This document shows, one piece after another, positions 1-64,000 of a stretch of DNA of 64,000 bases. The stretch's first letter is position 1. Every line of letters begins with the position of its first letter. The DNA lies in NCBI GenBank assembly GCA_021796335.1, contig JAJYHZ010000002.1, positions 192,998 to 256,997 on the forward strand. The letters are read 5' to 3'. Source of the stretch: a bacterium (lineage in GTDB: Bacteria > Patescibacteriota > Minisyncoccia > UBA6257 > UBA9933). Under the pieces are notes generated by a model. The model saw only the letters and a program-made list of their open reading frames with translations, made no database searches and was not told the origin of the DNA. The position numbers were made by a program, and so were the translations under genes.

Positions 1-128
1 TTTTGCTGGAAATAAAATAGCAAATAAATGTCGATGCGTAAAGAAATTTATAAATTGGACAAAAGTTGATTGTTATTGTATTCTTATTTTAAGAACTTTT
101 ATTTAAAAATATTGGGAGGTGAGAAGAG

Positions 129-563
129 GTGAAAAAATGTATTTTCTTGATAATGGTTGCTTTTGTTTTTTTGTCCTCCTGCGAGTTTGGAACTCCAGAA
201 GGATCACTATGGGTGCGTCCCAATCTTTTTTTGAATTATAATTATTATCCTTCGCGATTTTATCCGTATGTGAAGGTGGTGGTTATAAATGAAAGTCCGT
301 ATAGGGCTGAAATCAGAAAAGACGGCGTTCCCATAGCCGTTCTTAACCGGCCGGTGATAATTCGGCCGGCGGGAACTTTTCCTGTGTGGGCGAGTGTCCC
401 GTACGAAGCGAATGTGCAGTTCGTTATCACCGCAGTTTTCATAGACAGTTACGGAAATGTGATCTCTGTGGAAAGCCGAGAATTTTCTTTCTACGGAAGC
501 CTTAACCAGGAACAATCGATTTCCTGGGAAATAGGATATTCTTTAAGGCCCCGATATTATTAG
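129..563 (+). CDS. hypothetical secreted protein (N-terminal signal peptide)
   Basis: ORF with hydrophobic N-terminus MKKCIFLIMVAFVFLSSC; followed by hairpin terminator; no recognisable family. Confidence 0.45.
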   Translation: MKKCIFLIMVAFVFLSSCEFGTPEGSLWVRPNLFLNYNYYPSRFYPYVKVVVINESPYRAEIRKDGVPIAVLNRPVIIRPAGTFPVWASVPYEANVQFVITAVFIDSYGNVISVESREFSFYGSLNQEQSISWEIGYSLRPRYY

Positions 564-580
564 GGGCCTTTGCCTTTTTT
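545..580 (+). terminator. rho-independent terminator (aaggcccc...ggggcctt + T-tract)
   Basis: 8-bp GC stem overlapping stop codon followed by tttgcctttttt. Confidence 0.5.
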
Positions 581-698
581 AAACAGCTAAGGCATGCTAT
601 AATTTTTTGGTTATCCCCGTATGAAACTTTAGCGCATTTTTTATAGGGGATTTTACTAATGGAGCTTTGATCAAAACATTAAAGTTCTGCCACAGGGT

Positions 699-1328
699 AT
701 GTTAGAACATTTTTTGATGAATTTTTCGGAATTTCACAGAATTCTGACTTATTCTTTGATTTTTTTAGGAATGTTCATAGAGGGAGAATTGATTTTGATT
801 TTGGCGGGAATTTTGGTCAGCAGCGGACACATAGATTTTTTTGATACAATTGGAATTGCTTTTGTCGCAGTCAATATTCACGATATTTTGTATTGGCATA
901 TCGGCGGGCGGCTGGCGAACTTAAACAAAAAGAAATTTTTATTTTTCAATCTGGAGAAGGTTGAACCGTGGTTTAATAGGATTAAAAGACGCGAAGGATT
1001 ATATATTTTTGTTTCAAAATTCGCTTGGAATTTAAACAGAATAGTTTTGCTCTCAAGCGGTTATCTTGGAACTAAATTTAAAAAATTCGTTAAATTCAGC
1101 ATTCCCGCCGCTTTTCTCTGGACAGCCACCTTTGTTTCGCTGGGTTATTTATTTTCGGACGAACTGGATATTTTGAAAACAGATTTGAAAAGAGTCGCCA
1201 TTTCCGTGACGATTTTTTTCATCGTAATCATTTTTTTGGAAAATGTTATTCGTAAGATTATACGAAGAAGCGTAATCTTGTATAAAAAGCATTTAAAGGA
1301 GAAGATAATAAGGAAAGGGGATGATTAA
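699..1328 (+). CDS. DedA/SNARE-associated (VTT domain) membrane protein
   Basis: multi-TM protein; FIEGELILILAG...GYLG pattern typical of DedA family. Confidence 0.55.
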   Translation: MLEHFLMNFSEFHRILTYSLIFLGMFIEGELILILAGILVSSGHIDFFDTIGIAFVAVNIHDILYWHIGGRLANLNKKKFLFFNLEKVEPWFNRIKRREGLYIFVSKFAWNLNRIVLLSSGYLGTKFKKFVKFSIPAAFLWTATFVSLGYLFSDELDILKTDLKRVAISVTIFFIVIIFLENVIRKIIRRSVILYKKHLKEKIIRKGDD

Positions 1329-1340
1329 GGTTAAAAGTCT

Positions 1341-1415
1341 GCGCGCTTAGCTCAGCTGGTCCAGAGCACCTCGTTTACACCGAGGGGGTCGGGGGTTCGA
1401 ATCCCTCAGCGCGCA
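1341..1415 (+). tRNA. tRNA-Val (anticodon TAC)
   Basis: cloverleaf folded by eye: acceptor gcgcgct/agcgcgc, D stem gctc/gagc, anticodon stem cctcg/cgagg with loop ttTACac, T arm gggggttcgaatccctc. Confidence 0.85.
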
Positions 1416-1535
1416 CAATTAGCCCGGAATTTGTTGTAACGGATACCGATGAGGAGGCAAGGGGTTTGGATCTTTTGCGCCCAGTAGTTAACTTTGTTTA
1501 TTGTACAATCATGATGGTTCGAGGGAGGGCCCAGT

Positions 1536-2264
1536 ATGAGTCAGCGCGGTGTTGAGGGGTCGAAATTGTTTAAATTTACGCAGATGCATTACGAAGAAAA
1601 TCCTTTTGAAAGTGAAAAAGTTGCTCTTGAATGGATAAATAGTGTTGAAAATGAAAAAGGAATGTTTCGAGATAACGATATTTATCCAAGGCTAAAAGAG
1701 TGGATTAAAAAACATGATCCTAATTTTGTTGTTGAAATTGGCTCTGGACAAGGAATTTGTTCGTCAAAACTTGGAAATTTTTTCGGAAATTATATAGGCA
1801 TAGAGCCATCAAATAAATTAGTGGAACGCGCCAAAAAATTATATGAAAGTAAAAATATCAAATTTATTATTGGTAATGCATATCAGTTGCCGATTAACAA
1901 CAATGTGGCGGATGCAATTTTCTCAATAAATGTTTGGTTTCATCTGGAAAGCTTAGAAAAAGCAGCTAAAGAACTGTCAAGAATATTAAAAATCGGCGGA
2001 AAATTTTTAATAATTACAGCCAATCCAAACGTTTATAAATCATGGAAAGATTCATTTATAGAATATAAGGAAGAAAATAAAAAAATCATTGGAAAAGTGA
2101 ATATTCCGGTAAACCCACTATCTAAAGTTATTATTATAAAACATTCTTTAAATGAGATAAAAAAATCTTTAGAAGAAGCAGATTTGAAAATAGAAAATAT
2201 TGAATATTTTTCTTTATTAAAGAAAAAGAATATTTTTATTGCCATAGAAGGAGTAAAGTTATAG
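1536..2264 (+). CDS. class I SAM-dependent methyltransferase
   Basis: motif I VVEIGSGQGICS; Methyltransf_11-like spacing. Confidence 0.6.
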   Translation: MSQRGVEGSKLFKFTQMHYEENPFESEKVALEWINSVENEKGMFRDNDIYPRLKEWIKKHDPNFVVEIGSGQGICSSKLGNFFGNYIGIEPSNKLVERAKKLYESKNIKFIIGNAYQLPINNNVADAIFSINVWFHLESLEKAAKELSRILKIGGKFLIITANPNVYKSWKDSFIEYKEENKKIIGKVNIPVNPLSKVIIIKHSLNEIKKSLEEADLKIENIEYFSLLKKKNIFIAIEGVKL

Positions 2265-2653
2265 ATTTACTCATGGAAATAGAAAAATAAATTATGGAAA
2301 AACGCCAAAAAGCTTTAGAGGCGGTCTAATTATGCCAATCTTTTCATAGGCGCCGATCTTTTAGAAAAAAACATAACAATGTAGTCAAGAAAAATTATAA
2401 ATTTGAGTCCGGAAAAACAGATGCGGAACCATCCCGCCTGGCACCAGGCGAGATTCTTTTCAAATTTCCTGAAATAATTCCAACATCGAACCATAAGTTC
2501 GGCTAAGATCAGTAGGTATCAAACAACTAAAGTGCATAATTTATTTTAAATGGAATTCAATAATTTACAGATTTTATAAATCTTTCGTTGGGACGAAATA
2601 AGGCTGGTTCCGTTTAAATACGCGAGTTTAGTTATAAATTCCGCATTTGCCAA

Positions 2654-3892
2654 TTATTCATACCTTAGCGCTTCAATGGGGGATTTTTGAGCGGCCTGGC
2701 GGGCCGGGTAAAGTCCGAAAATCAAACCGATTATCCCGGAAACTAAAATTCCGATAACGGCTCCTGTTATCGGAAAACCGAAGACCCAGTCAACGGCAAG
2801 AAACTTGCTTAAAATTACCGAAATTAAAAACGAAAATCCCGTTCCCAATATTACGCCGATGATTCCGCCGATGCCGGTCAATAAAACGGACTCCAAAAGA
2901 AACTGGAATAAAATATTTTTTCCGGTGGCGCCAAGCGATTTGCGCAAGCCGATTTCGCGGGTGCGTTCGGTGACGGAAACAAGCATGATGTTCATAATTC
3001 CGATTCCGCCGACAACAAGGGAAATGGCGGCGACGGCCGTCAGGAAAAGGGTCAAAATGGTTGTGATTAAGCTTAGCCGTGAAGCGAGATCGGCCTGGGT
3101 TTCGATGCTGAAATCATCTTTGGAAGGATCGGTAATATTATGCGAATTTCTTAATGTGGTTGTAATATCGTCAACAGTGCGGTTGATGTCATTTTCCGAA
3201 TCCGCAGTTACGATAATGCGGTTGAAATAATTTATGCCGAACAAATAATTTTGGGCGGTGGTATAAGGAACGATTACGCTGTCGTCAAAATTAAAAAACG
3301 ATACCTGCCCTTTGGACGGCAGAACGCCGATGATTCTGAAATTCCTATTCTTGATTTTTATCGTTTCGCCCATCGGGTTGGAAGCGCCGAATAAGTTATC
3401 CTTGACTTTTGATCCGATGACCGCGACTTCGGAGTGGCTTTTTACGTCATCGTCGGTGAAAAAATTCCCCTGGCTGGGGTAAATGTCGAAAAACTGGGAA
3501 ATCAAATCGGTTGCTCCGAAAACTGTCGGCTGATCGGTATTACCCTGGTAATAAAGCGTTTCGGCGCCGATTACAACCGGCATGATTTGGCCGAGAGTGG
3601 GGACGTTATTTTTTTGCTGAAGAGCCGCAAGATCTTTTTCTTTAAGAGAATTGCTTAGTGTTTGGGCAAAATCGGACGGGGTTTTCGCCTGGCGGCCGGG
3701 AATTATGACGATTGTTTTCGAGCCCATTCCCTGGATTTGACTAAGGATTAAATCTTGGGCGCCCTGCCCGATGGACATAATCATGATAATGGAGGTAATG
3801 CCGATAACAATGCCGAGAACGGTTAAGGCGGATCGGGATTTATTTGTTTTTAATCCGGTAAAGGCGGTTTTAAAAGCGTGCTTTAGGGTCAT
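2654..3892 (-). CDS. ABC transporter permease, MacB/FtsX family with large extracytoplasmic domain
   Basis: N-terminal TM, ~250 aa periplasmic region, C-terminal FtsX-like 3 TM with GLYPARQAAQKSPIEALRYE tail; operon with ATPase. Confidence 0.75.
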   Translation of the reverse strand: MTLKHAFKTAFTGLKTNKSRSALTVLGIVIGITSIIMIMSIGQGAQDLILSQIQGMGSKTIVIIPGRQAKTPSDFAQTLSNSLKEKDLAALQQKNNVPTLGQIMPVVIGAETLYYQGNTDQPTVFGATDLISQFFDIYPSQGNFFTDDDVKSHSEVAVIGSKVKDNLFGASNPMGETIKIKNRNFRIIGVLPSKGQVSFFNFDDSVIVPYTTAQNYLFGINYFNRIIVTADSENDINRTVDDITTTLRNSHNITDPSKDDFSIETQADLASRLSLITTILTLFLTAVAAISLVVGGIGIMNIMLVSVTERTREIGLRKSLGATGKNILFQFLLESVLLTGIGGIIGVILGTGFSFLISVILSKFLAVDWVFGFPITGAVIGILVSGIIGLIFGLYPARQAAQKSPIEALRYE

Positions 3893-3955
3893 TTTGGAAT
3901 TTCTAATTACTCCAATGATTAATGATGATTCATTTTTTAGAATAATTAGGTTAAT

Positions 3956-4678
3956 TTATTTGAGCAGCTCCATGTCATTGGCTTTGCGGCGGTTTTTGAC
4001 GATGGAATCGCTTTCGATTTTACCGTCGAAGATTTTAATTATCCGTTGGGCATGCTCGGCGGTATGAGTTTCGTGGGTGATTAAAACTATAGTGCGACCT
4101 TGCTCTTCATTTAATTTTTGGAGAGTTTCCATGACTAAATGGCCCGACTGGGAATCCAAATTTCCGGTTGGTTCGTCGGCAAAGATAACTTCCGGATTAG
4201 TAATCAAGGCGCGGGCGATCGCGGTACGCTGCTGTTCGCCGCCGGAAAGGCGCGAAGGTTCGTGATTAACCCGGTGCGTCAATCCGACTTGTTCAATCGC
4301 TTTTTGCGCCAGCGTATTCCATTCGTTTTCCTTAATTTTAGAATACAGCAAGGGGAGTTTGACGTTTTCAGCCACGGTAGTGCGGGGGAGAAGGTTGAAA
4401 GCTTGAAAAATAAATCCCATTTTTTCATTCCGGATTCGGGCGATTTCGTCGTCGGAATAAGAATCGCTGATCTTGTCCTCAAAAAAATATTTTCCGGAAG
4501 TCGGCTTGTCTAAAAATCCCAAAATCTGGAGAAGGGTCGATTTGCCCGAACCGGACGGACCCATGATTGCGACGAATTCTCCTTTGTCGATCGAAAAAGA
4601 AACGCCGCGAAGCGCGTGAACTTCTCCTTCGCCGTACAGATAAGATTTGGCGATATTTTCGAGTTTGATGAAAGACAC
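3956..4678 (-). CDS. ABC transporter ATP-binding protein (MacB/LolD-type)
   Basis: Walker [10 protein letters not shown], signature [15 protein letters not shown], Walker [13 protein letters not shown]-loop. Confidence 0.9.
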
Positions 4679-4727
4679 TTTTAAATTAAATTTCTAATAA
4701 CTATAGATTAAAACTAATCGTCATTCA

Positions 4728-6281
4728 CTATTGAGGAATGATCACTTTATCTCCCTCGTTTACTCCGCTAAGTATTTCTATATTTCCATCCGTGCTGCGC
4801 AATCCGGTTTTTACCTGAACGGTGCGGAATGATTTTCCATCCACGTTTAAAATTTCAACAGTTTTTTCTCCAGAATCGGAGATAACGGCCCGTTGCGGAA
4901 TTATTATCGCGTTTTTATGTTCGGCGGTTTTTATGTCGATGTTGGCGGTCATGCCGGATTTTATTTTATCCTCGTTATTTAGGAATTGCAGAGTGGTTTT
5001 ATAAGTCGTGACGCCTTCAACAATCGTTTCGGCGGGATCGATAGAAACAACCTTCGCCTTAAATATAACATTACTGCCGTAAGCATCCAGAGTAACGTCG
5101 GCAGGTTCGCCGACGGAAACCGCGGCGATATCGGTTTCGGGAATATCGGCATCGATTTCAAATTTAGAATCTGAGATCAGCGAAATAACGGGAGCACTGA
5201 GAGAAGAAATCTCGCCGATCTTCGAATTGACCTGAGTGACCAACCCGTCGAAAGGCGCGCGGATGTACGTGTTTTCAATCTGCGCTTCGTAATTATCTAT
5301 GTCGGCCTGAGCTTGCCTGACCAGAGCTTCTTGAGCGGCTATGTCTTGAGGAGTGCTGCCAGCTTTGTCCAAATCCAATTCATTTTGAGCGGTTTGGACT
5401 GCAAGTTTTTGGGCGGAAATCGATTGCGCCTGGTTATTCACTTCCGAAGCTGCGGCGTTAACATTGGTTAACCCCGTATTAACGGCGGTTTTGTAGCCGG
5501 ATAAATTCGTCGGCGATAATCCGATGGAATCGTTTAGAGCGACCAGAGCATCATTTAAAAAATCCCTGATATTCGAAAGGCTTTTTTCGGAATCAGCTAT
5601 AGCCGAATCAATATCGGCGGGTGAACTATTATTTTGGAGATTGGCAACTTCAGTCTGCCAAGCGTCGAATTTGGAATTAATGGTAATAAGGCTATTGATG
5701 ACGTTATTTGCGGGTTGCTGATCTTTTGTTGAAAAGGTCAGCTGAGGATTGAGCGTGCTGCCGTTTATAAAAATACCCGCAGTTTGGTTTCTGAGTGCAT
5801 CATTAGCCTTAGAAAATGCATCATTTAAGATATTGGGCGTGCCTGAATAGTAATTATTTAGAGCTTGTTGAGCTTGCGCTAGCTGGGATTCCTTTATTTG
5901 AATCTCTTCGGGACGCGTTCCCGCTTTTAATTGGTCCAGTTTGGCTTGTTGATTTTCAAGGGTGGCTTGGGCTTGTTCAAGCTGGGCTTTCAGGTCGTTG
6001 TTGTCGAGATTGGCCAGGATTTCACCGGCGGAAACGTGGTCTCCCACCGCAATCGCAATGCCGTTTATTCTGCCGACTTTAGCAAATCCCAAATCGGCGT
6101 TTTGAACCGGGCTGACATTTCCAGTCGCGCTAACCTCCTGGACAATATCGCCTTTATAGGCGGCTGCCGTCTGGAACGAAGAATTATTTTTTGAAGAGAA
6201 AGAAAGATAAGCGACGATTGCGACAATTACGACAACGCCGCTTATAAAAAACTTATTTTTGACGATATTCATAAATTTCAT
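4728..6281 (-). CDS. HlyD/MacA-family periplasmic adaptor subunit with extended coiled-coil
   Basis: N-terminal TM anchor, long Q/A-rich coiled-coil, C-terminal beta-barrel region; directly upstream of ABC ATPase/permease on same strand. Confidence 0.65.
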   Translation of the reverse strand: MKFMNIVKNKFFISGVVVIVAIVAYLSFSSKNNSSFQTAAAYKGDIVQEVSATGNVSPVQNADLGFAKVGRINGIAIAVGDHVSAGEILANLDNNDLKAQLEQAQATLENQQAKLDQLKAGTRPEEIQIKESQLAQAQQALNNYYSGTPNILNDAFSKANDALRNQTAGIFINGSTLNPQLTFSTKDQQPANNVINSLITINSKFDAWQTEVANLQNNSSPADIDSAIADSEKSLSNIRDFLNDALVALNDSIGLSPTNLSGYKTAVNTGLTNVNAAASEVNNQAQSISAQKLAVQTAQNELDLDKAGSTPQDIAAQEALVRQAQADIDNYEAQIENTYIRAPFDGLVTQVNSKIGEISSLSAPVISLISDSKFEIDADIPETDIAAVSVGEPADVTLDAYGSNVIFKAKVVSIDPAETIVEGVTTYKTTLQFLNNEDKIKSGMTANIDIKTAEHKNAIIIPQRAVISDSGEKTVEILNVDGKSFRTVQVKTGLRSTDGNIEILSGVNEGDKVIIPQ

Positions 6282-6407
6282 TTAATTTTAGCATACTTAT
6301 TATTCTTTCCCAATTCTACGGAATTTTCAATTAACAAAAAATGACTAAAATGTAAAATTTTGTTATAATTTAAAAAAGGTCGGGAAAGATTAGACTTCTT
6401 TATATTT

Positions 6408-6608
6408 ATGAGAAATTTAAACGCACTTGATTGGATTGCACTCATTCTCCTTACTATTGGCGGACTTGCATGGGGAGTAATTGGCGTGTTTAATTACGAC
6501 TTTGTAACTGGAGCTCTTGGCAGTGTTATTGCCCAAATCGTTTTTATCCTTGTCGGAATTTCGGCTATTTACGAAATTTTTGTAGTCGGCAGTTTGGGCA
6601 AGAAATAA
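6408..6608 (+). CDS. DUF378-family small membrane protein
   Basis: 66 aa, two TM, LNALDWIALILLTIGGLAWG pattern characteristic of DUF378. Confidence 0.5.
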   Translation: MRNLNALDWIALILLTIGGLAWGVIGVFNYDFVTGALGSVIAQIVFILVGISAIYEIFVVGSLGKK

Positions 6609-6679
6609 TTTCGGAGCGGCGGTTTGAAAAATAATTGGGCGCGATAAGCCCGAAGTTTATGTTTCTTTTATAAAATTCA

Positions 6680-7132
6680 TTGATGCAAAAAAGATTATTA
6701 ATCCCCGCGATTATCATCATAATAATGGTAATCACGGGGATGATAGTCTATAATTTTTTTAAAAAAATAATAATTCCTCCGGATCAGGTTCCCGCAAATC
6801 AACCTTACCAAAATTATAATTATCCCGATAGGGTTTCTTCGTCCTCCGATTCCTTGGGGAAGCCCATTATTATTTACAATGGGAACAGTTTTTCTCCAAA
6901 CATATTAAAAATCAAAACAGGGACCGAAGTAGTTTTTAAAAACAACAGTTTGCACCCGATCTCATTGGGCGGAGACGCAAAATTCAAGGATAACTGTTAT
7001 TCAGGATTCGAAACAAAAAATAAGCTGATGCAAGGACAAACCTTTTCTTTCATTTTTCAAAAAACCGGAACCTGGATTTATTCGCAAACTTTAAATCCGG
7101 AAGAAAAAGGAGTTATTTTGGCCGTAAAATAA
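6680..7132 (+). CDS. membrane-anchored cupredoxin-like domain protein
   Basis: N-terminal TM then beta-rich domain with ILKIKTGTEVVFKNNSLHPISLGG resembling cupredoxin/EfeO-like fold; no clear copper ligands. Confidence 0.35.
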   Translation: MMQKRLLIPAIIIIIMVITGMIVYNFFKKIIIPPDQVPANQPYQNYNYPDRVSSSSDSLGKPIIIYNGNSFSPNILKIKTGTEVVFKNNSLHPISLGGDAKFKDNCYSGFETKNKLMQGQTFSFIFQKTGTWIYSQTLNPEEKGVILAVK

Positions 7133-7228
7133 TTATAGATTATAAAATAAAATAAAAGGCAATCTTTGATTCGTGGAATTTTGGCAGATTGGCGGTTAAA
7201 ATAATAATTATTTTGTAAATTACAGATA

Positions 7229-7714
7229 TTGATTATGACGAGAATTAAAAAAGCGACAATTTTGGGATTGGTTTTTATCGCCGCCGCGTTCATAACGATG
7301 TGGATCTTGGTCGCCCATCCGAAATTTTTATTTGCAAAAAAGGAAGCGGCAAATTCCATCTATTTCCCCGACAGCAATCTTGAGGTAAACCTTGAATACG
7401 CGACAACGCCGTATGAATGGACAAAAGGACTGATGTTCCGCACGAGTATGCCGGAAAATTCAGGCATGCTTTTTATTTTTCCGGACGAACAAATTAGGAC
7501 ATTTTGGATGAAGGATACTTTGATTCCGCTTGACATAATATTTATTTCCAAAGACAAAAAGATCGTGGATATAAAAGAAAATTTTCAGCCATGCACTTCA
7601 GGCGTCAGTTGCGGAACTTACGAGTCGAAATTTCCGGCAATGTACGTTTTGGAGGCGAACGCCGGCATTGTTGCCAAATATAATTTGAAAACAGGAGATT
7701 CGGCGGAATTTTAA
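7229..7714 (+). CDS. DUF192 (COG1430) family protein
   Basis: signal/TM then GLMFR...MLFIF...WMKDT..PLD.IF....V motif typical of DUF192. Confidence 0.55.
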   Translation: MIMTRIKKATILGLVFIAAAFITMWILVAHPKFLFAKKEAANSIYFPDSNLEVNLEYATTPYEWTKGLMFRTSMPENSGMLFIFPDEQIRTFWMKDTLIPLDIIFISKDKKIVDIKENFQPCTSGVSCGTYESKFPAMYVLEANAGIVAKYNLKTGDSAEF

Positions 7715-7740
7715 AAATTTTAGAAAATAAGGAGGAAGCT

Positions 7741-8091
7741 GTGGATTCTATTGATAATAGAAAGATCGGATTTGCAATAAAGCAGTTAAGAAAAAATCTT
7801 GGAATGTCGCAAATGCAGCTTGCCGGAAAAATGGGAATTTCGTATCAGCAGGTTCAGAAATACGAGAAAGGAATCAATGAGCTGGGCATGTCGAGGCTAA
7901 GGCAAGTTGCAAAAGCTTTGGGCGTGCCGGCAAGCATCTTTTTCGACGAGGTAATCGCGATAGACATGCAAAAAAATGGATTAACCCGGGAAGAAGAAAA
8001 AATACTGGCGCTTTTTAAAAAAATATCGAATAGAAAAGCAAGGGATTATTTTGTAGGCCTTTTAAAAATAATTGCAAAACTGGCGAAATGA
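7741..8091 (+). CDS. XRE-family helix-turn-helix transcriptional regulator
   Basis: LRKNLGMSQMQLAGKMGISYQQVQKYEKG HTH_3 pattern. Confidence 0.7.
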   Translation: MDSIDNRKIGFAIKQLRKNLGMSQMQLAGKMGISYQQVQKYEKGINELGMSRLRQVAKALGVPASIFFDEVIAIDMQKNGLTREEEKILALFKKISNRKARDYFVGLLKIIAKLAK

Positions 8092-8154
8092 ACTTTTATC
8101 TGGGGCGCGCATGCGCCTCTTTTTATTTTCAATAAAAACTTATAAAATTCGAGC

Positions 8155-8790
8155 ATGGAAATCCTAGATATCTTGAAAAAAGTGGGCGCAATAATGACCG
8201 ACGACCATTTTGTTTACACGTCGGGGAAGCACGGCAGCGTTTATGTGAATAAAGACGCTCTTTATCTGCATATAAACGAGGCTTCGGAAGTAGGGCGATT
8301 ATTCGCGGAAAAGTACAAAGACCTGGATATTGAAGTCGTGGTGGCGCCGGCTTTGGGAGGAATAGTCCTTTCCCAATGGACCGCCTACCATCTTTCAAAA
8401 ATGAAATATAAAAAAATACTTGGTGTTTATACGGAAAAAGATTCCGAAGGAAATCAGATTTTAACAAGGGGGTATGATAAGTTGGTTGCCGGAAAAAAAG
8501 TTTTGATTGTGGAAGATATTACTAATACGGGCGGATCAGTCAAAAAAGTAATGAATAGCGTGCGGGCGGTTAACGCAGATGTTGTTGCGGTTTGCACAAT
8601 GATCAATAGAAATCCTGAAGAAGTAACCTCGGGAACGATGGGGGCGCCATTTTCTTCCCTGGGAATTTTCAAGGCGGAAGCTTTTGAAGAATCCGATTGC
8701 CCGTTGTGCAAACAGAATATTCCAATCAATACGTCGGTTGGACACGGGAAAAAATATTTAGCGAAAAAACAAAATGCCGGTGATCGATAA
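8155..8790 (+). CDS. pyrE: orotate phosphoribosyltransferase-like (type I PRTase)
   Basis: PRPP-binding motif VLIVEDITNTGGS; overlaps and precedes pyrF. Confidence 0.6.
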   Translation: MEILDILKKVGAIMTDDHFVYTSGKHGSVYVNKDALYLHINEASEVGRLFAEKYKDLDIEVVVAPALGGIVLSQWTAYHLSKMKYKKILGVYTEKDSEGNQILTRGYDKLVAGKKVLIVEDITNTGGSVKKVMNSVRAVNADVVAVCTMINRNPEEVTSGTMGAPFSSLGIFKAEAFEESDCPLCKQNIPINTSVGHGKKYLAKKQNAGDR

Positions 8791-9574
8791 ATATAATAGA
8801 AGAGTTGAAAAAATAAATTCGCTTTTATGCGTGGGATTGGACAGCGATTTTGAAAAATTGCCGGAAGAATTCAAGAAGCTGGAAAATCCGCAATTTGAAT
8901 TTAATAAAAAAATAATTGAAGAAACAAATGAATTTGCCGCGTCATTCAAGCTGAATATCGCTTTTTACGAAGGCAGGGGACAAAAAGGAATCGAAGAATT
9001 GAAAATGACAATGGATTATTTTCGAAGCAATTTCCCGGATATATTTTTAATATGTGATTCTAAACGAGGCGATATCGGCAACACCAACCGCGGATATATT
9101 TCTTTTATTTTGGACTGGCTGGGTTTCGATGCTATGACCGTGTCGCCTTATCTGGGGGGAGAATCACTTCAGCCATTTTTTGAAAGAGAAGACAAAGGAA
9201 TAATTATTTTGGCAAAAACTTCCAATCCGGGATCCGGAGAATTCCAGGATTTGGAAATAAACGGAAGGCCTATTTGGAAAATTGTGGCGGAAAAAGCGGC
9301 TAATGAGTGGAATAAAAAAGAAAATTTATTATTGGTAGCCGGAGCGACTTATCCGGAGCAAATGGCGGAAATCAGGAAGATAACGGGCGAAATGACGTTT
9401 CTGGTGCCAGGTATCGGGGCGCAAGGCGGAGACGTGGAAGCAACTGTAAAGGCGGGAATAAACGACGGCAAGAAAGGACTTATCATAAATTCTTCGCGAG
9501 GAATTATTTTTTCTTCAAATCCCAGAGAGGAAGCGAAGAAACTGCGGGCTGAGGTAAATAAGTTCAGGATATAA
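8774..9574 (+). CDS. pyrF: orotidine 5'-phosphate decarboxylase (long type 2 form)
   Basis: LCVGLDSDF and DSKRGDIGNT catalytic motifs. Confidence 0.8.
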   Translation: MPVIDKYNRRVEKINSLLCVGLDSDFEKLPEEFKKLENPQFEFNKKIIEETNEFAASFKLNIAFYEGRGQKGIEELKMTMDYFRSNFPDIFLICDSKRGDIGNTNRGYISFILDWLGFDAMTVSPYLGGESLQPFFEREDKGIIILAKTSNPGSGEFQDLEINGRPIWKIVAEKAANEWNKKENLLLVAGATYPEQMAEIRKITGEMTFLVPGIGAQGGDVEATVKAGINDGKKGLIINSSRGIIFSSNPREEAKKLRAEVNKFRI

Positions 9575-9614
9575 TATTATAGGGTTAGATCTTTAATTTG
9601 TTTAACTATTTTGT

Positions 9615-9660
9615 TGTGGATAACCAATCAAATTTTGAGCGATCGCTCAAAATTTGATTG
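9615..9660. repeat. palindrome family B copy 1 (caatcaaattttgagcgatcgctcaaaatttgattg) preceded by tgtggataa (DnaA-box reverse complement)
   Basis: perfect 36-bp inverted repeat; same sequence at 27183 and 27923. Confidence 0.8.
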
Positions 9661-9765
9661 TGATTTTTCTTATCTCCTTGTTTTTCATATAATGGGGCGC
9701 AACTTGACGAGTGGTTTGAGTTTGTTAATCTTTGTTTAGATTTTTCCAAAAGGAGGGCTTATTAG

Positions 9766-10062
9766 ATGAAAGAACCGATATTAAAGAAAGCAATATTAAT
9801 CATCACCGATAGCGAGGATAAGGCGGAGGCCTTATGCGAAAAAGCTTTTTTGAAAATGCCTGACGGCCAATACGAAGAAACTTTGCTGGATGTCCGGGTT
9901 ATAAAAACAGCGGAAGAAGCGCGTTCGCTGGTAAATAACTATAGCCATCCTGAATATCCATTAATTGAGCTTAAGGAGGTAAATCTTGATTCAAGCCATA
10001 GCAGTTATCACAGGATCGCTATGGCCCTTTCGAGATTCGGGGATAAGGATTTGGGTGTGTAG
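9766..10062 (+). CDS. hypothetical protein
   Basis: 98-aa ORF with RBS aaaaggagg upstream; palindrome B1 ~100 bp upstream; terminator downstream. Confidence 0.4.
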   Translation: MKEPILKKAILIITDSEDKAEALCEKAFLKMPDGQYEETLLDVRVIKTAEEARSLVNNYSHPEYPLIELKEVNLDSSHSSYHRIAMALSRFGDKDLGV

Positions 10063-10083
10063 AGTTAGTTTTGCGAATACAAT

Positions 10084-10115
10084 AAAGGGCGAAAGGAGGA
10101 TCGCCCTTTTTATTT
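10084..10115 (+). terminator. rho-independent terminator
   Basis: agggcgaaaggaggatcgccct stem-loop + ttttatttt. Confidence 0.6.
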
Positions 10116-10298
10116 TACTTCCAATTATTTTAGTATACACTTTTTTCGATCGTTGAAATTGTATACTGAAGCAATTAACAAAATTATTGACAAATGTCGT
10201 AATATCAGCATAATATTTGTCAGTATCATTTCGAAATAAAGAAGCCATTGGCTTCTAAATAAGATAGAATAAAATCGCGATACAAAAGGAGGATTGCA

Positions 10299-10520
10299 AT
10301 GTTTGAGTTTAGTACCGTTGTTGAGAAAATGGGTTATCTTGGCGGTTTCTTCTTTATATCATTGTTGGGTTTTTTGGCCGGCGCAATTGGCCATTTTCTC
10401 AACAAAGCGGAGAAAAAGGTAAAAGACGGCTGGAGAGGTTCGATTGAACCTCTACCACCTTTTTTATTGAAAAAAAATAAAAATTTTGGCAGGATACAAG
10501 CAATAGTTAATGGTGATTAG
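10299..10520 (+). CDS. small hypothetical membrane protein
   Basis: 73 aa, one TM segment, RBS aaaaggagg. Confidence 0.3.
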   Translation: MFEFSTVVEKMGYLGGFFFISLLGFLAGAIGHFLNKAEKKVKDGWRGSIEPLPPFLLKKNKNFGRIQAIVNGD

Positions 10521-10560
10521 TTTTTAGTAATTAGAGAATTAAATAATTAAAAATAAAAAA

Positions 10561-11094
10561 ATGAGCGGTCATAATAAATGGTCTCAAATTAAAAATAAGA
10601 AAGGAGCAACGGATAAAAAACGTAGCCAGATTTTTTCAAAATTATTAAAAGCAATTACAGTCGCCGCCAAGAATGAACCGAATTCTCAGTTTAATCCGAC
10701 TTTAAGGTCGGCGATTGAAAAAGCGAAAGAAAACCAGGTGCCTCAGGAAAATATTGAGAGAGCCATTAAAAAAGCTTCCGAGTCAGGAGATAATTTGGAA
10801 AAATTAATAATGGAAGCATACGGCTCGAATGGTTCGGCATTGCTGGTTCTTGCGATAACGGACAATAAAAACAGGACGGTAAGCGAAGTTAAAAAAATCT
10901 TAAAGGACAATGATGCAAAATGGGCGGATCCCGGAAGCGTCATGTGGGCATTCGAAAAAACAGGCGATGATTATCGGCCAAAGTTCCCGCAGGATGTTTC
11001 CGAGGAGGAAAAGCAGAAATTGGAAAACCTTCTTGATGTTTTGGACGATTACGACGATGTTCAGGAGGTTATTACGAATGCGAAGCTAGAATAG
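10561..11094 (+). CDS. YebC/PmpR-family transcriptional regulator (short form, 177 aa)
   Basis: MSGHNKWSQIKNKKGATDKKRSQIFSKLLKAITVAAK N-terminus diagnostic of YebC; conserved yebC-ruvC gene order. Confidence 0.75.
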   Translation: MSGHNKWSQIKNKKGATDKKRSQIFSKLLKAITVAAKNEPNSQFNPTLRSAIEKAKENQVPQENIERAIKKASESGDNLEKLIMEAYGSNGSALLVLAITDNKNRTVSEVKKILKDNDAKWADPGSVMWAFEKTGDDYRPKFPQDVSEEEKQKLENLLDVLDDYDDVQEVITNAKLE

Positions 11095-11177
11095 GACTAC
11101 AATCTGCAGTCTACGGATTATGGCAAATGAATTACATATTGCTATAGTCTGTAGTCAGTAGACCGTAAGCAGTTTTA

Positions 11178-11660
11178 ATGAAAATTTTAGGAATAGATCC
11201 GGGAACAACCCGGGCGGGATACGGTTTAATAGAGATGAAATCTTTCAATTCTTTTGAATTTTTGGATTGCGGCCTTTTGGAGATTGTCTCAAAAAACAAG
11301 GAAGAACGCCTGGCGGAGCTGGGGAATTCCTTTGAAAAACTTTTAAAAAAAGAAAAACCGGATGCAGTTGCGCTGGAAAAATTATTTTTTATGAAAAATA
11401 TAAAAACCGGAATAGATGTGGCGCAGGCGCGCGGGATTCTGGTCTATCTAGCGGCAAAAAACAAAATTCCAATTTTGGAGATTGCGCCTTCGGAAGTGAA
11501 ATCAAATATAACAGGACATGGAGCCGCGGACAAAAAAGCGGTGGGGAAAATGGTTTGCAGAATTCTAAAAATAGAAAAAATCAACGGGCCGGATGACGTG
11601 TCCGACGCTTTGGCAATCGCGATTGCCGGTTCAGCATATCTTAAATTAACAAAACTTTAA
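11178..11660 (+). CDS. ruvC: crossover junction endodeoxyribonuclease RuvC
   Basis: MKILGIDPGTTRAGYGLIE RNase-H-like N-terminus; length 160 aa. Confidence 0.85.
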   Translation: MKILGIDPGTTRAGYGLIEMKSFNSFEFLDCGLLEIVSKNKEERLAELGNSFEKLLKKEKPDAVALEKLFFMKNIKTGIDVAQARGILVYLAAKNKIPILEIAPSEVKSNITGHGAADKKAVGKMVCRILKIEKINGPDDVSDALAIAIAGSAYLKLTKL

Positions 11661-11718
11661 CATTTTTCTAATTTAAAGGCAGTTGCATTATCTTACAAAT
11701 AAATAAAGGGAGGATGGG

Positions 11719-12168
11719 ATGGGAAAGAAAGGCGATACAACAGAAGAAGTCCAAAAAGTCGAATGCTTTGCGGTTAATAATAATAAAAGCATTCCGTTTG
11801 CGGAATGCCTGAGAATGGGATCCGCCTATAAACGGAACCTGGACGTTTGTACGAAAAATAATTGCACGAGTTTTTGCAGATTATGCCCGACATGCATAAC
11901 AAACGGGCTTAAGGGCGACCTCATGGTGACTTATCCAAAGTATGTCGTTATCCCCGGGACGGGTCATTGTAAAGATCATCAAACTCCGGAGGAGAAAGCT
12001 CAGGCGACGTTTTACTGTCCGGAATATCGGACGGAAATATCGCGGGAGCGGTGCATAAACACAAGCGGGCATTCTGATCAAAATGGGAAATGCGCGGGGC
12101 ATGAATGCGAAAGCCCATGGCGCATATGTGTGGTTTGCGTTAAATTTCATTCATGCAAAACGGAATAG
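11719..12168 (+). CDS. cysteine-rich hypothetical protein
   Basis: 149 aa with ~20 Cys in CxxC-like spacing; overlaps next ORF in different frame. Confidence 0.35.
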   Translation: MGKKGDTTEEVQKVECFAVNNNKSIPFAECLRMGSAYKRNLDVCTKNNCTSFCRLCPTCITNGLKGDLMVTYPKYVVIPGTGHCKDHQTPEEKAQATFYCPEYRTEISRERCINTSGHSDQNGKCAGHECESPWRICVVCVKFHSCKTE

Positions 12169-12761
12169 GGGAAAGATGCGCCTGTAAGGACGCTGCAAGG
12201 GGAAAATGCGAAACGCATCTTAAAAGCCCTTGGGCTTCTCAGAACTGGACAATAGACGTCAGCAGGGAGGAGAAAAAAGATATGGGCGAAAAGAGTCTTC
12301 TGGGCAAAATCAGCGATGCCGTGGCTAAAGGAGATGGTCCGAGTAAGATTTCCAGAGATTTCGGCATAGATATTGCCACCGCATCGAAGTATAAAAAAAT
12401 AATAGATTCTGGGATTGCTCCTGTTAAGGACGCGCTAATAAAGGGCGACATCGGCCTTGCTGCGGCTGTGCTTCTTTCGAAGCAGCCAGGCGATGTTCAG
12501 AGTAAAGTAATAAATACTATTATCGAAAAGGCGTTGAAAGGGAAAAAGGCCGGAAGCTTTATAAAAAGTTTCATTAAAGGAAAAGGGAACGGAACCGATG
12601 ACGGCTGTAGCTGTAAGTCTGTCGCAATTCCTTCGCCGGACACTCTCTCAGCTTCATCGCCTTTACCGGAAAAAGGCGGGGGCATTGGAAAAATCTATTC
12701 TGAAGCCAGGAAGGTTATAATAGAAATTCCTGGCGGCATAAAAATAACAATTGAAAAGTAA
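12153..12761 (+). CDS. hypothetical protein with Cys-rich N-terminus and HTH-like segments
   Basis: ISRDFGIDIATASKYKK and IKGDIGLAAAVLL helix-turn-helix-like stretches; possible frameshifted continuation of 11719 ORF. Confidence 0.35.
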   Translation: MQNGIGERCACKDAARGKCETHLKSPWASQNWTIDVSREEKKDMGEKSLLGKISDAVAKGDGPSKISRDFGIDIATASKYKKIIDSGIAPVKDALIKGDIGLAAAVLLSKQPGDVQSKVINTIIEKALKGKKAGSFIKSFIKGKGNGTDDGCSCKSVAIPSPDTLSASSPLPEKGGGIGKIYSEARKVIIEIPGGIKITIEK

Positions 12762-12767
12762 GCCAGC

Positions 12768-12793
12768 GGGCGGCGGAAGCCGCCCCTTTTTTT
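12768..12793 (+). terminator. rho-independent terminator
   Basis: gggcggc-ggaa-gccgccc followed by cttttttt. Confidence 0.7.
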
Positions 12794-12828
12794 GGTTAAA
12801 AAAAGCGGAGAATTTCCCCGCTTCAGAG

Positions 12829-13065
12829 TTAATCTTCAAGCGTAATTATATTCTGCCATTCTTTATCCTCTGCCCTCTTTTCAAAATCCAAAGCATAAGC
12901 CTCGGATGTTTTGAAATATCTAAGCTTTTTGATAAAATAAAAGAAAAAAAACCTCTCATTTAAAGCAATCCAAAACAATATTGTCGCTATGGTAACTTTA
13001 GCAAATATCCAGAGACCGGAATTGATGACAAGAACTATCAATGGCAGGGTAAGGGCGTAAAACAT
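12829..13065 (-). CDS. small hypothetical membrane protein
   Basis: 78 aa, two predicted TM helices. Confidence 0.3.
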   Translation of the reverse strand: MFYALTLPLIVLVINSGLWIFAKVTIATILFWIALNERFFFFYFIKKLRYFKTSEAYALDFEKRAEDKEWQNIITLED

Positions 13066-13081
13066 TAAAGGGAAAGAATAT

Positions 13082-13432
13082 TTAAATATGATTTTTTTTC
13101 TTTAATGTTTTGTCCGGGAAATTAAAGTAAAAATCCCAGTGCCCGACTTCGTGCGCCAAGATCATTGTTATCTGCTCACGAAATTTTTCATTGAGATTGT
13201 TTAAATCCGGATTATTTATGTTGCAAATCCAAGCAATCGCCCAGATTTTCCAATTGTCGATTGTTATTATGTTTGAAAATAAGCTGAATGTTCCTAGGAC
13301 GGCGATTGGAGAAATCGATTTAAAAATTAATTCGGGCAAGGGATAGCTTCCCCTTTCCGCCATTAATTTTTTCAAGAGCTGTAAATTTAAATTGAATTTT
13401 GGCATTGGTGGAATTTCTCTGAATTTAAACAA
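13082..13432 (-). CDS. small HExxH-motif protein (possible ImmA/IrrE- or DUF45-like metallopeptidase remnant)
   Basis: ILAHEVGHWDF motif near C-terminus; 116 aa. Confidence 0.35.
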   Translation of the reverse strand: MFKFREIPPMPKFNLNLQLLKKLMAERGSYPLPELIFKSISPIAVLGTFSLFSNIITIDNWKIWAIAWICNINNPDLNNLNEKFREQITMILAHEVGHWDFYFNFPDKTLKKKNHI

Positions 13433-13559
13433 ATCATACCTCCCTTATTAAATTTTTATTTTCTAAAAGCATGGAATCAAAAGAAGGCCGCAAAGTCAAT
13501 AATATTATTTAATAAATAAGCTAGCGCTGTTCGGAAACCAGCAAAATAAAAAGGTTTTT

Positions 13560-13639
13560 GTCATACTGAGCGTAAGCGAAGCATCTCGCACCCTCAGAAA
13601 AACTCGATTCCTTCTCCGCCTTTGACGGATCAGAATGAC
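13560..13639. repeat. MITE-like dispersed repeat copy 1 (gtcatactga...ccgcctttgacggatcagaatgac; terminal inverted ends)
   Basis: related copies at 28216-28280, 49096-49158, 52455-52545; ends gtcatactga / tcagaatgac are inverted. Confidence 0.6.
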
Positions 13640-13761
13640 CGAGGGGAAGTTTCCGGGCAGAGGAATGACACTATCCAGAAATAAGCTTGACTTTATGAGC
13701 TAATAAGGTGTATTATTTATATAAAGAGAAATCCGCAGGTCGCGGGTTTTTTTAAAAAAAC

Positions 13762-13857
13762 AAATTTACACGAATGAGTAACGAATCTGCACGAATCACG
13801 AATATTGTTTATCGGTGATTCGTGAAAATTTGTTTTTAATTTGTGAGAATTCGTAAA
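13762..13857. promoter_or_regulatory. array of CACGAAT/CACAAAT heptamers in direct and inverted orientation immediately upstream of nusA
   Basis: acacgaat, aacgaat, cacgaat-cacgaat, then gtgattcgtg, atttgtt, atttgtg, attcgta; same word family flanks GxxExxY gene at 50609-50652/51024-51070. Confidence 0.5.
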
Positions 13858-13860
13858 TAG

Positions 13861-15057
13861 ATGTTGGATCTCAAATCACTTAACTGGGCGGTCAAACAAA
13901 TCGCGGAAGAAAAAGGATTGGCTGAAGACCAGGTGGCGGAAGCGGTGGAATCCGCGATTGCCGCAGCTTATAAAAAGGAATATTGCAAGAAGGGGGAAGT
14001 TGTAAAAGCGAAACTTGATTTAAAATCCGGTGATTTGAAATTCTGGAAAATCAAAACCGTTGTTGACGAATCAATGGTCAGAATTTTGACTGATGAAGAA
14101 GCGGCAGCTGAAGAGCCGCCCAAAGAAGGCGAAGAAAGACTGCCGCGGTATAATCCGGACAGGCATATTTTAATCGACGAGGCGAAAGCAACAGATCCGA
14201 ATGCAAATTTAGGAGATGAACTGCAATTTGAATTGGAAGTTCATCAGGATTTTGGAAGAATTGCTGCACAAACTGCTAAGCAGGTCATTTTGCAAAAAAT
14301 CCGTGAAGCGGAAAGAGACTCCATTAAAAAAGAATTCATTAATAAAGAAGGCGAGATAATCAGCGGCGTCATTCAGCGAATCGAAAGAGGAAATGTTTTT
14401 GTCGATCTCGGCCGCGCCATGGGAATCATGTTTTTCAACGAAGCGATTCCGGGAGAAAGATACAGAATTAGTGAAAGATTGAGATTTTATGTGGTGGCGG
14501 TTCAGGAAGAAGAAGGAAAGAGACCGGGAATTATTTTATCGCGTTCGCATCCGAACTTTGTTTCCAAGCTTTTTGAGCTGGAAGTTCCGGAAATTGCGGA
14601 AGGACTGGTGGAGATTAAAGCAATTGCGAGGGAAGCGGGAAACAGGACGAAAATTGCCGTGTTTTCTAAAGAAGAGGGAGTTGATCCTATAGGCGCTTGC
14701 GTCGGACAAAGGGGAACTCGCGTCATGGCGGTTACCAATGAGCTGGGAAACGAGAAAATCGATATTATCGAATGGCATGAAGATCCTGCTAAGTTTATTG
14801 CTGCGAGTTTGTCGCCGGCAAAAGTCATCAATGTCGATATTCTGCCGCGCCGGGAAGCGAAAGTTTTGGTCAACGACGATCAATTAAGTCTGGCAATCGG
14901 AAAAGACGGGCAAAACGCCAGATTGGCGGCAAAACTCACCGGATGGAAAATAGATATCCGCTCGCAGCAAAATCCGGATGCGGTTCAGGAAGGAGGAGTT
15001 TACGGGGAAGAAGCAGCCGGAAAGGATGATTCTGCTAAAGCCGAATCTGGAGAATAA
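13861..15057 (+). CDS. nusA: transcription termination/antitermination factor NusA
   Basis: N-terminal domain, S1 domain GEIISGVIQRIERGNVFVDLG, two KH domains with GxxG (GKDGQNARLAAKLTGWKIDI). Confidence 0.9.
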   Translation: MLDLKSLNWAVKQIAEEKGLAEDQVAEAVESAIAAAYKKEYCKKGEVVKAKLDLKSGDLKFWKIKTVVDESMVRILTDEEAAAEEPPKEGEERLPRYNPDRHILIDEAKATDPNANLGDELQFELEVHQDFGRIAAQTAKQVILQKIREAERDSIKKEFINKEGEIISGVIQRIERGNVFVDLGRAMGIMFFNEAIPGERYRISERLRFYVVAVQEEEGKRPGIILSRSHPNFVSKLFELEVPEIAEGLVEIKAIAREAGNRTKIAVFSKEEGVDPIGACVGQRGTRVMAVTNELGNEKIDIIEWHEDPAKFIAASLSPAKVINVDILPRREAKVLVNDDQLSLAIGKDGQNARLAAKLTGWKIDIRSQQNPDAVQEGGVYGEEAAGKDDSAKAESGE

Positions 15058-15169
15058 ATAATTTTTGAGATAAAATAAATAATGTAAAAAGTTTTTAACG
15101 TTCGCAAAGTTTTTAAGGCAATTAATCCAGTGCTTTATAAACTTTTGACATTATAACTTTATAAACTAA

Positions 15170-15721
15170 ATGGGTATTTATAATGTTAAAATCGGGGACG
15201 AGGCACCCGAGGTAATAAATGCGGTAATTGAAATACCGAAAAACAGCCAGAATAAATACGAATACGACGAAAAAGGAAATTATTTCAAACTGGATCGCGT
15301 GCTTTATTCCCCTATGCATTATCCGGCCGATTACGGATTTATTCCGGAGACCAGATCGGAAGACGGAGATCACTTAGACGTCATTATTCTAGGAAGTGAT
15401 CCGCTTTTTACGGGCTGCGTGGTGGCGATAAGGCCTATTGGCATTTTAAAGATGATTGATGACGGCGATCCGGATTTTAAAATTTTGGCGGTTCAGGAAA
15501 AAAATCCGCGATTTAAAAATATTAAAGACATCAAAGATATCGAATCCACTCATGAACATTCATTAAAAGAAATCGCGCATTTTTTCCAGGTCTATAAGGA
15601 CTTACAAGGGAAAAAGGTGGAAATTCAGGGCTGGGAAGGAAAAATGGCGGCTATTGAAGAAATAAAAAAAGCGCAGGAAACATTTGCGAATGAAACAAAA
15701 GAAGTGGAGTTGGTTAAATAA
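15170..15721 (+). CDS. ppa: inorganic pyrophosphatase (family I)
   Basis: YPADYGFIPETRSEDGDHLDVIIL signature. Confidence 0.9.
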   Translation: MGIYNVKIGDEAPEVINAVIEIPKNSQNKYEYDEKGNYFKLDRVLYSPMHYPADYGFIPETRSEDGDHLDVIILGSDPLFTGCVVAIRPIGILKMIDDGDPDFKILAVQEKNPRFKNIKDIKDIESTHEHSLKEIAHFFQVYKDLQGKKVEIQGWEGKMAAIEEIKKAQETFANETKEVELVK

Positions 15722-15749
15722 AAAAACAATCACTTGAATCAACTATTAA

Positions 15750-16373
15750 ATGGAAAATAAAAAAAATAACGAACAAATTTATAATCAATATCTGATTCCG
15801 ACCATTATTGAGAAGACTCAATACGGCGAAAGAGCTTACGATATTTATTCGAGGCTTTTAAAAGAAAGAATCATTTTTTTGGGGGGGGTGATTAATGACC
15901 AGGTTGCGAATATCATTATCGCCCAGCTTTTGTTTTTGGAAAACGAAGATTCGAAAAAAGACATTACTCTTTATATTAATTCTCCGGGAGGGTCGGTTTA
16001 CGCGGGCATGGCGATTTACGACACCATGCAATATATTAAACCGGATGTTTCGACAATTTGTGTCGGAATGGCGGCTTCAATGGGGGCATTTTTGCTTTTA
16101 TCCGGGGCTAAGGGAAAGAGAATTGCCTTGCCGAATTCCCAGATTTTGCTTCACCAGGTGATGGGAGGTGCGGAAGGCCAGGCGACGGACGTGGCGATTA
16201 CAGCCAAACAAATCGTAAAAGTGAAAGATAAGCTGAATCAGATTATTTCCAAGCATACCGGACAGTCGTTTGCAAAAGTGGAAAAAGATACGGATAGGGA
16301 TTTTTATATGACTCCGCAGGAAGCTAAAGAATACGGAGTAATTGATGAAATTATTAAGTCAAAAGGAAGATGA
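15750..16373 (+). CDS. clpP: ATP-dependent Clp protease proteolytic subunit
   Basis: [42 protein letters not shown] with catalytic Ser/His context. Confidence 0.9.
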
Positions 16374-16410
16374 TTAAAATAGCGACGAGCGTATTAGAGA
16401 CAAGGTAAAA

Positions 16411-16437
16411 ACAATCCTAAAAGCGGATTGTTTTTTT
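16411..16437 (+). terminator. rho-independent terminator after clpP
   Basis: caatcc-taaaagc-ggattg + ttttttt. Confidence 0.7.
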
Positions 16438-16462
16438 ATGGGCGTTAAAATATTATTTTTAT

Positions 16463-17032
16463 ATGCAGCCAGCCGAATTTGAAATCTTATTTGAAAAAGT
16501 TGCCAGTCTAATAACTTTGGATATGTTTGCAAAAGAAACGGATTTGGAAGGCAATTTCCCCAAAAAAGATCCGAAAACCTCCGCATGGGATGCGGTAGAT
16601 ATATTTTGCGATAATGAATACATAGACATCGGAGACGGCAGATACGTCTCGAATAAAGTTTTTTCCAAAGTTAGGGTGCCGTTTTTTATTATTTTGGCGG
16701 AATTTGAAAGCAGATTATTTCGAATTCACGAGTGGAATGGAGAGAATATCAATGAGTTAAATGATAAAAACCTGAATGACTATATAAAAGAATTAACAAA
16801 TAATCCCGAACTGATGAAACTGCAAAAAGAATACAGGAATAGGAGCGAATTTATGAATGATATGAAAGCGATCAGTTCATTTAGAAACATAATTATGCAC
16901 GTTAATAATAATTTGGAAAAAAACGTGAGCATAGAAACAGTTGTAAAGAGGAAAAAGCAGATTTTCAGGGTTTTGGCCGCATTGCAGGAGATTTTGGACA
17001 AAATGGCGAGTTCCGCATTAAAGAATCGATAA
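16463..17032 (+). CDS. hypothetical protein with HEPN-type RNxxxH motif (possible standalone HEPN RNase / Abi-like)
   Basis: SSFRNIIMHVNNN matches R-[NHQ]-x3-H HEPN catalytic motif in predicted helical C-terminal half; no partner gene evident. Confidence 0.4.
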   Translation: MQPAEFEILFEKVASLITLDMFAKETDLEGNFPKKDPKTSAWDAVDIFCDNEYIDIGDGRYVSNKVFSKVRVPFFIILAEFESRLFRIHEWNGENINELNDKNLNDYIKELTNNPELMKLQKEYRNRSEFMNDMKAISSFRNIIMHVNNNLEKNVSIETVVKRKKQIFRVLAALQEILDKMASSALKNR

Positions 17033-17119
17033 GATAAAACGTCTGGGCGGTTTTATCATGGGTTGTTTTTTATTCTTGATAAATTTATACTGATTTAAAT
17101 CTAATTAATTTTAAAAATT

Positions 17120-18160
17120 ATGAAAGTGTTATTTTCAGAGATTGAAAATTGGGAAGCGGATTATATAAAGCGACAAATCGGCAATCAGGCGGAATTATTT
17201 TTCAACGAGCAGAAAATAATCAAAAGCAATCTTCCGGAACAAAAAGACTTTGATGCAATTTCAGTTTTTGTCGGTTCGAAAATAGACAAGGAAGTAATAG
17301 ATAACTTTCCAAATTTAAAATTAATTACAACCAGGTCAACGGGTTTTGATCATATTGATTTGGATTATGCCAAACAAAAAGGGATCCAGGTGGGATATGT
17401 GCCGGGATACGGAGACAATACCGTGGCGGAATACGCTTTCGGATTACTTTTGGCATTATCAAGAAAAATTTATGACGGAGTCGATCGAATCAAGGAAACG
17501 GAAAATTTCAATTTTGACGGTTTGCGAGGGTTTGATTTAAAAGGGAAAACAATGGGAGTTTTGGGAACCGGGAGAATCGGCCAGCATACCATCAAAATCG
17601 CCAACGGATTCGGCATGAATGTGATCGCTTATGACGCTTTCCAGAAAGAAGAATTGGCGCAAAGTTTGAATTTCAAATACGTTTCTTTGGATGAATTATT
17701 GGGGCAGGCGGATGTAATCAGCATTCATTTGCCATATATTGCTCCTTCGACAATTTCAGGGCAAGCGTCAACGCATCATTTGATAAATAAAGACAATATT
17801 TCAAAAATTAAAAAAGGGGCGATTTTGATCAATACGGCTCGCGGGGCGATTGTGGAAACCGATGCATTGGTGCAGGCTCTGCAACAAGGAATTCTGGGCG
17901 GAGCCGGATTGGACGTTCTGGAAGAAGAAGGGGTTTTGCAGGTTGAGAGGGGAATGGCGTTTAGGGACAGTTTGCGAAGCGCGGATATGAAAACTGTTTT
18001 GGAAGATCATGTTCTGATGCAAATGCCCAATGTTCTGATTACGCCGCATAACGCTTTTAACACAGTTGAAGCTTTAAAAAGAATATTGGATACTGACATA
18101 AACAATATTAAATTTTATTTAAGCAAATCGCAGGTTTCTTTCCCTGTTCCGGCAAAATAA
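17120..18160 (+). CDS. D-isomer-specific 2-hydroxyacid dehydrogenase (D-lactate dehydrogenase-like)
   Basis: NAD-binding GVLGTGRIGQ, catalytic R/E/H arrangement, 346 aa. Confidence 0.8.
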   Translation: MKVLFSEIENWEADYIKRQIGNQAELFFNEQKIIKSNLPEQKDFDAISVFVGSKIDKEVIDNFPNLKLITTRSTGFDHIDLDYAKQKGIQVGYVPGYGDNTVAEYAFGLLLALSRKIYDGVDRIKETENFNFDGLRGFDLKGKTMGVLGTGRIGQHTIKIANGFGMNVIAYDAFQKEELAQSLNFKYVSLDELLGQADVISIHLPYIAPSTISGQASTHHLINKDNISKIKKGAILINTARGAIVETDALVQALQQGILGGAGLDVLEEEGVLQVERGMAFRDSLRSADMKTVLEDHVLMQMPNVLITPHNAFNTVEALKRILDTDINNIKFYLSKSQVSFPVPAK

Positions 18161-18307
18161 ATGAGAAATAAAAAAGGATTTATACAGGTTCTGATAATTT
18201 TGGCAATAATCGGCGCGATAATTTTTGCGATTGTTTGGTTTGTGCAAAATCAACAATGGAGCAAAATCGAAAATACTAATAATAATAATGTAACTAATAC
18301 CCAATAA
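18161..18307 (+). CDS. putative 48-aa single-TM peptide (not in ORF track, <60 aa)
   Basis: ATG directly abuts ldh stop; MRNKKGFIQVLIILAIIGAIIFAIVWFVQNQQWSKIENTNNNNVTNTQ; ends 4 nt before gap start. Confidence 0.3.
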   Translation: MRNKKGFIQVLIILAIIGAIIFAIVWFVQNQQWSKIENTNNNNVTNTQ

Positions 18308-18311
18308 TAAT

Positions 18312-19382
18312 ATGACAAAAATAGCGATAAACGGTTTTGGCAGGATTGGCCGGTTGTTTTTAAGACAGGCGATCGAATTATCTTTTCGACAAGCTCAGGG
18401 CGAACCGGAATTGGAAATTGTGGCAATCAATGATTTGGGGAATTTAGAAAATCTTGCCTACTTGTTGAAATATGATTCTACTTACAGACAGTTTCCTGGA
18501 GAGGTTTCATTTGAGGGCGATCCTTTGACAGGCTCAGGAAAAATCATAATAAGCGGAAAGGGAATAAAATTTATTTCCGAAAAAGACCCGACCAAATTAC
18601 CGTGGAAAGATTTGGGAGTGGATATTGTTGTTGAATCAACAGGAGTTTTTGAGACCTTTGAAAAGTCAAAAGCGCATATTAATGCGGGCGCAAAAAGAGT
18701 GGTTTTAACTGCGCCGGCAAAAGATGCTGACGGAACTTTCGGAAGAACAATTCTAGTCGGGATGAATGAAGGTGAAATAAAATCCTTTGAAATAACTTCG
18801 AATGCGTCATGCACAACCAACGCCACTTCGCCGGTAATCGCGATTATGGCGGAAACAATCGGTATTGAAAAAGCGATTTTAAGCACTGTGCATGCAATGA
18901 CAAACACTCAAACCGTTGTTGATACGGCGGTGAGGGGAGGTGATTTCAGGCGGGGAAGAGCGGCAAGCCATAATATAATTCCGTCAACAACCGGAGCGGC
19001 AATTGCCGTGACGAAAGTTTACAAAGATTTGGAAGGAAAATTTGACGGAATCGCCATGAGAGTTCCGGTAATAACCGGTTCAATCGCGGATATTACTTTT
19101 GTGGCCAAAAGAAAAACTTCAACTGAGGAAATTAAAGAAATTTTCAAAAAAGCGGCGGAATCCGAACAATGGAAGGGAATTTTAAAAGTAACGGAGGATC
19201 AGATCGTTTCCAGCGACATAATAGGCCAGCCGTACGGAGCGATTGTTGATTTGAAATTTACAAAAGTAATAGATGGCGATTTGGTAAAAATTCTGTCGTG
19301 GTATGATAATGAATGGGGGTATACGGCAATGCTGGTAAAACATGTTTTAAAAGCAGCCGAATTAATAACTAACGGCCAATAG
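18312..19382 (+). CDS. gap: glyceraldehyde-3-phosphate dehydrogenase, type I
   Basis: INGFGRIGR NAD motif, active-site SNASCTTN, C-terminal WYDNEWGY. Confidence 0.9.
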   Translation: MTKIAINGFGRIGRLFLRQAIELSFRQAQGEPELEIVAINDLGNLENLAYLLKYDSTYRQFPGEVSFEGDPLTGSGKIIISGKGIKFISEKDPTKLPWKDLGVDIVVESTGVFETFEKSKAHINAGAKRVVLTAPAKDADGTFGRTILVGMNEGEIKSFEITSNASCTTNATSPVIAIMAETIGIEKAILSTVHAMTNTQTVVDTAVRGGDFRRGRAASHNIIPSTTGAAIAVTKVYKDLEGKFDGIAMRVPVITGSIADITFVAKRKTSTEEIKEIFKKAAESEQWKGILKVTEDQIVSSDIIGQPYGAIVDLKFTKVIDGDLVKILSWYDNEWGYTAMLVKHVLKAAELITNGQ

Positions 19383-19398
19383 CAAATAACTATTTACT

Positions 19399-20280
19399 AT
19401 GGATATGCAACCGGTTCAGCCGCAAGTAAATTCAAACCTTTTAAATATCGGGGATTTGTTCAGAGAATCATGGCGATTATTTAAAAAGAAATACGCAACC
19501 CTATTGGGATTATTGCTGGTTCCTTTCGGCGCTTTGATTGCAAGCGCCATCTTAGTTTTATTACTGAGTTTTCTGGGCGCAGATACAACTGCATTCAGGA
19601 TTTTTGTAATCGTATTATTTGTGATTGTCGGAATTATTTTTAGTTTGTGGTCCAAAGCGGCTATGTTTTATTCGGCAAGTTTTGACGGTCGATTTAAAGA
19701 ATCTTTGAGAAAAACCTGGCCGAAAGTTCTTCCGTTTTTTATTCTGGAATTGTTCGTTTTAATTTCAGTTCTGGCGGGATTTATCATCCTCATTATTCCG
19801 GGAATTATATTTTATATTTGGTTTGAATTTGCCGTTTTGATTTTGATCAATGAAAATGATCAAGGAATAAATGCTTTGGCAAAAAGCAAAGAATATGTGA
19901 GAGGAAATTGGTGGCCGATTTTCGGAAGAATTTTTATCCTTTTTCTTTTAAGCCTGGTGGCGTCTTTATTGACAAAAATATTTCCAAATTTTATCGGGCA
20001 GATTTTATCGGCAATATATTTACTGATTTATTCGCCGTTTTCCATAGTTTATTTGTATGTTATTTATAAAAATTTGAGAGAGTTGAAGCCGGGAATATCA
20101 GTGGATCAGAAAGAGGCGAAAACTTTGAAAATTTTTGTAATAGTCGGGGCTGTTTTAGTGGCAGTTGTCGGGTATATTTTAGGGTATGCGTTGATGAATG
20201 CTTCCAAAAACACTTTTTGTGACGGTAATAACTTTAATTGCACAAGTACTTCCAATTATCAATTAATAAGGAAAAAGTGA
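19399..20280 (+). CDS. hypothetical polytopic membrane protein
   Basis: ~6 TM helices, no recognisable catalytic motif. Confidence 0.45.
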   Translation: MDMQPVQPQVNSNLLNIGDLFRESWRLFKKKYATLLGLLLVPFGALIASAILVLLLSFLGADTTAFRIFVIVLFVIVGIIFSLWSKAAMFYSASFDGRFKESLRKTWPKVLPFFILELFVLISVLAGFIILIIPGIIFYIWFEFAVLILINENDQGINALAKSKEYVRGNWWPIFGRIFILFLLSLVASLLTKIFPNFIGQILSAIYLLIYSPFSIVYLYVIYKNLRELKPGISVDQKEAKTLKIFVIVGAVLVAVVGYILGYALMNASKNTFCDGNNFNCTSTSNYQLIRKK

Positions 20281-20438
20281 AGTGCATTTTTACTTTAGCC
20301 TATTTGTGGCGGGCGAGTATGGATTACAGAATTGTTTTCCATGTGTTTGATAGTGAACTTTTTACTAGGTTGTTTTTGTGTTATAATAATAATTAGATAA
20401 TTTCTCCATTTAAAAAAATCCAATACAGGAGGTGCGTT

Positions 20439-21215
20439 TTGAGACAATCACTTTTTTTGCTCGGCTTGTTTATGGTCCTTTTTTTGTTTGCTTGTGGAGG
20501 TGGCGGAGGAATTGGCGGCAATAGCGTGAATACATCAAACTCCAATACTCCTTCGGTTAATAATGACATTGTCTCCGATTCCAATAACAGTCCCGATTAC
20601 CAGGGTCAGAACCAAAGGGCGACGAACCCCGTGGCTCAGCCTGACGCTTTTATTCAGGGAACAACTATAGGCAATTGGCCTGGGCCGGAAACCGGCGTTT
20701 TTGAAACCGGATTCATGCCCAATCCCGGTGTTTTATATCCGGTTTCTGGGCCGTTTTCCATTACGCATGATTATTGCAAGCTAGGCTCTTTTTTCTATTA
20801 CAAGCGCGAGGGATATTTGCATTGCGGCGATATCGGACGAGTTTGGACGGAATGCCCGATTGGTTGCATAAATGGAGCGTGTATAGCTCCGGACATAGTC
20901 GTAAAAAATCCGATTACCGGAAACTATTGGACAAAAGGCAATGAGTATCCAATTGAATGGGATTCGAGCTTCGGTTATGTGTCGTCCGATGTATTCATTT
21001 CTCTTTCTTTTTTTTATAACGGGACAATGCAACGGGCCGGCATCGCCAATGTTTCTAACAGCGGGTCTTATATGTGGAAAGTGTGGGGAGGAATTAAGGG
21101 CGTGGACCTTACGAAAGCTTATTGTAAAATAGAGATAAAAGGGAAAGATTTTTCCGGAGCGGATGTGCTGGGTGTCAGTCCGGTTTTTTATATTGTAAAT
21201 CTTCCTTCAAATTAG
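20439..21215 (+). CDS. hypothetical Cys-rich lipoprotein
   Basis: signal peptide with lipobox LFAC, Gly-rich linker GGGGGIGGN, Cys-rich globular region. Confidence 0.5.
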   Translation: MRQSLFLLGLFMVLFLFACGGGGGIGGNSVNTSNSNTPSVNNDIVSDSNNSPDYQGQNQRATNPVAQPDAFIQGTTIGNWPGPETGVFETGFMPNPGVLYPVSGPFSITHDYCKLGSFFYYKREGYLHCGDIGRVWTECPIGCINGACIAPDIVVKNPITGNYWTKGNEYPIEWDSSFGYVSSDVFISLSFFYNGTMQRAGIANVSNSGSYMWKVWGGIKGVDLTKAYCKIEIKGKDFSGADVLGVSPVFYIVNLPSN

Positions 21216-21234
21216 CTAAAATTTCAAATTATCT

Positions 21235-21258
21235 GCCCCGCTTAAAGCGGGGCATTTT
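21235..21258 (+). terminator. rho-independent terminator
   Basis: gccccgc-ttaaa-gcggggc + attttca. Confidence 0.6.
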
Positions 21259-21260
21259 CA

Positions 21261-21294
21261 ATCGTATATCTTGACGATCGTCAAGATATACGAT
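21261..21294. repeat. palindrome family A copy 1 (atcgtatatcttgacgatcgtcaagatatacgat)
   Basis: perfect 34-bp inverted repeat; variant of 38-bp palindromes at 34471 and 35096. Confidence 0.8.
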
Positions 21295-21727
21295 CATTCA
21301 ATCTATAAACCCCTGGTGCAACCAGGGTTATGTTTGAAGGTGACGCTATATGCATATAATGCAATTAAACACAGTCAAAAAAACAATAATTTTTAGCACA
21401 GGCGTGCCATATAATTGATTTCAATCTCCATAATACCACGCTACGAATAAATTTATATAATTTAGATTAAATAATTTATTAATTATCACAAAGAATAGCC
21501 GGCGATTAAGCCGGCAAAAACAATGCCATCGGATGTCAGTCTGATGGTCGTTTTGAATTATAAGACTCGGTTATCGCCTGAGCTTACTTACCGGCAGGCA
21601 GGCTTGTCAAAGGCATTTTTATATTTAAGCCAAAATTTTATCCCTCGAGAAATTCAGGAAATAAAATTTTAGCAGTTCGTAATTCAAAGCGAGATATTTT
21701 CTCGGATTTATCTGCTATAATAAATTT

Positions 21728-22177
21728 ATGAATATTTATATCGGCGCAGACCATCGGGGGTTCAAATTAAAAGAATCTCTGAAAAAATTTTTGGACAATA
21801 CGGAATATGAGGTGATTGATCTAGGGAATGATCATTACGACGAAGATGATGATTATCCCGATTTTGCAAAAAAAGTGGCGGAAAAAGTTTCAGAAGATCC
21901 GGAAAATAACAGGGGAATAGTGATTTGTCGATCCGGAGTAGGCGTTTCAGTAACGGCTAATAAATTTAAAAATGTGATCGCCGGGTTAATTTTTAATTCT
22001 GATCAGGCGCTGCTTAGCAGACGAGACGACAATGTAAATGTTTTGGCATTGGCTTCCGAATTTATAAATGGAGATAGCGCGGAAAGGATTGTTGATATAT
22101 GGTTAAGAACGCCGTTTTCCGGGAAAGAAAAAGATGAGCGCAGGTTGGAGAAAATCAAGGAAATTGAGAATGGCTGA
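21728..22177 (+). CDS. rpiB: ribose-5-phosphate isomerase B
   Basis: MNIYIGADHRGFKLKE...VICRSGVGVSVTANK RpiB/LacAB signature. Confidence 0.85.
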   Translation: MNIYIGADHRGFKLKESLKKFLDNTEYEVIDLGNDHYDEDDDYPDFAKKVAEKVSEDPENNRGIVICRSGVGVSVTANKFKNVIAGLIFNSDQALLSRRDDNVNVLALASEFINGDSAERIVDIWLRTPFSGKEKDERRLEKIKEIENG

Positions 22178-22346
22178 CGGCGAAGGGCGAATAGTAAATA
22201 GAAAATAACAAATCAAGAATATTTTATTCGGAACTTTTCCGATTTTTTGTTTTCCAATCAAATTTAGTATTTAATCGGTAATTAAAAATTTATTCGGCAG
22301 TGAAATTATTGACATCATTGCCGAATTTTTTTAGGATTATGGCAAT

Positions 22347-23168
22347 ATGGCTTCCAGATCTGAATTTATAAAAAGCAGGTCATTTGAAATCGCATGGGCG
22401 GTTTTTCGTTGTGCTGATTTGGTAAAAAAAGAAAAACTTAAAATAGAACTTGAGGGTGCGGCAGTTGAACTCGTCGCCAAACGAGAACAATTCAAAAGCC
22501 AAAAACATGGCAAGCTTGATTTGCCCCATATTGATAGTCTTCTGGCTATAATAAAATTAGCTGAGGCGGTTAATGAGATAAAGCCGATAAATGCCAAAGT
22601 GCTTTACCGTGAACTGGATAACTTATTAAGAGCTATAAAAGAAGAATTATTTGAAATAGAGAAAGAAGATCGGGAAACTGGAAGCTTAATCGAGGATATC
22701 TTTTCCAAGCCTCCAGCAATTATCCATACGGTTCAGGAAAAAGATATGAGTTCGGCAATTCGGCAAAATATTGATAATTTAGAAAGAACTGAGAAGAAAA
22801 GTGATTTAAAGGAGAGTTTGGCAAGTATTTTTATTGGGCAAGAATTCGGCAATTCGGCGAAATTTACTCACGGGAATTCAAATAAAGCTGTTTTCGACAA
22901 TTCGGCAAATAATAATGCCAAACCAAATTCGGCAGATAATAAAAAAACAGCGGTTTTAGACGAAGGGCAATTGGACTCCTGGCAAGGCCTTATATATAAG
23001 AAGGTAAAAGAATTGGGGTCTATTTCGACCAGGGAAATTTCGGCATTTTTTCCGGAAATAAGCGAAAGAACAGTCAGGTTTTATTTACAAAAGCTGGTGG
23101 AATCAGGGTTTGTTGAAAAAATAGGGAGTACCGGTCCCGGCAGCTACTACAAACTTCCTAATAAGTAA
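22347..23168 (+). CDS. hypothetical protein with C-terminal winged-helix DNA-binding domain and internal NSA-repeat low-complexity region
   Basis: C-terminus ISTREISAFFPEISERTVRFYLQKLVESGFVEK wHTH-like; repeats encoded by iterated aattcggca. Confidence 0.4.
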   Translation: MASRSEFIKSRSFEIAWAVFRCADLVKKEKLKIELEGAAVELVAKREQFKSQKHGKLDLPHIDSLLAIIKLAEAVNEIKPINAKVLYRELDNLLRAIKEELFEIEKEDRETGSLIEDIFSKPPAIIHTVQEKDMSSAIRQNIDNLERTEKKSDLKESLASIFIGQEFGNSAKFTHGNSNKAVFDNSANNNAKPNSADNKKTAVLDEGQLDSWQGLIYKKVKELGSISTREISAFFPEISERTVRFYLQKLVESGFVEKIGSTGPGSYYKLPNK

Positions 23169-23613
23169 TCGGCAAGTAAATACTCGGTAGTTCGGCAAGG
23201 ATTACTATAAGTAGTTTGGCATTAAGTCTAATATTCGACGATCCTGCTGCCGGCAGGCAGGCGTCAAATATTAGATCGGAAATTAAAAATTAGTCTTTAT
23301 TCCAATAAATGAAACAATTTACCCTATATCAGCGTTTTCCTTACAAATCCCTTTTTGGGAGCAGGTTGATTCGATGTCTCGCGAAAGCGGCTGTACAGAG
23401 GATTGACAAAAGAATAAAGCAATTTTAGAATTAATTATTATATTGGTTTGCCCGGTTAACGGGGCAGACCTGCCGGAAGAAATTTAGAACGCATAAATTT
23501 CTACGGGGTTTAGAGTGAGGCTAAACCCAAGGATAGTTATAAGCATTAGTTTTTAGTGATTAGAATTTTACTGATTACTAACGACTGATATCTAACAACT
23601 AATCACTTTTTTA

Positions 23614-23640
23614 GTCTCGCTCAAAAGCGAGTTTTTATTT
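23614..23640 (+). terminator. rho-independent terminator within S-layer gene upstream region
   Basis: ctcgc-tcaaaa-gcgag + tttttattt. Confidence 0.6.
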
Positions 23641-23803
23641 GTTATTAGGACTGTTCTTTTTGTAAAACTGCCACCTAATCCTCACGAGGGTTCGGTAGTT
23701 GGTCGATTATAGATAGGATAGTCTTCTGAAATTCGGTTTTTGTACGATAAAAATTTGTCGTAAAACAAAACAATTAAATTAGTAAATAAAAATTTAGTTC
23801 AAA

Positions 23804-26800
23804 ATGAGTAATATAATCAGAAAGATCGCAGTTGTAGGGCTTTCAGCAACCACTGTGTTGTCTTTTTCTGGAGTTATTTTCTCAGCTTCAGCCGCAACTG
23901 CCGCTGATATCCAAGCCCAAATTCAGGCTTTGGAAACTCAGCTCGCAGCTTTGCAGTCGCAGCTCGGAACCACTTCGGGAACAACTGCTTCAGCAACCAC
24001 TTTTACTCGCAACCTCACTGTGGGTTCAAGAGGAACTGAAGTTTCAGCCTTACAGCAAATTTTGATTAACGCGGGCTTTTTGAAGATCGCTACTCCGACC
24101 ACCTACTTTGGTCCTTTGACAAAAGCAGCTTTGGCTAAATATCAGGCAGCTAATGGCATTAAGCCGGCTGTCGGATATTTCGGACCGATCACAAGAGCTT
24201 ACGTTAATTCATTACAAACAACAACCGGAACTGGAACCGGCACTGGTACTGGAACAGGTACTGGCACTGGAACCGGAACTGGAACCACAACGCCGGCAGC
24301 CGCTGGTTTGACAGTCTCATTGGCTTCAGACAATCCGGCAGCCGCAAGCATTCCTCGAAATTACACTGGACAGGGATCAGAGTTGGTTCCTGTGATGAAA
24401 GTTAATTTCGCAGCAGGAAGCAATGCCGTTACCGTAACCGATTTGAAAGTCAACCGATCAGGCCTTTCAGCCGACAGTGACATTCAAAATGTTTACCTTA
24501 TGGATGGAAGCAATGTAATTGCAACCAACTTAAGCATCAGCAGCGGTGTTATTGATTTCAATAACGGCGCAGGTTTGTTTACGGTTAACGCAAATCAAAC
24601 AAAAGAACTGATTGTTGCAATCAGCTTGGTTGATAGTGTAGCTGCAGGATCAACCTATCAGTTTTCTATTGCCAGCGCTTCATCAGTTACAGCTGGCGGA
24701 GCTGCAATCAACGGAACATTTCCGGTTAGCGGTAATACTATGACTTCTGCTACAGTTACAACTCTTGGCGGAATTCAGATTACCGACAGCTCAACTGGAA
24801 CTTCATCCCCAGGATTATCAGTAAATGCCGGACAAACTCAGTTCCAGGTTGGACAGTTCTCAATTCAGGCGCAGCAGCAATCAATGCAAGTTAAATCAAT
24901 CAAACTTACTTCGGTTGGAAGCGTAGCCTCAACTGATGTACAGAATTTCAAGTTATACAATGGCGGAACTTTGTTGGCCACTGTTCCTTCAGTTGGCTCA
25001 AACAATACCGTTTTGTTTGACTTGTCAGCTAGTCCGTTGCAATTAACCTCGGGACAATCAGCTCAACTTTATGTTTATGCTGATGTTTTGGGCGGTGTAA
25101 ACCGATACTTCCAATTGTCAATCCAGCATGATTACGATGTAGTTGCGCAGGACTTGATGTTTAATATCGGCGTAACACCTTCATTGAACACCGGTTCATT
25201 CCCGATGTATTTGTCTTATGTCAACGTTCAAGCGGGAGCTTTGACTATTACCAAGGATGCAAACTCTCCGGTTAACTATCTGTTGCCGGGAGGAACCAAC
25301 CAAACCATTGCCAAGATTGATTTCCAGGCAACTGGCGAAGCGGTAAGAATCACAAGTTTCGCTGTTAACTTGGCAACTACTACTGGAACAACCGGAACAG
25401 TCTCTAACCTTAAGGTTATTGATGACCAGGGCGTTCAAATCGGTACGACTCAAACATCGCCGACTTTGGGCTCTGATATTTCTTACAGCAATTTGAATTA
25501 CATCATTCCAGCAAATACAACCAGAGTTCTCTCGGTTGTGGTTGATGTATCTTCAGGTTATTCCGGAACATTGCAAGGTACTATAAAGACTATTGTTGGC
25601 CAGGGATACACTTCTCTTGCCTCAATAAGCAATGCTTCCGGTCAGAGCGGCAATTCTTTGACTGCCAACAGCACTCTTTTGAGCGTTGCTCAAAACGGTT
25701 CATTGGGAACAGTCAGCGTTGTTGCCGGACAATCCAATGCCCACATCGCTTCATTTAACTTGACAGCGGGCGCGGCAAGCGGAGTCAGCGTTTCCAACAT
25801 TTCTTTGACCACCGATTCAAAGGCTGGATCAGTACTGAAGAATTTGGTTGTTAAAGTTGGAGGAACTCAGATCGGAACAACTCAGGGCACTGTCAGCGCA
25901 AGCACTGCTTACACTTTCACTGCCTCAACTCCGATTACAATTGCGGCAGGAGGACAGCAGACTGTTGACGTATATGCCGATGTCCAGAGCGGAGCTTCTA
26001 ACGGTACTACAACCATTACCAGCCTTTCCGGCGTATCGGCTATCGCTTCCGCAACAAATCAGGCAATCACCGGAGTTCCGAGTTCTGCAGTAGCCGGTCA
26101 AACCGACACTGTAGCAACTGCCGGAACAATGACTTATGCTGGTTACAACATGCCGGCTGCACAGCAGGTTGGCATGGGAACAACCGGTATCAAGATTGCT
26201 TCATACTTGTTGACAGGTTCTAACAGCGAAGCTATCAACGTTAATAACGTTACGGTAAATTCAACATCGTCAATTGCCGGTTTGCTTTCAAATTACACTT
26301 TGAAAGTCGGCGGAACCACTTATGGCACTCCGTTAACACCGGGATCAGGAACAACAACCTCATTGACATTTGTTGGAACCAATATTCCTGTTGCTCAGAG
26401 CGGAACTGTTGAATTGGATCTTTATGCAGACGCAAACTCATATTCTAATTTGAGCGGCGTTTACACATCGACCAATACGCCTGCAACGGTTACTGTAGGT
26501 ATTCCTTCGATCACTTATCAGGGAACTGCTTCACAGAATACCGGAACTGCAACAAGCACCGATCAAAGCCAGACTTTGACAGTGGTTAGGTCATCCTTGG
26601 CAGCTTCAACTGCTTCGGGTGTTACCTATGGCGGTTCATACAGCAACTACTTGGTTGGCGCTTTCACATTCACTGCTGGAAGCGGCAACAATGTCAGTAT
26701 TTCCGCAATCAATCTTGGAGAATTGATTAACAATGCAAGCTCAAGTAAAACAACTACTACTTTGATCTTGTGGGATAACACTTTGGGACAGGCCGTTGAC

Positions 26801-27079
26801 TCCACCACTACAACTGTAGATGGAACTGGAGCTACAACTACGCTTGCTGCCGCAATTAATATCCCGGCTGGTACTTCTAAAACAATCGCTGTTTACTCAG
26901 ATGTAAGCGGATTTACTACGAAGCCAACCAATCAAACTTCTTCAATCACAGATCAGGTTAACCTGTTTGGCTGGACTTGGAGCGATGGTACAGTTACCAA
27001 TCTTACTCCGGATCCGCGATACAACTTGCCTACAGCGGCAATCACAGGATCAGCTAGCCCGGTCACGATCGTTCAGTAA
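23804..27079 (+). CDS. giant Thr/Ser-rich secreted surface (S-layer-like) protein with peptidoglycan-binding domain
   Basis: signal peptide, coiled-coil ADIQAQIQALETQLAALQSQL, PG_binding_1-like LTVGSRGTEVSALQQIL...AANGI, (TG)11 linker, >800 aa beta-rich T/S/G/A repeats; strong terminator downstream. Confidence 0.7.
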   Translation: MSNIIRKIAVVGLSATTVLSFSGVIFSASAATAADIQAQIQALETQLAALQSQLGTTSGTTASATTFTRNLTVGSRGTEVSALQQILINAGFLKIATPTTYFGPLTKAALAKYQAANGIKPAVGYFGPITRAYVNSLQTTTGTGTGTGTGTGTGTGTGTGTTTPAAAGLTVSLASDNPAAASIPRNYTGQGSELVPVMKVNFAAGSNAVTVTDLKVNRSGLSADSDIQNVYLMDGSNVIATNLSISSGVIDFNNGAGLFTVNANQTKELIVAISLVDSVAAGSTYQFSIASASSVTAGGAAINGTFPVSGNTMTSATVTTLGGIQITDSSTGTSSPGLSVNAGQTQFQVGQFSIQAQQQSMQVKSIKLTSVGSVASTDVQNFKLYNGGTLLATVPSVGSNNTVLFDLSASPLQLTSGQSAQLYVYADVLGGVNRYFQLSIQHDYDVVAQDLMFNIGVTPSLNTGSFPMYLSYVNVQAGALTITKDANSPVNYLLPGGTNQTIAKIDFQATGEAVRITSFAVNLATTTGTTGTVSNLKVIDDQGVQIGTTQTSPTLGSDISYSNLNYIIPANTTRVLSVVVDVSSGYSGTLQGTIKTIVGQGYTSLASISNASGQSGNSLTANSTLLSVAQNGSLGTVSVVAGQSNAHIASFNLTAGAASGVSVSNISLTTDSKAGSVLKNLVVKVGGTQIGTTQGTVSASTAYTFTASTPITIAAGGQQTVDVYADVQSGASNGTTTITSLSGVSAIASATNQAITGVPSSAVAGQTDTVATAGTMTYAGYNMPAAQQVGMGTTGIKIASYLLTGSNSEAINVNNVTVNSTSSIAGLLSNYTLKVGGTTYGTPLTPGSGTTTSLTFVGTNIPVAQSGTVELDLYADANSYSNLSGVYTSTNTPATVTVGIPSITYQGTASQNTGTATSTDQSQTLTVVRSSLAASTASGVTYGGSYSNYLVGAFTFTAGSGNNVSISAINLGELINNASSSKTTTTLILWDNTLGQAVDSTTTTVDGTGATTTLAAAINIPAGTSKTIAVYSDVSGFTTKPTNQTSSITDQVNLFGWTWSDGTVTNLTPDPRYNLPTAAITGSASPVTIVQ
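24234..24286 (+). repeat. in-frame hexanucleotide (ACNGGN)n tract encoding (Thr-Gly)n
   Basis: accgga actgga accggc actggt actgga acaggt actggc actgga accgga actgga acc. Confidence 0.8.
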
Positions 27080-27108
27080 AGATAGTTTTCCGATAGCACA
27101 TAATCGGA

Positions 27109-27140
27109 TTGCAAAACCCCTCGAAAGAGGGGTTTTGTTT
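27109..27140 (+). terminator. strong rho-independent terminator after S-layer-like gene
   Basis: aaacccctc-gaaa-gaggggttt + tgtttttg. Confidence 0.85.
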
Positions 27141-27182
27141 TTGCGTTTTTGCGTATATGCGTATATGTATATGATGAACTTT

Positions 27183-27229
27183 CCAATCAAATTTTGAGCG
27201 ATCGCTCAAAATTTGATTGGTTATCCACA
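27183..27229. repeat. palindrome family B copy 2 (38-bp perfect) immediately followed by TTATCCACA DnaA-box consensus
   Basis: ccaatcaaattttgagcgatcgctcaaaatttgattgg + ttatccaca; ~70 bp upstream of 27301 gene and its TATAAT-like -10. Confidence 0.8.
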
Positions 27230-27300
27230 GAGAAGTTATTTAAAGAATTGCCGTATTATTTGTTATAATTTATTCACATTATATTAATCTTGATAGGGTC

Positions 27301-27852
27301 ATGATAATACATCATATTTTGGAAATAATCAGGGCAGCCGGAATTATTTCGGCTGATGTCGCTTTTACCGATTATCACACTTCTTATAGGAGGATGCGGC
27401 GGATGATGAGATATGGAGTTGATTCTTACTTGGAATTAAACGATTTTAAAAAACATAAGGAGTCCGAGAGAAACAGGTTTAACAGCCTCCTTTGGTATTT
27501 GAAGAAAAAAGGATTGATTGAACGGAAAAAAGGTAATAAATGGAAGATAACGGAAGGCGGAATAAAATGGCTAAAGACGCATTCTCATAAATTGATTCCG
27601 TTTGAAAGCAATGAATTAAAAAAGGGAGAGAAAATAATAATTATTTTCGATATCCCCGAGAAAAGCAAAAAGAAACGAGATTGGCTTAGGAAAAGTTTGG
27701 TTAACATCGATTTTAAAATGCTTCAAAAGAGCGTGTGGATGGGAGATTCGAAATTGCCGGAGGAATTCATTTTGGAAATGAAAAATTTAAACATAATTTC
27801 CTATATCCATATATTTTCGATTAAAGAGAAGGGATCGATTGATTTTAAATAG
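27301..27852 (+). CDS. wHTH + Cas2/VapD-like domain protein (PaaX-like architecture), paralog 1
   Basis: C-terminal IIIFDIPEKSKKKRDWLRKSLVNIDFKMLQKSVWMG matches Cas2 pattern (hhhYDh..KRR.kh.k.L..yG.R.Q.SVF); N-terminal LWYLKKKGLIERKKGNKWKITEGG wing-like; paralog at 34536. Confidence 0.5.
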   Translation: MIIHHILEIIRAAGIISADVAFTDYHTSYRRMRRMMRYGVDSYLELNDFKKHKESERNRFNSLLWYLKKKGLIERKKGNKWKITEGGIKWLKTHSHKLIPFESNELKKGEKIIIIFDIPEKSKKKRDWLRKSLVNIDFKMLQKSVWMGDSKLPEEFILEMKNLNIISYIHIFSIKEKGSIDFK

Positions 27853-27922
27853 AAAGCCTATTTTTTGGAAAACCGCGGACGTAGGATGTAAGCCTGCGGA
27901 TATTTTCGCTTTCGATTTTCTC

Positions 27923-27960
27923 CCAATCAAATTTTGAGCGATCGCTCAAAATTTGATTGG
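27923..27960. repeat. palindrome family B copy 3 (38-bp perfect), immediately downstream of 27301 gene
   Basis: identical to 27183-27220; followed by degenerate box ggatgtccaca. Confidence 0.8.
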
Positions 27961-28215
27961 ATGTCCACATTTGATATTCGGTTTTATTTTTTATAATGGA
28001 ATTAAGCCTTGTGAGGGGGCTGGATATTTTAATTAAATAGTTTTCATTTGCTGTGGAAAGTATTTTAGGGTCTATGAGTATACAGCTCCCTCAGAAATCT
28101 TTTATAAAAATTTTTAATTGAACTACGCCGTTTTCGGCGTATTTTTGGTTGAAAGAATGTTAAGTAATTGCGATTTATGAATTTAAATAACTTTTAGTTG
28201 CGAATCGTGCGCTTT

Positions 28216-28280
28216 GTCATTTTGATTCACTCGCTGGCGAAGAAAGGGATTCTTTCCCGCCTTTGGCGGACCAGGATGAC
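28216..28280. repeat. MITE-like dispersed repeat copy 2 (gtcattttga...cgcctttggcggaccaggatgac)
   Basis: aligns with 13560-13639 copy over both ends. Confidence 0.55.
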
Positions 28281-28318
28281 AGCAAGCAAGTTTGCAGTTA
28301 AAAGTAAATAAATAAAAT

Positions 28319-28858
28319 ATGACTGAATTTAATCAAAACAACAAGAAGTTTAAAAGCAAATATTGGAAATTTGTCGCCGGATTTTTTATTTTAATATTTT
28401 TGGCGATTGCCGGGTATGCTGTTTGGAACAAATATTTCGGTTCTGAAGCTAGGGCTATAAGAGCGAAACAAAAACAAATTCAATTTACTTTGGACGCGCA
28501 GAAAAAATACGAAGAGGCGATGAAAAACGACACGTACGGCGGCAAAACTCCGGAGGAAACTTTACAGATGTTTACGGGCGCTTTAAAGAAGGGTGATATT
28601 GATTTAGCGAGCAAGTATTTTGTTTTAAGAGAAGACGGAAGTGTTGATCCAAAGTGGGTGGAGGGATTGGGAAAAGAAAAAACGGATGGGAGATTGCAAC
28701 AAATTATAGGCATTATTCAAAGGTCAAAATCTGATTCAGCTCAATTAACTGATTACTCAGCTTGGTTTACCGTAGATGATAATTCAGGGATGGCTGAATA
28801 TACAATAATTTTAAATTTAGATAAGCAATCAGGAATATGGAAAATAGAAAGCTTGTAG
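28319..28858 (+). CDS. membrane-anchored hypothetical protein (N-terminal TM, extracytoplasmic domain)
   Basis: single TM WKFVAGFFILIFLAIAGYAVW; 22-bp overlap with downstream giant gene suggests operon. Confidence 0.45.
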   Translation: MTEFNQNNKKFKSKYWKFVAGFFILIFLAIAGYAVWNKYFGSEARAIRAKQKQIQFTLDAQKKYEEAMKNDTYGGKTPEETLQMFTGALKKGDIDLASKYFVLREDGSVDPKWVEGLGKEKTDGRLQQIIGIIQRSKSDSAQLTDYSAWFTVDDNSGMAEYTIILNLDKQSGIWKIESL

Positions 28859-31800
28859 ATTTTTTATTTTTAATTTTAATATTGGTAATTTTTATCGGAT
28901 CGGGTTTTATAAATCAAACGTTTGCGTATGACACGGAAACGCACGCTTATTTGACGAGCGAGATTTTTGATTTTTACAACAAAAATTTTCCGCAAAACAA
29001 ATTGGCTGATGAGTTTAAGAATTATTTGATTGACGGCAGCAGAAATGAGGATAATACGCCGAGATGGATGAATCATTTCTACGACCCCGTGAATAACCGA
29101 GGGCTTACTTGCGATAGCGCGATTGATTTAATTTGCTTAGGTAATTGGGAAAGTTCGAAAATTTGGGCAAATGACAACAATAATCAAAATAGTTTGACCT
29201 ACAAAGTGCCGGCAACAATCGCTTCGACTTTGACTGCGATTGAGCAAAAAAATTTGAGTTTAATTTCAGGCGAAACTGATTTTACCTGGAATGAGGCAAT
29301 TAAAGATTGGATTACTGGCAATAAGGGGAAAGCAATATTTATTCTCGGGCATATTCTGCATCTAATTGAAGATATTTCCGTGCCTGATCATACCAGGAAT
29401 GATTCGCATCCCGGAGACAGCCCTTATGAAAATTATAGCCAGCAATTCACTTTGGCTAATCCGGACCAAAACCTGAATAACAGGATGGTTGGCAAAAATC
29501 CGATAATTTTAAGCGATTTGGGAAATTATTTTGACGAATTGGCAAAATATTCCAATAAATATTTTTACAGCAAAGACACGATTGGAATTCAAAGCGGATA
29601 TGAATTTCCGCAACCGGATTTTACAAAATTAGAGTCAGGTGGGAAGTATTACTATGTTTTAAATAGAGATTCAGATGGCCAAAATTATTACCTCATTACA
29701 AAGAAGTCATTGGGAAATATAATTATTAGTTACCCGAATGACTATGCGTTTGATGACAAAATTTCGTCTTCCTACTGGGCTCTTCTTTCCGTGAAATCGG
29801 TTCAATACGGCGCCGGAGCGATAAATCTTTTCTTTCAGGACGTTGAAAAGGCGAAAAACGATTCGAACTTTATCAAGGCGGATACGGCGGAAAACAAATC
29901 AACTTTTTCCGCAATTTATGACACGGCAAAAACATTCGCAAACAATCTTGGCAATTCTTTGGCTTCGATTTGGACTGCGGCAAAAGGCGTTTTCAGCACT
30001 GATCAAAATTTCAATCAAGTAGCCGAAATTGATTTGCAAAACAATGCGAGCGATTCGAATTTGACCACAACCCAAAATCAAAATAAATCCCGGACAAACG
30101 CCAAAACAGTTTCTTTAAAAACGGATAGCTCGAAAACCAAAACAGATGCCGAGGTGGCAAATTTAAAAGATCAAATTAATAATCTGAAAAATAATATTGC
30201 GGCTTTGGAAAAAGAAAATCAGGCGCTTGTAAAATCGCAATCGCAGACAACCGGGGAGATTTCTAAAAATACCGCGATCGGAACGGCCGGGCAAACGAAC
30301 AATTCATCGCCGGCGCAAGTTTCTTGCGGCTTCAATACAGCTCAATCGCCGAGCCGCAATAAATTAATAATAAACGAAGTGGCCTGGATGGGTTCAAGTG
30401 CAAGCGCGAGCGACGAGTGGATTGAGTTAAAAAATATTTCCGGCGGAGATTTAAATATTTCCGGATGGCAATTAATAAGTCAGAATAATCAGATAGAAAT
30501 TAATTTAGAAGGTTTAAAAAATCAAAAAATCGGCGCGGGAAGATTTATTTTGCTGGAGCGGACCGATGATAATTCCGCCATAGGCGTTCCGGCGGATCTG
30601 ATCTACAGCGGCAGTTTGGCCAACACAAACACGGGATTGCGATTATTCGATAGCGATTGCAATTTAACTGATGAAGTTTTTGCTAATCCGAATTGGCCGG
30701 CTGGCGATAATTCTTCAAAGAAAACAATGGAAAGGGATACAAACGGCTTAAACTGGCACACTTCCGGCAATGTCGGCGGAACTCCGAAACAAGAAAATTC
30801 TTCGGCATCTTTCGCTCCAAGCGGCGGATACACAACATTTTCTCCGGCGAATACCGGCCAAAATCAAAATAATGCCGTTCAGTCGGCAGCGGCTCCGCAA
30901 TATTATCCCGTAAAAATAACGGAAATCATGTACAATCCCGAAGGAAGCGATACGGACAGGGAGTGGATAGAAATTTATAATGGCGGGATGTCGGCTGTCG
31001 ATTTAACCGGTTGGAAAATCAATGAAGGCAATGCGAATCATGGCTTGAAATTGTCCGACATCAAAACTTTAAATACGGGAGAGTACGCCGTTATAGCAAG
31101 CAATAAGGCGGGATTTCTTTCAGACTTTCCCGATTATTCGGGAAATATTTTTGAAAGCGCGATTTCTTTAAATAATGGCGGAGAATCGATTGCTTTGAAA
31201 AACGGAGATTTGAAAATTGACGAAATAAATTATTCGCCGGAAACGGGAGCTGACGGAAATGGAAAAAGCCTGCAGTTAATAGGTGGCTTTTGGAAAGAAG
31301 GAACGCCGTCGCCGGGAAAAGAAAATGCGCCGGACGCAGCGGACAAAAATCCGACAGCAGTTTTTGTTTTTAGTCCCGATAATCCGACAGCTGGGGGCGA
31401 GATAAGTTTCGATGCCTCTTCCTCGACTGATTCGGATGGAAATATTGTTGAATATGATTGGGATTTCGGCGACGGCATTTTTGCCACTACAAGCAGCAAT
31501 GCGATTACTCACACATATGCGAATCCCGGAGATTTCATGATTAGTCTGACAGTTTTTGATGATCAAAGCGTTTCGTCATCGGCAACTACTTCGATTTCAA
31601 TAAGACCAGCCGAGGATAATAACATAAATAATTCCGCAAGTCCCGCAAATATTTTTATAAGCGAGATTGTTTATGACGGCGAAGGCGATGACAGCGGAAA
31701 AGAATTTGCGGAATTGTATAATGCGTCCGATCAGACCGATTTAACAGGCTGGGGCTTAAAATATAAAAAAGGAGACGCGACTTCAGCCGAAACCTTGGCG

Positions 31801-33036
31801 GTTTTTGGAAACAATAGCAATGACATCACTGTGATTCCGAAAAACGGATTTCTACTGATCGGCTTAAATAATTATGACGCAGCTAATTATAACCAGGCTG
31901 CGGCCGATATTTTAAGATCAACGAGTTTGCCAAATGGAACAGCTACGGAAACTGTCGACGTAATTTTATACGATGAGAACGGGAATAAAATTAATAGCGT
32001 AAATTATAATGCGGATTCCGCTGCTAGCGGGGCAAGTTTGGAGCGGAGGGCTTTGGTGAACGGCGAATGTGTTATTGCACAAAACGAAAACGAATATTCG
32101 GGAAACGGATGCGATTCGAATAACGTTCTCGACAAACGGGAAATTCCAAATCCGCAGAATTCAAAAAGCCAAAGCGAGCCGAGAACTCCGCCGCCTGCGC
32201 CGGAAAATTTCACCATTAATTTTGAAGAAAATCCCATGCCGGAAGGATATAAACTTGATTGGAAACCATTGGATTTAAATTTAAGCTGGGGGGCGCCGCA
32301 AGGGTACGAAAATTTAAATTATGAAATAAAGGATATAAGCGATTCGGCAAATCATTTTCCCGACATTAAAGCAAAGGCGACTTCGGCAAAGATTTACATC
32401 AATGAGGTCGGCCGGGATTATAAATTTGAAATTTCGGCGATTGACGATATTGGTTTAAAATCCAGTTCAACGCAGTTTTCCATAAATGTTCCCAGTTTTT
32501 TTAAATCCGTTTCGTTTTATTCCAATAGCACATCTTCTTATTCACTTGATTTGAGTTGGGATAAATATCCGTTCATTCCCGATCCAAAAGCCGGAAGAAA
32601 AGTTGTAATTTTTTATTATAACCAGGATGCGCCGGCAATAGGCGATATCAAATGGATTTTCGGGAATGATTATAAAATGTGGGGATTGATCGGACCTGCA
32701 GGCGCCTTGTCTTTGGAATATCCGAATTGCTCGACTCTTTATCCGACTAAAGGAAAATCTTTAATACTTCCCGACAGTCCCAAGTACTGCAACGTTGATA
32801 CGGATCAGGGGAAATACGCAATTAATTACAATTTATTAAATAATCAAAAAATTTCTTTGACCGTATCGAGCAATCAATTTAATTCCGCTCCGGAATCCGG
32901 AAAGGATTATGTGACAATGGCGTTTTATTCTTTTATCCCCGGATATGAGCCGAATGATTACGGAACAAGAATAGTGGGAGTTGATAAAACTAAATATTAT
33001 TTTGAAGGAATTAAAGAAAATTTAAATCCCCTTTGA
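28837..33036 (+). CDS. giant secreted multidomain protein: Zn-dependent phospholipase C/S1-P1 nuclease-like domain + coiled coil + three lamin-tail domains (LTD) + PKD domain + C-terminal beta domains
   Basis: HFYDP and HLIEDISVPDHTRND (Zn-PLC-like); coiled coil ~aa 440-470; LTD motifs INEVAWMGS...DEWIELKNISGGDLNISGWQL, ITEIMYNPEGSDTDREWIEIYNGGMSAVDLTGWKI, ISEIVYDGEGDDSGKEFAELYNASDQTDLTGWGL; PKD VFVFSPDNPTAGGEISFDASSSTDSDGNIVEYDWDFGDG. Confidence 0.75.
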   Translation: MENRKLVDFLFLILILVIFIGSGFINQTFAYDTETHAYLTSEIFDFYNKNFPQNKLADEFKNYLIDGSRNEDNTPRWMNHFYDPVNNRGLTCDSAIDLICLGNWESSKIWANDNNNQNSLTYKVPATIASTLTAIEQKNLSLISGETDFTWNEAIKDWITGNKGKAIFILGHILHLIEDISVPDHTRNDSHPGDSPYENYSQQFTLANPDQNLNNRMVGKNPIILSDLGNYFDELAKYSNKYFYSKDTIGIQSGYEFPQPDFTKLESGGKYYYVLNRDSDGQNYYLITKKSLGNIIISYPNDYAFDDKISSSYWALLSVKSVQYGAGAINLFFQDVEKAKNDSNFIKADTAENKSTFSAIYDTAKTFANNLGNSLASIWTAAKGVFSTDQNFNQVAEIDLQNNASDSNLTTTQNQNKSRTNAKTVSLKTDSSKTKTDAEVANLKDQINNLKNNIAALEKENQALVKSQSQTTGEISKNTAIGTAGQTNNSSPAQVSCGFNTAQSPSRNKLIINEVAWMGSSASASDEWIELKNISGGDLNISGWQLISQNNQIEINLEGLKNQKIGAGRFILLERTDDNSAIGVPADLIYSGSLANTNTGLRLFDSDCNLTDEVFANPNWPAGDNSSKKTMERDTNGLNWHTSGNVGGTPKQENSSASFAPSGGYTTFSPANTGQNQNNAVQSAAAPQYYPVKITEIMYNPEGSDTDREWIEIYNGGMSAVDLTGWKINEGNANHGLKLSDIKTLNTGEYAVIASNKAGFLSDFPDYSGNIFESAISLNNGGESIALKNGDLKIDEINYSPETGADGNGKSLQLIGGFWKEGTPSPGKENAPDAADKNPTAVFVFSPDNPTAGGEISFDASSSTDSDGNIVEYDWDFGDGIFATTSSNAITHTYANPGDFMISLTVFDDQSVSSSATTSISIRPAEDNNINNSASPANIFISEIVYDGEGDDSGKEFAELYNASDQTDLTGWGLKYKKGDATSAETLAVFGNNSNDITVIPKNGFLLIGLNNYDAANYNQAAADILRSTSLPNGTATETVDVILYDENGNKINSVNYNADSAASGASLERRALVNGECVIAQNENEYSGNGCDSNNVLDKREIPNPQNSKSQSEPRTPPPAPENFTINFEENPMPEGYKLDWKPLDLNLSWGAPQGYENLNYEIKDISDSANHFPDIKAKATSAKIYINEVGRDYKFEISAIDDIGLKSSSTQFSINVPSFFKSVSFYSNSTSSYSLDLSWDKYPFIPDPKAGRKVVIFYYNQDAPAIGDIKWIFGNDYKMWGLIGPAGALSLEYPNCSTLYPTKGKSLILPDSPKYCNVDTDQGKYAINYNLLNNQKISLTVSSNQFNSAPESGKDYVTMAFYSFIPGYEPNDYGTRIVGVDKTKYYFEGIKENLNPL

Positions 33037-33103
33037 TTCTATTCAAAGAGGACTGAATAAAAATCGCCGTCCCGTTGGGCGGGACGGCGGAGTCCGAGGT
33101 AGA

Positions 33104-33661
33104 TTATTTGCTTTCTTTTTTCGGGACCGGAGATGAGACGGCTTCTATTTTAAGATCTTCGTCTAAAAGGATTATTCTGTCGGCCCTGTCTTTTAATTCT
33201 CTGGAAATCGTGCCTTTTGACGACACAATCGTGACTTTAATATCAATATTTTTCAGAGAATCAATAAGATACGCAAAGTCGGAATCTCCCGAGATGAGCA
33301 CGACTTCGTTGCAATCGCGACGCCAGGCATGACGGCAGATATCAGTGGCGATTTCAACATCGAAGTTCGCCTTATTTTTGATACTACCGTTACTGAGACT
33401 GATCGTCTTGATCTCTTTTGCGACAACCCTGAAGCCGGAAAGTTCAAGATAGTCATAAAATTTTTTCCAGCCGGGATTTTCGGGTTTTTCTATATAGATC
33501 GATTTCTCGACCAAGTCTGACCCGAGCGTCACTGTTTCTACGAGCTTGTTAAAGTCAAGCCTAACCTGGGTCAAGCTCATTTTTTTTGCCTGGATGATTG
33601 CGGCAAAGGCCGCTCCGATGTTTGCTTTGTCTATCAGCACGACAGACTTTGATTGCGGCAT
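33104..33661 (-). CDS. NYN-domain (LabA-like/DUF88) PIN-fold nuclease
   Basis: VVLIDKANIG...DVEIATDI...VVLISGDSDFAYLI acidic-residue pattern of NYN domains. Confidence 0.7.
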   Translation of the reverse strand: MPQSKSVVLIDKANIGAAFAAIIQAKKMSLTQVRLDFNKLVETVTLGSDLVEKSIYIEKPENPGWKKFYDYLELSGFRVVAKEIKTISLSNGSIKNKANFDVEIATDICRHAWRRDCNEVVLISGDSDFAYLIDSLKNIDIKVTIVSSKGTISRELKDRADRIILLDEDLKIEAVSSPVPKKESK

Positions 33662-33973
33662 AAAAAACCTCCTTTCATACGGGAAAAATTAATTCCAGAT
33701 CATGCGTATAAACCGGTAAATTTTTACCCCCTCTCTTTTTAAGATTAAAAACGGGCTATAGAAGACATTATTAAAAAAGAGGTTGTTTGTCAAAGCGTCC
33801 GGCGCTGTTCGGAAGTATGGAATCTAATTATTTTGTTATACTGAACCATTAGCTGTCGGAAAAACGCCTTGTAAAATATAAATTGAAGCAACTAGAGATT
33901 TTTCGCAAAACTTAAAATGACTTTCCAAACAGCGCTAAAGCGGCGGGAGAATATTTTATGCTAAAATAAGCGC

Positions 33974-34462
33974 ATGGTTGCGATTTTATACAATATTCGA
34001 AGTTTGCATAATGTGGGGTCGATTTTTAGAACTGCGGATGCGGCGGGAGTAAAGAAAATCTATCTTTGCGGATTAACGCCGACGCCTTATGACGAATTCG
34101 GAAAAAAACGGTCGCAATTGGCAAAAGTTTCCTTGGGAGCGGAAGATTATATTCCGTGGGAGAAAATCGGAAGTGCACGATCGCCAATAGCGACTTTAAG
34201 GCTAATCGATAATTTAAAAAAAACAGGGTACAAAATTTTGGCAATCGAGCAATCAAAAAATTCAGTTCCGTATTACAAATTTGCTTCTACACGAAGAAAC
34301 AATCAAAAGATGGTTTTAATCGTGGGGAATGAAGTGAAAGGGCTATCAAAGACAATTTTAAACAGAGCGGATAAAATCCTGGAAATTCCGATGCACGGAA
34401 AAAAAGAATCATTGAATGTGGCGGTGGCATTCGGAATTGTTGTTTTTGGAATCAAAAAATAA
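33974..34462 (+). CDS. SpoU/TrmH-family (SPOUT) RNA 2'-O-methyltransferase
   Basis: LYNIRSLHNVGSIFRTADAAGV ... LIVGNEVKGLS ... IPMHGKKESLNVAVAFGIV SPOUT motifs. Confidence 0.75.
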   Translation: MVAILYNIRSLHNVGSIFRTADAAGVKKIYLCGLTPTPYDEFGKKRSQLAKVSLGAEDYIPWEKIGSARSPIATLRLIDNLKKTGYKILAIEQSKNSVPYYKFASTRRNNQKMVLIVGNEVKGLSKTILNRADKILEIPMHGKKESLNVAVAFGIVVFGIKK

Positions 34463-34470
34463 TTTACCTA

Positions 34471-34508
34471 TTATCGTATATTTTGACGATCGTCAAAATA
34501 TACGATAA
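34471..34508. repeat. palindrome family A copy 2 (ttatcgtatattttgacgatcgtcaaaatatacgataa), 28 bp upstream of 34536 gene
   Basis: perfect 38-bp inverted repeat. Confidence 0.85.
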
Positions 34509-34535
34509 GATGAAAAATATTAATTATTAATTAGA

Positions 34536-35093
34536 ATGAAAGGAGAAAAACGATTAAGAATTTTAGAGGGAATTGAATTAGGGATGGATACTATCGGAGA
34601 TTTAGTTTTTATATTTAGTTTGCCGTACGGAACTTCCTTTTCTAAAATGAGATATCTGCTTGCAAATAGGGATAGATTTAAAAAATCAGACAATAATAAT
34701 GAAAAAAAGAGATTCCAGGATTTAATGTATCATTTGCGAAGAGACGGTCTAATCGACGAATCCAAAAGAAAGCTCATTTTAACTTTAAAAGGAAAAAAAT
34801 TTTTAAATAGAAAAAAATTTACAACTTTTTCATATAAAAAAGAAAGCGACAATATAATAAAAATAATAATATTTGATATTCCCGAATCTCAGAGAAGAAA
34901 AAGGGTGTGGTTGAGGCAGGCTATAAAAACAATGGGGTTCCAAATGATACAAAAAAGCGTCTGGTTGGGTAAAGTAAAAATCCCGGAAGAATTTTTAAAT
35001 GATTTAAAAAATATGAATCTGATGAATTATATAGAGATTATCGGAATTACAAAGATAGGAACTTTAAAACAAATGAAATATTTTAATCTTTAA
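34536..35093 (+). CDS. wHTH + Cas2/VapD-like domain protein (PaaX-like architecture), paralog 2
   Basis: IKIIIFDIPESQRRKRVWLRQAIKTMGFQMIQKSVWLG aligns with paralog 1 and Cas2 pattern; N-terminal LMYHLRRDGLIDESKRKLILTLKGKKFL wHTH-like. Confidence 0.5.
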   Translation: MKGEKRLRILEGIELGMDTIGDLVFIFSLPYGTSFSKMRYLLANRDRFKKSDNNNEKKRFQDLMYHLRRDGLIDESKRKLILTLKGKKFLNRKKFTTFSYKKESDNIIKIIIFDIPESQRRKRVWLRQAIKTMGFQMIQKSVWLGKVKIPEEFLNDLKNMNLMNYIEIIGITKIGTLKQMKYFNL

Positions 35094-35095
35094 TC

Positions 35096-35133
35096 TAATC
35101 GTATATTTTGACGATCGTCAAAATATACGATTA
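35096..35133. repeat. palindrome family A copy 3, 3 bp downstream of 34536 gene stop
   Basis: taatcgtatattttgacgatcgtcaaaatatacgatta perfect 38-bp inverted repeat. Confidence 0.85.
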
Positions 35134-35307
35134 GGGCATGCGTGGGGAGCGCATGTCTAGCCAGATTTTTTTAAGTCCAATATTTTTAAGTCCAATATTT
35201 CGCGCAGTTTTTCGGTATTTTGCCTGGGCCTTTTAAATTTGTTATAATTAATTTAAATAAGTGCTTCCTGGGATAGTATTCTTTTAAAAAATAAACTTCT
35301 TAACTTT

Positions 35308-36147
35308 ATGACTAACAATGCCTACAAAATAGGGATTGTTGGCACGGGAATGGTGGGAGGAGCGTTGAAGCGATATTACGAATCGATAGGACAAAAGACT
35401 TTTATTTATGACAAATATAAAAACCTCGGATCGCCGAAAGAGCTTAATGAGGCTGATTTGATATTTATTTGCGTGCCGACTCCTTATAGTTTTGAATACG
35501 GGTGCGACCTCTCTTTTATTAAGGATGCGCTTAGTTTTATAAAAGGATCAAAAACGATCGTAATAAAATCGACCATTTTGCCGGGAACGACGGAAATTTT
35601 TCAAAAAAAATATTTGCAGCACAGGTTTTTATTCAATCCGGAATTTTTGTCGGAGGCTACGGCGGATGACGACATGAGTAATCCGGATATTCAGGTTGTG
35701 GGATTTACCATACAGAGCAGGTTTATTGCGGAAGATGTTTTGAAAACTTTGCCAAAAGCGCCGTTTGAAAAAATAATGCCGGCTACCGAGGCGGAAATGG
35801 TCAAATATTTCCATAACACGCACGGGACCGTCAAGGTAAGTTTTGCAAACCAGATGCATGATTTGTGCGAAGCGCTAAACGTTAATTACGAAAATGTAAT
35901 GCAGTGTGCGGTGAAAACAAAAAATATCCAAATAACGAATTATTTACATGTGTGGCATAAAGGGTTTCGCGGATATGGCGGAACGTGTTTTCCAAAAGAC
36001 ATTCGGGCGCTGATTTGGCTGGGCGATAATTTAGGAGTTGATTTAAAAATACATAAAGCGGCCGAGGAAGTGAATAATAAACTGATGGAAAAGCAAAATA
36101 TAAGCGATCCGGAATCTATGGGAAGAAGCTGGAGTATTTTGAACTAA
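35308..36147 (+). CDS. UDP-glucose/GDP-mannose dehydrogenase-family protein (short form lacking C-terminal UDP-binding domain)
   Basis: N-terminal Rossmann IGIVGTGMVGGAL and family signature FNPEFLSEATADDDMSNPDIQVVG; only 279 aa. Confidence 0.5.
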   Translation: MTNNAYKIGIVGTGMVGGALKRYYESIGQKTFIYDKYKNLGSPKELNEADLIFICVPTPYSFEYGCDLSFIKDALSFIKGSKTIVIKSTILPGTTEIFQKKYLQHRFLFNPEFLSEATADDDMSNPDIQVVGFTIQSRFIAEDVLKTLPKAPFEKIMPATEAEMVKYFHNTHGTVKVSFANQMHDLCEALNVNYENVMQCAVKTKNIQITNYLHVWHKGFRGYGGTCFPKDIRALIWLGDNLGVDLKIHKAAEEVNNKLMEKQNISDPESMGRSWSILN

Positions 36148-36152
36148 AACCT

Positions 36153-36180
36153 AAAAGCCGCTTTTAACAGCGGCTTTTAG
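36153..36180 (+). terminator. rho-independent terminator
   Basis: aaaagccgc-ttttaaca-gcggctttt. Confidence 0.6.
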
Positions 36181-36402
36181 GTTTGGAAAAGAAGCGGTAT
36201 TTATCCAAAATTGTTTTGGATTTTTGGGGCGATCTGACACTATATTAATATTGTCCGCAATATTGATTATAAAGTCTGGCTGTATTAGTATTAATAAATA
36301 ATAAAATCCCGTAATTTGGGATTTATATTTTATATAAAAACTTCATGCTCAAGGATTGCGTAGGCTCAAAGAAAGACTTAGCAATACTTTAACAGGGAAG
36401 TT

Positions 36403-38574
36403 ATGCGCAGAATGAAGCTTTTGATGAAAATATCCCTTTGGATATTGGCCTTTATTCCTCTTGTTATCGCCAATTCGGCATTTTTCCCTTACATTAGCGG
36501 AAAAAGTTTGATGATCAGAGCGGCCATTGCAGCAGTATCTTTGTTATTTATAATCCATCTAAACTTTTCCAAATATTTCAGAAAAGAAATTACCGGAAAA
36601 ATAAAAAAATACTGGAAGAATCCTCTTACTATAACGACTTTTTCATTTATTTTACTGACAACTATCAGCGCGATTTTCGCTTTTAACTCTTATAAAGCAT
36701 TTTTCGGCGACGTGGAGAGGGGAGAAGGGCTTTTGGGAATTCTTTCATTTTTTGCATTTTTCGTTTTTTCTCTTTTAATTTTTGAAAAGGAGGATTGGAA
36801 TTGGTTCTTCAGGTTCAATCTTTTTACGGGAATCATTTTGTTTGTAAACGAATTTTCGGCATTTCATTCCGGTACGGTGAGGCCGGGCGCAAATACGGGA
36901 AACCCGACTTTTTTGGCGGGATATTTTCTATTCGTGATTATGGCGGCTATAGCGAGTTATGCTATGGCGGAAAGAGATTCGGCCGCGGGATTGAGTTGGA
37001 AAATCCTATCGGCTATAACCGGAATTTTGGCAGTGGCCGGAATATTTATCACGGAAACCCGCGGAACCATTGTCGGATTGGCGATCGGGGTTTTGGCAAT
37101 AATTATTTATGCGGCTATAAAAGGAAAGGAAACCAAAATCTTCAACAAAATCAGTTTGCAAAAATTTTCTTTGGTTTTATTGGGAGTGTTGGTTGCATTG
37201 ATGCTGATTTTTGCCGCAACAAGGACAAATCCGGTTTGGGAAAAAGTTCCGGGATTAAACAGGTTGGCTCAAATCGGAACTGCGAGCGGAGACAGTTCGA
37301 TAAATACGCGTTTGATTTCCTTGGGAGTCAGCTTGAAAGCGATTAACCCGACCAATAATTCACTGAAGGAATTTTTAATCGGATGGGGGCAGGATAATTT
37401 CAGCATCGCTTATAACAGAAATTACAATCCGCAATATTATAAATACGAGCACTCTTGGTTTGACAGGGCGCACAACAAAATAATGGATGTTCTGGTGATG
37501 GACGGGGTTGCCGGTTTGGTTTCATACCTGGCATTGTGGGGAGCGTTTTTATGGCTGGTGTTCAGGAAAAAAGGATTTTCCGCCTTGGCGATGGCGACTT
37601 TGCTTTTCGGCGTAAGCTATTTTGCACATATTTTCGTGGTGTTCGATCAAATATCCACCTGGATTCCGTTTTTCGCGGCATTGGCGTTTTTGGTTTTCGT
37701 ATCGGAATTCAAGGATGAAGAAAAAAAGCCTGCCCATAAAACCGCAGAAGCAGGCGAGGCAAATAACTATACGCTGCCCTTAATTTTCGGGGCAATCGCA
37801 ATTTTCTTTTTATACAGTTTGATTTTTTGGACCGTAATCCCTTTTTCACAAATGAGCACGTATTTGGGCGCATATTCTTCAAGCAATCTGACGGATTTTA
37901 CAAATGCGGTAAAAAGCTCTTTAACTCCGTTTACTTACGCGCAGGAAGATATAAGAGGACATTTTTTGTCGATGGCGATGTCGTCTTATGCCAAAAACCC
38001 GAATTTCAAGGATTTGTTCAATTTGGCTTTGAACGAAATGGTTGATTTGGTGAACAGGGATCCGGCGAATCCGAGGTACGCTTTGCAAGCGGGTGAAGCG
38101 TATAATTTTCGAGGAAAGATGACAAATAACGCGGATGATTTAAAAACGGCGGAAAAATATTTCCGACAGGCTTTGGCTTGGGCGCCGCGAAGGCAGGATG
38201 TCATTTATGATCTATCCATGAGCGTATTGTCCCAAGGCAGAATCAATGAGGCCCTGGATCTTTTAAACGGATCAATGAAAGATGACAGTCAGGTTCCGGA
38301 GACTCATTATTATCTGGCTGTCGCTCAGACTTATTCGGGCGATTATAAGGATGCGTTGGCCAATGCCGAGTATGCCGCAAGCAGAATAAGCATGCCGCAA
38401 ATGAGCAATTTGTATCAGCAATTTTTGGCGTATTTCTACAAAGAAAAGGACAAGGCGGATTTTATGACAACGGCAAACAGGCTGGAAATTTTGGAGTCGG
38501 ACAAAAAATCCGAATTAGATCAGATTTTAAATTACGTAAACAAAGGCCAATGGCCGGTGATTAATTTTCAGTAA
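36403..38574 (+). CDS. O-antigen ligase/Wzy_C-like polytopic membrane protein with C-terminal TPR repeats (candidate O-oligosaccharyltransferase or polymerase)
   Basis: ~11 TM helices in first 450 aa, large loop, C-terminal ~250 aa TPR-like (YYLAVAQTYSGDYKDALANAEYA). Confidence 0.5.
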   Translation: MRRMKLLMKISLWILAFIPLVIANSAFFPYISGKSLMIRAAIAAVSLLFIIHLNFSKYFRKEITGKIKKYWKNPLTITTFSFILLTTISAIFAFNSYKAFFGDVERGEGLLGILSFFAFFVFSLLIFEKEDWNWFFRFNLFTGIILFVNEFSAFHSGTVRPGANTGNPTFLAGYFLFVIMAAIASYAMAERDSAAGLSWKILSAITGILAVAGIFITETRGTIVGLAIGVLAIIIYAAIKGKETKIFNKISLQKFSLVLLGVLVALMLIFAATRTNPVWEKVPGLNRLAQIGTASGDSSINTRLISLGVSLKAINPTNNSLKEFLIGWGQDNFSIAYNRNYNPQYYKYEHSWFDRAHNKIMDVLVMDGVAGLVSYLALWGAFLWLVFRKKGFSALAMATLLFGVSYFAHIFVVFDQISTWIPFFAALAFLVFVSEFKDEEKKPAHKTAEAGEANNYTLPLIFGAIAIFFLYSLIFWTVIPFSQMSTYLGAYSSSNLTDFTNAVKSSLTPFTYAQEDIRGHFLSMAMSSYAKNPNFKDLFNLALNEMVDLVNRDPANPRYALQAGEAYNFRGKMTNNADDLKTAEKYFRQALAWAPRRQDVIYDLSMSVLSQGRINEALDLLNGSMKDDSQVPETHYYLAVAQTYSGDYKDALANAEYAASRISMPQMSNLYQQFLAYFYKEKDKADFMTTANRLEILESDKKSELDQILNYVNKGQWPVINFQ

Positions 38575-38577
38575 AAT

Positions 38578-39627
38578 ATGAAAATTCTCGTTACAGGAGG
38601 CGCAGGATTTATTGGATCAAATTTTATTAGATACATCTTAAATAAATATAATGATGCACAAATTTTAAATTACGATGCGCTTACTTATTCTGGGAATTTA
38701 GAAAATTTAAAAGATATTAAAGAAAATGGAAGATATAAATTCGTTCAGGGAAATGTTGCAGATAAAAATTCCTTAGATGAAGTTTTTGCAGATTTTCAAC
38801 CAGATCTTGTTATTAATTTTGCAGCAGAAACCCATGTAGATAGAAGTATTCATGTTGGCGCAAAAGAATTTATTGATACAAATATTACAGGTGTTTTTAA
38901 TATTTTGGAAGCGGTCAAAAATGATTCGAATATTAAAAAATATGTTCAGGTTTCAACTGATGAAGTTTATGGGAGTTTGGATTTAGATTCAGAAAATGAG
39001 TTTTCAGAAGAAACTTCTTTTGCGCCAAACGTTCCTTATGCCGCAACTAAAGCAGGGGGAGATCTTTTGTGTAGGGCCTATAACCACACATTTGGAGTTC
39101 CTGTTGTTGTAACTCATTGCTCGAATAATTACGGGCCTTATCAATATCCAGAAAAACTAATTCCGTTTTTAATTTTGAGAATGTTAGAGGATAAAAAAAT
39201 TCCATTGTATGGAGATGGGGAAAATGTTAGGGATTGGATATATGTTTTAGATCATTGCAGTGCATTAGAATCTTGTTTATTTAATGGAAAATCTGGAGAA
39301 GTTTATAACATTGGAGGTGATAATGAATTGGCAAATGTTGAAATTGCAAAAAGAATTTTAAGATATTTTAACAGAGATGAATCATGGATTGAATATGTAA
39401 AAGACAGACCAGGACATGATCGAAGATATGCGATCGATTCTTCTAAAATACAGCAAGAATTGGGTTGGAAACCAAAATATAATTTTGAACAGGCTTTTGA
39501 TGAAACGGTCAAATGGTATTTGAATAATCCCGAATGGATCGATGGTGTTAGAAAAAAAACAGGCGTTTTTAATCCTCATATAGATTTATGGAAAGAACAT
39601 AAAAGTTTAGACGATAATAAAGTATGA
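38578..39627 (+). CDS. rfbB: dTDP-glucose 4,6-dehydratase
   Basis: MKILVTGGAGFIGSNF, catalytic YxxxK (YAATKAG), RmlB-specific DALTYSGNLENL. Confidence 0.9.
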   Translation: MKILVTGGAGFIGSNFIRYILNKYNDAQILNYDALTYSGNLENLKDIKENGRYKFVQGNVADKNSLDEVFADFQPDLVINFAAETHVDRSIHVGAKEFIDTNITGVFNILEAVKNDSNIKKYVQVSTDEVYGSLDLDSENEFSEETSFAPNVPYAATKAGGDLLCRAYNHTFGVPVVVTHCSNNYGPYQYPEKLIPFLILRMLEDKKIPLYGDGENVRDWIYVLDHCSALESCLFNGKSGEVYNIGGDNELANVEIAKRILRYFNRDESWIEYVKDRPGHDRRYAIDSSKIQQELGWKPKYNFEQAFDETVKWYLNNPEWIDGVRKKTGVFNPHIDLWKEHKSLDDNKV

Positions 39628-40334
39628 AGGGTATTATTTTGGCGGGAGGAAATGGAACACGTTTAAGGCCATTGACTCTTATAACAAATAAGCATCTTTT
39701 GCCGGTTTATAATAAGCCGATGATTTTATATCCCTTAGAAACTTTAAGAAAATCGGGCATTGATGAAATTATGATAGTTTGCGGGAAAGAACATGCCGGA
39801 CATTTTATGAATTTTCTGAGTTCTGGGGAAAATTATGGAGTAAAATTATCTTATGCACTTCAGCATGATGCTGGGGGAATAGCTGAGGCATTGGGATTAG
39901 CAGAGGATTTTGCTGATAATGGTAAAATTGCAGTTATACTGGGGGACAATATTTTTGAAGATGATTTTTCGAATAATATTAAATCTTTTAGGAAACAAAA
40001 TGGAGCAAAGGTTTTTATAAAAAAAGTTACTGATCCGACTAGGTTTGGTATTGCAGTAATAAAAGAAGGGAAAATAATCAGTATTGAAGAGAAGCCTAAA
40101 AATCCTAAATCGAATTTTGCAACAGTCGGGTTTTATCTTTACGATTCCGATGTTTTTAAAAAAATTAAAAATCTAAAACCATCCAAAAGAGGGGAATTGG
40201 AAATAACGGATGTCCATAATATGTACATAAAAGAAAATAATTTATCCTATGGTGTTGTTAAGGGATTTTGGTCAGATGCCGGCACATTTGAATCTTTATT
40301 TAAGACCTCTAAGTGGGCACTATCTAGAAAATAA
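39624..40334 (+). CDS. rfbA: glucose-1-phosphate thymidylyltransferase (short form)
   Basis: MKGIILAGGNGTRLRPLT nucleotidyltransferase motif; position within rml operon; 236 aa lacks sedimentation/allosteric C-terminus. Confidence 0.75.
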   Translation: MKGIILAGGNGTRLRPLTLITNKHLLPVYNKPMILYPLETLRKSGIDEIMIVCGKEHAGHFMNFLSSGENYGVKLSYALQHDAGGIAEALGLAEDFADNGKIAVILGDNIFEDDFSNNIKSFRKQNGAKVFIKKVTDPTRFGIAVIKEGKIISIEEKPKNPKSNFATVGFYLYDSDVFKKIKNLKPSKRGELEITDVHNMYIKENNLSYGVVKGFWSDAGTFESLFKTSKWALSRK

Positions 40335-40886
40335 ATGGCAGCTAATTTTATACAAACAAATTTTAGAGAATCTTTTATTATTGAACCCAAAGCTTTTGAA
40401 GACCATAGGGGTTATTTTATGGAGTCTTATAATATTAAAGATTTTCAAAACAAAGGGATTACTGATAAATTTATTCAGGAGAATTTTTCTTTTTCCCAGA
40501 AAAACGTTTTGAGGGGAATGCACTTCCAAAAATCACCTCATGAAACAAGCAAATTTATTCGTTGTGTGGAAGGGGAAATTTACAATGTTATGATAGATAT
40601 TCGCAAAAACTCGTCGACTTTTGGTAACTGGCAAGGGTTTTTCTTATCCAAAGAAAACAGAAAGATGCTTTACGTGCCTAAAGGATTTGCCAATGGATTT
40701 TGTGCCATAAGCAATGGAGCGGGAGTTGCTTATATGGTGGATGAGTTATATTATCCTGATTTTGCTGGAATTATTAGATGGGATGATCCTGATATTGGTA
40801 TTTCTTGGCCAGTCAAAAATCCAGTTCTTTCTGAACAAGACAAAAACGCTCCATTTTTAAAGGAAATTATTGATTTTCTAGGGTAA
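40335..40886 (+). CDS. rfbC: dTDP-4-dehydrorhamnose 3,5-epimerase
   Basis: FIIEPKAFEDHRGYFMESYN ... LRGMHFQ ... cupin fold motifs of RmlC. Confidence 0.85.
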   Translation: MAANFIQTNFRESFIIEPKAFEDHRGYFMESYNIKDFQNKGITDKFIQENFSFSQKNVLRGMHFQKSPHETSKFIRCVEGEIYNVMIDIRKNSSTFGNWQGFFLSKENRKMLYVPKGFANGFCAISNGAGVAYMVDELYYPDFAGIIRWDDPDIGISWPVKNPVLSEQDKNAPFLKEIIDFLG

Positions 40887-40903
40887 GTTGCTTATTCTAA
40901 AAT

Positions 40904-41731
40904 ATGGATTTTTCAAAAACCTTAATTACTGGTGGCGATGGGATGGTCGGCAGCTATGTCGATTTTGGTGTTAAAACAAATAAAAGATCTCTAGATATAA
41001 CAGATTTAAAAGAAGTCTTACTTGTGGTAAATAAATATAAACCTAAAGCCATATTACATTTAGCGGCAGAGACCGATGTTGATCGCTGTGAGCGTGATCC
41101 ACAATTTGCTTATTTTATAAATTCAATCGGAACTTATAATATTGCTTTAGCTGCCAAGCAGATTGGGGCAAAACTGGTTTATGTATCTACAAATGCTATC
41201 TTTGATGGAAAGAAAAAAACTCCTTACCAAGAAAATGATGCACCCAATCCGCAAAATTATTATGGTCATTCTAAATTTTTGGGAGAAGCAGCAATAAAAG
41301 AATTATTAGAGGACTACCTCATTGTTAGAGCTTCTTGGATGTTTGGTGGAGGGCCAGCAAAAGATCAAAAGTTTGTTGCAAAAATTATCAATCAAATAAA
41401 AAATCCAGAAATTAAAGAAATTAAAGCAGTCACAGATCAAATAGGTGCCCCTACTTCTGGGAAAGATTTGGTAAAAGGAATAAAATTTCTTTTAGAAAAA
41501 GATGAGAAAGGAATTTTTAATTTGCCAAATTCTGGAATAGCTTCAAGGTATGATGTCGCTAAATTTATAATAAATACATTAAGACCAGAAGTTAATGTGA
41601 TTCCCGTGGATTCTTCTTATTTTAATTTAGATGCTAAGAGAATTGGGAATGACGGTTTAATATCAAAAATTAATATAATGCGTTCATGGCAGGATGCTAT
41701 GGCAGAATATTTAAAAGAAGAATGGATTTAA
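40904..41731 (+). CDS. rfbD: dTDP-4-dehydrorhamnose reductase
   Basis: short-chain reductase GGDGMVGS, ILHLAAETDVDRCERDP, STNAIFDG RmlD motifs. Confidence 0.8.
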   Translation: MDFSKTLITGGDGMVGSYVDFGVKTNKRSLDITDLKEVLLVVNKYKPKAILHLAAETDVDRCERDPQFAYFINSIGTYNIALAAKQIGAKLVYVSTNAIFDGKKKTPYQENDAPNPQNYYGHSKFLGEAAIKELLEDYLIVRASWMFGGGPAKDQKFVAKIINQIKNPEIKEIKAVTDQIGAPTSGKDLVKGIKFLLEKDEKGIFNLPNSGIASRYDVAKFIINTLRPEVNVIPVDSSYFNLDAKRIGNDGLISKINIMRSWQDAMAEYLKEEWI

Positions 41732-41748
41732 AATAATTAATCAAAGCT

Positions 41749-42981
41749 ATGAAAGAAGAATTTGTTCATAATAATAAATGTAAAAGTTGCGATGGTGTTA
41801 ATTTAGTGAAGTTTTTGGATTTGGGATCTATGCCTCCAGCCAATGCTTTTTTACCTAAAGATGAACTGAATAATGCCGAAGATAAATTTCCTTTGGCTGT
41901 TTATTTTTGTCAGGATTGTGCCATGGTCCAACTTTTGGATGTTGTTGACCAAGATATTCTTTTTGGCCGCTATAACTATTTAACATCAGCTAGTAAACCA
42001 TTGGTGGATCATTTTATCCAAATGGGGAATGAATTAGTAAATAAATTCATTAAATCCAGAGATGATTTAGTGGTTGAGATTGGAGGAAATGATGGGGTAT
42101 TAGTTGGTGCTATTAAAGATAAATGCAGAGTTTTAAATGTGGAACCTGCAAGCAATATTGCGGAAATTTCTAGAGAAAAGGGGATAGAGACCATTAATAA
42201 ATTTTTCAATAAAGATTTAGTGGAGGAAATTTTGAAGAAATATGGCAATGCTAAAGTTATTGTCGCCAATAATGTTATGGCTCATATAGATGATTTAAAG
42301 AGCGTATTTGAAGGCATAAAAATTTTAATTGGAGGGGATGGGGTTTTTGTGTTTGAAGTTCACTGGGTTGGTAATTTGTTGGGCGAAGGCGGATTTGATC
42401 AAATTTATCATGAGCATCTTTATTACCACTCTTTAATTTCTTTGAGGAATTTTGTAAAGCAATTTGGTTTGAATATTTTTGATATTGAAACGGTCCCTAT
42501 ACATGGCGAATCAATGCGAGTTTATGTAAGTAAAAATATGCCAATAAGTGAAAATGTTGAAAAATTTTTAACAAAGGAAAAACAACTCGGACTTGATAGA
42601 GCGGAAACATTTTTAAATTTTTCAAAAAAAGTTGAAGATAATAAAATAAGATTAAAATCGATTCTTAACGAATTAAAAAAAGAAAATAAAAAAATAATTG
42701 GCTATGGTGCGCCCGCAAAAGGCAATACATTACTTAATTATTTTGAAATAGACAGCACTATTTTAGGTTACATAATTGATACAACGCCTCTAAAACAAGG
42801 AATGTACACGCCTGGAACACATATTATCGTGAGTTCGCCAGATAGAATAAAAGAAGAATTACCGGATTACATTTTGCTTTTAGCTTGGAATTATGCAGAT
42901 GCTATTTTAAATAAAGAAAAAGAATTGCGAGAAAGAGGCGTGAAATTTATTATCCCCGTGCCTGAAGCAAAAATTGTGTAA
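41749..42981 (+). CDS. NDP-hexose C-methyltransferase-like (TylC3/Methyltransf_13+14 architecture) with N-terminal zinc ribbon
   Basis: CKSCDG...CQDCAM zinc-ribbon, class I MTase motif VVEIGGNDG, C-terminal domain typical of sugar C-methyltransferases; 410 aa. Confidence 0.55.
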   Translation: MKEEFVHNNKCKSCDGVNLVKFLDLGSMPPANAFLPKDELNNAEDKFPLAVYFCQDCAMVQLLDVVDQDILFGRYNYLTSASKPLVDHFIQMGNELVNKFIKSRDDLVVEIGGNDGVLVGAIKDKCRVLNVEPASNIAEISREKGIETINKFFNKDLVEEILKKYGNAKVIVANNVMAHIDDLKSVFEGIKILIGGDGVFVFEVHWVGNLLGEGGFDQIYHEHLYYHSLISLRNFVKQFGLNIFDIETVPIHGESMRVYVSKNMPISENVEKFLTKEKQLGLDRAETFLNFSKKVEDNKIRLKSILNELKKENKKIIGYGAPAKGNTLLNYFEIDSTILGYIIDTTPLKQGMYTPGTHIIVSSPDRIKEELPDYILLLAWNYADAILNKEKELRERGVKFIIPVPEAKIV

Positions 42982-43026
42982 TTTTTATCTATTGCTTCAA
43001 GCAAGATTTCTTTAACTATCATAATT

Positions 43027-43977
43027 ATGAAGAGTATTTGTAATATTTGTAAACATGACGATGCAAGGCTAATTTTTTATACAAAGGATAATCGTTATAA
43101 TCCAAAAAATAATAAAAAATTTCGTCTTATACAATGTCTTAACTGTGGGTTGGTTTATATAAATCCTTTACCGGATGATTCCGCTATTAAAGATTCTTAT
43201 GGATTTAATTATTTTAAATTAAAGGATGGATCTAAACCAAAAGGAAGAATAATTCAGATTTTAAAATTCATTAAAAAAAAATTCTCTCTAAACATTTATC
43301 CTACCTACAAATTTTATAGACTTAAAAATAAATTTTTCAGTAATAATTCCGGGAAATTTCTTGATGTCGGATGTGCTACGGGATTATTAGATGAATTTCT
43401 AATAAAAGAATTTCCTAGGTGGAAATTTTTCGGAATTGAGCCTAGTGAGGGAGCTTTTAAAAGAGCTTCACGAGTGAATGAATTTAAAGTTTTTAAAGGT
43501 GCTTTAGAAGACGCGAAATATCCATCCGATTATTTCGATATTATTTTAATAAATCAAGTTTTAGAACATGTTTATGATCCTGCCTCAGTAATAAATAAAT
43601 GTTCTCACATTTTAAAGTCGACCGGGAAATTAATTATTGCTGTCCCAGATTTTAATTCTTTCAGCTCTAAAATCTTTGGTAAATATTGGTATCATCTCGA
43701 TGTTCCCAGGCATTTATATCACTTTAATATAAAATCGTTAGAACTGATCCTTGAAAGGAATGGATTTCTTATTCAGAAGAAAGAGAAAGAATCTTTACCC
43801 GGATCTTTTGTAAAAAGCATTTTTCTTTTATTCGGTTCAAACCCTGATTCATTAGATAGTTCGTATGCATGGGTTGCAGTTAAAATTTTATTTAACCCTA
43901 TTTTAAATTTTTTGAATATCTTATTTGAAAAATTTGGTATTTCCAATGGAATTTTTATTATTGCAATAAAGAATTAA
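43027..43977 (+). CDS. class I SAM-dependent methyltransferase with N-terminal Cys4 zinc ribbon
   Basis: CNICKHD...CLNCGLVY, motif I FLDVGCATG, Methyltransf_11/23-like. Confidence 0.6.
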   Translation: MKSICNICKHDDARLIFYTKDNRYNPKNNKKFRLIQCLNCGLVYINPLPDDSAIKDSYGFNYFKLKDGSKPKGRIIQILKFIKKKFSLNIYPTYKFYRLKNKFFSNNSGKFLDVGCATGLLDEFLIKEFPRWKFFGIEPSEGAFKRASRVNEFKVFKGALEDAKYPSDYFDIILINQVLEHVYDPASVINKCSHILKSTGKLIIAVPDFNSFSSKIFGKYWYHLDVPRHLYHFNIKSLELILERNGFLIQKKEKESLPGSFVKSIFLLFGSNPDSLDSSYAWVAVKILFNPILNFLNILFEKFGISNGIFIIAIKN

Positions 43978-43979
43978 TT

Positions 43980-44915
43980 ATGCCTAAAGTTTTTATTCTG
44001 ATTTTACATTGGCAAAAATATGATATTACGAGGGAATGTCTAGAATCATTTAAAAAATTAGATTATCCAAATTATAAGATTGTGGTTTTAGACAATGCAT
44101 CATCTAATGATTCGGCGCGCAGATTAGAACAAGAATTTCCACAGAACTTATTTATTTTCAATAAAGAAAACAAAGGCTATGGGGCGGGTATGAATCCAGG
44201 AATAAAATATGCTTTGGATAACGGTGCAGATTATATTTTTCTTTTAAATAACGATGTCATTGTTAGCAAAAATGATTTTTTAGTTAGACTGATTAACTTG
44301 ATGGAAAGTAATAAAAAGGTCGGTATTGCTGGCCCTAAATTATTATTTAGAGATATGACATATCAAAGATCTTATAGAAATTATTTCTTTTCCATAGCTC
44401 TTGGATTCTGGGCACCTGAAAAAGTGTTTATTTTTTTTAGAAAGATATTTGGCATACTTCCAAAAGACAATATTACTCACAAAGTTGATTGGCTAAATGC
44501 TGTTGCTTTGTTATTTAAAAGAGAAGTGTTTGAAAAAATTGGTTTGATGGATGAAAGATTTTTTTTGGGCGCTGAAGATGTCGATTTATCATTAAGCGCT
44601 AAAAATAAAGGATGGGAGACTTGGTATTGTGCTGAGTCAGAGTTAGTGCACTTAAGTTTTGTCAGTCACGACAATGAAGGCGGTGCCGGATATGATAAAT
44701 ATTGGATAGAGAGTACAATATTATTTTTAGAAAAACATTACTCTAAGATTACAGTTTTCGTAATAAGATTTTTAATTGTTTTAGGTTTATTTTTGAGAGG
44801 GCTGCAGTGGTCAATTCTTGGATTATTTAATCAATCTTATTTTTTAAGAGCAAAAAATTTTTTTAGAATAAGCTACTTTTCATTGATTATTAGACCTAGA
44901 TTTGCCAATAAATGA
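43980..44915 (+). CDS. family 2 glycosyltransferase
   Basis: VVLDNASSNDS, DYIFLLNNDV (DxD) GT-A motifs. Confidence 0.7.
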   Translation: MPKVFILILHWQKYDITRECLESFKKLDYPNYKIVVLDNASSNDSARRLEQEFPQNLFIFNKENKGYGAGMNPGIKYALDNGADYIFLLNNDVIVSKNDFLVRLINLMESNKKVGIAGPKLLFRDMTYQRSYRNYFFSIALGFWAPEKVFIFFRKIFGILPKDNITHKVDWLNAVALLFKREVFEKIGLMDERFFLGAEDVDLSLSAKNKGWETWYCAESELVHLSFVSHDNEGGAGYDKYWIESTILFLEKHYSKITVFVIRFLIVLGLFLRGLQWSILGLFNQSYFLRAKNFFRISYFSLIIRPRFANK

Positions 44916-45814
44916 TTATGAATCCTTTAGTATCTATATTGGTTTTAAATTGGAATAATTTTGATGACACTAATAATTGTGTGACTTCATTATTATCACT
45001 AAATTATAACAATTTTAATATTTTAATTATTGATAATGGTTCTACCGACAATTCTTTTATAAGACTAAAAAATAAATTCCGCGATGAGAGAATCATTTTT
45101 TTAAAAAATAAAGAAAATTTTGGTTATGCTGGAGGTATAAATATAGGCATAAAGTATGTTTTTGAAAAATTATCTTCCGATTTCATTTGGATTCTAAATA
45201 ACGATATTATGGTTGATAAAGATTCTTTAAAATTTTTAATCGATGCTGTAAATAAAAATAAGAAAATTGGTATTGCTGGTCCAACGATTTATTTGGCTGG
45301 AACTAAAAAAATAATGGAACAATATTATCGTTTAAATTTACTTTTTGGACGTTTTTTGGTTAAAACCAATCTTAATGAGAATGAAGTAGTTAAAATAGAA
45401 AATAAAAAAAATAATTACATAGGAGGAGCCGCTGTTTTTTTACGAAAGGAAATTCTAAATAAAATTGGCTATATTCCCGAAGAATATTTTATGTATAATG
45501 AGGATATAGCATGGCATCAAAAAATAAAAAATACTCAATTAGAATATTTATATGTTGGTCCAGCAAAGGTATGGCATAAAAAAGGCGCTTCTAGCGGTGG
45601 GAAAAAAACTATAATGCCTGATTATTATGACTCCAGAAATTTTCTTTATTTTATAAAAAAATTTTATCCGCTTTGGTTGCCTTATGAATTTTTTATGTCA
45701 ATTATTAATAAGGTCTTTCCCAAAGTGTTAAGAGGAGAATGGGAAAGACTCAGATATGTTTTTATGGGATTTAGAGACTTTGCAAAAGGTAAAATGGGAA
45801 AATTCGAAAATTAA
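44912..45814 (+). CDS. family 2 glycosyltransferase
   Basis: ILIIDNGSTDNS, FIWILNNDIMVD GT-A motifs. Confidence 0.7.
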   Translation: MIMNPLVSILVLNWNNFDDTNNCVTSLLSLNYNNFNILIIDNGSTDNSFIRLKNKFRDERIIFLKNKENFGYAGGINIGIKYVFEKLSSDFIWILNNDIMVDKDSLKFLIDAVNKNKKIGIAGPTIYLAGTKKIMEQYYRLNLLFGRFLVKTNLNENEVVKIENKKNNYIGGAAVFLRKEILNKIGYIPEEYFMYNEDIAWHQKIKNTQLEYLYVGPAKVWHKKGASSGGKKTIMPDYYDSRNFLYFIKKFYPLWLPYEFFMSIINKVFPKVLRGEWERLRYVFMGFRDFAKGKMGKFEN

Positions 45815-45816
45815 CT

Positions 45817-46614
45817 ATGCCAAAGGTTTCGATAATAACCCCCTTTTATAAAGGAGAAAAATATATTGGTAGGGCTATTGAAAGTATTTTAAATCAAAAT
45901 TATAAAGATTTTGAATATCTTATCGTTGATGATGGGTCAAAAACTAATTTTAATAATTATCTAACTAATAAATATGGAGGCAAAATTATTTATATAGAAA
46001 AAAGCAATGGTGGTCAGGCTTCGGCAGTAAATGTTGGGATAAAAAAAGCAAGGGGGGAATTTATTGCTTTCTGTGATCAAGATGATTGGTATTTGGATGA
46101 TAAATTATTAAAACAAGTCAATTTTTTAAAAAGCCATCCCGAAATTGCTATGGTTTATTCTGATGTCTTAATGGGAGATGAGAATGGTAAAATACTTGAT
46201 AAAACATGGATGCAATCTAGAAAAGTACGATTTTGCAGTGGAGGTTATGCCGATTGTGCGGCCAAATTATTTAAAAGGAATTTTATTCCCGCACCTTTGG
46301 CAGTTATGATTAGGAAATCTATTTTTGATCAAATAGGTTTATTTAATGAAAAATTTTCTAGCGCTTATGATTATGATTTTTGGTTTAGAATTCTAGAAGC
46401 CGGAATGCGTATTGGGAATATGGAAAATAAGTCAGCTGTTTGGAGAACTCATAGCGGCCAAGAAAGCAGGAATATAAAAAAGGCTAAAATAATGCAAATT
46501 GGAATTTTAAGAAGTTTTTTAAAGAGAAATCCAAAATTTGTATTAAACCACCCATTTTTAACTGCCTATAAAATCGTAAAATCATATATCGCTTTAATAT
46601 TCAGTTTGATATGA
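45817..46614 (+). CDS. family 2 glycosyltransferase
   Basis: VSIITPFYKGEKYIGRAIESILNQ, LIVDDGS, FCDQDD. Confidence 0.7.
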   Translation: MPKVSIITPFYKGEKYIGRAIESILNQNYKDFEYLIVDDGSKTNFNNYLTNKYGGKIIYIEKSNGGQASAVNVGIKKARGEFIAFCDQDDWYLDDKLLKQVNFLKSHPEIAMVYSDVLMGDENGKILDKTWMQSRKVRFCSGGYADCAAKLFKRNFIPAPLAVMIRKSIFDQIGLFNEKFSSAYDYDFWFRILEAGMRIGNMENKSAVWRTHSGQESRNIKKAKIMQIGILRSFLKRNPKFVLNHPFLTAYKIVKSYIALIFSLI

Positions 46615-46686
46615 ATCTATGTTTAAAAAAAAGTATATAAATTTAATAAGGAAATTTGTTGGCAATATAGAAAGAGAAAGAGTGGG

Positions 46687-47832
46687 GTGGCAGAAAAATT
46701 TATTTTAATAAATATGAGGATAGGAATTAATTTAATTCAATATAGGGGATTACATGGTATTGAGGCTTTTGCTCGAGAAATTATCGAAAAATTGATTTTA
46801 TTGGATAAAGATGATGAATTCATCCTTTTTACGAATCAAAATTCTTCAGTTATTTTTAAATTTAGTGGTTCAAATGTAAAAATAATTGAAGAAAAATTTA
46901 AAAATTTTTCTAGATTTAATTTAATTTTATATCAACAAATCTTGTTGCCTCGGATACTAAAAAGAGAAAAAATTGATTTGCTTTATTGCCCATCTGTAGC
47001 TATGCCAATTTTTTATAAAAATAAAATTGTTACTATCCATGATTGTGCAGCTTTTAAATTCAAGAACGAGGTGGGGTTCTCATCAAGAATTTATCTTAAA
47101 ATGGCATTTTGGTCCGCTAAAAATTTTAGTAAAAAAATTGTAACAATTTCCGAATTTTCAAAAAATGAGTTGATAAATGATTATAAAGTTAATCCAGATT
47201 TAATTAGTGTTATCTCTGAAGGAGTTGCGCGAATTCCAGACGTTTCTCTGGATTTTATTGAAAAAACAAAAGAAAAATTTAAAATAGAAAATCCATATTT
47301 TTTTTATTTAGGAAACATTCATTATCGAAAAAATTTAATTGGTTTGTTGGAATCTTTTAAAAAATTTAAAGAAAATCATAACGAATTTTATTTGGTTTTT
47401 GGAGGAAGGATAAATAGTTGTTTTATTAATATTCGGGAAGAAGCGAAGAGATTAAATATTAGTAATAGTTTAATTCAGACGGGGTTTATTTCAGATGAAG
47501 AAAAAGTGGCATTATATAAAGGTGCAATCGCCCATGTCTTTCCTTCTTTTTATGAGGGATTTGGACTTTCTATTTTGGAGGCACAGTCTTTGGGTGTCCC
47601 GGTTTTGACTTCAAACATAACTTCAATGCCGGAAGTGGCTGGGAAAGGGGCCTTATTTGTTAACCCTTATAGTATAGAGGAAATTGCAAGTGGTTTGGAA
47701 GAAATCGTTTTTAATAAAGAATTGAGAAAAAAAATAATAAATAGAGGATTTGAAAATGTAAAAAGATTTTCTTGGGAATTTACTGCAAGGAAAATGATTA
47801 ACATTTTTGAAATTTTTAATAATTACGAATGA
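46687..47832 (+). CDS. family 4 (GT-B) glycosyltransferase
   Basis: C-terminal EGFGLSILEAQSLGVPVLTSN motif. Confidence 0.75.
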   Translation: MAEKFILINMRIGINLIQYRGLHGIEAFAREIIEKLILLDKDDEFILFTNQNSSVIFKFSGSNVKIIEEKFKNFSRFNLILYQQILLPRILKREKIDLLYCPSVAMPIFYKNKIVTIHDCAAFKFKNEVGFSSRIYLKMAFWSAKNFSKKIVTISEFSKNELINDYKVNPDLISVISEGVARIPDVSLDFIEKTKEKFKIENPYFFYLGNIHYRKNLIGLLESFKKFKENHNEFYLVFGGRINSCFINIREEAKRLNISNSLIQTGFISDEEKVALYKGAIAHVFPSFYEGFGLSILEAQSLGVPVLTSNITSMPEVAGKGALFVNPYSIEEIASGLEEIVFNKELRKKIINRGFENVKRFSWEFTARKMINIFEIFNNYE

Positions 47833-47867
47833 ATTCGATAGTTTAATTTCGTTTCAAATAAAAATAA

Positions 47868-49088
47868 ATGTCAATGCTTAAAAAATATAAAAAATTATTT
47901 CAAAAGTTTTTGGGGAATATTTATAGAAAAAGTTTGGAATGGCAACGTAATCTAATTAAGGCATTGAAGTTTTTTTATTTATTGGCAATGTTTCCGATTG
48001 AAATAGTCGGGGATATTTTATTTTTAGGGAAAAGGTTTAAAAAAGGGAAGATACATAATCCTAAGAGAATTTTAATCGTAAAAATCGACCAGTTTGGGGA
48101 TGTTCTTTTTTCGACCTTTATGTTGCCCTTGATTAAAGAAAAATATCCGGAGGCGCAAATAGATTACCTTATAAATCCGAAAACGGAATTTGTCATTAAA
48201 AATAATCCCCATATTTCCAATATTTATTATTGGGAAGATCCATTTTTGCATTTTCTTTTGGGCAGAGAAAAAAGCAATAAGCCGCCGATTTGGAAAATTT
48301 TAAAAAGGGATTTTGATTTGGTTAAAACAATAAGAAAAGAAAATTACGATGCGGTTATAAATACACGCGCTTATTCCCCCAGCACGAATATTTTTTGGAA
48401 ATTATTAAGGCCGAAAAATTTAATCGCTTTTGACATTGCGGAACAAAGCTTTTTGGCGGATTTTTGGGTTGATTACGATTTATATGACGAAGAATGGAGG
48501 AATTATTTAAATCTGTTGTTGCCTTTGGGAATAAATAAAAGTAAGGCAGAATTTAAACCGGGATTCTTTAATTTTAATGAAAAAGAATTTATGGAAAAAC
48601 TTCCCGGGTTAAATAAAAAATTTATTGTGATTTCGCCAGTTTCTTTTGACAAAGAAAGGAATTGGCCAGTGGAAAGATGGAAAGAGGTTATTGATTTTTT
48701 AACAGAAAGAAATTATCAAGTGGTTTTAACGGGGCTTAAATCGCAGGAAAATTATCTTTTAAGTATTTCTGCGGCAGTTGCTTCGCCAAATCTATTTATC
48801 ATTTCAGATATTTCAATTCCGGGATTGGGCAGTGTTTTTAACAATGCCGAATTTTTTATTGGAATTGATTCTTTTCCAGCTCATTTAGCCTTGGCTCTAA
48901 ATAAACCAATAATTTGTTTTGTTAACGAGCAAATTTATTTTCTAAAGAACTTTTCTCAAAAGAAATTTTATATGGACGCGAGGTGTATGATCCCTTTAGT
49001 TGATAAGGTAAAAATTGTTCCAACAACAAATAGCACAAGCGAATATGTTATTTCGTTGGCAGAGGAGTTGATTGGCGGGGAGATGTAA
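47868..49088 (+). CDS. family 9 glycosyltransferase (heptosyltransferase-like)
   Basis: ILIVKIDQFGDVLFSTFMLPLIKEKYPEAQIDYL N-terminus and C-terminal GIDSFPAHLA motif typical of GT9. Confidence 0.6.
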   Translation: MSMLKKYKKLFQKFLGNIYRKSLEWQRNLIKALKFFYLLAMFPIEIVGDILFLGKRFKKGKIHNPKRILIVKIDQFGDVLFSTFMLPLIKEKYPEAQIDYLINPKTEFVIKNNPHISNIYYWEDPFLHFLLGREKSNKPPIWKILKRDFDLVKTIRKENYDAVINTRAYSPSTNIFWKLLRPKNLIAFDIAEQSFLADFWVDYDLYDEEWRNYLNLLLPLGINKSKAEFKPGFFNFNEKEFMEKLPGLNKKFIVISPVSFDKERNWPVERWKEVIDFLTERNYQVVLTGLKSQENYLLSISAAVASPNLFIISDISIPGLGSVFNNAEFFIGIDSFPAHLALALNKPIICFVNEQIYFLKNFSQKKFYMDARCMIPLVDKVKIVPTTNSTSEYVISLAEELIGGEM

Positions 49089-49095
49089 AGGAAAC

Positions 49096-49158
49096 AGATT
49101 CTTCGTCCGCCGGCTGGGCGGATTCAGGATGACAAGGAGGCGGATCAGGATAACAGAA
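49096..49158. repeat. MITE-like repeat fragments copy 3 (tandem ggcggattcaggatgac / ggcggatcaggataac)
   Basis: shares ggcgga(t)caggatgac core with copies 1, 2, 4. Confidence 0.55.
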
Positions 49159-49175
49159 ACTAATAGCGAATGGCG

Positions 49176-50627
49176 TTATTGTCTTTGCAGGATGATGTTT
49201 TTAATATCAATCGCGGTTTCTTCTTTTAAAATAATCAGAGAGACAATATAAGCCAGAGCGGAGGAGATTATTATCAGGAGGACATTGATGTTGAGGTTTA
49301 ATAGCCCTTCGATAAAGCCGACCATAACAGCCGAGGCGATAATTGTTTTTGTAAAACTGCTAATAACTCTAAACTGAAGGTGTTTTTTAAGACTGAAGTA
49401 TAGATACAGGGTTATTATGATTGTGTTTATAAGCGAAGCCAAAGCAGATCCGGCAATGCCAAATGGAGGTATGAGCAAAATATCAAAAAACAGATTTCCG
49501 AAAATTCCAAGAGCCGCATAAATAAGCAATTGACGCTCTTTTCTAAGGGCAAATAATTGATTGCCAAGCGCATTGGACATAAAGGTGGGAATAAACATCA
49601 GGCTCATTATCATAAAAGTGATTGTGGCCGGAATATACCGGTATCCGAATAATAAAACGATAATTTTTTGCGATAATAAAATTCCGCCAATTGTTAAGGG
49701 GAGGGCTAAAATTATCATCAGTGCCAAACTTTTTTCAACTATTTTTACCAGCCTTTCTTTTTGGTCGGCTAATTTCGCGGTTTGGGGGAAAAGGGCAACG
49801 GTTATCATGGCAGGCACAATAAAAATAATTTGGGTTATTCTTAATGGCGCGGAGTAGTAGCCTACCTCGGTGATGCTTTTTAACCAAGCAATCATAAGGT
49901 TGTCCGTGTTGAGCATTACTGTTCCCATAACAGCCAGAATTCCCATGGGCCAGCTGGAATAAAGAAGGGTTTTTATTATGCTTTTCGAAAAAGTTTTTTT
50001 GACGTTTTTGAGATAACGGCGGAACGGATAGAATGCGCTTATCATGCCCAGTCCTGTTCCAAGCACATATCCAAGAGAAAGAGCTTTCGGGGTTTTGGAA
50101 TAATAAAGGGCGAGAAAACCGCCGGCGACAATAAAGACATTGGTGATAATTTGAACAACAGCTTCGATCTCCATTTTTTCCCAGGCGCGGGCAAGAGAGG
50201 CGCCAAAATCCCTCAAGCTGTCAAAGGCGACAATTAGAATAACTATCGGCATCAAGTCGGCGACGGCTTTATCTTTAAAGAGAAGAGGAGACAAAACAAT
50301 TACTGAGATGGAGATGAGGGCGAGCATTATCAGTTTTATAACTAAGGCGGTGGAAAAATATTTTTCCTGGATAGAAAGATCCTTGCTGGATTCGCGGACA
50401 ATGGTCGCGTTTAATCCGAAATCGGCGAAGGTTGTGAAAAATCCGGCTAAACTTAAGGCATAAGAAAAAGCGCCGTATCCGTTAACGCTGAGGACGCGAG
50501 CGGCATAAACGATGATGGCCAGCTTGATAAGCTTTGAAAAAATCTGGCCGAAAAACAGCCAAAAGGTATTTTTGGCGACAGTCTGGCGGGCGGTTTTATT
50601 TTTGAATAAGAATTCACGAATATTCAC
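49176..50627 (-). CDS. wzx: Wzx-type polysaccharide flippase (MOP superfamily)
   Basis: 12-14 TM helices, polysacc_synt-like N-terminus; GTG start inferred. Confidence 0.7.
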   Translation of the reverse strand: MNIREFLFKNKTARQTVAKNTFWLFFGQIFSKLIKLAIIVYAARVLSVNGYGAFSYALSLAGFFTTFADFGLNATIVRESSKDLSIQEKYFSTALVIKLIMLALISISVIVLSPLLFKDKAVADLMPIVILIVAFDSLRDFGASLARAWEKMEIEAVVQIITNVFIVAGGFLALYYSKTPKALSLGYVLGTGLGMISAFYPFRRYLKNVKKTFSKSIIKTLLYSSWPMGILAVMGTVMLNTDNLMIAWLKSITEVGYYSAPLRITQIIFIVPAMITVALFPQTAKLADQKERLVKIVEKSLALMIILALPLTIGGILLSQKIIVLLFGYRYIPATITFMIMSLMFIPTFMSNALGNQLFALRKERQLLIYAALGIFGNLFFDILLIPPFGIAGSALASLINTIIITLYLYFSLKKHLQFRVISSFTKTIIASAVMVGFIEGLLNLNINVLLIIISSALAYIVSLIILKEETAIDIKNIILQRQ

Positions 50628-50652
50628 AAATTAAACACAAATTTCACAAATG
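50609..50652. promoter_or_regulatory. heptamer array (cacgaat, cacaaat x3) overlapping wzx start and GxxExxY stop
   Basis: gaattcacgaatattcacaaattaaacacaaatttcacaaatg; ~85% identical to reverse complement of nusA-upstream array. Confidence 0.5.
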
Positions 50653-51045
50653 CTAATTAAGCACTCTTCGAAATTCAAGCTTGTTATGTTTGAAATTAGC
50701 AATAATTCCCAATTTTAATCCTGTAGCTTCTAAATATCGTAGAACTTGCTTTATGTCATTTTGACTTATTTTCCAAATAACTTTTGTTTCCAATAAGATT
50801 TGATTATTTATTATAAAATCAGCAAAAAATTCACCCAACTCTTCATCTTCAAATTTTGTTTTTATCTGAACTTCTTTTTTATCGAGAAGACTATATTTCC
50901 CCAGTTTTATAGCAATGGCTTTTTGATAATGTTTTTCTTGGTATTTATTTCCCAGCTTATTATGCACTTCAAATAGAATTCCCATTAGTTTATAACTTAA
51001 TTCTGGATAAATAAGTTTTTCTTTATTCGTGATATTCGTGATCAT
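50653..51045 (-). CDS. GxxExxY-family protein (predicted PD-(D/E)xK nuclease fold)
   Basis: YPELSYKLMGILFEVHNKLGNKYQEKHYQKAIAIKL carries the GxxExxY signature (GILFEVHNKLGNKY). Confidence 0.7.
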   Translation of the reverse strand: MITNITNKEKLIYPELSYKLMGILFEVHNKLGNKYQEKHYQKAIAIKLGKYSLLDKKEVQIKTKFEDEELGEFFADFIINNQILLETKVIWKISQNDIKQVLRYLEATGLKLGIIANFKHNKLEFRRVLN

Positions 51046-51070
51046 TTGTGTAAATTTGTGCGTAAATTAT
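51024..51070. promoter_or_regulatory. heptamer array (attcgtg x2, atttgtg x2, cgtaaat) overlapping GxxExxY start
   Basis: ttattcgtgatattcgtgatcatttgtgtaaatttgtgcgtaaatt. Confidence 0.5.
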
Positions 51071-52404
51071 TTCTGGTTCACAAAAAATAACTTAAGCGTT
51101 TTTAAAACAATAAGCAAATCCAAAAAAATCGAGCGGTTTTCAATGTAAAATATGTCATATTGGAGTTTTTCGACTGCGTCTTGAACGGAGGCGCCGTAGC
51201 GGTAATTGATTTGCGCCCAGCCGGTGATACCGGGTTTGGTCAAATGGCGGATTTCGTAATAAGGGATTTGATCCTTCAATTCTTTGACGAATTCGGGGCG
51301 TTCGGGACGGGGGCCGACAAAAGAAATATTTCCTTTAAAGACGTTGACTAGTTGCGGCAATTCGTCTAAGTGTGTGTATCTTAGAAATTTTCCGAATTTA
51401 GTTACGCGGTTGTCGCCGGGCTGGGACCATTGAGCGCCGTTTTTCTCGGCATCAAGGCGCATCGTTCTGAATTTATAAAGAGTAAATTCTTTTTCATTTT
51501 TTCCGATGCGGATTTGCTTATAAATCACAGGACCGAGAGAAGTCAGTTTGCCGATTAAAAATATAATAAGAAAAAACGGAGAAAAAATAATCAAGGCAAT
51601 TAAGGCGAAAATTTCATCAAGAATGTTTTTCCCCATGTCATATAGGCCGGTTTTATAAATGAAGTTTTCCAAAAACCAAGCTTCTTCCAACTCGGTTAGC
51701 GGGACCTTTTGGAAAATATTTTCATAGAATTCGGAAAGGTTGAGAACTCGGATTCCCAAGGGGAGATTTTTATAAATTAATTTCGCCAAGCGGATTTTTT
51801 CGGTTAAGTGGGCGGGAATGACAATTAATTTTATATTGTTTTTTAAAATGATTTGAGAAAGATTTTCGGCATTGGTCAGCTCATTTTCATGGATTTTCAA
51901 TTTAATTTGAAAACCGAATTGAGCGTGGATTTTTAAAAATTCGTCGAGTTTTTCCGGCAGATCATTTTTTTGATCAGAGGTGATAATTAAAACATTTTCG
52001 GGCGATTTTGATCTGATATTGAAAAAGTTAAAAAAGTATCGCCAGGCGAATTCCAAAATTCCAAAAACAATTATAAAGATAAGCAAGTTTGTTTTAGGAG
52101 CAATGCCAAAGAAGGGAATCAAATAAAAGAAGGCGATGGCTATAAAGATATTAATCAAAAGAGAAATGGCGAATTTTTTGAAAAAATTAAGATTATTGCG
52201 CAGAGTTTTGCTTTCGTAAAGGTCGTTGATATAAAAGACAATCAGCCAGATGATGAAAATAAGAGAAAAAGGCAGGATGTGAAGAGAAATCTTGCTCGCG
52301 AATTGTTGCGGACCATAACGCAAATCAAGGGTCAGAAGCAGAGATCCGTATAAAATAATAATATCGCTTATTAAAAGAAGAAATTGTTTAAATTTGGAAA
52401 GCAT
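51067..52404 (-). CDS. undecaprenyl-phosphate sugar phosphotransferase (WbaP/WcaJ-like bacterial sugar transferase)
   Basis: N-terminal TM bundle, C-terminal IRIGKNEKEFTLYKFRTM...GPRPERPEF catalytic domain. Confidence 0.8.
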   Translation of the reverse strand: MLSKFKQFLLLISDIIILYGSLLLTLDLRYGPQQFASKISLHILPFSLIFIIWLIVFYINDLYESKTLRNNLNFFKKFAISLLINIFIAIAFFYLIPFFGIAPKTNLLIFIIVFGILEFAWRYFFNFFNIRSKSPENVLIITSDQKNDLPEKLDEFLKIHAQFGFQIKLKIHENELTNAENLSQIILKNNIKLIVIPAHLTEKIRLAKLIYKNLPLGIRVLNLSEFYENIFQKVPLTELEEAWFLENFIYKTGLYDMGKNILDEIFALIALIIFSPFFLIIFLIGKLTSLGPVIYKQIRIGKNEKEFTLYKFRTMRLDAEKNGAQWSQPGDNRVTKFGKFLRYTHLDELPQLVNVFKGNISFVGPRPERPEFVKELKDQIPYYEIRHLTKPGITGWAQINYRYGASVQDAVEKLQYDIFYIENRSIFLDLLIVLKTLKLFFVNQK

Positions 52405-52454
52405 TAATTCTTAAATCGTTCTAATTAGTTTAATTTTGATTATGAGCTTTTTCC

Positions 52455-52545
52455 CCGTCGATTGGCGGATCAGGATGACGCAGAGGGGACTCAGGATAGC
52501 ACCCTTTTCGCTTTATTCAGGACGATATGGCAGACGATAGACGGT
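52455..52545. repeat. MITE-like repeat fragments copy 4 (ggcggatcaggatgacg, actcaggatagc, attcaggacgat)
   Basis: same core as copies 1-3; with copy 3 brackets the minus-strand wzx-GxxExxY-wbaP block. Confidence 0.55.
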
Positions 52546-52755
52546 TTTTGAAATTGCTTTTGTTGACTATAGTTTCGGGGTGAATTATTATTTTAAAAAG
52601 CCGAAAATATATTTAAATTCTAATCTTTTTTTAACAAATTATGAAGGTTTCTCCCGGGCAAGATTCAGGGATAGACCTTTGTTGCGGTATTGCTCGTCCA
52701 AAATGAAAAAATCTTATTTTTTCATTTTGTTCCCTGCTTGTCCGCATTAAACAAA

Positions 52756-53577
52756 ATGGACAATAAAAATTCTAACAAATGGGCAATACCGGCAGCTATA
52801 ATTTTTGCAGCTCTTCTTATCGGAGGCGCATTAATTTATTCAACCGGGAAGAAAAGCATTGATTCCCAGCAAGGAAATGGCGCCAACCAACAGCAAAATC
52901 AGCAGGCAAATCAACCGGGAAATGCAAACCAGCAGCAAACAAATTCGGGCCAGGCCTCGGGTCCTTCCATAGACAGCAGCGATGTTGTTTTGGGAAATGC
53001 AAATGCTCCGCTGACAATTATCGAATTCGGGGATTTCCAATGCCCGTTTTGCACGAAGTTTTCTCAGGAAATCGAGCCTCAATTAAGGACTAATTATATA
53101 GATACGGGCAAGGCGAAAATGGTTTACAAGCCGCTGGCGTTTTTGGATTCCCAATCGCAATATAAAGAATCGCAAAATGCCGTAGCTGCGGTGGAATGCG
53201 CCAAAGAGCAAGGCAAGTTTTGGGATTTTCATGACGCGATTTTCAAATTCGAATACGGAGAATTGCAAAAGGAAATGGCCGGCCAGCTTCAAACTACGGA
53301 AAATATCGGAGTTTTGAACAGGGCTTTATTCCAGAGAATCGCGGGTGATCTTAAAATGGATACAAATAAGTTTTTGTCTTGCTATGATTCGGGGAAATAT
53401 GCCAACGCCTACCAAACTTACATGCAAGAGGGAGAGGCGGCTATGCCACAGGGAATCGGCACTCCCGCAGTTTTCGTAAACGGGCAAAAGGCGGAACTTC
53501 AGATTAATTCTTCGGGACAATTTGATTTCAACGCTTTTTCCCGGGTTCTGGATGGAATGCTGGGGAATGGCAAATAG
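52756..53577 (+). CDS. DsbA-family thiol:disulfide oxidoreductase, membrane-anchored, with Q/N-rich linker
   Basis: FGDFQCPFC thioredoxin-fold CxxC; start chosen at MDNKNSNKW preceding TM helix. Confidence 0.7.
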   Translation: MDNKNSNKWAIPAAIIFAALLIGGALIYSTGKKSIDSQQGNGANQQQNQQANQPGNANQQQTNSGQASGPSIDSSDVVLGNANAPLTIIEFGDFQCPFCTKFSQEIEPQLRTNYIDTGKAKMVYKPLAFLDSQSQYKESQNAVAAVECAKEQGKFWDFHDAIFKFEYGELQKEMAGQLQTTENIGVLNRALFQRIAGDLKMDTNKFLSCYDSGKYANAYQTYMQEGEAAMPQGIGTPAVFVNGQKAELQINSSGQFDFNAFSRVLDGMLGNGK

Positions 53578-53679
53578 CGGATAGCTAATGGCGAATAGCC
53601 ACAGCTAAACAGAAAGGATTATTAACAGATGTGGTAAAATCCAAAGAAAGGTCGTTAGATCAGAATAGCAGAAAGTTAT

Positions 53680-53919
53680 ATGGCCAAAGTTACAATTTAT
53701 TCAACTCCAACTTGTCCTTATTGCGAAATGACAAAGGAGTATTTGAAAAAGAACAATATTGAGTTTGAAAATAAAGATGTCAGCGAGGATGAAAATTCCG
53801 CACGGGAAATGGTTGAAAAATCCCACCAATTGGGAGTTCCGGTCATAGATATTGACGGAGCAATAATCGTCGGCTTTAACCGGCCCGAAATAGATAAGGC
53901 ATTGGGGTTGCAAAAATAA
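53680..53919 (+). CDS. glutaredoxin-like protein (NrdH/YruB-like)
   Basis: VTIYSTPTCPYCEMTKEYL CPYC active site, 79 aa. Confidence 0.7.
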   Translation: MAKVTIYSTPTCPYCEMTKEYLKKNNIEFENKDVSEDENSAREMVEKSHQLGVPVIDIDGAIIVGFNRPEIDKALGLQK

Positions 53920-53981
53920 CTACAGCCTACAGGCCACAGGCTGCACACTAATCGTTGTAGTCCGTAGCCTGTAGTCGGTCT

Positions 53982-54935
53982 ATGCAAAAATACGATTTGA
54001 TAATTTTAGGCGGAGGTCCGGCCGGAGTGGCTGCCGGAATTTATGCCGCGCGAAAAAAAATAAATGCTCTGCTTTTGACAAAAAGCGTCGGAGGCCAGTC
54101 AATCGTATCAGCTAAAATAGAAAATGTTATCGGCTTGAATTCCCTTTCAGGCGAGGAGCTTTCAAATATTTTCGAGAATCAGCTGAAATCTTATCCGAAC
54201 TTGGAATTGGAAACGGGAATTTCCGTTGAATCCATAAAAAAAATCGAGGATGTATTTGAAATAAAGGATTCAAGCGGGAATTCCTATCAGGCAAATTATG
54301 TTTTGAACGCGATGGGCAGCGGATACCGGAAGCTTGGCGTGCCCGGCGAAAAAGAATTCGGAGGCGAGGGAGTTTTTTATTGCTCAACCTGCGATGCGCC
54401 TTTGATGAAAAATAAAATAGCGGCGGTAATCGGCGGAGGAAACAGCGGGTTTAACGCGGTTATCGATTTACTGCCGTATGCGTCGGAAATTTATCTTCTG
54501 GAAGCAGCCGGCCAATTGAGAGGAGATCCGATTTTACAGGATAAAATAAAAAACGAAAGAGTAAGGGTTATTTTAAACGCCAAAGTTTTGGAAATTTCCG
54601 GAAGCGGGTTAGTAAACGGCTTAAAATATTTGGATTTGGCCGCAAACGAAGAAAAATTCCTGAATCTTTCCGGTATTTTTGTGGAAATCGGATATGAGCC
54701 GAATACCGAATTGGTAAACGGAATGGTGAATTTGAATGAAAAGAGACAAATTATTGTCGATCACAAAACAATGAGAACGTCTATTGACGGAATGTGGGCA
54801 GCCGGAGACATAACCGACGGTTTGTATAATCAAATAAACACTGCTATTGGAGACGGCATAAAAGCGATTTTAAACATCTACGACACTATTAAATCCCGCA
54901 GCGAAAAAGATAAAATTTTGGAGCCAATAAATTAA
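53982..54935 (+). CDS. trxB: thioredoxin-disulfide reductase
   Basis: FAD motif YDLIILGGGPAGVAAGIYAAR, redox CSTCD, NADPH motif VIGGGNSG, C-terminal GDITDG. Confidence 0.8.
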   Translation: MQKYDLIILGGGPAGVAAGIYAARKKINALLLTKSVGGQSIVSAKIENVIGLNSLSGEELSNIFENQLKSYPNLELETGISVESIKKIEDVFEIKDSSGNSYQANYVLNAMGSGYRKLGVPGEKEFGGEGVFYCSTCDAPLMKNKIAAVIGGGNSGFNAVIDLLPYASEIYLLEAAGQLRGDPILQDKIKNERVRVILNAKVLEISGSGLVNGLKYLDLAANEEKFLNLSGIFVEIGYEPNTELVNGMVNLNEKRQIIVDHKTMRTSIDGMWAAGDITDGLYNQINTAIGDGIKAILNIYDTIKSRSEKDKILEPIN

Positions 54936-55283
54936 TTTTATATACTTGCCTCTGTTAGTAAGCGAAACTACGGGCGCAAGTTCGCGGATATCCGGCATAT
55001 TTCATAATGCTTCCATATGTGTAAGCATTATGAATAAGCGAAGTTCGTAATTAATATAATAATATAAGCATTCTGCTTAGCGGAATATTTATCCGAAAAC
55101 CAAATGCCATAGCCGTGAGGCTGCAATGATTGTTCTTTCTTTTTTGCACGGATATATTCTGACAAAGACGGAATTTTGCCGCAGGGCTTGAATTCTTCCT
55201 TTTTATTTATTACACTTTTCTTATTGTTTAGCCCTGAATGGGCCTTTTTGGTCAAAGGCCGATCGGGCTTAACTTTTTTATAT

Positions 55284-56081
55284 ATGGCAGAAGAAGCACA
55301 AAAATTAAATGCGGATTTGGATGAGATAGTCCAGGAGGAAAGCTTTGATGAAAGCGAAATTAAGCTTTTGCGGGAAATGGCGGAAAAGGGAATAATGTAC
55401 GGACATAAGAAAAACAGGACTAATCCGAAATTCAAGCCTTATATTTTTGCCACCAGAAACGGATTAGAAATAATAGATCTGGGGAAAACAGTTAAAGGAT
55501 TGGAAACGGCGATTGAATTTTTAAAAAAGCAGCTGAGCGAGAATAAGACAGTTCTTTTAATCGGGATGCAGCCGGCGAGCTGGGAATCCATGGGCGAATT
55601 GGCGAAGAAATATAATTTTTCAATGGCAAAGAACGGCTGGATCGGCGGTTTACTGACAAACTTTAAGAATGTTTCGCAGAGAATCGAGTATTTCAAAAAA
55701 CTGCGAGACGGCATGGCAAAGGGAGAATTTGAAAAATATACCAAAAAGGAAAGAGTGATGATCAGCAAGAATATCGAAAAAATGAAACTGATGTTCGAGG
55801 GATTGGAAAATCTGGTCAAGATCCCCGATGTTGTTTTCGTAATTGACACCGCATTAAAGAGCCATGTTACCGCCATTAAGGAAGCAAAATTGTTAAATAT
55901 ACCCGTTATAGCGGTAATGGACAGCGATGACGATCCGGAACGGGCCAAGTACGTTATTCCCGCCAACGATCATTCAAAATTAAGCATTGATTGGATCATG
56001 GAGAAAATCGGCCAAGAATTGTCTTCTGTTAAAATAAGCGAAAACATCAACAAACCGCAATCTACAGACAGCGGCAAATAA
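55284..56081 (+). CDS. rpsB: 30S ribosomal protein S2
   Basis: MYGHKKNRTNPKFKPYIF and PDVVFVIDT conserved S2 motifs; start moved to MAEEAQ inside longer track ORF. Confidence 0.85.
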   Translation: MAEEAQKLNADLDEIVQEESFDESEIKLLREMAEKGIMYGHKKNRTNPKFKPYIFATRNGLEIIDLGKTVKGLETAIEFLKKQLSENKTVLLIGMQPASWESMGELAKKYNFSMAKNGWIGGLLTNFKNVSQRIEYFKKLRDGMAKGEFEKYTKKERVMISKNIEKMKLMFEGLENLVKIPDVVFVIDTALKSHVTAIKEAKLLNIPVIAVMDSDDDPERAKYVIPANDHSKLSIDWIMEKIGQELSSVKISENINKPQSTDSGK

Positions 56082-56123
56082 AATTCGCAAATTTATTTGT
56101 GTTGCCGTCAGATTTTTATTTTT

Positions 56124-56570
56124 ATGGCAAATGCAACCGACATTCAAAAATTACGAGAAGTTACCGGCGCCGGAGTCATGGAATGTAAAAAAGCGCTGGA
56201 CGAAGCAGGCGGTGATTTCGAAAAGGCAAAAGCAATTATTTACGAAAGAGGATTAGCCAAGGCGGAAAAACGCGGGGGAAGGGCGACCGGAGCCGGAGTT
56301 CTGGAAACTTATATCCACAACGAAAGGGTCGGAGTTTTGCTGGAGTTGCGCTGTGAAACCGATTTCGTGGCAAGGACGGAAATGTTCCGCGAGTTGGCTC
56401 ATGATCTGGTAATGCACATCGTCGCAATGAATCCGGAGAATGTCGAGGAATTATCGAAGCAAAATTTCGTTAAGGACGAATCAAAGACTGTCGATGATCT
56501 GGTGAAAACCGCAATTGCCAAATCCGGAGAAAATATAAGAGTGGAAAAATTCTGCAGGTATGAACTCTAG
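56124..56570 (+). CDS. tsf: elongation factor Ts (short form)
   Basis: [32 protein letters not shown]-like N-terminus and [16 protein letters not shown]; start at MANATD. Confidence 0.8.
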
Positions 56571-56600
56571 CCAATAGCTATTTACAACCGGCTTAATTCA

Positions 56601-57011
56601 ATGTATAGCTTCATCCTTCAAATTTTAATAATGGGCTCTTTGGGGGCAATGATATATTTAATTGCCCGGAAAATCCCTTTAATCAGCGACAGGGCCGAAG
56701 AAAACGGTTTAATGCATCCGAAAGGATTTTTCGGCAAGGTGGAATTTATGATTGAGTCGTTGCCGCTTGAAAAAATGGATTTTGCATTCAGCCGATTTTT
56801 TGAGAAAAAATTAAGGCAGTTGCGGATCGGTTTGATGAAGATGGATAATTATTTGGTTAAGCATTTGGAGACTTTTAAAAATATTAAAAACGCGCGGCAT
56901 TCTCTTAATGTCAGAAGGGCAAGATTCGAGAAACTATATGAGAGTCAGCTGGAGAATAACGGAGGAGCGGGAAAAAAAGAAGCTGATGCAACATCTAAAG
57001 AAATCGAGTAA
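56601..57011 (+). CDS. hypothetical protein with N-terminal TM helix
   Basis: 136-aa ORF, no family recognised. Confidence 0.35.
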   Translation: MYSFILQILIMGSLGAMIYLIARKIPLISDRAEENGLMHPKGFFGKVEFMIESLPLEKMDFAFSRFFEKKLRQLRIGLMKMDNYLVKHLETFKNIKNARHSLNVRRARFEKLYESQLENNGGAGKKEADATSKEIE

Positions 57012-57022
57012 GATTCTTGAAA

Positions 57023-57109
57023 TGCGCAGGTGGCAGAGCGGTCAATTGCATCAGACTGTAAATCTGACGCCTTTATGGCTACGGGGGTTCGAATCCCTCC
57101 CTGCGCACC
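57023..57109 (+). tRNA. tRNA-Tyr (anticodon GTA), CCA encoded
   Basis: acceptor gcgcagg/cctgcgc, anticodon stem tcaga/tctga loop ctGTAaa, long variable arm, T arm gggggttcgaatccctc. Confidence 0.85.
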
Positions 57110-57120
57110 AGTAAGGAGAT

Positions 57121-57191
57121 TGCCTCCTTAGCTTAGTGGCAAAGCAATGCTTTTGTAAAGCAAGGACGGGGGTTCGATTCCTCCAGGAGGC
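57121..57191 (+). tRNA. tRNA-Thr (anticodon TGT)
   Basis: acceptor gcctcct/aggaggc, D stem gctt/aagc, anticodon loop ttTGTaa, T arm gggggttcgattcctcc; one A-A mismatch in anticodon stem lowers confidence in isotype. Confidence 0.6.
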
Positions 57192-57251
57192 TCACTAAAT
57201 AATAGTCAGTATCTTTCCTATTATTTAGTAGTTAGTTTAAAAATAAGCAAA

Positions 57252-57324
57252 TGCCAATGTAGCTCAGCTGGTAGAGCAACTCCATGGTAAGGAGTAGGTC
57301 GCCGGTTCGACTCCGGCCATTGGC
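57252..57324 (+). tRNA. tRNA-Thr (anticodon GGT)
   Basis: acceptor gccaatg/cattggc, anticodon stem actcc/ggagt loop atGGTaa, T arm gccggttcgactccggc. Confidence 0.85.
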
Positions 57325-57426
57325 TCACAAAGCAGAGTATAGGATATAGGATTTAGGATTGACGTATATATCTTTTTGCTGTAAATTGATTTAGGCTAAA
57401 TTCTACATCCTGAATTCTATTTAAAT

Positions 57427-57597
57427 ATGGCAAAATCAAAATTAAAAGAACAATTAACCAGGCTTCGTTGCTCCAAATGCAAGCATGTAAACTATCATAC
57501 TCGCAAAAACAAGAAGACAGTGGACAGAAAGCTGGAATTCAAAAAATATTGCAAATGGTGTAAAGCCACCACTGTGCACAAAGAGGCTAGAAGATAG
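57427..57597 (+). CDS. rpmG: 50S ribosomal protein L33 (56 aa; absent from ORF track because <60 aa)
   Basis: MAKSKLKEQLTRLRCSKCKHVNYHTRKNKKTVDRKLEFKKYCKWCKATTVHKEARR: Cys4 zinc-ribbon and KKYC..C..HT..KE pattern of L33. Confidence 0.8.
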   Translation: MAKSKLKEQLTRLRCSKCKHVNYHTRKNKKTVDRKLEFKKYCKWCKATTVHKEARR

Positions 57598-57603
57598 TCT
57601 CTT

Positions 57604-58434
57604 TTGTATTTTTGGATTATGGAAAAGAAAAATTTTCCTATAACTGAATCAATCCCGCTGAAAGAAAATAAAGAAAAAGAATTGGTTGAATTTATAAAGG
57701 CAATTTCCGAGCAGTTGCGAAATGAGGGCATTCCGGTTAAAGATGACGGCCGAATTGATATGGATGCTTTTGAGGGAGAGTTATCTTCAAAAAACGATAT
57801 TGAAGCGGATAAAAAAGTAGTGGAAGAATATGAAAAAGAATGGCATAAAGATTTGAGCCAAGAAGAAATCGAAAAATCAAAAACAAAACGAGACGGGCCG
57901 AAACTGGAGATGTTTAAGACGGCCTTATTTAATAAATTTTTAAATAAGGATTTTATTGTGGCCAGGTCATCCGAATTTGATGATATAAAGCGCGGGATTG
58001 ATAATGTTATTTTGGAGAGATCGACCGGCAATTTAGTTTGCGCTTTGGATGAAGTGGCGGATGAATCGGGAGACAGGTTCTTAAATAAAAAAGATTCGGT
58101 TTTAGAAAAAAATAAAGAATATAATGGGAATAAATTAAGGTATGCCCTCAGTGTCCGGAATGGAAAAGTTGTGAAAATAAAAGAAGTGCAATCGCCGGTT
58201 TTTTATTTGGCGTTATCAAAGAAAACATTAGATGAGGGAATTCAGGGATTTATTCCGTCTTTAGAGGAAAAATCGGAAAAAGAGATTGATATTTTCAATC
58301 ATTTTATTAGTTCTATTTATAATCAATATACAACTTTAAAATTGAGGGGAGATTTGCAGCCGGTTTTTAAGAAAAAGTTGGAATATTTGCGAGATACAAT
58401 CGGGAAATTGGCAGAGAAAATGCAAATAAATTAA
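57604..58434 (+). CDS. hypothetical acidic/K-rich protein (start possibly at 57619 MEKKNF)
   Basis: 276-aa ORF between rpmG and tRNA-Trp where secE-nusG would be expected; no family recognised. Confidence 0.4.
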   Translation: MYFWIMEKKNFPITESIPLKENKEKELVEFIKAISEQLRNEGIPVKDDGRIDMDAFEGELSSKNDIEADKKVVEEYEKEWHKDLSQEEIEKSKTKRDGPKLEMFKTALFNKFLNKDFIVARSSEFDDIKRGIDNVILERSTGNLVCALDEVADESGDRFLNKKDSVLEKNKEYNGNKLRYALSVRNGKVVKIKEVQSPVFYLALSKKTLDEGIQGFIPSLEEKSEKEIDIFNHFISSIYNQYTTLKLRGDLQPVFKKKLEYLRDTIGKLAEKMQIN

Positions 58435-58604
58435 TCGGTATATTCATCTTTACCAGGCTTGATTTAGCCTTTATAATGCATATGTCATATGTGCAGATTG
58501 GGTTCATAGTTTAATGGCAGAATTTCGGTCTCCAATCCACCGAAATAAAATGGGTCTGTCGGTCATGGCAATATTTGTCTCTATCCTAGCAACTTTCTTC
58601 AAAT

Positions 58605-58675
58605 GGGTGTTTAGGTAAGTGGTATACCTGCGGTCTCCAAAACCGCGATCGGGGGTTCGATTCCCTCAACACCCG
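58605..58675 (+). tRNA. tRNA-Trp (anticodon CCA)
   Basis: acceptor gggtgtt/aacaccc, D stem ggta/tacc, anticodon stem gcggt/accgc loop ctCCAaa, T arm gggggttcgattccctc. Confidence 0.85.
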
Positions 58676-58853
58676 CCCCGTTGAGCAGCGGTTCAAGGGA
58701 CTGCATTTGTTTGTATCAGAAAAAACTTCAAGTAAAATTGATTCAATGGAAAACTTAGATTATCAGGATTATCTTGATGGGACAAAAAAGATTTTGGACG
58801 ATAGTCAGAAGGAATCGGAGCTATATATACAACCGTTCTAGGAAAAGAATTTA

Positions 58854-59425
58854 TTGTTTATCCCAATTTTTTTCCCTAAGTATTTTAATGATACGGAAAT
58901 TTTTGCTCAAAATTTACCAGTTAAAAAAAATGACGAGATGTTGGAAATAGGATCTGGGACTGGCGTAATAAGCATTTTTGCAGGTATTAAGGGAGCAAAA
59001 AGAGTCCTTGCAATAGATATAAATCCTGATGCTTTAAAAAACACCGAAGAAAACATCAAAGGTATAATTTGAAAGATAGGATTAAGGTAAGACAGGGAGA
59101 TTTATATGATTCGCTTAAAAAGGGAGAAAAATTTGAGGTTATTTTTTGGAATACTCCTTTTGGGTTTGTGGATAAGGGAAATATTTCTGATCTAGAAAAG
59201 TCAGTTTACGATCCAGGCTATAAATCTACTGAGAGATTTATAAAAGAGGCAAAAAATCATCTAAAATCAAAGGGGAAATTACTAATAGGATTTAGCTCAA
59301 TCTTGGGGAAGTTAGAGTTGATTAAAAAATTTGTGAAAGAAGCGGGATTTAATTTGCAACTTTTATTTGAGGCCGAATCGGAGGAGATCTATCCTGTTAA
59401 GTTTGAAATTTTCGAAGTGCAATAA
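58854..59425 (+). pseudogene. frameshifted HemK/Mtq2-like small SAM-dependent methyltransferase (protein N5-glutamine or rRNA MTase family)
   Basis: ORF 58854-59072 carries motif I LEIGSGTGVIS; ORF 59069-59425 in another frame carries GDLYD and NTPF (NPPY/F-type) motif; junction near ggtataatttgaaagat. Confidence 0.5.
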
Positions 59426-59630
59426 ATGGAATCAATTGAAAAATTCAGTAGTGATTTATCTAAAAAAATGATAACAGAAGAAGCAGCGGGCAGTTTCCAA
59501 GGAGAGGTAAAAAGAGATGAAGTATTTTTAAATTTATTGAGATAGGAATTGTTGCAATAAGCTGTTTACAAAACTTTGACAAATTTGTTATAACCTTTAT
59601 TATTTAAAGCAGCTCTAAAATAAATCTTTT

Positions 59631-60011
59631 TTGGGAAGGAGGCAGAAAGAATTGCGTTTATTTCCGAACAGAGAGGAAATTTCTTATGTCTGCAGCCGGG
59701 ATCATATTCGCAATATGGACAGGTGGGCTATGGCGGTTATTATATTTTCTACCATAGACATCGTTATTACAATAATTTTTATAAACGTATTGAGAAAAAA
59801 TGGAGGAATGGTTTTTTCGTGGATTTATAACCATGGGGGGTGCTTTACGATATCCGTCTATAAGATATTCACGACTGCAATTCCACTGTATGCAATCGGG
59901 AAAAAGAAAAAAGCGGGCCATGTAGTTGCAGCGGCTGTAATTGTCGCAATAGGTCTAAATTATATAATCTTCTTTCTTTTCCCTTATTTGAAGGGCCGGG
60001 GCTATTTTTAA
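59631..60011 (+). CDS. hypothetical membrane protein
   Basis: three predicted TM helices; start uncertain. Confidence 0.3.
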   Translation: MGRRQKELRLFPNREEISYVCSRDHIRNMDRWAMAVIIFSTIDIVITIIFINVLRKNGGMVFSWIYNHGGCFTISVYKIFTTAIPLYAIGKKKKAGHVVAAAVIVAIGLNYIIFFLFPYLKGRGYF

Positions 60012-60032
60012 AGCCTGCGGCCCGTTTTTTTT
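59993..60032 (+). terminator. rho-independent terminator
   Basis: gggccg...cggccc stem followed by gttttttttgg. Confidence 0.6.
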
Positions 60033-60198
60033 GGTTTGTTTCGCAAAATCTTACCGAAATAAGCAGTATACAATTGCAGCGATCGTTGCGATTGTATACC
60101 GTTTGAGGAGTTTATTTCCTGTTTTATTCCTTGATTTTAAGAGTTTGGCATTGTTTTGAAAATTGCTTATACTATAAAAATAAAATTCTTATATCTAA

Positions 60199-60924
60199 AT
60201 GGAAACTAGAAATTTTGAAAATAAAGATTCCATAAAACCTGATTTTAGAAAAATATTTAAGGAGAAACTAGAGTCCATTGAACCAATTTCTGAAAAAGAG
60301 CAAAAGGATGCCGCCAGCGGATTTGAGGATGTTGGTATTGAAAAAATAAAAAAAGAAATTCCAGCCATGATTATTAGAATGGCCGGAAATGAAGATTTTG
60401 ATTTATGGATAGAGGATAGCAATAATTTTAAGAATGTATTTGAGCCTCATGACGAATTAAGAGGGTTTCTTTGTATATTTTTGAATATAAAAGATGAATA
60501 TGATCCAAAATTTCCCAGATTTCAATTAGGAGGAACCATTCTTCAAGATGAGAGTAATTCACTGTATTTACTAATGGATGAAATTCGCGAAGATGGATTA
60601 AGAGGTTTTATGAAAATTGAGGAGGTCGGGCCATTATTATTAGATTTGTTACGAGTATATAATATTAAAAAGGTTATCGGAAGATTTTCTAAAGAAGAAA
60701 GAGGAAAAAAATTTAGCGGTTTTAGGACTGCATCGCGAGATATAATTGATGAAGATCTAATAGGAAAAAGGAGGGAGCTTTTTTATTTTGTAAATTTAGC
60801 TCGCAAGTATAATATGACAAACGCGCAATTTTTGAGATTAAGAGTTATGGGTTTGAGCGCCTTCCAGGCAGGAGTTTCTATAAACTTGGAAGATATTGCA
60901 AAAGAGATTATTAAAGATGATTAA
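60199..60924 (+). CDS. hypothetical protein
   Basis: 241-aa ORF ending 2 nt before pyrG start; no family recognised. Confidence 0.4.
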   Translation: METRNFENKDSIKPDFRKIFKEKLESIEPISEKEQKDAASGFEDVGIEKIKKEIPAMIIRMAGNEDFDLWIEDSNNFKNVFEPHDELRGFLCIFLNIKDEYDPKFPRFQLGGTILQDESNSLYLLMDEIREDGLRGFMKIEEVGPLLLDLLRVYNIKKVIGRFSKEERGKKFSGFRTASRDIIDEDLIGKRRELFYFVNLARKYNMTNAQFLRLRVMGLSAFQAGVSINLEDIAKEIIKDD

Positions 60925-60925
60925 A

Positions 60926-62671
60926 ATGAAAACACCGAAATACATTTTTATAGTGGGCGGGGTTATGTCGGGAGTGGGAAAGGGAATAGCTTCCGCTTCG
61001 ATTGCCAAAATTCTTCAGGCTAAAGGATATGAAACAACAGCTATAAAAATAGATCCCTACGTAAATGTGGACGCGGGAACCATGAATCCCACCGAACACG
61101 GCGAGGTTTTTGTTTTGGATGACGGAATGGAATGCGATCAGGATATGGGAAATTACGAAAGATTTTTAAACAAAAACCTTTCAAGCGCGAATTACATGAC
61201 AACCGGAAGCGTTTATCTTTCTCTGATCCAAAAAGAAAGAGCGCTGCAATTCGGCGGGAAAAACGTGGAGGTAGTGCCGCATGTGCCTTTGGAAGTTATC
61301 GGAAAAATAAATAAGGCGGCGGAAAAAGAAAAAGCGGAAATCGCGATTATTGAAATCGGCGGAACTGTGGGAGAATATCAGAATATTTTGTTTCTGGAAG
61401 CGGTCAGAATGCTGAAAATAAAAAGTCCTCAAGATGTCGTTTTGGGGCTTGTAAGTTATCTGCCTCAGCAAGGAGATGCCGGAGAATTAAAAACAAAACC
61501 GACGCAATATGCGGTAAGAACTTTAAATTCAGCCGGACTTCAGCCGGATTTGGTTTTGGCAAGGGCGGGCGTTTCTTTGGACGAAAAACGAAAAGAAAAA
61601 ATCGCTTTCAACTGCAATATAGACGAGAACGCGGTTATTTCCGCGCCGGATGTTGAAAGCATTTATGAAGTACCGCTTAATTTTGAAAGAGACAAGCTCA
61701 GCGAGATTATTTTGAAAAAATTAAATCTGAAGCCGAAGAAAAAAGATTTGAAGGAATGGGCGGCTTTGGTAAAAAAGATACATTCGGCGAAAACTCCGGT
61801 AAAAATCGGAATTGTGGGGAAATATTTCTCAACCGGTAAATTCGTTCTGGCGGATTCGTATATTTCCGTAATCGAAGCGATTAAGCATGCGGCTTATACG
61901 CAAAACAGGAAGCCTGAAATTCATTGGCTAAACGCGGATGACTTCGAGTCATCCGCCGCGGAACTGCGCGGACTGAAACGCGAAATCACGCGGAAAAATA
62001 AAACAGGATTGAGAAAAGATTTTAGCGAATTAGAACAATATGACGGGGTTATAATCCCGGGCGGATTCGGAAGCAGGGGGATAGAAGGGAAAATCGCCGT
62101 CATCAGCCATTTGCGGGAAAATAAGATTCCATTTTTGGGGCTTTGTTACGGCATGCAGCTGGCGACAATCGAATACGCGAGGAATAAAGCGGGAATGGAA
62201 GGAGCGCATACGACTGAGGTGGATAAAAAAACGAAATATCCAGTAATTGATATTTTGCCCGAACAGAAAAAGAATCTGACCGAAAAAAATTTCGGAGCAA
62301 CTATGAGATTGGGAGCTTATCCGGCAATCGTGAAACCGGGTAGCATCGCATACGGCGCTTATCGTGGCACAGCTTGGGAGGTAAAAGACAAAAAATTGCG
62401 GGATAAATACGGAGCCGGGCCGAAAGATTTGCTGATTTTTGAAAGGCACAGGCACAGGTACGAAGTAAATCCGCTTTATATAGACAATTTAATTGACAGC
62501 GGATTGGTTTATTCCGGAATTTCTCCGGATCAACGCTTGATGGAAATTCTGGAATTGCCGAAAAAAATCCATCCGTTTTTTGCGGCAACTCAGTTTCATC
62601 CGGAGTTGAAATCCCGGCCGTTGGATCCGCATCCTTTATTCAAAGAATTCATTAAAGCCGCGATGAAATAA
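60926..62671 (+). CDS. pyrG: CTP synthase
   Basis: KYIFIVGGVMSGVGKGIASASI synthase N-terminus, C-terminal glutamine amidotransferase GLCYGMQ ... HPE; start set at MKTPKYIF. Confidence 0.9.
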   Translation: MKTPKYIFIVGGVMSGVGKGIASASIAKILQAKGYETTAIKIDPYVNVDAGTMNPTEHGEVFVLDDGMECDQDMGNYERFLNKNLSSANYMTTGSVYLSLIQKERALQFGGKNVEVVPHVPLEVIGKINKAAEKEKAEIAIIEIGGTVGEYQNILFLEAVRMLKIKSPQDVVLGLVSYLPQQGDAGELKTKPTQYAVRTLNSAGLQPDLVLARAGVSLDEKRKEKIAFNCNIDENAVISAPDVESIYEVPLNFERDKLSEIILKKLNLKPKKKDLKEWAALVKKIHSAKTPVKIGIVGKYFSTGKFVLADSYISVIEAIKHAAYTQNRKPEIHWLNADDFESSAAELRGLKREITRKNKTGLRKDFSELEQYDGVIIPGGFGSRGIEGKIAVISHLRENKIPFLGLCYGMQLATIEYARNKAGMEGAHTTEVDKKTKYPVIDILPEQKKNLTEKNFGATMRLGAYPAIVKPGSIAYGAYRGTAWEVKDKKLRDKYGAGPKDLLIFERHRHRYEVNPLYIDNLIDSGLVYSGISPDQRLMEILELPKKIHPFFAATQFHPELKSRPLDPHPLFKEFIKAAMK

Positions 62672-62754
62672 TTTACGGATGAATTTGGTTTTATGTTTAG
62701 GACCAAGTGGATAAACTGATATCAAATTATTTTTTATTCATTTAGGAAGGTTTT

Positions 62755-63411
62755 ATGATTAAAGCTATTATTTTTGACATGGATGGCGTCATTGTTGATT
62801 CCGAGCCGTTAAACAAAGAGGCTGATAAGTGGGTTTGCGAACAATATGGAATAAAAGTTCCGGCATCTGAATGGAATAATCTGAAAGGAAAAACAAACAG
62901 GGATATTTTCTCTTATCTCATTGATAATTTTTCAGAGGGGGGGAATTTTAATCCGGAAGAATTGTCGCAAGCAAAAAAAAGGAGGTATTTGGAAATCGCT
63001 CCACTACGAATTTCTTTGGTTGAAGGGTCAAAGGATTTTATCCATCAGATCAGGCAATTGGCAGACAAAATCGCTTTAACGACTTCAAGCAGTAAAGCCA
63101 TACAGGAAATGACATTTAATATTTTTGATTTGCATGATTATTTTGACGAGATTGTGACCGGCGATGAGATAAATAATGGCAAGCCACATCCAGAGTCATA
63201 TCTGAAAACATTGGAGAAATTGAAGATAGAGCCGCGACATGCCGTTGTTATAGAAGATTCGGTTAACGGCATAAGGGCGGCAAAAGCTGCCGGCTGCAGA
63301 ACAATAGGAATCACGACTTCCTTTCCGAAAGATACTTTAAAAAACGCAGGAGCTGATTATGCGGTTGATAAATTCGAGGAAATCTATCGGGTGATTTTGG
63401 ATAATTATTAG
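62755..63411 (+). CDS. HAD-superfamily hydrolase (beta-phosphoglucomutase-like subfamily IA)
   Basis: IKAIIFDMDGVIVDSE motif I, TTSS motif II, GKPHPE, EDSVNGIRAAKAAG motif IV. Confidence 0.75.
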   Translation: MIKAIIFDMDGVIVDSEPLNKEADKWVCEQYGIKVPASEWNNLKGKTNRDIFSYLIDNFSEGGNFNPEELSQAKKRRYLEIAPLRISLVEGSKDFIHQIRQLADKIALTTSSSKAIQEMTFNIFDLHDYFDEIVTGDEINNGKPHPESYLKTLEKLKIEPRHAVVIEDSVNGIRAAKAAGCRTIGITTSFPKDTLKNAGADYAVDKFEEIYRVILDNY

Positions 63412-63534
63412 GCAATTTTCCGGCCTTGCTATTTGATTTTTTCAGTACAGAGATTATCCACATTACGGGTAATTACTTTTGTGATATAATAAATCAAAAT
63501 TAATAAAAGGGCGCTTTAACCTATTAAAAATATT

Positions 63535-64000
63535 ATGAGAAAATACTTTTTGACGGCAGCCATTTTTTGCGCTGTTTTTTTGTTGTTTTTAGTTGGGTCG
63601 ACTAATATAACAAGAGCGGCGGTTACCGCCACCGTAACGCCGATGAATTCCAATAGCGCAAATACTATAAAGGCAAATGCAACGCAGCCTGTCCTTAGAA
63701 TCAATATGTCGGAGAGCGCGGGCGAGACCCTTACCAGTGTTACGGTTCATATCTCGAGCGCGACAACGGCAACTCCGACAGCATTTAGTCTTTCCAGTTT
63801 GGCACCTGTTGTTGATTTGGTACGGGATGCGGACGGAAACGGGTTATTCGATGCGACCGATACTGTTATAGCCACCGCAACTCCGAATCTCGCGCTTACC
63901 CAATTAAGCGTTTCAGCCACAACCACGGCAAGCGGAACTTTTTTCGTCGCGATAAACACGGCAAGTTCAACGGCGTGGACGGATAACGGTTATCCGGAAA
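63535..64000 (+). CDS. partial (3'-truncated by window edge) secreted Thr/Ala-rich surface protein
   Basis: ATG at 63535, signal peptide MRKYFLTAAIFCAVFLLFLVGS, open to end of window; not in ORF track because no stop; composition resembles 23804-27079 protein. Confidence 0.5.
   Translation, partial: MRKYFLTAAIFCAVFLLFLVGSTNITRAAVTATVTPMNSNSANTIKANATQPVLRINMSESAGETLTSVTVHISSATTATPTAFSLSSLAPVVDLVRDADGNGLFDATDTVIATATPNLALTQLSVSATTTASGTFFVAINTASSTAWTDNGYPE

Follow-up and report, generated by a model that had tools for sequence, protein, structure and literature searches.

What does a large membrane protein of the Wzy_C type do in a bacterial glycan locus: does it join repeat units into a polymer, or does it hand a finished glycan to an acceptor and, if so, to which one? 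The question is raised by a 723-aa protein with a C-terminal TPR tail, encoded in a rhamnose-type glycan island within a 64-kb stretch of bacterial DNA (the whole stretch analysed, 64,000 nucleotides, is referred to below as the window). The original prediction had cast this protein as an O-oligosaccharyltransferase and proposed a nearby 1091-aa, Thr/Ser-rich, S-layer-like protein as its acceptor. The named homologs of both proteins all belong to Paceibacterota, Wolfebacteria or other Patescibacteria, which supports a CPR origin of the DNA. An identical gene fragment occurs in the CPR-rich groundwater sample ERZ27233560.

All of the genes previously named in the interval 35308-52404 were found at their coordinates, each backed by a Pfam or NCBIfam match (Table 1). 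The earlier list had omitted the dehydrogenase-like gene at the left end, whose product has an N-terminal GxGxxG motif and a central domain and lacks the C-terminal domain. Its interpretation as a truncated ugd pseudogene was rejected, since intact homologs of 266-291 aa occur in three other CPR loci (L066, L041 and L075; E 1e-65 to 1e-70) and both the GxGxxG motif and a terminator-like hairpin 3' of the gene are kept; judged by sequence, this is a real short family. Three of the four enzymes of the dTDP-L-rhamnose pathway score above their equivalog cutoffs, while RmlA falls below and is assigned as best match only. Both methyltransferases would tailor the 6-deoxyhexose. The initiating enzyme, previously called WbaP, passes the generic model for EPS polyprenyl glycosylphosphotransferases (TIGR03025; 337.7 against a cutoff of 295.55) but fails the specific NCBIfam WbaP model (165 against 403). 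No lpx or waa core genes were found among the genes of the 64-kb window, and no Wzz or LCP genes among the window genes scanned.

Table 1. Coordinates of the glycan island and its flanking genes in the window, with the basis of each assignment.
Feature	Coordinates	Strand	Basis
Secreted wall-bound protein, candidate acceptor, 1091 aa	23804..27079	+	Pfam, sequence, AF2 model
PaaX_M/Cas2-like	27301-27852		Pfam
Membrane protein, 179 aa	28319-28858		Pfam
Surface protein, three LTD plus PKD, 1399 aa	28837-33036		Pfam
NYN	33104-33661	-	Pfam
SpoU	33974-34462		Pfam
Second PaaX_M-like gene	34536-35093		Pfam
Short nucleotide-sugar-dehydrogenase-like protein, 279 aa	35308..36147	+	Pfam, NCBIfam, sequence
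Wzy_C/TPR ligase-type enzyme, 723 aa	36403..38574	+	Pfam Wzy_C and TPR
rmlB	38578..39627	+	Pfam; NCBIfam 468 bits vs cutoff 365
rmlA, short form, 236 aa	39624..40334	+	Best match rmlA; 244.5 vs equivalog cutoff 360.65
rmlC	40335..40886	+	Pfam; NCBIfam 215 vs cutoff 156
rmlD	40904..41731	+	Pfam; NCBIfam 224.5 vs cutoff 224.05, narrowly above
TylC3-type sugar C-methyltransferase	41749..42981	+	Pfam Methyltransf_13 and Methyltransf_14
Class I SAM methyltransferase	43027..43977	+	Pfam Methyltransf_23/11/12
GT2	43980..44915	+	Pfam; NCBIfam, weakly rhamnosyltransferase-like
GT2	44912..45814	+	Pfam; NCBIfam, weakly rhamnosyltransferase-like
Third GT2	45817..46614	+	Pfam; NCBIfam
GT4 glycosyltransferase	46687..47832	+	Pfam; NCBIfam
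GT9 glycosyltransferase	47868..49088	+	Pfam; NCBIfam
Wzx-type flippase, frame gene	49176..50627	-	Pfam Polysacc_synt
GxxExxY/PDDEXK_3 small gene, between wzx and PGT gene	50653..51045	-	Pfam, NCBIfam
Polyprenyl-phosphate glycosylphosphotransferase (PGT; WbaP/WcaJ-like, initiating), 445 aa, frame gene	51067..52404	-	Pfam Bac_transf
DsbA-like thioredoxin-fold protein, conserved right border of island	52690..53577	+	Pfam

In the 723-aa protein, the Wzy_C domain (Pfam PF04932) spans residues 207-376 (E 3.9e-12; 46.6 bits against a gathering cutoff of 31.7) and a Pfam TPR match covers residues 578-658. Thirteen transmembrane helices are predicted, with an outside loop (residues 274-359) containing R303, D354, R355 and H357; the TPR domain (approximately residues 480-723) follows the 13th helix and is placed outside the cytoplasm by the prediction. 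Among solved structures the nearest is WaaL from Cupriavidus metallidurans (7TPG/7TPJ), whose GT-C-B-like ligase fold the protein matches better than it does SEDS or other membrane folds, at a sequence identity of 13%. PDB sequence searches with a full-length profile were swamped by TPR proteins, and the membrane part of the single protein gave no match; WaaL (7tpg, E 5.9e-4) was reached only when the family profile was trimmed to the membrane part. In the profile alignment, R220, R303 and H357, located in and near the outside loop, align with R191, R265 and H313 of CmWaaL. Across alignments of 46 and 49 sequences R303 and H357 never vary, and R220 is kept in at least 90% of the sequences; the enzyme also has the ligase-type His motif DRAHN...G. 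An Arg/Arg/His triad is essential in E. coli WaaL (R215, R288, H338) and is kept in PglL (R224, R298, H349) (PMC3643930). The PglL_A motif (PF15864) was absent from the Pfam matches at E <= 0.001, so that by this measure the protein falls outside the PglL family. Within this superfamily, neither sequence nor fold distinguishes protein-directed ligases from lipid- or glycan-directed ones.

The enzyme family is large, comprising 903 clusters at 50% identity (E <= 1e-30) from 479 GTDB species. A contig search for relatives found none with a single-protein query and succeeded with an alignment query; the neighbourhood set comprises 80 relative loci and 1169 genes. Relatives of the enzyme with 27-50% identity adjoin unrelated glycan genes, three of them also retaining the Wzx-WbaP frame, and in some the Wzy_C and TPR parts form a split gene pair. 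L005 and L062 have the frame Wzy_C...Wzx<WbaP<DsbA> in common with the window, down to an identical WbaP<-DsbA-> junction, around different inner genes. The PGT of the window shares 62% identity with its counterpart in L005 and 51% with that in L062, and the window's Wzx is 50% identical to those of L005 and L010 despite differing glycan genes. Third-position GC of the frame genes is 0.47 for Wzy_C/TPR, 0.455 for Wzx and 0.42 for WbaP, as opposed to 0.18-0.31 in the cassette of rml, methyltransferase and glycosyltransferase genes (rml genes 0.18-0.28, glycosyltransferases 0.19-0.31), the low-GC part beginning at the rml genes. Export is of the ABC type only in 6 relative loci and of the Wzx type only in 17. 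Export by ABC transporters (Wzm/Wzt) requires no polymerase; nonetheless, the ABC-transporter loci L003, L006 and L007 (Pfam ABC2_membrane/Wzt_C) retain the Wzy_C/TPR gene. Its conservation beside unrelated cassettes, its presence in ABC loci and the split in GC3 argue against a repeat-unit polymerase. Together with the WaaL fold and the catalytic triad, retention next to such diverse cassettes supports the view that the protein is a ligase or oligosaccharyltransferase.

As to the acceptor, the 1091-aa protein consists of a signal peptide (residues 1-33), a helix (33-55), a PG_binding_1 domain (Pfam residues 76-130; domain about 70-138), a (TG)n/Thr linker (139-165) and about 900 aa of tandem β-sandwich domains, with a Thr+Ser content of 28%. 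In the AF2 model (pLDDT 85.7) the linker is disordered. Foldseek searches with this model returned generic Ig-like arrays only, none of the known S-layer proteins being matched in structure, and Pfam detected neither SLH nor any other recognised S-layer anchor. The model suggests a string of Ig-like domains that is anchored to peptidoglycan and resembles adhesin stalks. It has 560 homologs, the full-length ones named peptidoglycan-binding protein (PGB) being from Paceibacterota. Such homologs share the signal peptide, the PG_binding_1 domain, the β-sandwich domains and often a Thr-rich linker: in approximately half of them, a low-complexity stretch of this kind (polyT, (TTP)n, (TG)n or (GTTT)n) lies just past the PG-binding domain. 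These linkers may be mere spacers.

Genes for PGB-like proteins and for the enzyme tend to be neighbours. The 80 loci contain 41 PGB-like genes; 38 of them precede Wzy_C by at most three genes, and 31 are its immediate upstream neighbour on the same strand. A PGB homolog is found at most three genes upstream of Wzy_C/TPR in 36 of the 50 close relatives with enough upstream sequence, far more commonly than any other neighbour, and look-ups starting from PGB homologs found Wzy_C immediately downstream in three of four cases. For comparison, the acceptor gene of PglL-type O-oligosaccharyltransferases is adjacent and co-oriented in 21 of 31 cases (PMC3643930). In the window itself the two genes are not adjacent, the acceptor gene lying 9.3 kb and seven genes upstream. 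Since the enzyme is genetically tied to a wall-anchored, Thr-rich protein across relatives, it most likely decorates that protein with a rhamnose-type glycan; conserved adjacency could, however, stem from a common role in the envelope and not from an enzyme acting on its substrate. The proposal of the 1091-aa protein as acceptor gains strong independent support from adjacency seen in both directions, whereas the S-layer label is unproven for what appears to be a PG_binding_1-anchored β-sandwich string. The predicted ligase or oligosaccharyltransferase role is favoured by fold, triad and cassette independence but not by the PglL-specific PF15864. Indirect support for transfer to protein comes from the outside TPR domain, the Thr-rich secreted protein encoded next door in relatives and the independence from the donor cassette.

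Other roles can be envisaged for the enzyme. It might act as Wzy and polymerise the flipped repeat units of a wall or capsular polysaccharide made by a Wzx/Wzy-dependent route, the polymer then being attached to peptidoglycan by a separately encoded enzyme, for example LCP. The island does contain Wzx and a WbaP-like PGT with no second Wzy candidate, and Pfam Wzy_C takes in some polymerases; moreover, in 14 of the 17 Wzx-only relatives no other Wzy-like candidate is present within 10 kb, making a polymerase or dual role possible in Wzx-type loci, the window's included. True wzy genes, however, are the most variable and cassette-specific genes, whereas this one keeps 40-50% identity next to unrelated glycan genes, has backbone GC and persists, invariant catalytic residues included, in ABC loci that need no polymerase. 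Considering also that its closest structure is a ligase with the same His/Arg triad, and that neither Wzz nor LCP was seen among the genes scanned, we regard the polymerase as a distinctly improbable explanation.

CPR bacteria are described as monoderm and devoid of LPS, a circumstance that weighs against transfer to a non-protein acceptor (a glycolipid anchor, a lipoteichoic-acid-like polymer or peptidoglycan) with the PG-binding protein as a structural partner. Transfer of this sort would agree with WaaL as the nearest structure, with a triad common to all ligases of the family, with the lack of a detectable PglL motif and with a conserved neighbour predicted to bind peptidoglycan; yet the conserved co-oriented upstream gene has the composition typical of an O-glycosylation substrate, and the extracytoplasmic TPR is a protein-binding module reported in the protein O-oligosaccharyltransferases WsfB and PglL (PMC2943079). 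Overall, a non-protein acceptor seems unlikely. Very unlikely, in our judgement, is a general O-oligosaccharyltransferase whose main targets would be different surface proteins, for instance the 1399-aa LTD/PKD protein or proteins resembling type IV pilins, in the manner of TfpO/PilO or general PglL enzymes. The LTD protein does form part of a conserved neighbourhood: the order PaaX_M, small membrane protein, LTD protein, SpoU, Wzy_C is repeated in L001, and L084 is partly similar. L001 also has a pair of prepilin-like genes (380 aa each), one on either side of SpoU and directly upstream of Wzy_C, so that acceptors may differ or be multiple. However, no prepilin-type N-terminus is present anywhere in the window, which relegates TfpO-like pilin glycosylation to a minor alternative, and no neighbour rivals the PGB pairing in frequency.

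Protein-directed transfer has parallels in described systems. Like the window enzyme, WsfB of Paenibacillus alvei, a predicted S-layer O-oligosaccharyltransferase matched here by architecture, combines a Wzy_C membrane part with a C-terminal TPR; in Geobacillus stearothermophilus, WsaB is adjoined by a separate TPR protein, WsaA, a split form also found in the CPR relatives (PMC2943079). As in the window, the slg loci of both comprise rmlACBD, a methyltransferase, glycosyltransferases and a WbaP-like initiating enzyme, and their acceptor is a surface protein of a monoderm envelope (PMC2943079), a candidate for which is present here. That candidate differs in being a PG_binding_1-anchored β-sandwich string with a Thr linker rather than a proven S-layer lattice protein. 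Furthermore, G. stearothermophilus exports by Wzm/Wzt and the window locus by Wzx, while CPR relatives use either. With the Gram-negative enzymes PglL, PglS and TfpO (PilO), the Wzy_C/TPR protein shares the WaaL-like fold and the triad (PMC3643930, PMC12800693), as well as an additional C-terminal extracytoplasmic domain, which is periplasmic in PglS (PMC12800693) and reported to be TPR in PglL (PMC2943079). Further likenesses are a relaxed donor specificity, implied here by coexistence with many glycan cassettes, an acceptor gene that is often immediately adjacent and co-oriented (PMC3643930) and, putatively here, acceptor sites in low-complexity Ser/Thr regions (PMC3643930, PMC12800693). The differences are the missing PF15864, a TPR array of about 240 aa as C-terminal domain, a monoderm CPR host and a wall-binding neighbour instead of a pilin. 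WaaL itself (7TPG/7TPJ) differs in that no lipid A-core acceptor is expected in CPR and that the window enzyme has an extra transmembrane helix and the outside TPR. Wzy polymerases of O-antigen and capsule are likewise multi-pass membrane proteins of the same broad superfamily from Wzx-containing loci, but are set apart by the conservation of Wzy_C/TPR across unrelated cassettes and ABC loci, its backbone GC and the DRAHN...G motif. A literature search on O-antigen ligase, S-layer or glycosylation in CPR found nothing relevant to such a module.

The best supported reading of these genes and models is thus an O-oligosaccharyltransferase. We lean, somewhat on the favourable side of even, towards viewing the island as a modular cell-surface glycosylation system of Paceibacteria in which Wzy_C/TPR is this enzyme and the 1091-aa protein its likeliest acceptor. 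The WbaP/WcaJ-like phosphoglycosyltransferase would initiate the glycan on polyprenyl phosphate at the inner membrane face, and the five glycosyltransferases would extend it with dTDP-L-rhamnose and a C-/O-methylated 6-deoxyhexose provided by RmlBACD and the two methyltransferases. Wzx would flip the lipid-linked oligosaccharide to the outside, where the 13-TM WaaL-fold enzyme, with its TPR domain facing outward, would pass it en bloc to hydroxyl groups of Ser/Thr on a secreted protein, most likely the PG-anchored 1091-aa protein and especially its disordered Thr/Gly linker. Since neither a separate polymerase nor a regulator of chain length is present, the glycan probably consists of one oligosaccharide unit. 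Of this picture, the data show the gene content, the fold, the conserved catalytic residues, the arrangement of frame and cassette and the conserved gene pairing; the identities of the sugars, protein as the target, the choice of acceptor and the lack of polymerisation are inferred from them.

More tentatively, and with the balance slightly against it, Paceibacteria and CPR more widely might possess an undescribed, phylum-scale protein O-glycosylation module made of a PG-anchored, Thr-linker, multi-Ig protein, a cognate WaaL-fold/TPR oligosaccharyltransferase and a conserved Wzx/PGT (or ABC) frame with horizontally exchanged low-GC cassettes. Cells of CPR/Patescibacteria are attached to those of a host, and their surfaces have hardly been characterised. 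If the module exists, these episymbionts would wear a glycoprotein coat of hypervariable composition, comparable to serotype switching of O-antigen except that the carrier would be a wall protein; the pairing of enzyme and surface protein with swappable cassettes would define the major glycoconjugate of CPR cells and a likely determinant of host or phage recognition. It would also offer a concrete, testable enzyme-substrate pair in unculturable organisms, and the Wzy_C/TPR family would be a new place to find O-oligosaccharyltransferases of the type used for bioconjugate vaccines, whose donor specificity is relaxed.

Lastly, the small GxxExxY/PDDEXK_3 gene within the frame has a low GC (0.27) and is probably a passenger; its homologs are found inserted next to Wzy_C genes in two other loci (L044 and L052).

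The original prediction had placed a rhamnose-based surface-glycan locus at 35308-52404, and every gene that it named was recovered by ORF listing and Pfam/NCBIfam scans (see the table). The designation WbaP needs restricting, as among the NCBIfam models the protein scores above cutoff for the generic EPS one, TIGR03025, and below cutoff for WbaP. Assignment to the CPR holds: virtually every homolog of the key proteins comes from Paceibacterota, Wolfebacteria or another group of Patescibacteria, and the best is 44-50% identical. The interval opens with a gene absent from the original list, whose 279-aa short nucleotide-sugar-dehydrogenase-like product is without the C-terminal domain. A pseudogene reading was dropped because intact 266-291-aa homologs recur in further CPR glycan loci (L041, L066, L075); for the same reason the protein appears to form a distinct short family. 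Between the wzx and phosphoglycosyltransferase (PGT) genes sits a GxxExxY/PDDEXK_3 nuclease-like gene. Homologs are inserted next to Wzy_C genes in two other loci (L044, L052), which makes a small mobile passenger targeting Wzy_C-bearing loci a possible reading.

Features of the window, with the layout of the 1091-aa protein (window positions unless residues are stated)
Feature	Position	Strand	Remarks
MacB-type ABC pump, HlyD-family membrane-fusion protein	2654-6281	-	MacB_PCD/FtsX permease and ATPase
149-aa Cys-rich protein	11719-12168
1091-aa protein	23804-27079	+	candidate acceptor
Signal peptide	residues 1-33		1091-aa protein
Helix	residues 33-55		1091-aa protein, model
PG_binding_1 domain	residues ~70-138		1091-aa protein
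Disordered (TG)n/Thr linker	residues 139-165		1091-aa protein, model
Tandem beta-sandwich domains	remainder, ~900 aa		1091-aa protein, model
First PaaX_M/Cas2-like gene	27301-27852
179-aa and 1399-aa protein genes	28319-33036		179-aa membrane protein runs into the start of the 1399-aa protein, which has three lamin-tail domains and PKD
Second PaaX_M/Cas2-like gene	34536-35093		very low GC, 0.28
279-aa dehydrogenase-like gene	35308-36147
Tightly packed co-directional run	36403-49088	+
Wzy_C/TPR, 723 aa	36403-38574	+	opens the run; frame
Cassette, rmlB to GT9	38578-49088	+	RmlB, short RmlA, RmlC, RmlD (Pfam/NCBIfam); Methyltransf_13/14 sugar C-methyltransferase, class I SAM methyltransferase, three GT2, GT4, GT9 (Pfam)
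Frame beyond the cassette	49176-53577
WbaP/WcaJ-like PGT, GxxExxY/PDDEXK_3 gene, Wzx	52404-49176	-	convergent with the + run
GxxExxY/PDDEXK_3 gene	50653-51045	-	GC 0.27
Ribosomal protein S2 ORF	55176-56570		TTG start

The island breaks sharply in composition. Whereas the frame genes have the GC3 of the backbone (Wzy_C/TPR 0.47, Wzx 0.455, WbaP 0.42, DsbA 0.46), the 10.5-kb cassette between them ranges from 0.18 to 0.31. The sharpness of this boundary suggests that the rml/methyltransferase/glycosyltransferase cassette was horizontally exchanged inside a conserved frame. In two relatives (L005 and L062) the same frame, Wzy_C followed by reverse-oriented Wzx and WbaP and then DsbA, surrounds different inner genes; identities between L005 and the window are 48% for Wzy_C, 50% for Wzx, 62% for WbaP and 51% for DsbA.

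The Wzy_C/TPR protein belongs to a large family, with 903 representatives (E <= 1e-30) and 479 GTDB species. Its AlphaFold model, built from a 49-sequence alignment, is confident (pLDDT 92.6, pTM 0.91), and among solved structures WaaL comes closest in fold and catalytic residues. A profile restricted to the membrane part matched WaaL (7tpg) at E 5.9e-4, aligning R220, R303 and H357 with WaaL R191, R265 and H313, an Arg/Arg/His triad that, according to Schulz et al. (PMC3643930), matters in E. coli WaaL and is also conserved in PglL. In the 46-sequence alignment of the membrane part, R303, D354, R355, H357 and N358 are invariant and R220 is kept in at least 90% of homologs. Hydropathy, the positive-inside rule and the model helices predict 13 transmembrane helices, with the N-terminus inside and both the catalytic loop (274-359) and the TPR domain (~480-723) outside; for PglS, too, 13 transmembrane helices and a C-terminal domain in the periplasm are described (PMC12800693). 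A Pfam scan did not detect the PglL-specific motif PF15864 and, by that test, the protein is not a member of the PglL family. In many relatives a long TPR-bearing Wzy_C (760-850 aa) is followed by a short TPR-less paralog of ~444-488 aa (L025, L031, L035, L038, L041, L047, L050, L053, L066, L070, L092), and in others Wzy_C and TPR are two separate ORFs (L052, L054, L055, L059, L060, L063, L089).

To place the candidate acceptor, genes were called in 87 fetched loci and the window, and labeled by phmmer against the window proteins and against those proteins of the first fetched loci that had recorded Pfam families. Of 80 non-redundant loci, 31 have a homolog of the 1091-aa protein directly upstream of Wzy_C in the same orientation, and 38 have one at most three genes upstream; the PG_binding_1 region itself aligned in 37 of these 38 homologs. 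Only 41 of 1169 genes belong to this PG_binding_1-bearing (PGB) family, 38 of them within three genes upstream of Wzy_C. Within the closer subfamily, such a homolog is present in 36 of the 50 loci having enough upstream sequence. Conversely, Wzy_C is directly downstream of three of four 1091-aa-protein homologs on long contigs: fused to TPR in L091, adjoining a separate 200-aa TPR gene in L089, and in L092 as a pair of genes, the short paralog having its own 202-aa TPR gene behind it. In the window the pair is 9.3 kb apart, separated by PaaX_M-like, 179-aa membrane protein, 1399-aa LTD/PKD protein, NYN, SpoU, PaaX_M-like and short dehydrogenase genes; L001, a syntenic groundwater CPR genome, has much the same inserted block, and L084 a related one.

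The 1091-aa family (560 matches) is conserved over its full length, the full-length homologs listed being 32-57% identical, and falls into two size classes of ~610-675 and ~1100-1220 aa. In a structural search with the model (pLDDT 85.7), the beta-sandwich region resembled generic Ig-like arrays (PrgB, alpha-2-macroglobulin, integrin legs) and no known S-layer protein. In about half of the homologs the PG-binding domain is directly followed by a low-complexity stretch rich in Thr (polyT, (TTP)n, (TG)n or (GTTT)n) whose composition, but not sequence, is conserved, a pattern typical of O-glycosylated linkers; PglL substrates are modified in regions of this kind (PMC3643930). The original interpretation, S-layer O-glycosylation, is supported in part: synteny with PGB genes strengthens the glycosylation reading, while the S-layer character of the acceptor is not established.

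Wzy_C/TPR could also be a Wzy polymerase, and no other Wzy candidate was found in the window locus or, within reach, in 14 of 17 Wzx-type relatives. However, the gene is retained at 27-50% identity beside glycan genes that are unrelated between loci, including several with ABC-transporter export, which requires no Wzy polymerase: L003 (Wzt_C), L007 (ABC2_membrane, ABC_tran/Wzt_C) and L006 (ABC2_membrane), which carries the closest homolog. Of the close relatives whose downstream sequence reaches at least 6 kb, 17 have Wzx alone and 6 ABC alone, while the flanks of the remaining 21 showed neither exporter. A conserved enzyme of backbone GC that accompanies any cassette and either means of export is expected to be a ligase or oligosaccharyltransferase of relaxed donor specificity rather than a repeat-unit polymerase. 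We therefore regard a ligase as very probable and a polymerase as improbable. Since the locus holds no other Wzy candidate, either the glycan would be a single unit, as is described as usual for native O-OTases (PMC9829042), or Wzy_C/TPR would polymerize too.

In the model that we favor by a modest degree, the PGT would prime polyprenyl phosphate, five glycosyltransferases would add rhamnose and methylated 6-deoxyhexoses made by RmlBACD and the two methyltransferases (sugar identities that we infer from family membership), Wzx would flip the lipid-linked oligosaccharide, and the WaaL-fold enzyme, by means of H357, R303, R220 and its outside TPR domain, would pass the glycan en bloc to Ser/Thr residues in a wall-anchored protein, principally of the 1091-aa family. 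A WaaL-like ligase with a lipid or wall component as acceptor is unlikely. A general O-OTase serving mainly other surface proteins is very doubtful: pilin-like genes lie immediately upstream of Wzy_C/TPR in L001, but no prepilin motif occurs anywhere in the window. Taken with the PGB model, this alternative makes a protein acceptor of some kind likely. The L001 genes (6943-9918), flanking SpoU, encode two Thr-rich proteins of 380 aa, each with a type IV prepilin N-terminus (RRGFTLLELL), which may be other targets of glycosylation.

In architecture, as published, WsfB (Wzy_C plus TPR) and WsaB with WsaA resemble the protein most; they are predicted S-layer O-OTases encoded in slg loci, where rml genes, methyltransferases and a WbaP-like enzyme are found as well, and the split Wzy_C and TPR genes of CPR relatives are analogous to WsaB plus WsaA (PMC2943079). 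The island is a candidate en bloc O-oligosaccharyltransferase system, a known type; new are the phylum, the acceptor class and the clear frame-plus-cassette organization. In full-text literature searches, no paper was found that connects CPR/Patescibacteria to O-antigen-ligase-like enzymes, to glycosylation of S-layers or to the present module.

Elsewhere in the window, two paralogous small PaaX_M/Cas2-like proteins, one also with Mrr_N/winged-helix matches, bracket the LTD/PKD surface-protein block; a homolog occupies the equivalent place in L001. L001, L023, L062 and L084 also have the 179-aa/1399-aa pair of this block, a conserved pair that may represent a second surface structure or glycosylation target. 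The MacB/HlyD pump is unexpected for an organism presumed to be without outer membrane. The 149-aa protein, with many CxxC-like spacings, and the 202-aa protein after it have no Pfam match. Finally, the TTG start of the ribosomal protein S2 ORF may be miscalled, because a 68-residue N-terminal extension precedes the Pfam match, and EF-Ts, in the same region, is only 157 aa long.

What the first reader, a model, noticed from the sequence alone, without database searches (positions are those of the whole stretch)
50609..51070. GxxExxY (PD-(D/E)xK-fold) gene inserted between wzx and wbaP, flanked by CACGAAT/CACAAAT heptamer arrays
The 130-aa GxxExxY gene interrupts an otherwise functional flippase and priming-transferase pair. 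On one side sit cacgaat and three copies of cacaaat. On the other side sit two copies of attcgtg and two of atttgtg, which are the complementary words in the same order. The arrays overlap the neighbouring start codons. GxxExxY genes are known to be carried by selfish insertions, for example in 23S rRNA intervening sequences. The arrangement looks like a small mobile or iteron-bearing cassette.
Basis: partly seen in the sequence, partly recalled or inferred. Interest (0 to 1): 0.6.

Follow-up and report, generated by a model that had tools for sequence, protein, structure and literature searches.

The report
Nuclease gene cassette bracketed by heptamer arrays
A tiny nuclease gene, bracketed by two mirror-image arrays of a 7-letter DNA word, was inserted between two sugar-coat genes without breaking their operon; it belongs to a very widespread class of cassette that I could not find described in the literature, some members of which sit in frame inside essential genes.

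Summary
Window 50615-51060 holds a 130-aa GxxExxY (PF13366/TIGR04256) PD-(D/E)xK nuclease gene. It is bracketed by two inverted arrays of four CAC(G/A)AAT words spaced about 10 nt apart.

The cassette is an insertion. The two closest syntenic relatives have wbaP abutting wzx, with no cassette and no arrays. In the window, the arrays supply the nuclease gene's ATG and TAG. They also supply the GTG start that replaces the ancestral 5' end of wzx.

The arrangement is family-wide:
- About 22 independent contexts from several phyla show the same gene between inverted word arrays.
- The gene is always co-oriented with both housekeeping neighbours (gatC|gatA, dcd|gatB, fabD|fabG and others).
- Some copies sit in frame inside gatB and recO.
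- Gene-less array hairpins also occur, one at window 13760-13854. An internally deleted copy links the two forms.

The best reading is a promoter-less selfish nuclease mini-element with TIR-like phased arrays and MITE-like derivatives. The insertion and the architecture are shown. The mobilisation mechanism is inferred.

I found no published description of this arrangement.

The parts
51025..51060 (-). Upstream (5') word array of the cassette. In gene sense it reads CACAAAT-tta-CACAAAT-gat-CACGAAT-at-CACGAAT, with a period of 9-10 nt. The second word plus G forms the ATG of the nuclease gene.
50653..51045 (-). 130-aa GxxExxY / PDDEXK_3 nuclease gene. D76, E86 and K88 (D-x9-E-x-K) are invariant among 28 homologues. 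Residues 2-7 (ITNITN) are encoded by the array and are predicted with low confidence.
50615..50659 (-). Downstream (3') word array. In gene sense it reads AATTAGC (holds the TAG stop, 50653-50655), then ATTTGTG x3, then ATTCGTG, with a period of 9-11 nt.
50625..50627 (-). GTG start codon of wzx, lying inside the third ATTTGTG word. Codons 2-4 (N-I-R) are also array-encoded and replace the ancestral N-terminus MMVKKIK seen in L178.
49176..50627 (-). Host gene downstream of the insert: Wzx-type flippase (Polysacc_synt).
51067..52404 (-). Host gene upstream of the insert: WbaP-type priming sugar transferase (Bac_transf). Its TAA stop lies 6 nt before the array.
13760..13854 (+). Gene-less counterpart. 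An F array (ACAAAT, CACGAAT, AACGAAT, CACGAAT, CACGAAT) abuts an R array (ATTCGTG, ATTTGTT, ATTTGTG, ATTCGTA). The arms are 45 nt, 73% complementary, with a 5-nt loop. It lies in the nusA leader between a promoter-like site plus small hairpin and the nusA ATG (13861).

Best explanation
Window 50615-51060 is a self-contained, promoter-less insertion. It is a minimal (130 aa) GxxExxY PD-(D/E)xK nuclease gene bracketed by two inverted arrays of CACNAAT words phased about 10 nt apart. It is one member of a large, phylum-spanning class of such cassettes. These live co-directionally inside host transcription units, either between housekeeping genes or in frame within them.

How I think it works:
1. 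It is transcribed by read-through from the wbaP promoter.
2. The arrays act as translational adaptors. The 5' array provides the nuclease gene's ATG. The first 3' word provides its TAG. A later 3' word provides the GTG that restarts wzx. The host operon therefore stays functional and the insert is nearly silent phenotypically.
3. The arrays are also the element's ends, like terminal inverted repeats (TIRs). Multiple phased words on one face of the helix would be bound by the nuclease, or by a multimer of it. The nuclease would make the break that leads to copying of the cassette into new sites by host recombination or repair, in a homing- or transposition-like way.
4. Loss of the gene leaves array hairpins such as 13760-13854, which would be the non-autonomous, MITE/REPIN-like derivatives.

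Shown: the insertion, the conserved architecture, the co-orientation, the embedded start and stop codons, intact catalytic residues, the gene-less and internally deleted forms, and in-frame intragenic copies.

Inferred: that the nuclease recognises the words, and the copying mechanism.
For: Insertion. The closest syntenic relatives L178 (Wzx 64% identical) and L179 (57%) keep TrxR-Grx-DsbA/wbaP-wzx/GT9. In them wbaP and wzx overlap by 4 bp or lie 38 bp apart, with no arrays. Five further relatives behave the same way. The window's wzx N-terminus is rebuilt from heptamers.

Family-wide architecture. In 20 of 20 genome loci found through the protein alone, the gene lies between a 5' array and an inverted 3' array. 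ACGAAT is enriched 82-fold upstream and ATTAGT/ATTCGT 53-63-fold downstream. Spacing peaks at 10 nt on both sides. Control loci without the gene (L023-L043 and L178-L180, about 150 kb) have no arrays.

Other word alphabets, same design. Bacteroides and Bernardetia use CACAGAG/CTCTGTG. Sphingomonas fabD|gx|fabG uses CGCGAAG. Treponema has an 11-bp inverted repeat.

Orientation. About 22 independent contexts are all co-oriented with both neighbours. There is no promoter- or terminator-like site between wbaP, the nuclease gene and wzx.

Ends. Word variants co-vary between the two flanks and with protein subfamily. The outermost words are often ATCGCGAAT...ATTCGCGAT.

Decay series. L020 carries an in-frame internal deletion with intact arrays, at the same site as the intact L005. 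Solo hairpins occur in the window, L044, L181 and L182.

Intragenic copies. The GatB proteins P0364 and P0376, and RecO P0370, carry array-gx-array in frame. The reading frame is kept at the same gatB site in a diverged copy, L186.

Protein. D76, E86 and K88 are invariant. The structure model is confident (pLDDT 87), and its nearest solved folds are lambda-exonuclease, MGME1 and Cas4 nucleases.

Scale. The profile finds 9,311 clusters at 50% identity.
Against: - There is no biochemical evidence that GxxExxY proteins cut or bind anything. Foldseek matches are weak (TM about 0.5, E about 1e-3).
- No target-site duplication or precise empty/filled pair at high identity was found. The closest empty sites are 57-64% identical at the protein level, so the insertion boundaries are approximate.
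- No pair of near-identical cassettes in different contexts was found, so recent movement is not shown. Several cassettes are old and vertically inherited at one site (L008-L011, L003/L004, L184/L186).
- CACGAAT arrays are abundant without any GxxExxY gene nearby. More than 120 viral contigs carry them, none with the gene in the fetched stretches. They are also common in CPR (Patescibacteria) intergenic leaders. The arrays may therefore have a life and function of their own, with the gene merely associated with them.
- A 130-aa nuclease alone is not a known transposase.
Confidence: 0.6

Rival explanations
1. RNA-level device resembling rRNA intervening sequences. The two arrays pair in the operon transcript into a long stem that loops out the nuclease ORF. 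The stem is cut by RNase III or a similar enzyme, which separates or stabilises the cistrons. The arrays would then exist for RNA structure, not as DNA ends.
For: The minimum-free-energy and centroid folds of the 476-nt sense RNA both close with a 5'-array:3'-array stem. Cognate array pairs give stronger duplexes than non-cognate pairs (-37.1 vs -32.0 kcal/mol, permutation p 0.0007). Sense RNA is more stable than antisense. The solo hairpin is very stable (z -6.3). The cassette is always in the sense orientation of a transcription unit.
Against: The whole-cassette fold is not significantly better than shuffles (z -1.7). Spacers between words show no arm-to-arm complementarity beyond background (0.52 cognate vs 0.50 non-cognate). 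The variable fourth base is often mismatched between mirrored words. The energy signal is therefore explained by shared word types. Copies in gatB and recO keep the reading frame through both arrays over divergence, which excision would not require. No Rfam family matches.
Confidence: 0.15
2. The arrays are host or phage cis-elements for translation initiation or regulation, comparable to the TAACTGA heptamer repeats found upstream of start codons. The GxxExxY gene would then be an ordinary accessory gene that happens to be acquired or retained in array-rich spacers. It would have no role in moving itself.
For: Single-orientation CACGAAT arrays lie directly upstream of start codons in many viral contigs spanning 34-69% GC. 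They also lie in CPR leaders of nusA, secE, the H+-PPase gene, clpP and fusA. The genes after the arrays examined in the window and L046 lack a Shine-Dalgarno sequence. A comparable phenomenon is published (PMC4679880). At the nusA leader, relatives keep an array hairpin but with different words.
Against: This does not explain why essentially every GxxExxY gene, across phyla and word alphabets, is bracketed on both sides by inverted arrays whose variants match each other and the protein subfamily. It also does not explain the arrival of arrays and gene together at a junction that has neither in relatives. Nor does it explain the in-frame array-gene-array units inside gatB and recO.
Confidence: 0.15
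3. A defence or toxin-antitoxin-type module. The nuclease would be a toxin or effector, and the repeats its RNA antitoxin or guide, as in type III ToxIN.
For: It is a small nuclease next to short direct repeats, and it is widely and patchily distributed.
Against: There is no significant PADLOC or PHROG match. There is no partner gene, and the cassette is embedded in housekeeping operons rather than defence islands. The repeats are 10-nt units on both sides in inverted orientation, not 34-36-nt units upstream. In-frame fusion into GatB is hard to reconcile with a toxin.
Confidence: 0.04

Closest known systems
REP/REPIN-RAYT systems (repetitive extragenic palindromes and their associated tyrosine transposase; from my own knowledge of Nunvar 2010, Bertels & Rainey 2011 and Ton-Hoang 2012, not read here)
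   Same: A small nuclease-type gene is flanked by two copies of the repeat in inverted orientation. Gene-less repeats are dispersed as hairpin-forming inverted doublets in transcribed intergenic spacers. Repeat variant and protein lineage co-vary.
   Different: The enzyme is a 130-aa PD-(D/E)xK protein, not an HUH/Y1 IS200-like transposase. The repeat is an array of phased 7-nt words rather than one 20-40-nt palindrome. The ORF's start and stop codons lie inside the repeats. Copies also occur in frame inside genes.
Rickettsia palindromic elements and other MITEs that insert without disrupting genes or operons (review PMC10969869, which cites Ogata 2000 and Chen 2008 'Chunjie')
   Same: Palindromic selfish DNA tolerated inside ORFs as in-frame, stop-free insertions, or inside operons without breaking them. 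The L184 gatB hairpin (87 nt, in frame) behaves this way.
   Different: Here an autonomous-looking form carries a nuclease gene between the arms. The arms are modular word arrays. The distribution spans many phyla and phages.
Free-standing and intron- or intein-borne homing endonuclease genes, including PD-(D/E)xK ones (own knowledge; CPR rRNA insertions)
   Same: A small nuclease gene lodged in conserved or essential loci, with presence/absence polymorphism between relatives, made phenotypically silent by its context.
   Different: There is no intron or intein. Silence would come from the arrays (stop/start supply or stop-free read-through). Target cleavage is untested. The family is not one of the characterised homing endonuclease families.
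23S rRNA intervening sequences with their ORF (23S_rRNA_IVP, PF05635)
   Same: A small ORF bracketed by inverted repeats, inserted in a transcribed essential locus.
   Different: Different protein fold and family, and not located in rRNA.
Intergenic heptamer direct repeats (TAACTGA in Beggiatoaceae, Cyanobacteria and Bacteroidetes, PMC4679880; cyanobacterial STRR heptamers, own knowledge)
   Same: 7-nt words repeated 2-6 times immediately upstream of start codons that lack a Shine-Dalgarno sequence. Patchy cross-phylum distribution. Function unknown.
   Different: Those are head-to-tail repeats without spacers, in one orientation, and are not reported as inverted brackets around a nuclease gene.

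Membership tests
GxxExxY protein (TIGR04256) / PDDEXK_3 (PF13366) | Profile match above the curated cut-off over the full domain | tested here: met
   PF13366: 98.5 bits (cut-off 22), profile positions 2-117 of 117. TIGR04256: 96.3 bits (cut-off 35).
GxxExxY protein (TIGR04256) / PDDEXK_3 (PF13366) | PD-(D/E)xK catalytic signature and fold | tested here: met
   D76-x9-E86-x-K88 is invariant in 28 sequences. The AlphaFold2 model (pLDDT 87) has an alpha-alpha-beta-beta-beta-alpha-beta-beta order. The best solved-structure matches are lambda exonuclease, MGME1 and Cas4, though weakly.
GxxExxY protein (TIGR04256) / PDDEXK_3 (PF13366) | Nuclease activity | not testable with these tools
   No solved structure matches by sequence, and I found no characterised member. 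The family is listed as 'Unknown' in PMC3424549.
REP/REPIN-RAYT | HUH/Y1 (IS200/IS605-like) transposase gene | tested here: not met
   The only domain is PF13366.
REP/REPIN-RAYT | Gene flanked by inverted repeats that also occur dispersed as gene-less hairpin doublets | tested here: met
   Flanks. Solo hairpins: window 13760-13854, L044 18791-18877, L181 1312-1439, and L182 (two). Genome-wide counts could not be made.
Homing endonuclease gene | Presence/absence polymorphism at an otherwise conserved site | tested here: met
   wbaP-wzx is adjacent in L178, L179 and L023-L027, and interrupted in the window.
Homing endonuclease gene | Site-specific cleavage of the empty allele and copying by repair | not testable with these tools
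   This needs biochemistry or a genetic homing assay.
DNA transposon / MITE | Terminal inverted repeats | tested here: met
   The arms are inverted at word level. Outer words are ordered (ATCGCGAAT...ATTCGCGAT) in several loci.
DNA transposon / MITE | Target-site duplication | tested here: inconclusive
   None is visible at the window junction or the L184 intragenic insertions. No closely related empty site was available to define the boundaries.
DNA transposon / MITE | Recognised transposase (DDE, HUH, serine or tyrosine) | tested here: not met
   There is only a 130-aa PD-(D/E)xK domain.
23S rRNA intervening-sequence element | Located in rRNA and encodes a PF05635 four-helix-bundle protein | tested here: not met
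   It lies between protein-coding genes. There is no rRNA in the window. The domain is PF13366, not PF05635. PF05635 is the family reported in CPR rRNA insertions.
Integron gene cassette | attC site at the 3' end only, array next to intI/attI | tested here: not met
   There are repeats on both sides. The neighbours are wbaP and wzx, and the genes called within about 4 kb either side are glycosyltransferases and redox proteins, not an integrase.
Type III toxin-antitoxin (ToxIN-like) | Tandem 34-36-nt RNA repeats upstream of an endoribonuclease, separated by a terminator | tested here: not met
   The units are 10 nt, lie on both sides and are inverted. No terminator is present. There is no significant PADLOC match.
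Replicon iterons | Direct repeats at an origin next to a replication initiator gene | tested here: not met
   The context is a chromosomal glycan operon. Identical proteins lie on a 277-kb contig. There is no rep gene.

The most novel reading that the evidence does not exclude
GxxExxY cassettes are a previously undescribed, phylum-spanning class of mobile element. A minimal PD-(D/E)xK nuclease travels with phased 7-nt-word arrays that serve two purposes. They are its recognition ends, and they are genetic-code adaptors. ATTAGTG gives a UAG/GUG stop-start overlap, CACTAATG gives UAAUG, and the CGAAT-type words are stop-free in the frames read. This lets the element reside inside operons and even in frame inside essential genes such as gatB and recO. 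It would be a third route, beside introns and inteins, for a homing-type nuclease to be phenotypically silent. The gene-less array hairpins that pepper CPR and phage intergenic regions would be its non-autonomous progeny.
Probability: 0.3. Interest if true: 0.9.

Novelty: new variant of a known kind. Interest (0 to 1): 0.72.

Why it matters
GxxExxY/PF13366 is a very large family of unknown function: at least 9,311 clusters at 50% identity match this one subfamily profile. Short heptamer arrays in bacterial and phage intergenic regions are also unexplained.

Linking the two gives a concrete, testable model for both:
- the protein would be a word-array-specific nuclease;
- the arrays would be element ends and translational adaptors.

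The model also explains several annotation oddities. These include proteins with TN/HE/RI-type repeat termini, 'fusion' proteins such as GatB-PDDEXK_3-GatB, and start codons inside repeats.

If the element really moves, it is a new way for selfish DNA to live inside essential operons and ORFs of highly reduced genomes. It could also be a source of compact sequence-specific nucleases.

Tried and rejected
- Chance clustering. Rejected: shuffles give 0.36 arrays per window, and control loci have none.
- Ancestral gene lost in relatives. Rejected on parsimony: seven relatives lack it, and the window's wzx 5' end is rebuilt from heptamers.
- Known RNA family. Rfam finds only five tRNAs in the window.
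- Solved homologue by sequence. None.
- Defence or phage family. Only insignificant hits.
- GxxExxY relatives in viral contigs. None, and none next to the viral arrays.
- Helix covariation. Spacer complementarity is no better for cognate than for non-cognate arms, so I did not build a covariance model.
- Target-site duplication. None seen.
- Own promoter or terminator. None seen.
- Iteron/origin, integron and type III toxin-antitoxin readings. Their defining features are not met (see the membership table).
- Literature searches for GxxExxY, PF13366/TIGR04256, CACGAAT/ATTCGTG and heptamer repeats. These gave no description of this arrangement.
- Whether four-helix-bundle (PF05635) genes carry the same brackets. 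Not tested, because I had no verified query sequence.
- Genome-wide counts in the source genome. Not possible, because only the window is available.
Full report
**1. What is in the window**

- On the + strand, CACGAAT lies at 50615 and CACAAAT at 50625, 50636 and 50645.
- On the - strand, CACGAAT lies at 51025 and 51034, and CACAAAT at 51044 and 51054.
- Tandem Repeats Finder scores 50612-50651 as four copies of a 10-nt unit.

The word CACRAAT is not over-represented in the window as a whole (24 matches against 20.8 +/- 4.3 expected). Its clustering is significant. An array rule finds five arrays in 64 kb, against 0.36 per shuffled window. Two bracket the ORF. Two abut each other at 13760-13854. 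One weak array lies at 53570-53596.

The ORF between the arrays (50653-51045, minus strand, 130 aa) is a full-length PF13366/TIGR04256 GxxExxY protein. Its neighbours on the same strand are a Bac_transf priming transferase (51067-52404) and a Polysacc_synt flippase (49176-50627).

No promoter-like or terminator-like site separates the three genes on the minus strand. They therefore look like one transcription unit.

**2. It is an insertion**

The two closest relatives of the flippase are L178 (64% identical) and L179 (57%). Both keep the window's gene order: TrxR, Grx, DsbA, wbaP, wzx, GT9. In L178, wbaP and wzx overlap by 4 bp (ATGA). In L179 they are 38 bp apart. Neither has a nuclease gene or any array. 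Five more distant loci behave the same way.

Aligning the junctions shows that the wbaP C-termini are colinear (…LKLFFVNQK* against …IKLFFVNLK*). The window's wzx has lost the ancestral MMVKKIK. It begins instead with V(M)-N-I-R, encoded by the last two words of the array (ATTTGTG AAT ATTCGTG). The public gene call for the identical protein uses that GTG.

The array therefore supplies the start codon of the downstream host gene. It also supplies the nuclease gene's own ATG (CACAAATG) and its TAG stop (AATTAGC).

**3. The bracket is a hallmark of the family**

Homologues at 60-76% identity are abundant in Patescibacteria. Their N-termini read MxTNxTNK, often preceded by …SLICTNM…, which is the translated array.

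I retrieved 20 genomic loci through the protein alone. They come from MAGs labelled Patescibacteria, Saccharibacteria, WOR-3, Stahlbacteria and others. In essentially all of them the gene has a 5' array of CACGAAT/CACAAAT/CACTAAT/CGCGAAT words and a 3' array of the complementary words.

- ACGAAT is enriched 82-fold upstream, and ATTAGT/ATTCGT 53-63-fold downstream.
- Word spacing peaks sharply at 10 nt, with 9-11 nt making up about 73% on both sides.
- Loci without the gene (about 150 kb) have no arrays.
- Word variants co-vary between the two flanks of a locus and with protein subfamily: TAC/TGC words in L013 and L019, TCC words in L016 and L017, CACTAAT in L004 and L007. The outermost words are often ATCGCGAAT…ATTCGCGAT, so the arms have defined ends.

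More distant members in cultured organisms show the same design with other words:

- CACAGAG/CTCTGTG in Bacteroides finegoldii (radA|gx|FAD protein) and Bernardetia (ade|gx|manC).
- CGCGAAG in Sphingomonas (fabD|gx|fabG).
- A perfect 11-bp inverted repeat in Treponema.
- Prevotella and a Fusobacterium have direct rather than inverted repeats.

**4. Always in the sense of the host operon, and sometimes inside genes**

In about 22 independent contexts, both neighbours are on the same strand as the nuclease gene, and the arrays fill the spacers. The hosts are typically housekeeping operons such as gatC|gatA and dcd|gatB.

A profile search of 1.84 billion representatives finds 9,311 clusters. Many are 'fusions'.

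- P0364 and P0376 are GatB proteins with array-gx-array inserted in frame. The Pfam order is GatB_N, PDDEXK_3, GatB_N, GatB_Yqey, and the same protein occurs on contigs from two samples.
- P0370 is RecO with the same kind of insert, also from two samples.

The DNA of L184 shows two insertions inside gatB:

- An 87-nt gene-less hairpin (4 x CTCGAAT abutting 4 x ATTCGAG), in frame.
- A full cassette without a stop codon, also in frame. A diverged copy at the same site (L186) is again in frame.

L044 has an in-frame array inside gatC.

The element can thus be read through by the ribosome, as described for Rickettsia palindromic elements (PMC10969869).

**5. Gene-less and decayed forms**

Window 13760-13854 is an F array abutting an R array. 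The arms are 45 nt and 73% complementary. The RNA fold z-score is -6.3. It lies in the nusA leader after a promoter-like site and a small hairpin.

Relatives have an array hairpin at the same place but with other words. They also have further hairpins between rpsG and fusA, and before the H+-PPase and clpP genes. L044 has one between a PBP gene and galT.

L020 has the arrays intact but an in-frame deletion of residues 33-113 of the gene. It sits at the site where L005 has an intact copy. This is a plausible series running from the autonomous form through a deleted form to the hairpin.

**6. DNA ends or RNA stem?**

The sense RNA of the cassette folds with a closing stem between the two arrays. 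Cognate arrays also pair better than non-cognate ones (p 0.0007). Three results argue against a conserved helix:

- The whole fold is not significantly stable (z -1.7).
- Spacers show no cognate complementarity (0.52 against 0.50).
- The variable fourth base is often mismatched.

The conserved things are the words and their 10-nt phasing, even inside coding sequence, where a spacing of 9 or 12 nt would be easier. This favours recognition of phased words on one face of duplex DNA over selection for a helix, although it does not prove it. Frame conservation of the intragenic copies also argues against excision at the RNA level.

**7. The protein**

D76, E86 and K88 form a D-x9-E-x-K signature that is invariant. 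The AlphaFold2 model is confident except for the array-encoded first residues. The nearest solved folds are lambda exonuclease, MGME1 and Cas4, though the matches are weak. There are no defence-family or phage-family matches.

**8. The arrays have a wider life**

From the pattern length and my rough estimate of the collection's size, about 0.3 hits would be expected by chance. The contigs span 34-69% GC. The arrays are mostly single-orientation and lie just upstream of start codons. A few inverted pairs enclose methyltransferase-like or other genes. No GxxExxY gene is nearby. A few hits are collagen-like GTN coding repeats.

This is the main caveat. The arrays may be cis-elements in their own right, comparable to the TAACTGA repeats of PMC4679880.

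**9. Verdict**

The insertion, the architecture and its generality are shown. That the nuclease recognises the arrays and mobilises the unit is inference.

The closest analogues are REP/RAYT systems, in-frame palindromic elements and MITEs, and homing endonuclease genes. The cassette fails the defining enzyme test for REP/RAYT and for classical transposons.

I found no description of this arrangement in the searchable literature.

Noticed in passing
window 13760-13854: A gene-less hairpin made of CACGAAT/ATTCGTG word arrays lies in the nusA leader. It follows a promoter-like site (13687-13716) and a small GC hairpin. Relatives L181-L183 keep an array hairpin at the same place but with different words (TACGAAT/ATTAGTA; CCAACAA/GGTTGTAGG).
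   Followed up: yes
window 53570-53596: Weak one-sided array (GGCAAAT, AGCTAAT, GGCGAAT) that starts just inside the 3' end of the DsbA-like gene and runs past its stop codon. It has no inverted partner.
   Followed up: no
L184 3001-4965 (also L185, L186): gatB carries two in-frame insertions: an 87-nt CTCGAAT/ATTCGAG hairpin and a complete array-GxxExxY-array unit without a stop codon (654-aa GatB). The frame is kept at the same site in a diverged copy.
   Followed up: yes
L187 1551-2687, L188: RecO has a PDDEXK_3 domain and array-encoded linkers inserted in frame (RecO_N + PDDEXK_3). It is seen in two samples.
   Followed up: partly
L044 9909-9945: A four-word array lies in frame inside gatC (…SRISTNLDTNRTN…), just upstream of the gatC|GxxExxY|gatA cassette. 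The cassette recurs around the gat genes: gatC|gatA, dcd|gatB, and inside gatB.
   Followed up: partly
L020 3995-4193: An internally deleted GxxExxY gene (in-frame loss between two KLG motifs) has intact flanking arrays. It sits at the site where L005 has an intact copy.
   Followed up: yes
L052-L171 (viral contigs), e.g. L061, L064, L065, L072: CACGAAT triple arrays occur in at least 120 phage or viral contigs of 34-69% GC, mostly right before start codons. L072 has five intergenic units of ATTCGTG x3, about 35 nt, then CACGAAT words. Inverted pairs enclose a 247-aa ORF (L058), a 312-aa ORF (L094), a DNA methylase-like ORF (L146) and a membrane-protein-like ORF (L149). These ORF identities are from reading the sequences and were not tested with Pfam.
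   Followed up: partly
L172, L175, L176, L177, L174, L022: In cultured bacteria the same bracket uses other words: CACAGAG/CTCTGTG (Bacteroides, Bernardetia), CGCGAAG (Sphingomonas, splitting fabD-fabG), and an 11-bp inverted repeat (Treponema). Prevotella and a Fusobacterium have direct repeats instead.
   Followed up: partly
L181 1312-1439; L182 12246-12330 and 14322-14370: Array hairpins of TAC/TGC-type words lie between rpsG and fusA, and in near-identical form upstream of the H+-PPase and clpP genes.
   Followed up: partly
P0363, P0366, P0369 and others: Many representatives of about 265 aa contain two GxxExxY domains in tandem. These are presumably adjacent cassettes read through as one ORF.
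   Followed up: no
window 24223-24286: A 6/12/18-nt tandem repeat (AACTGG/AACCGG…), probably a coding Thr-Gly-type repeat. It is unrelated to the finding.
   Followed up: no
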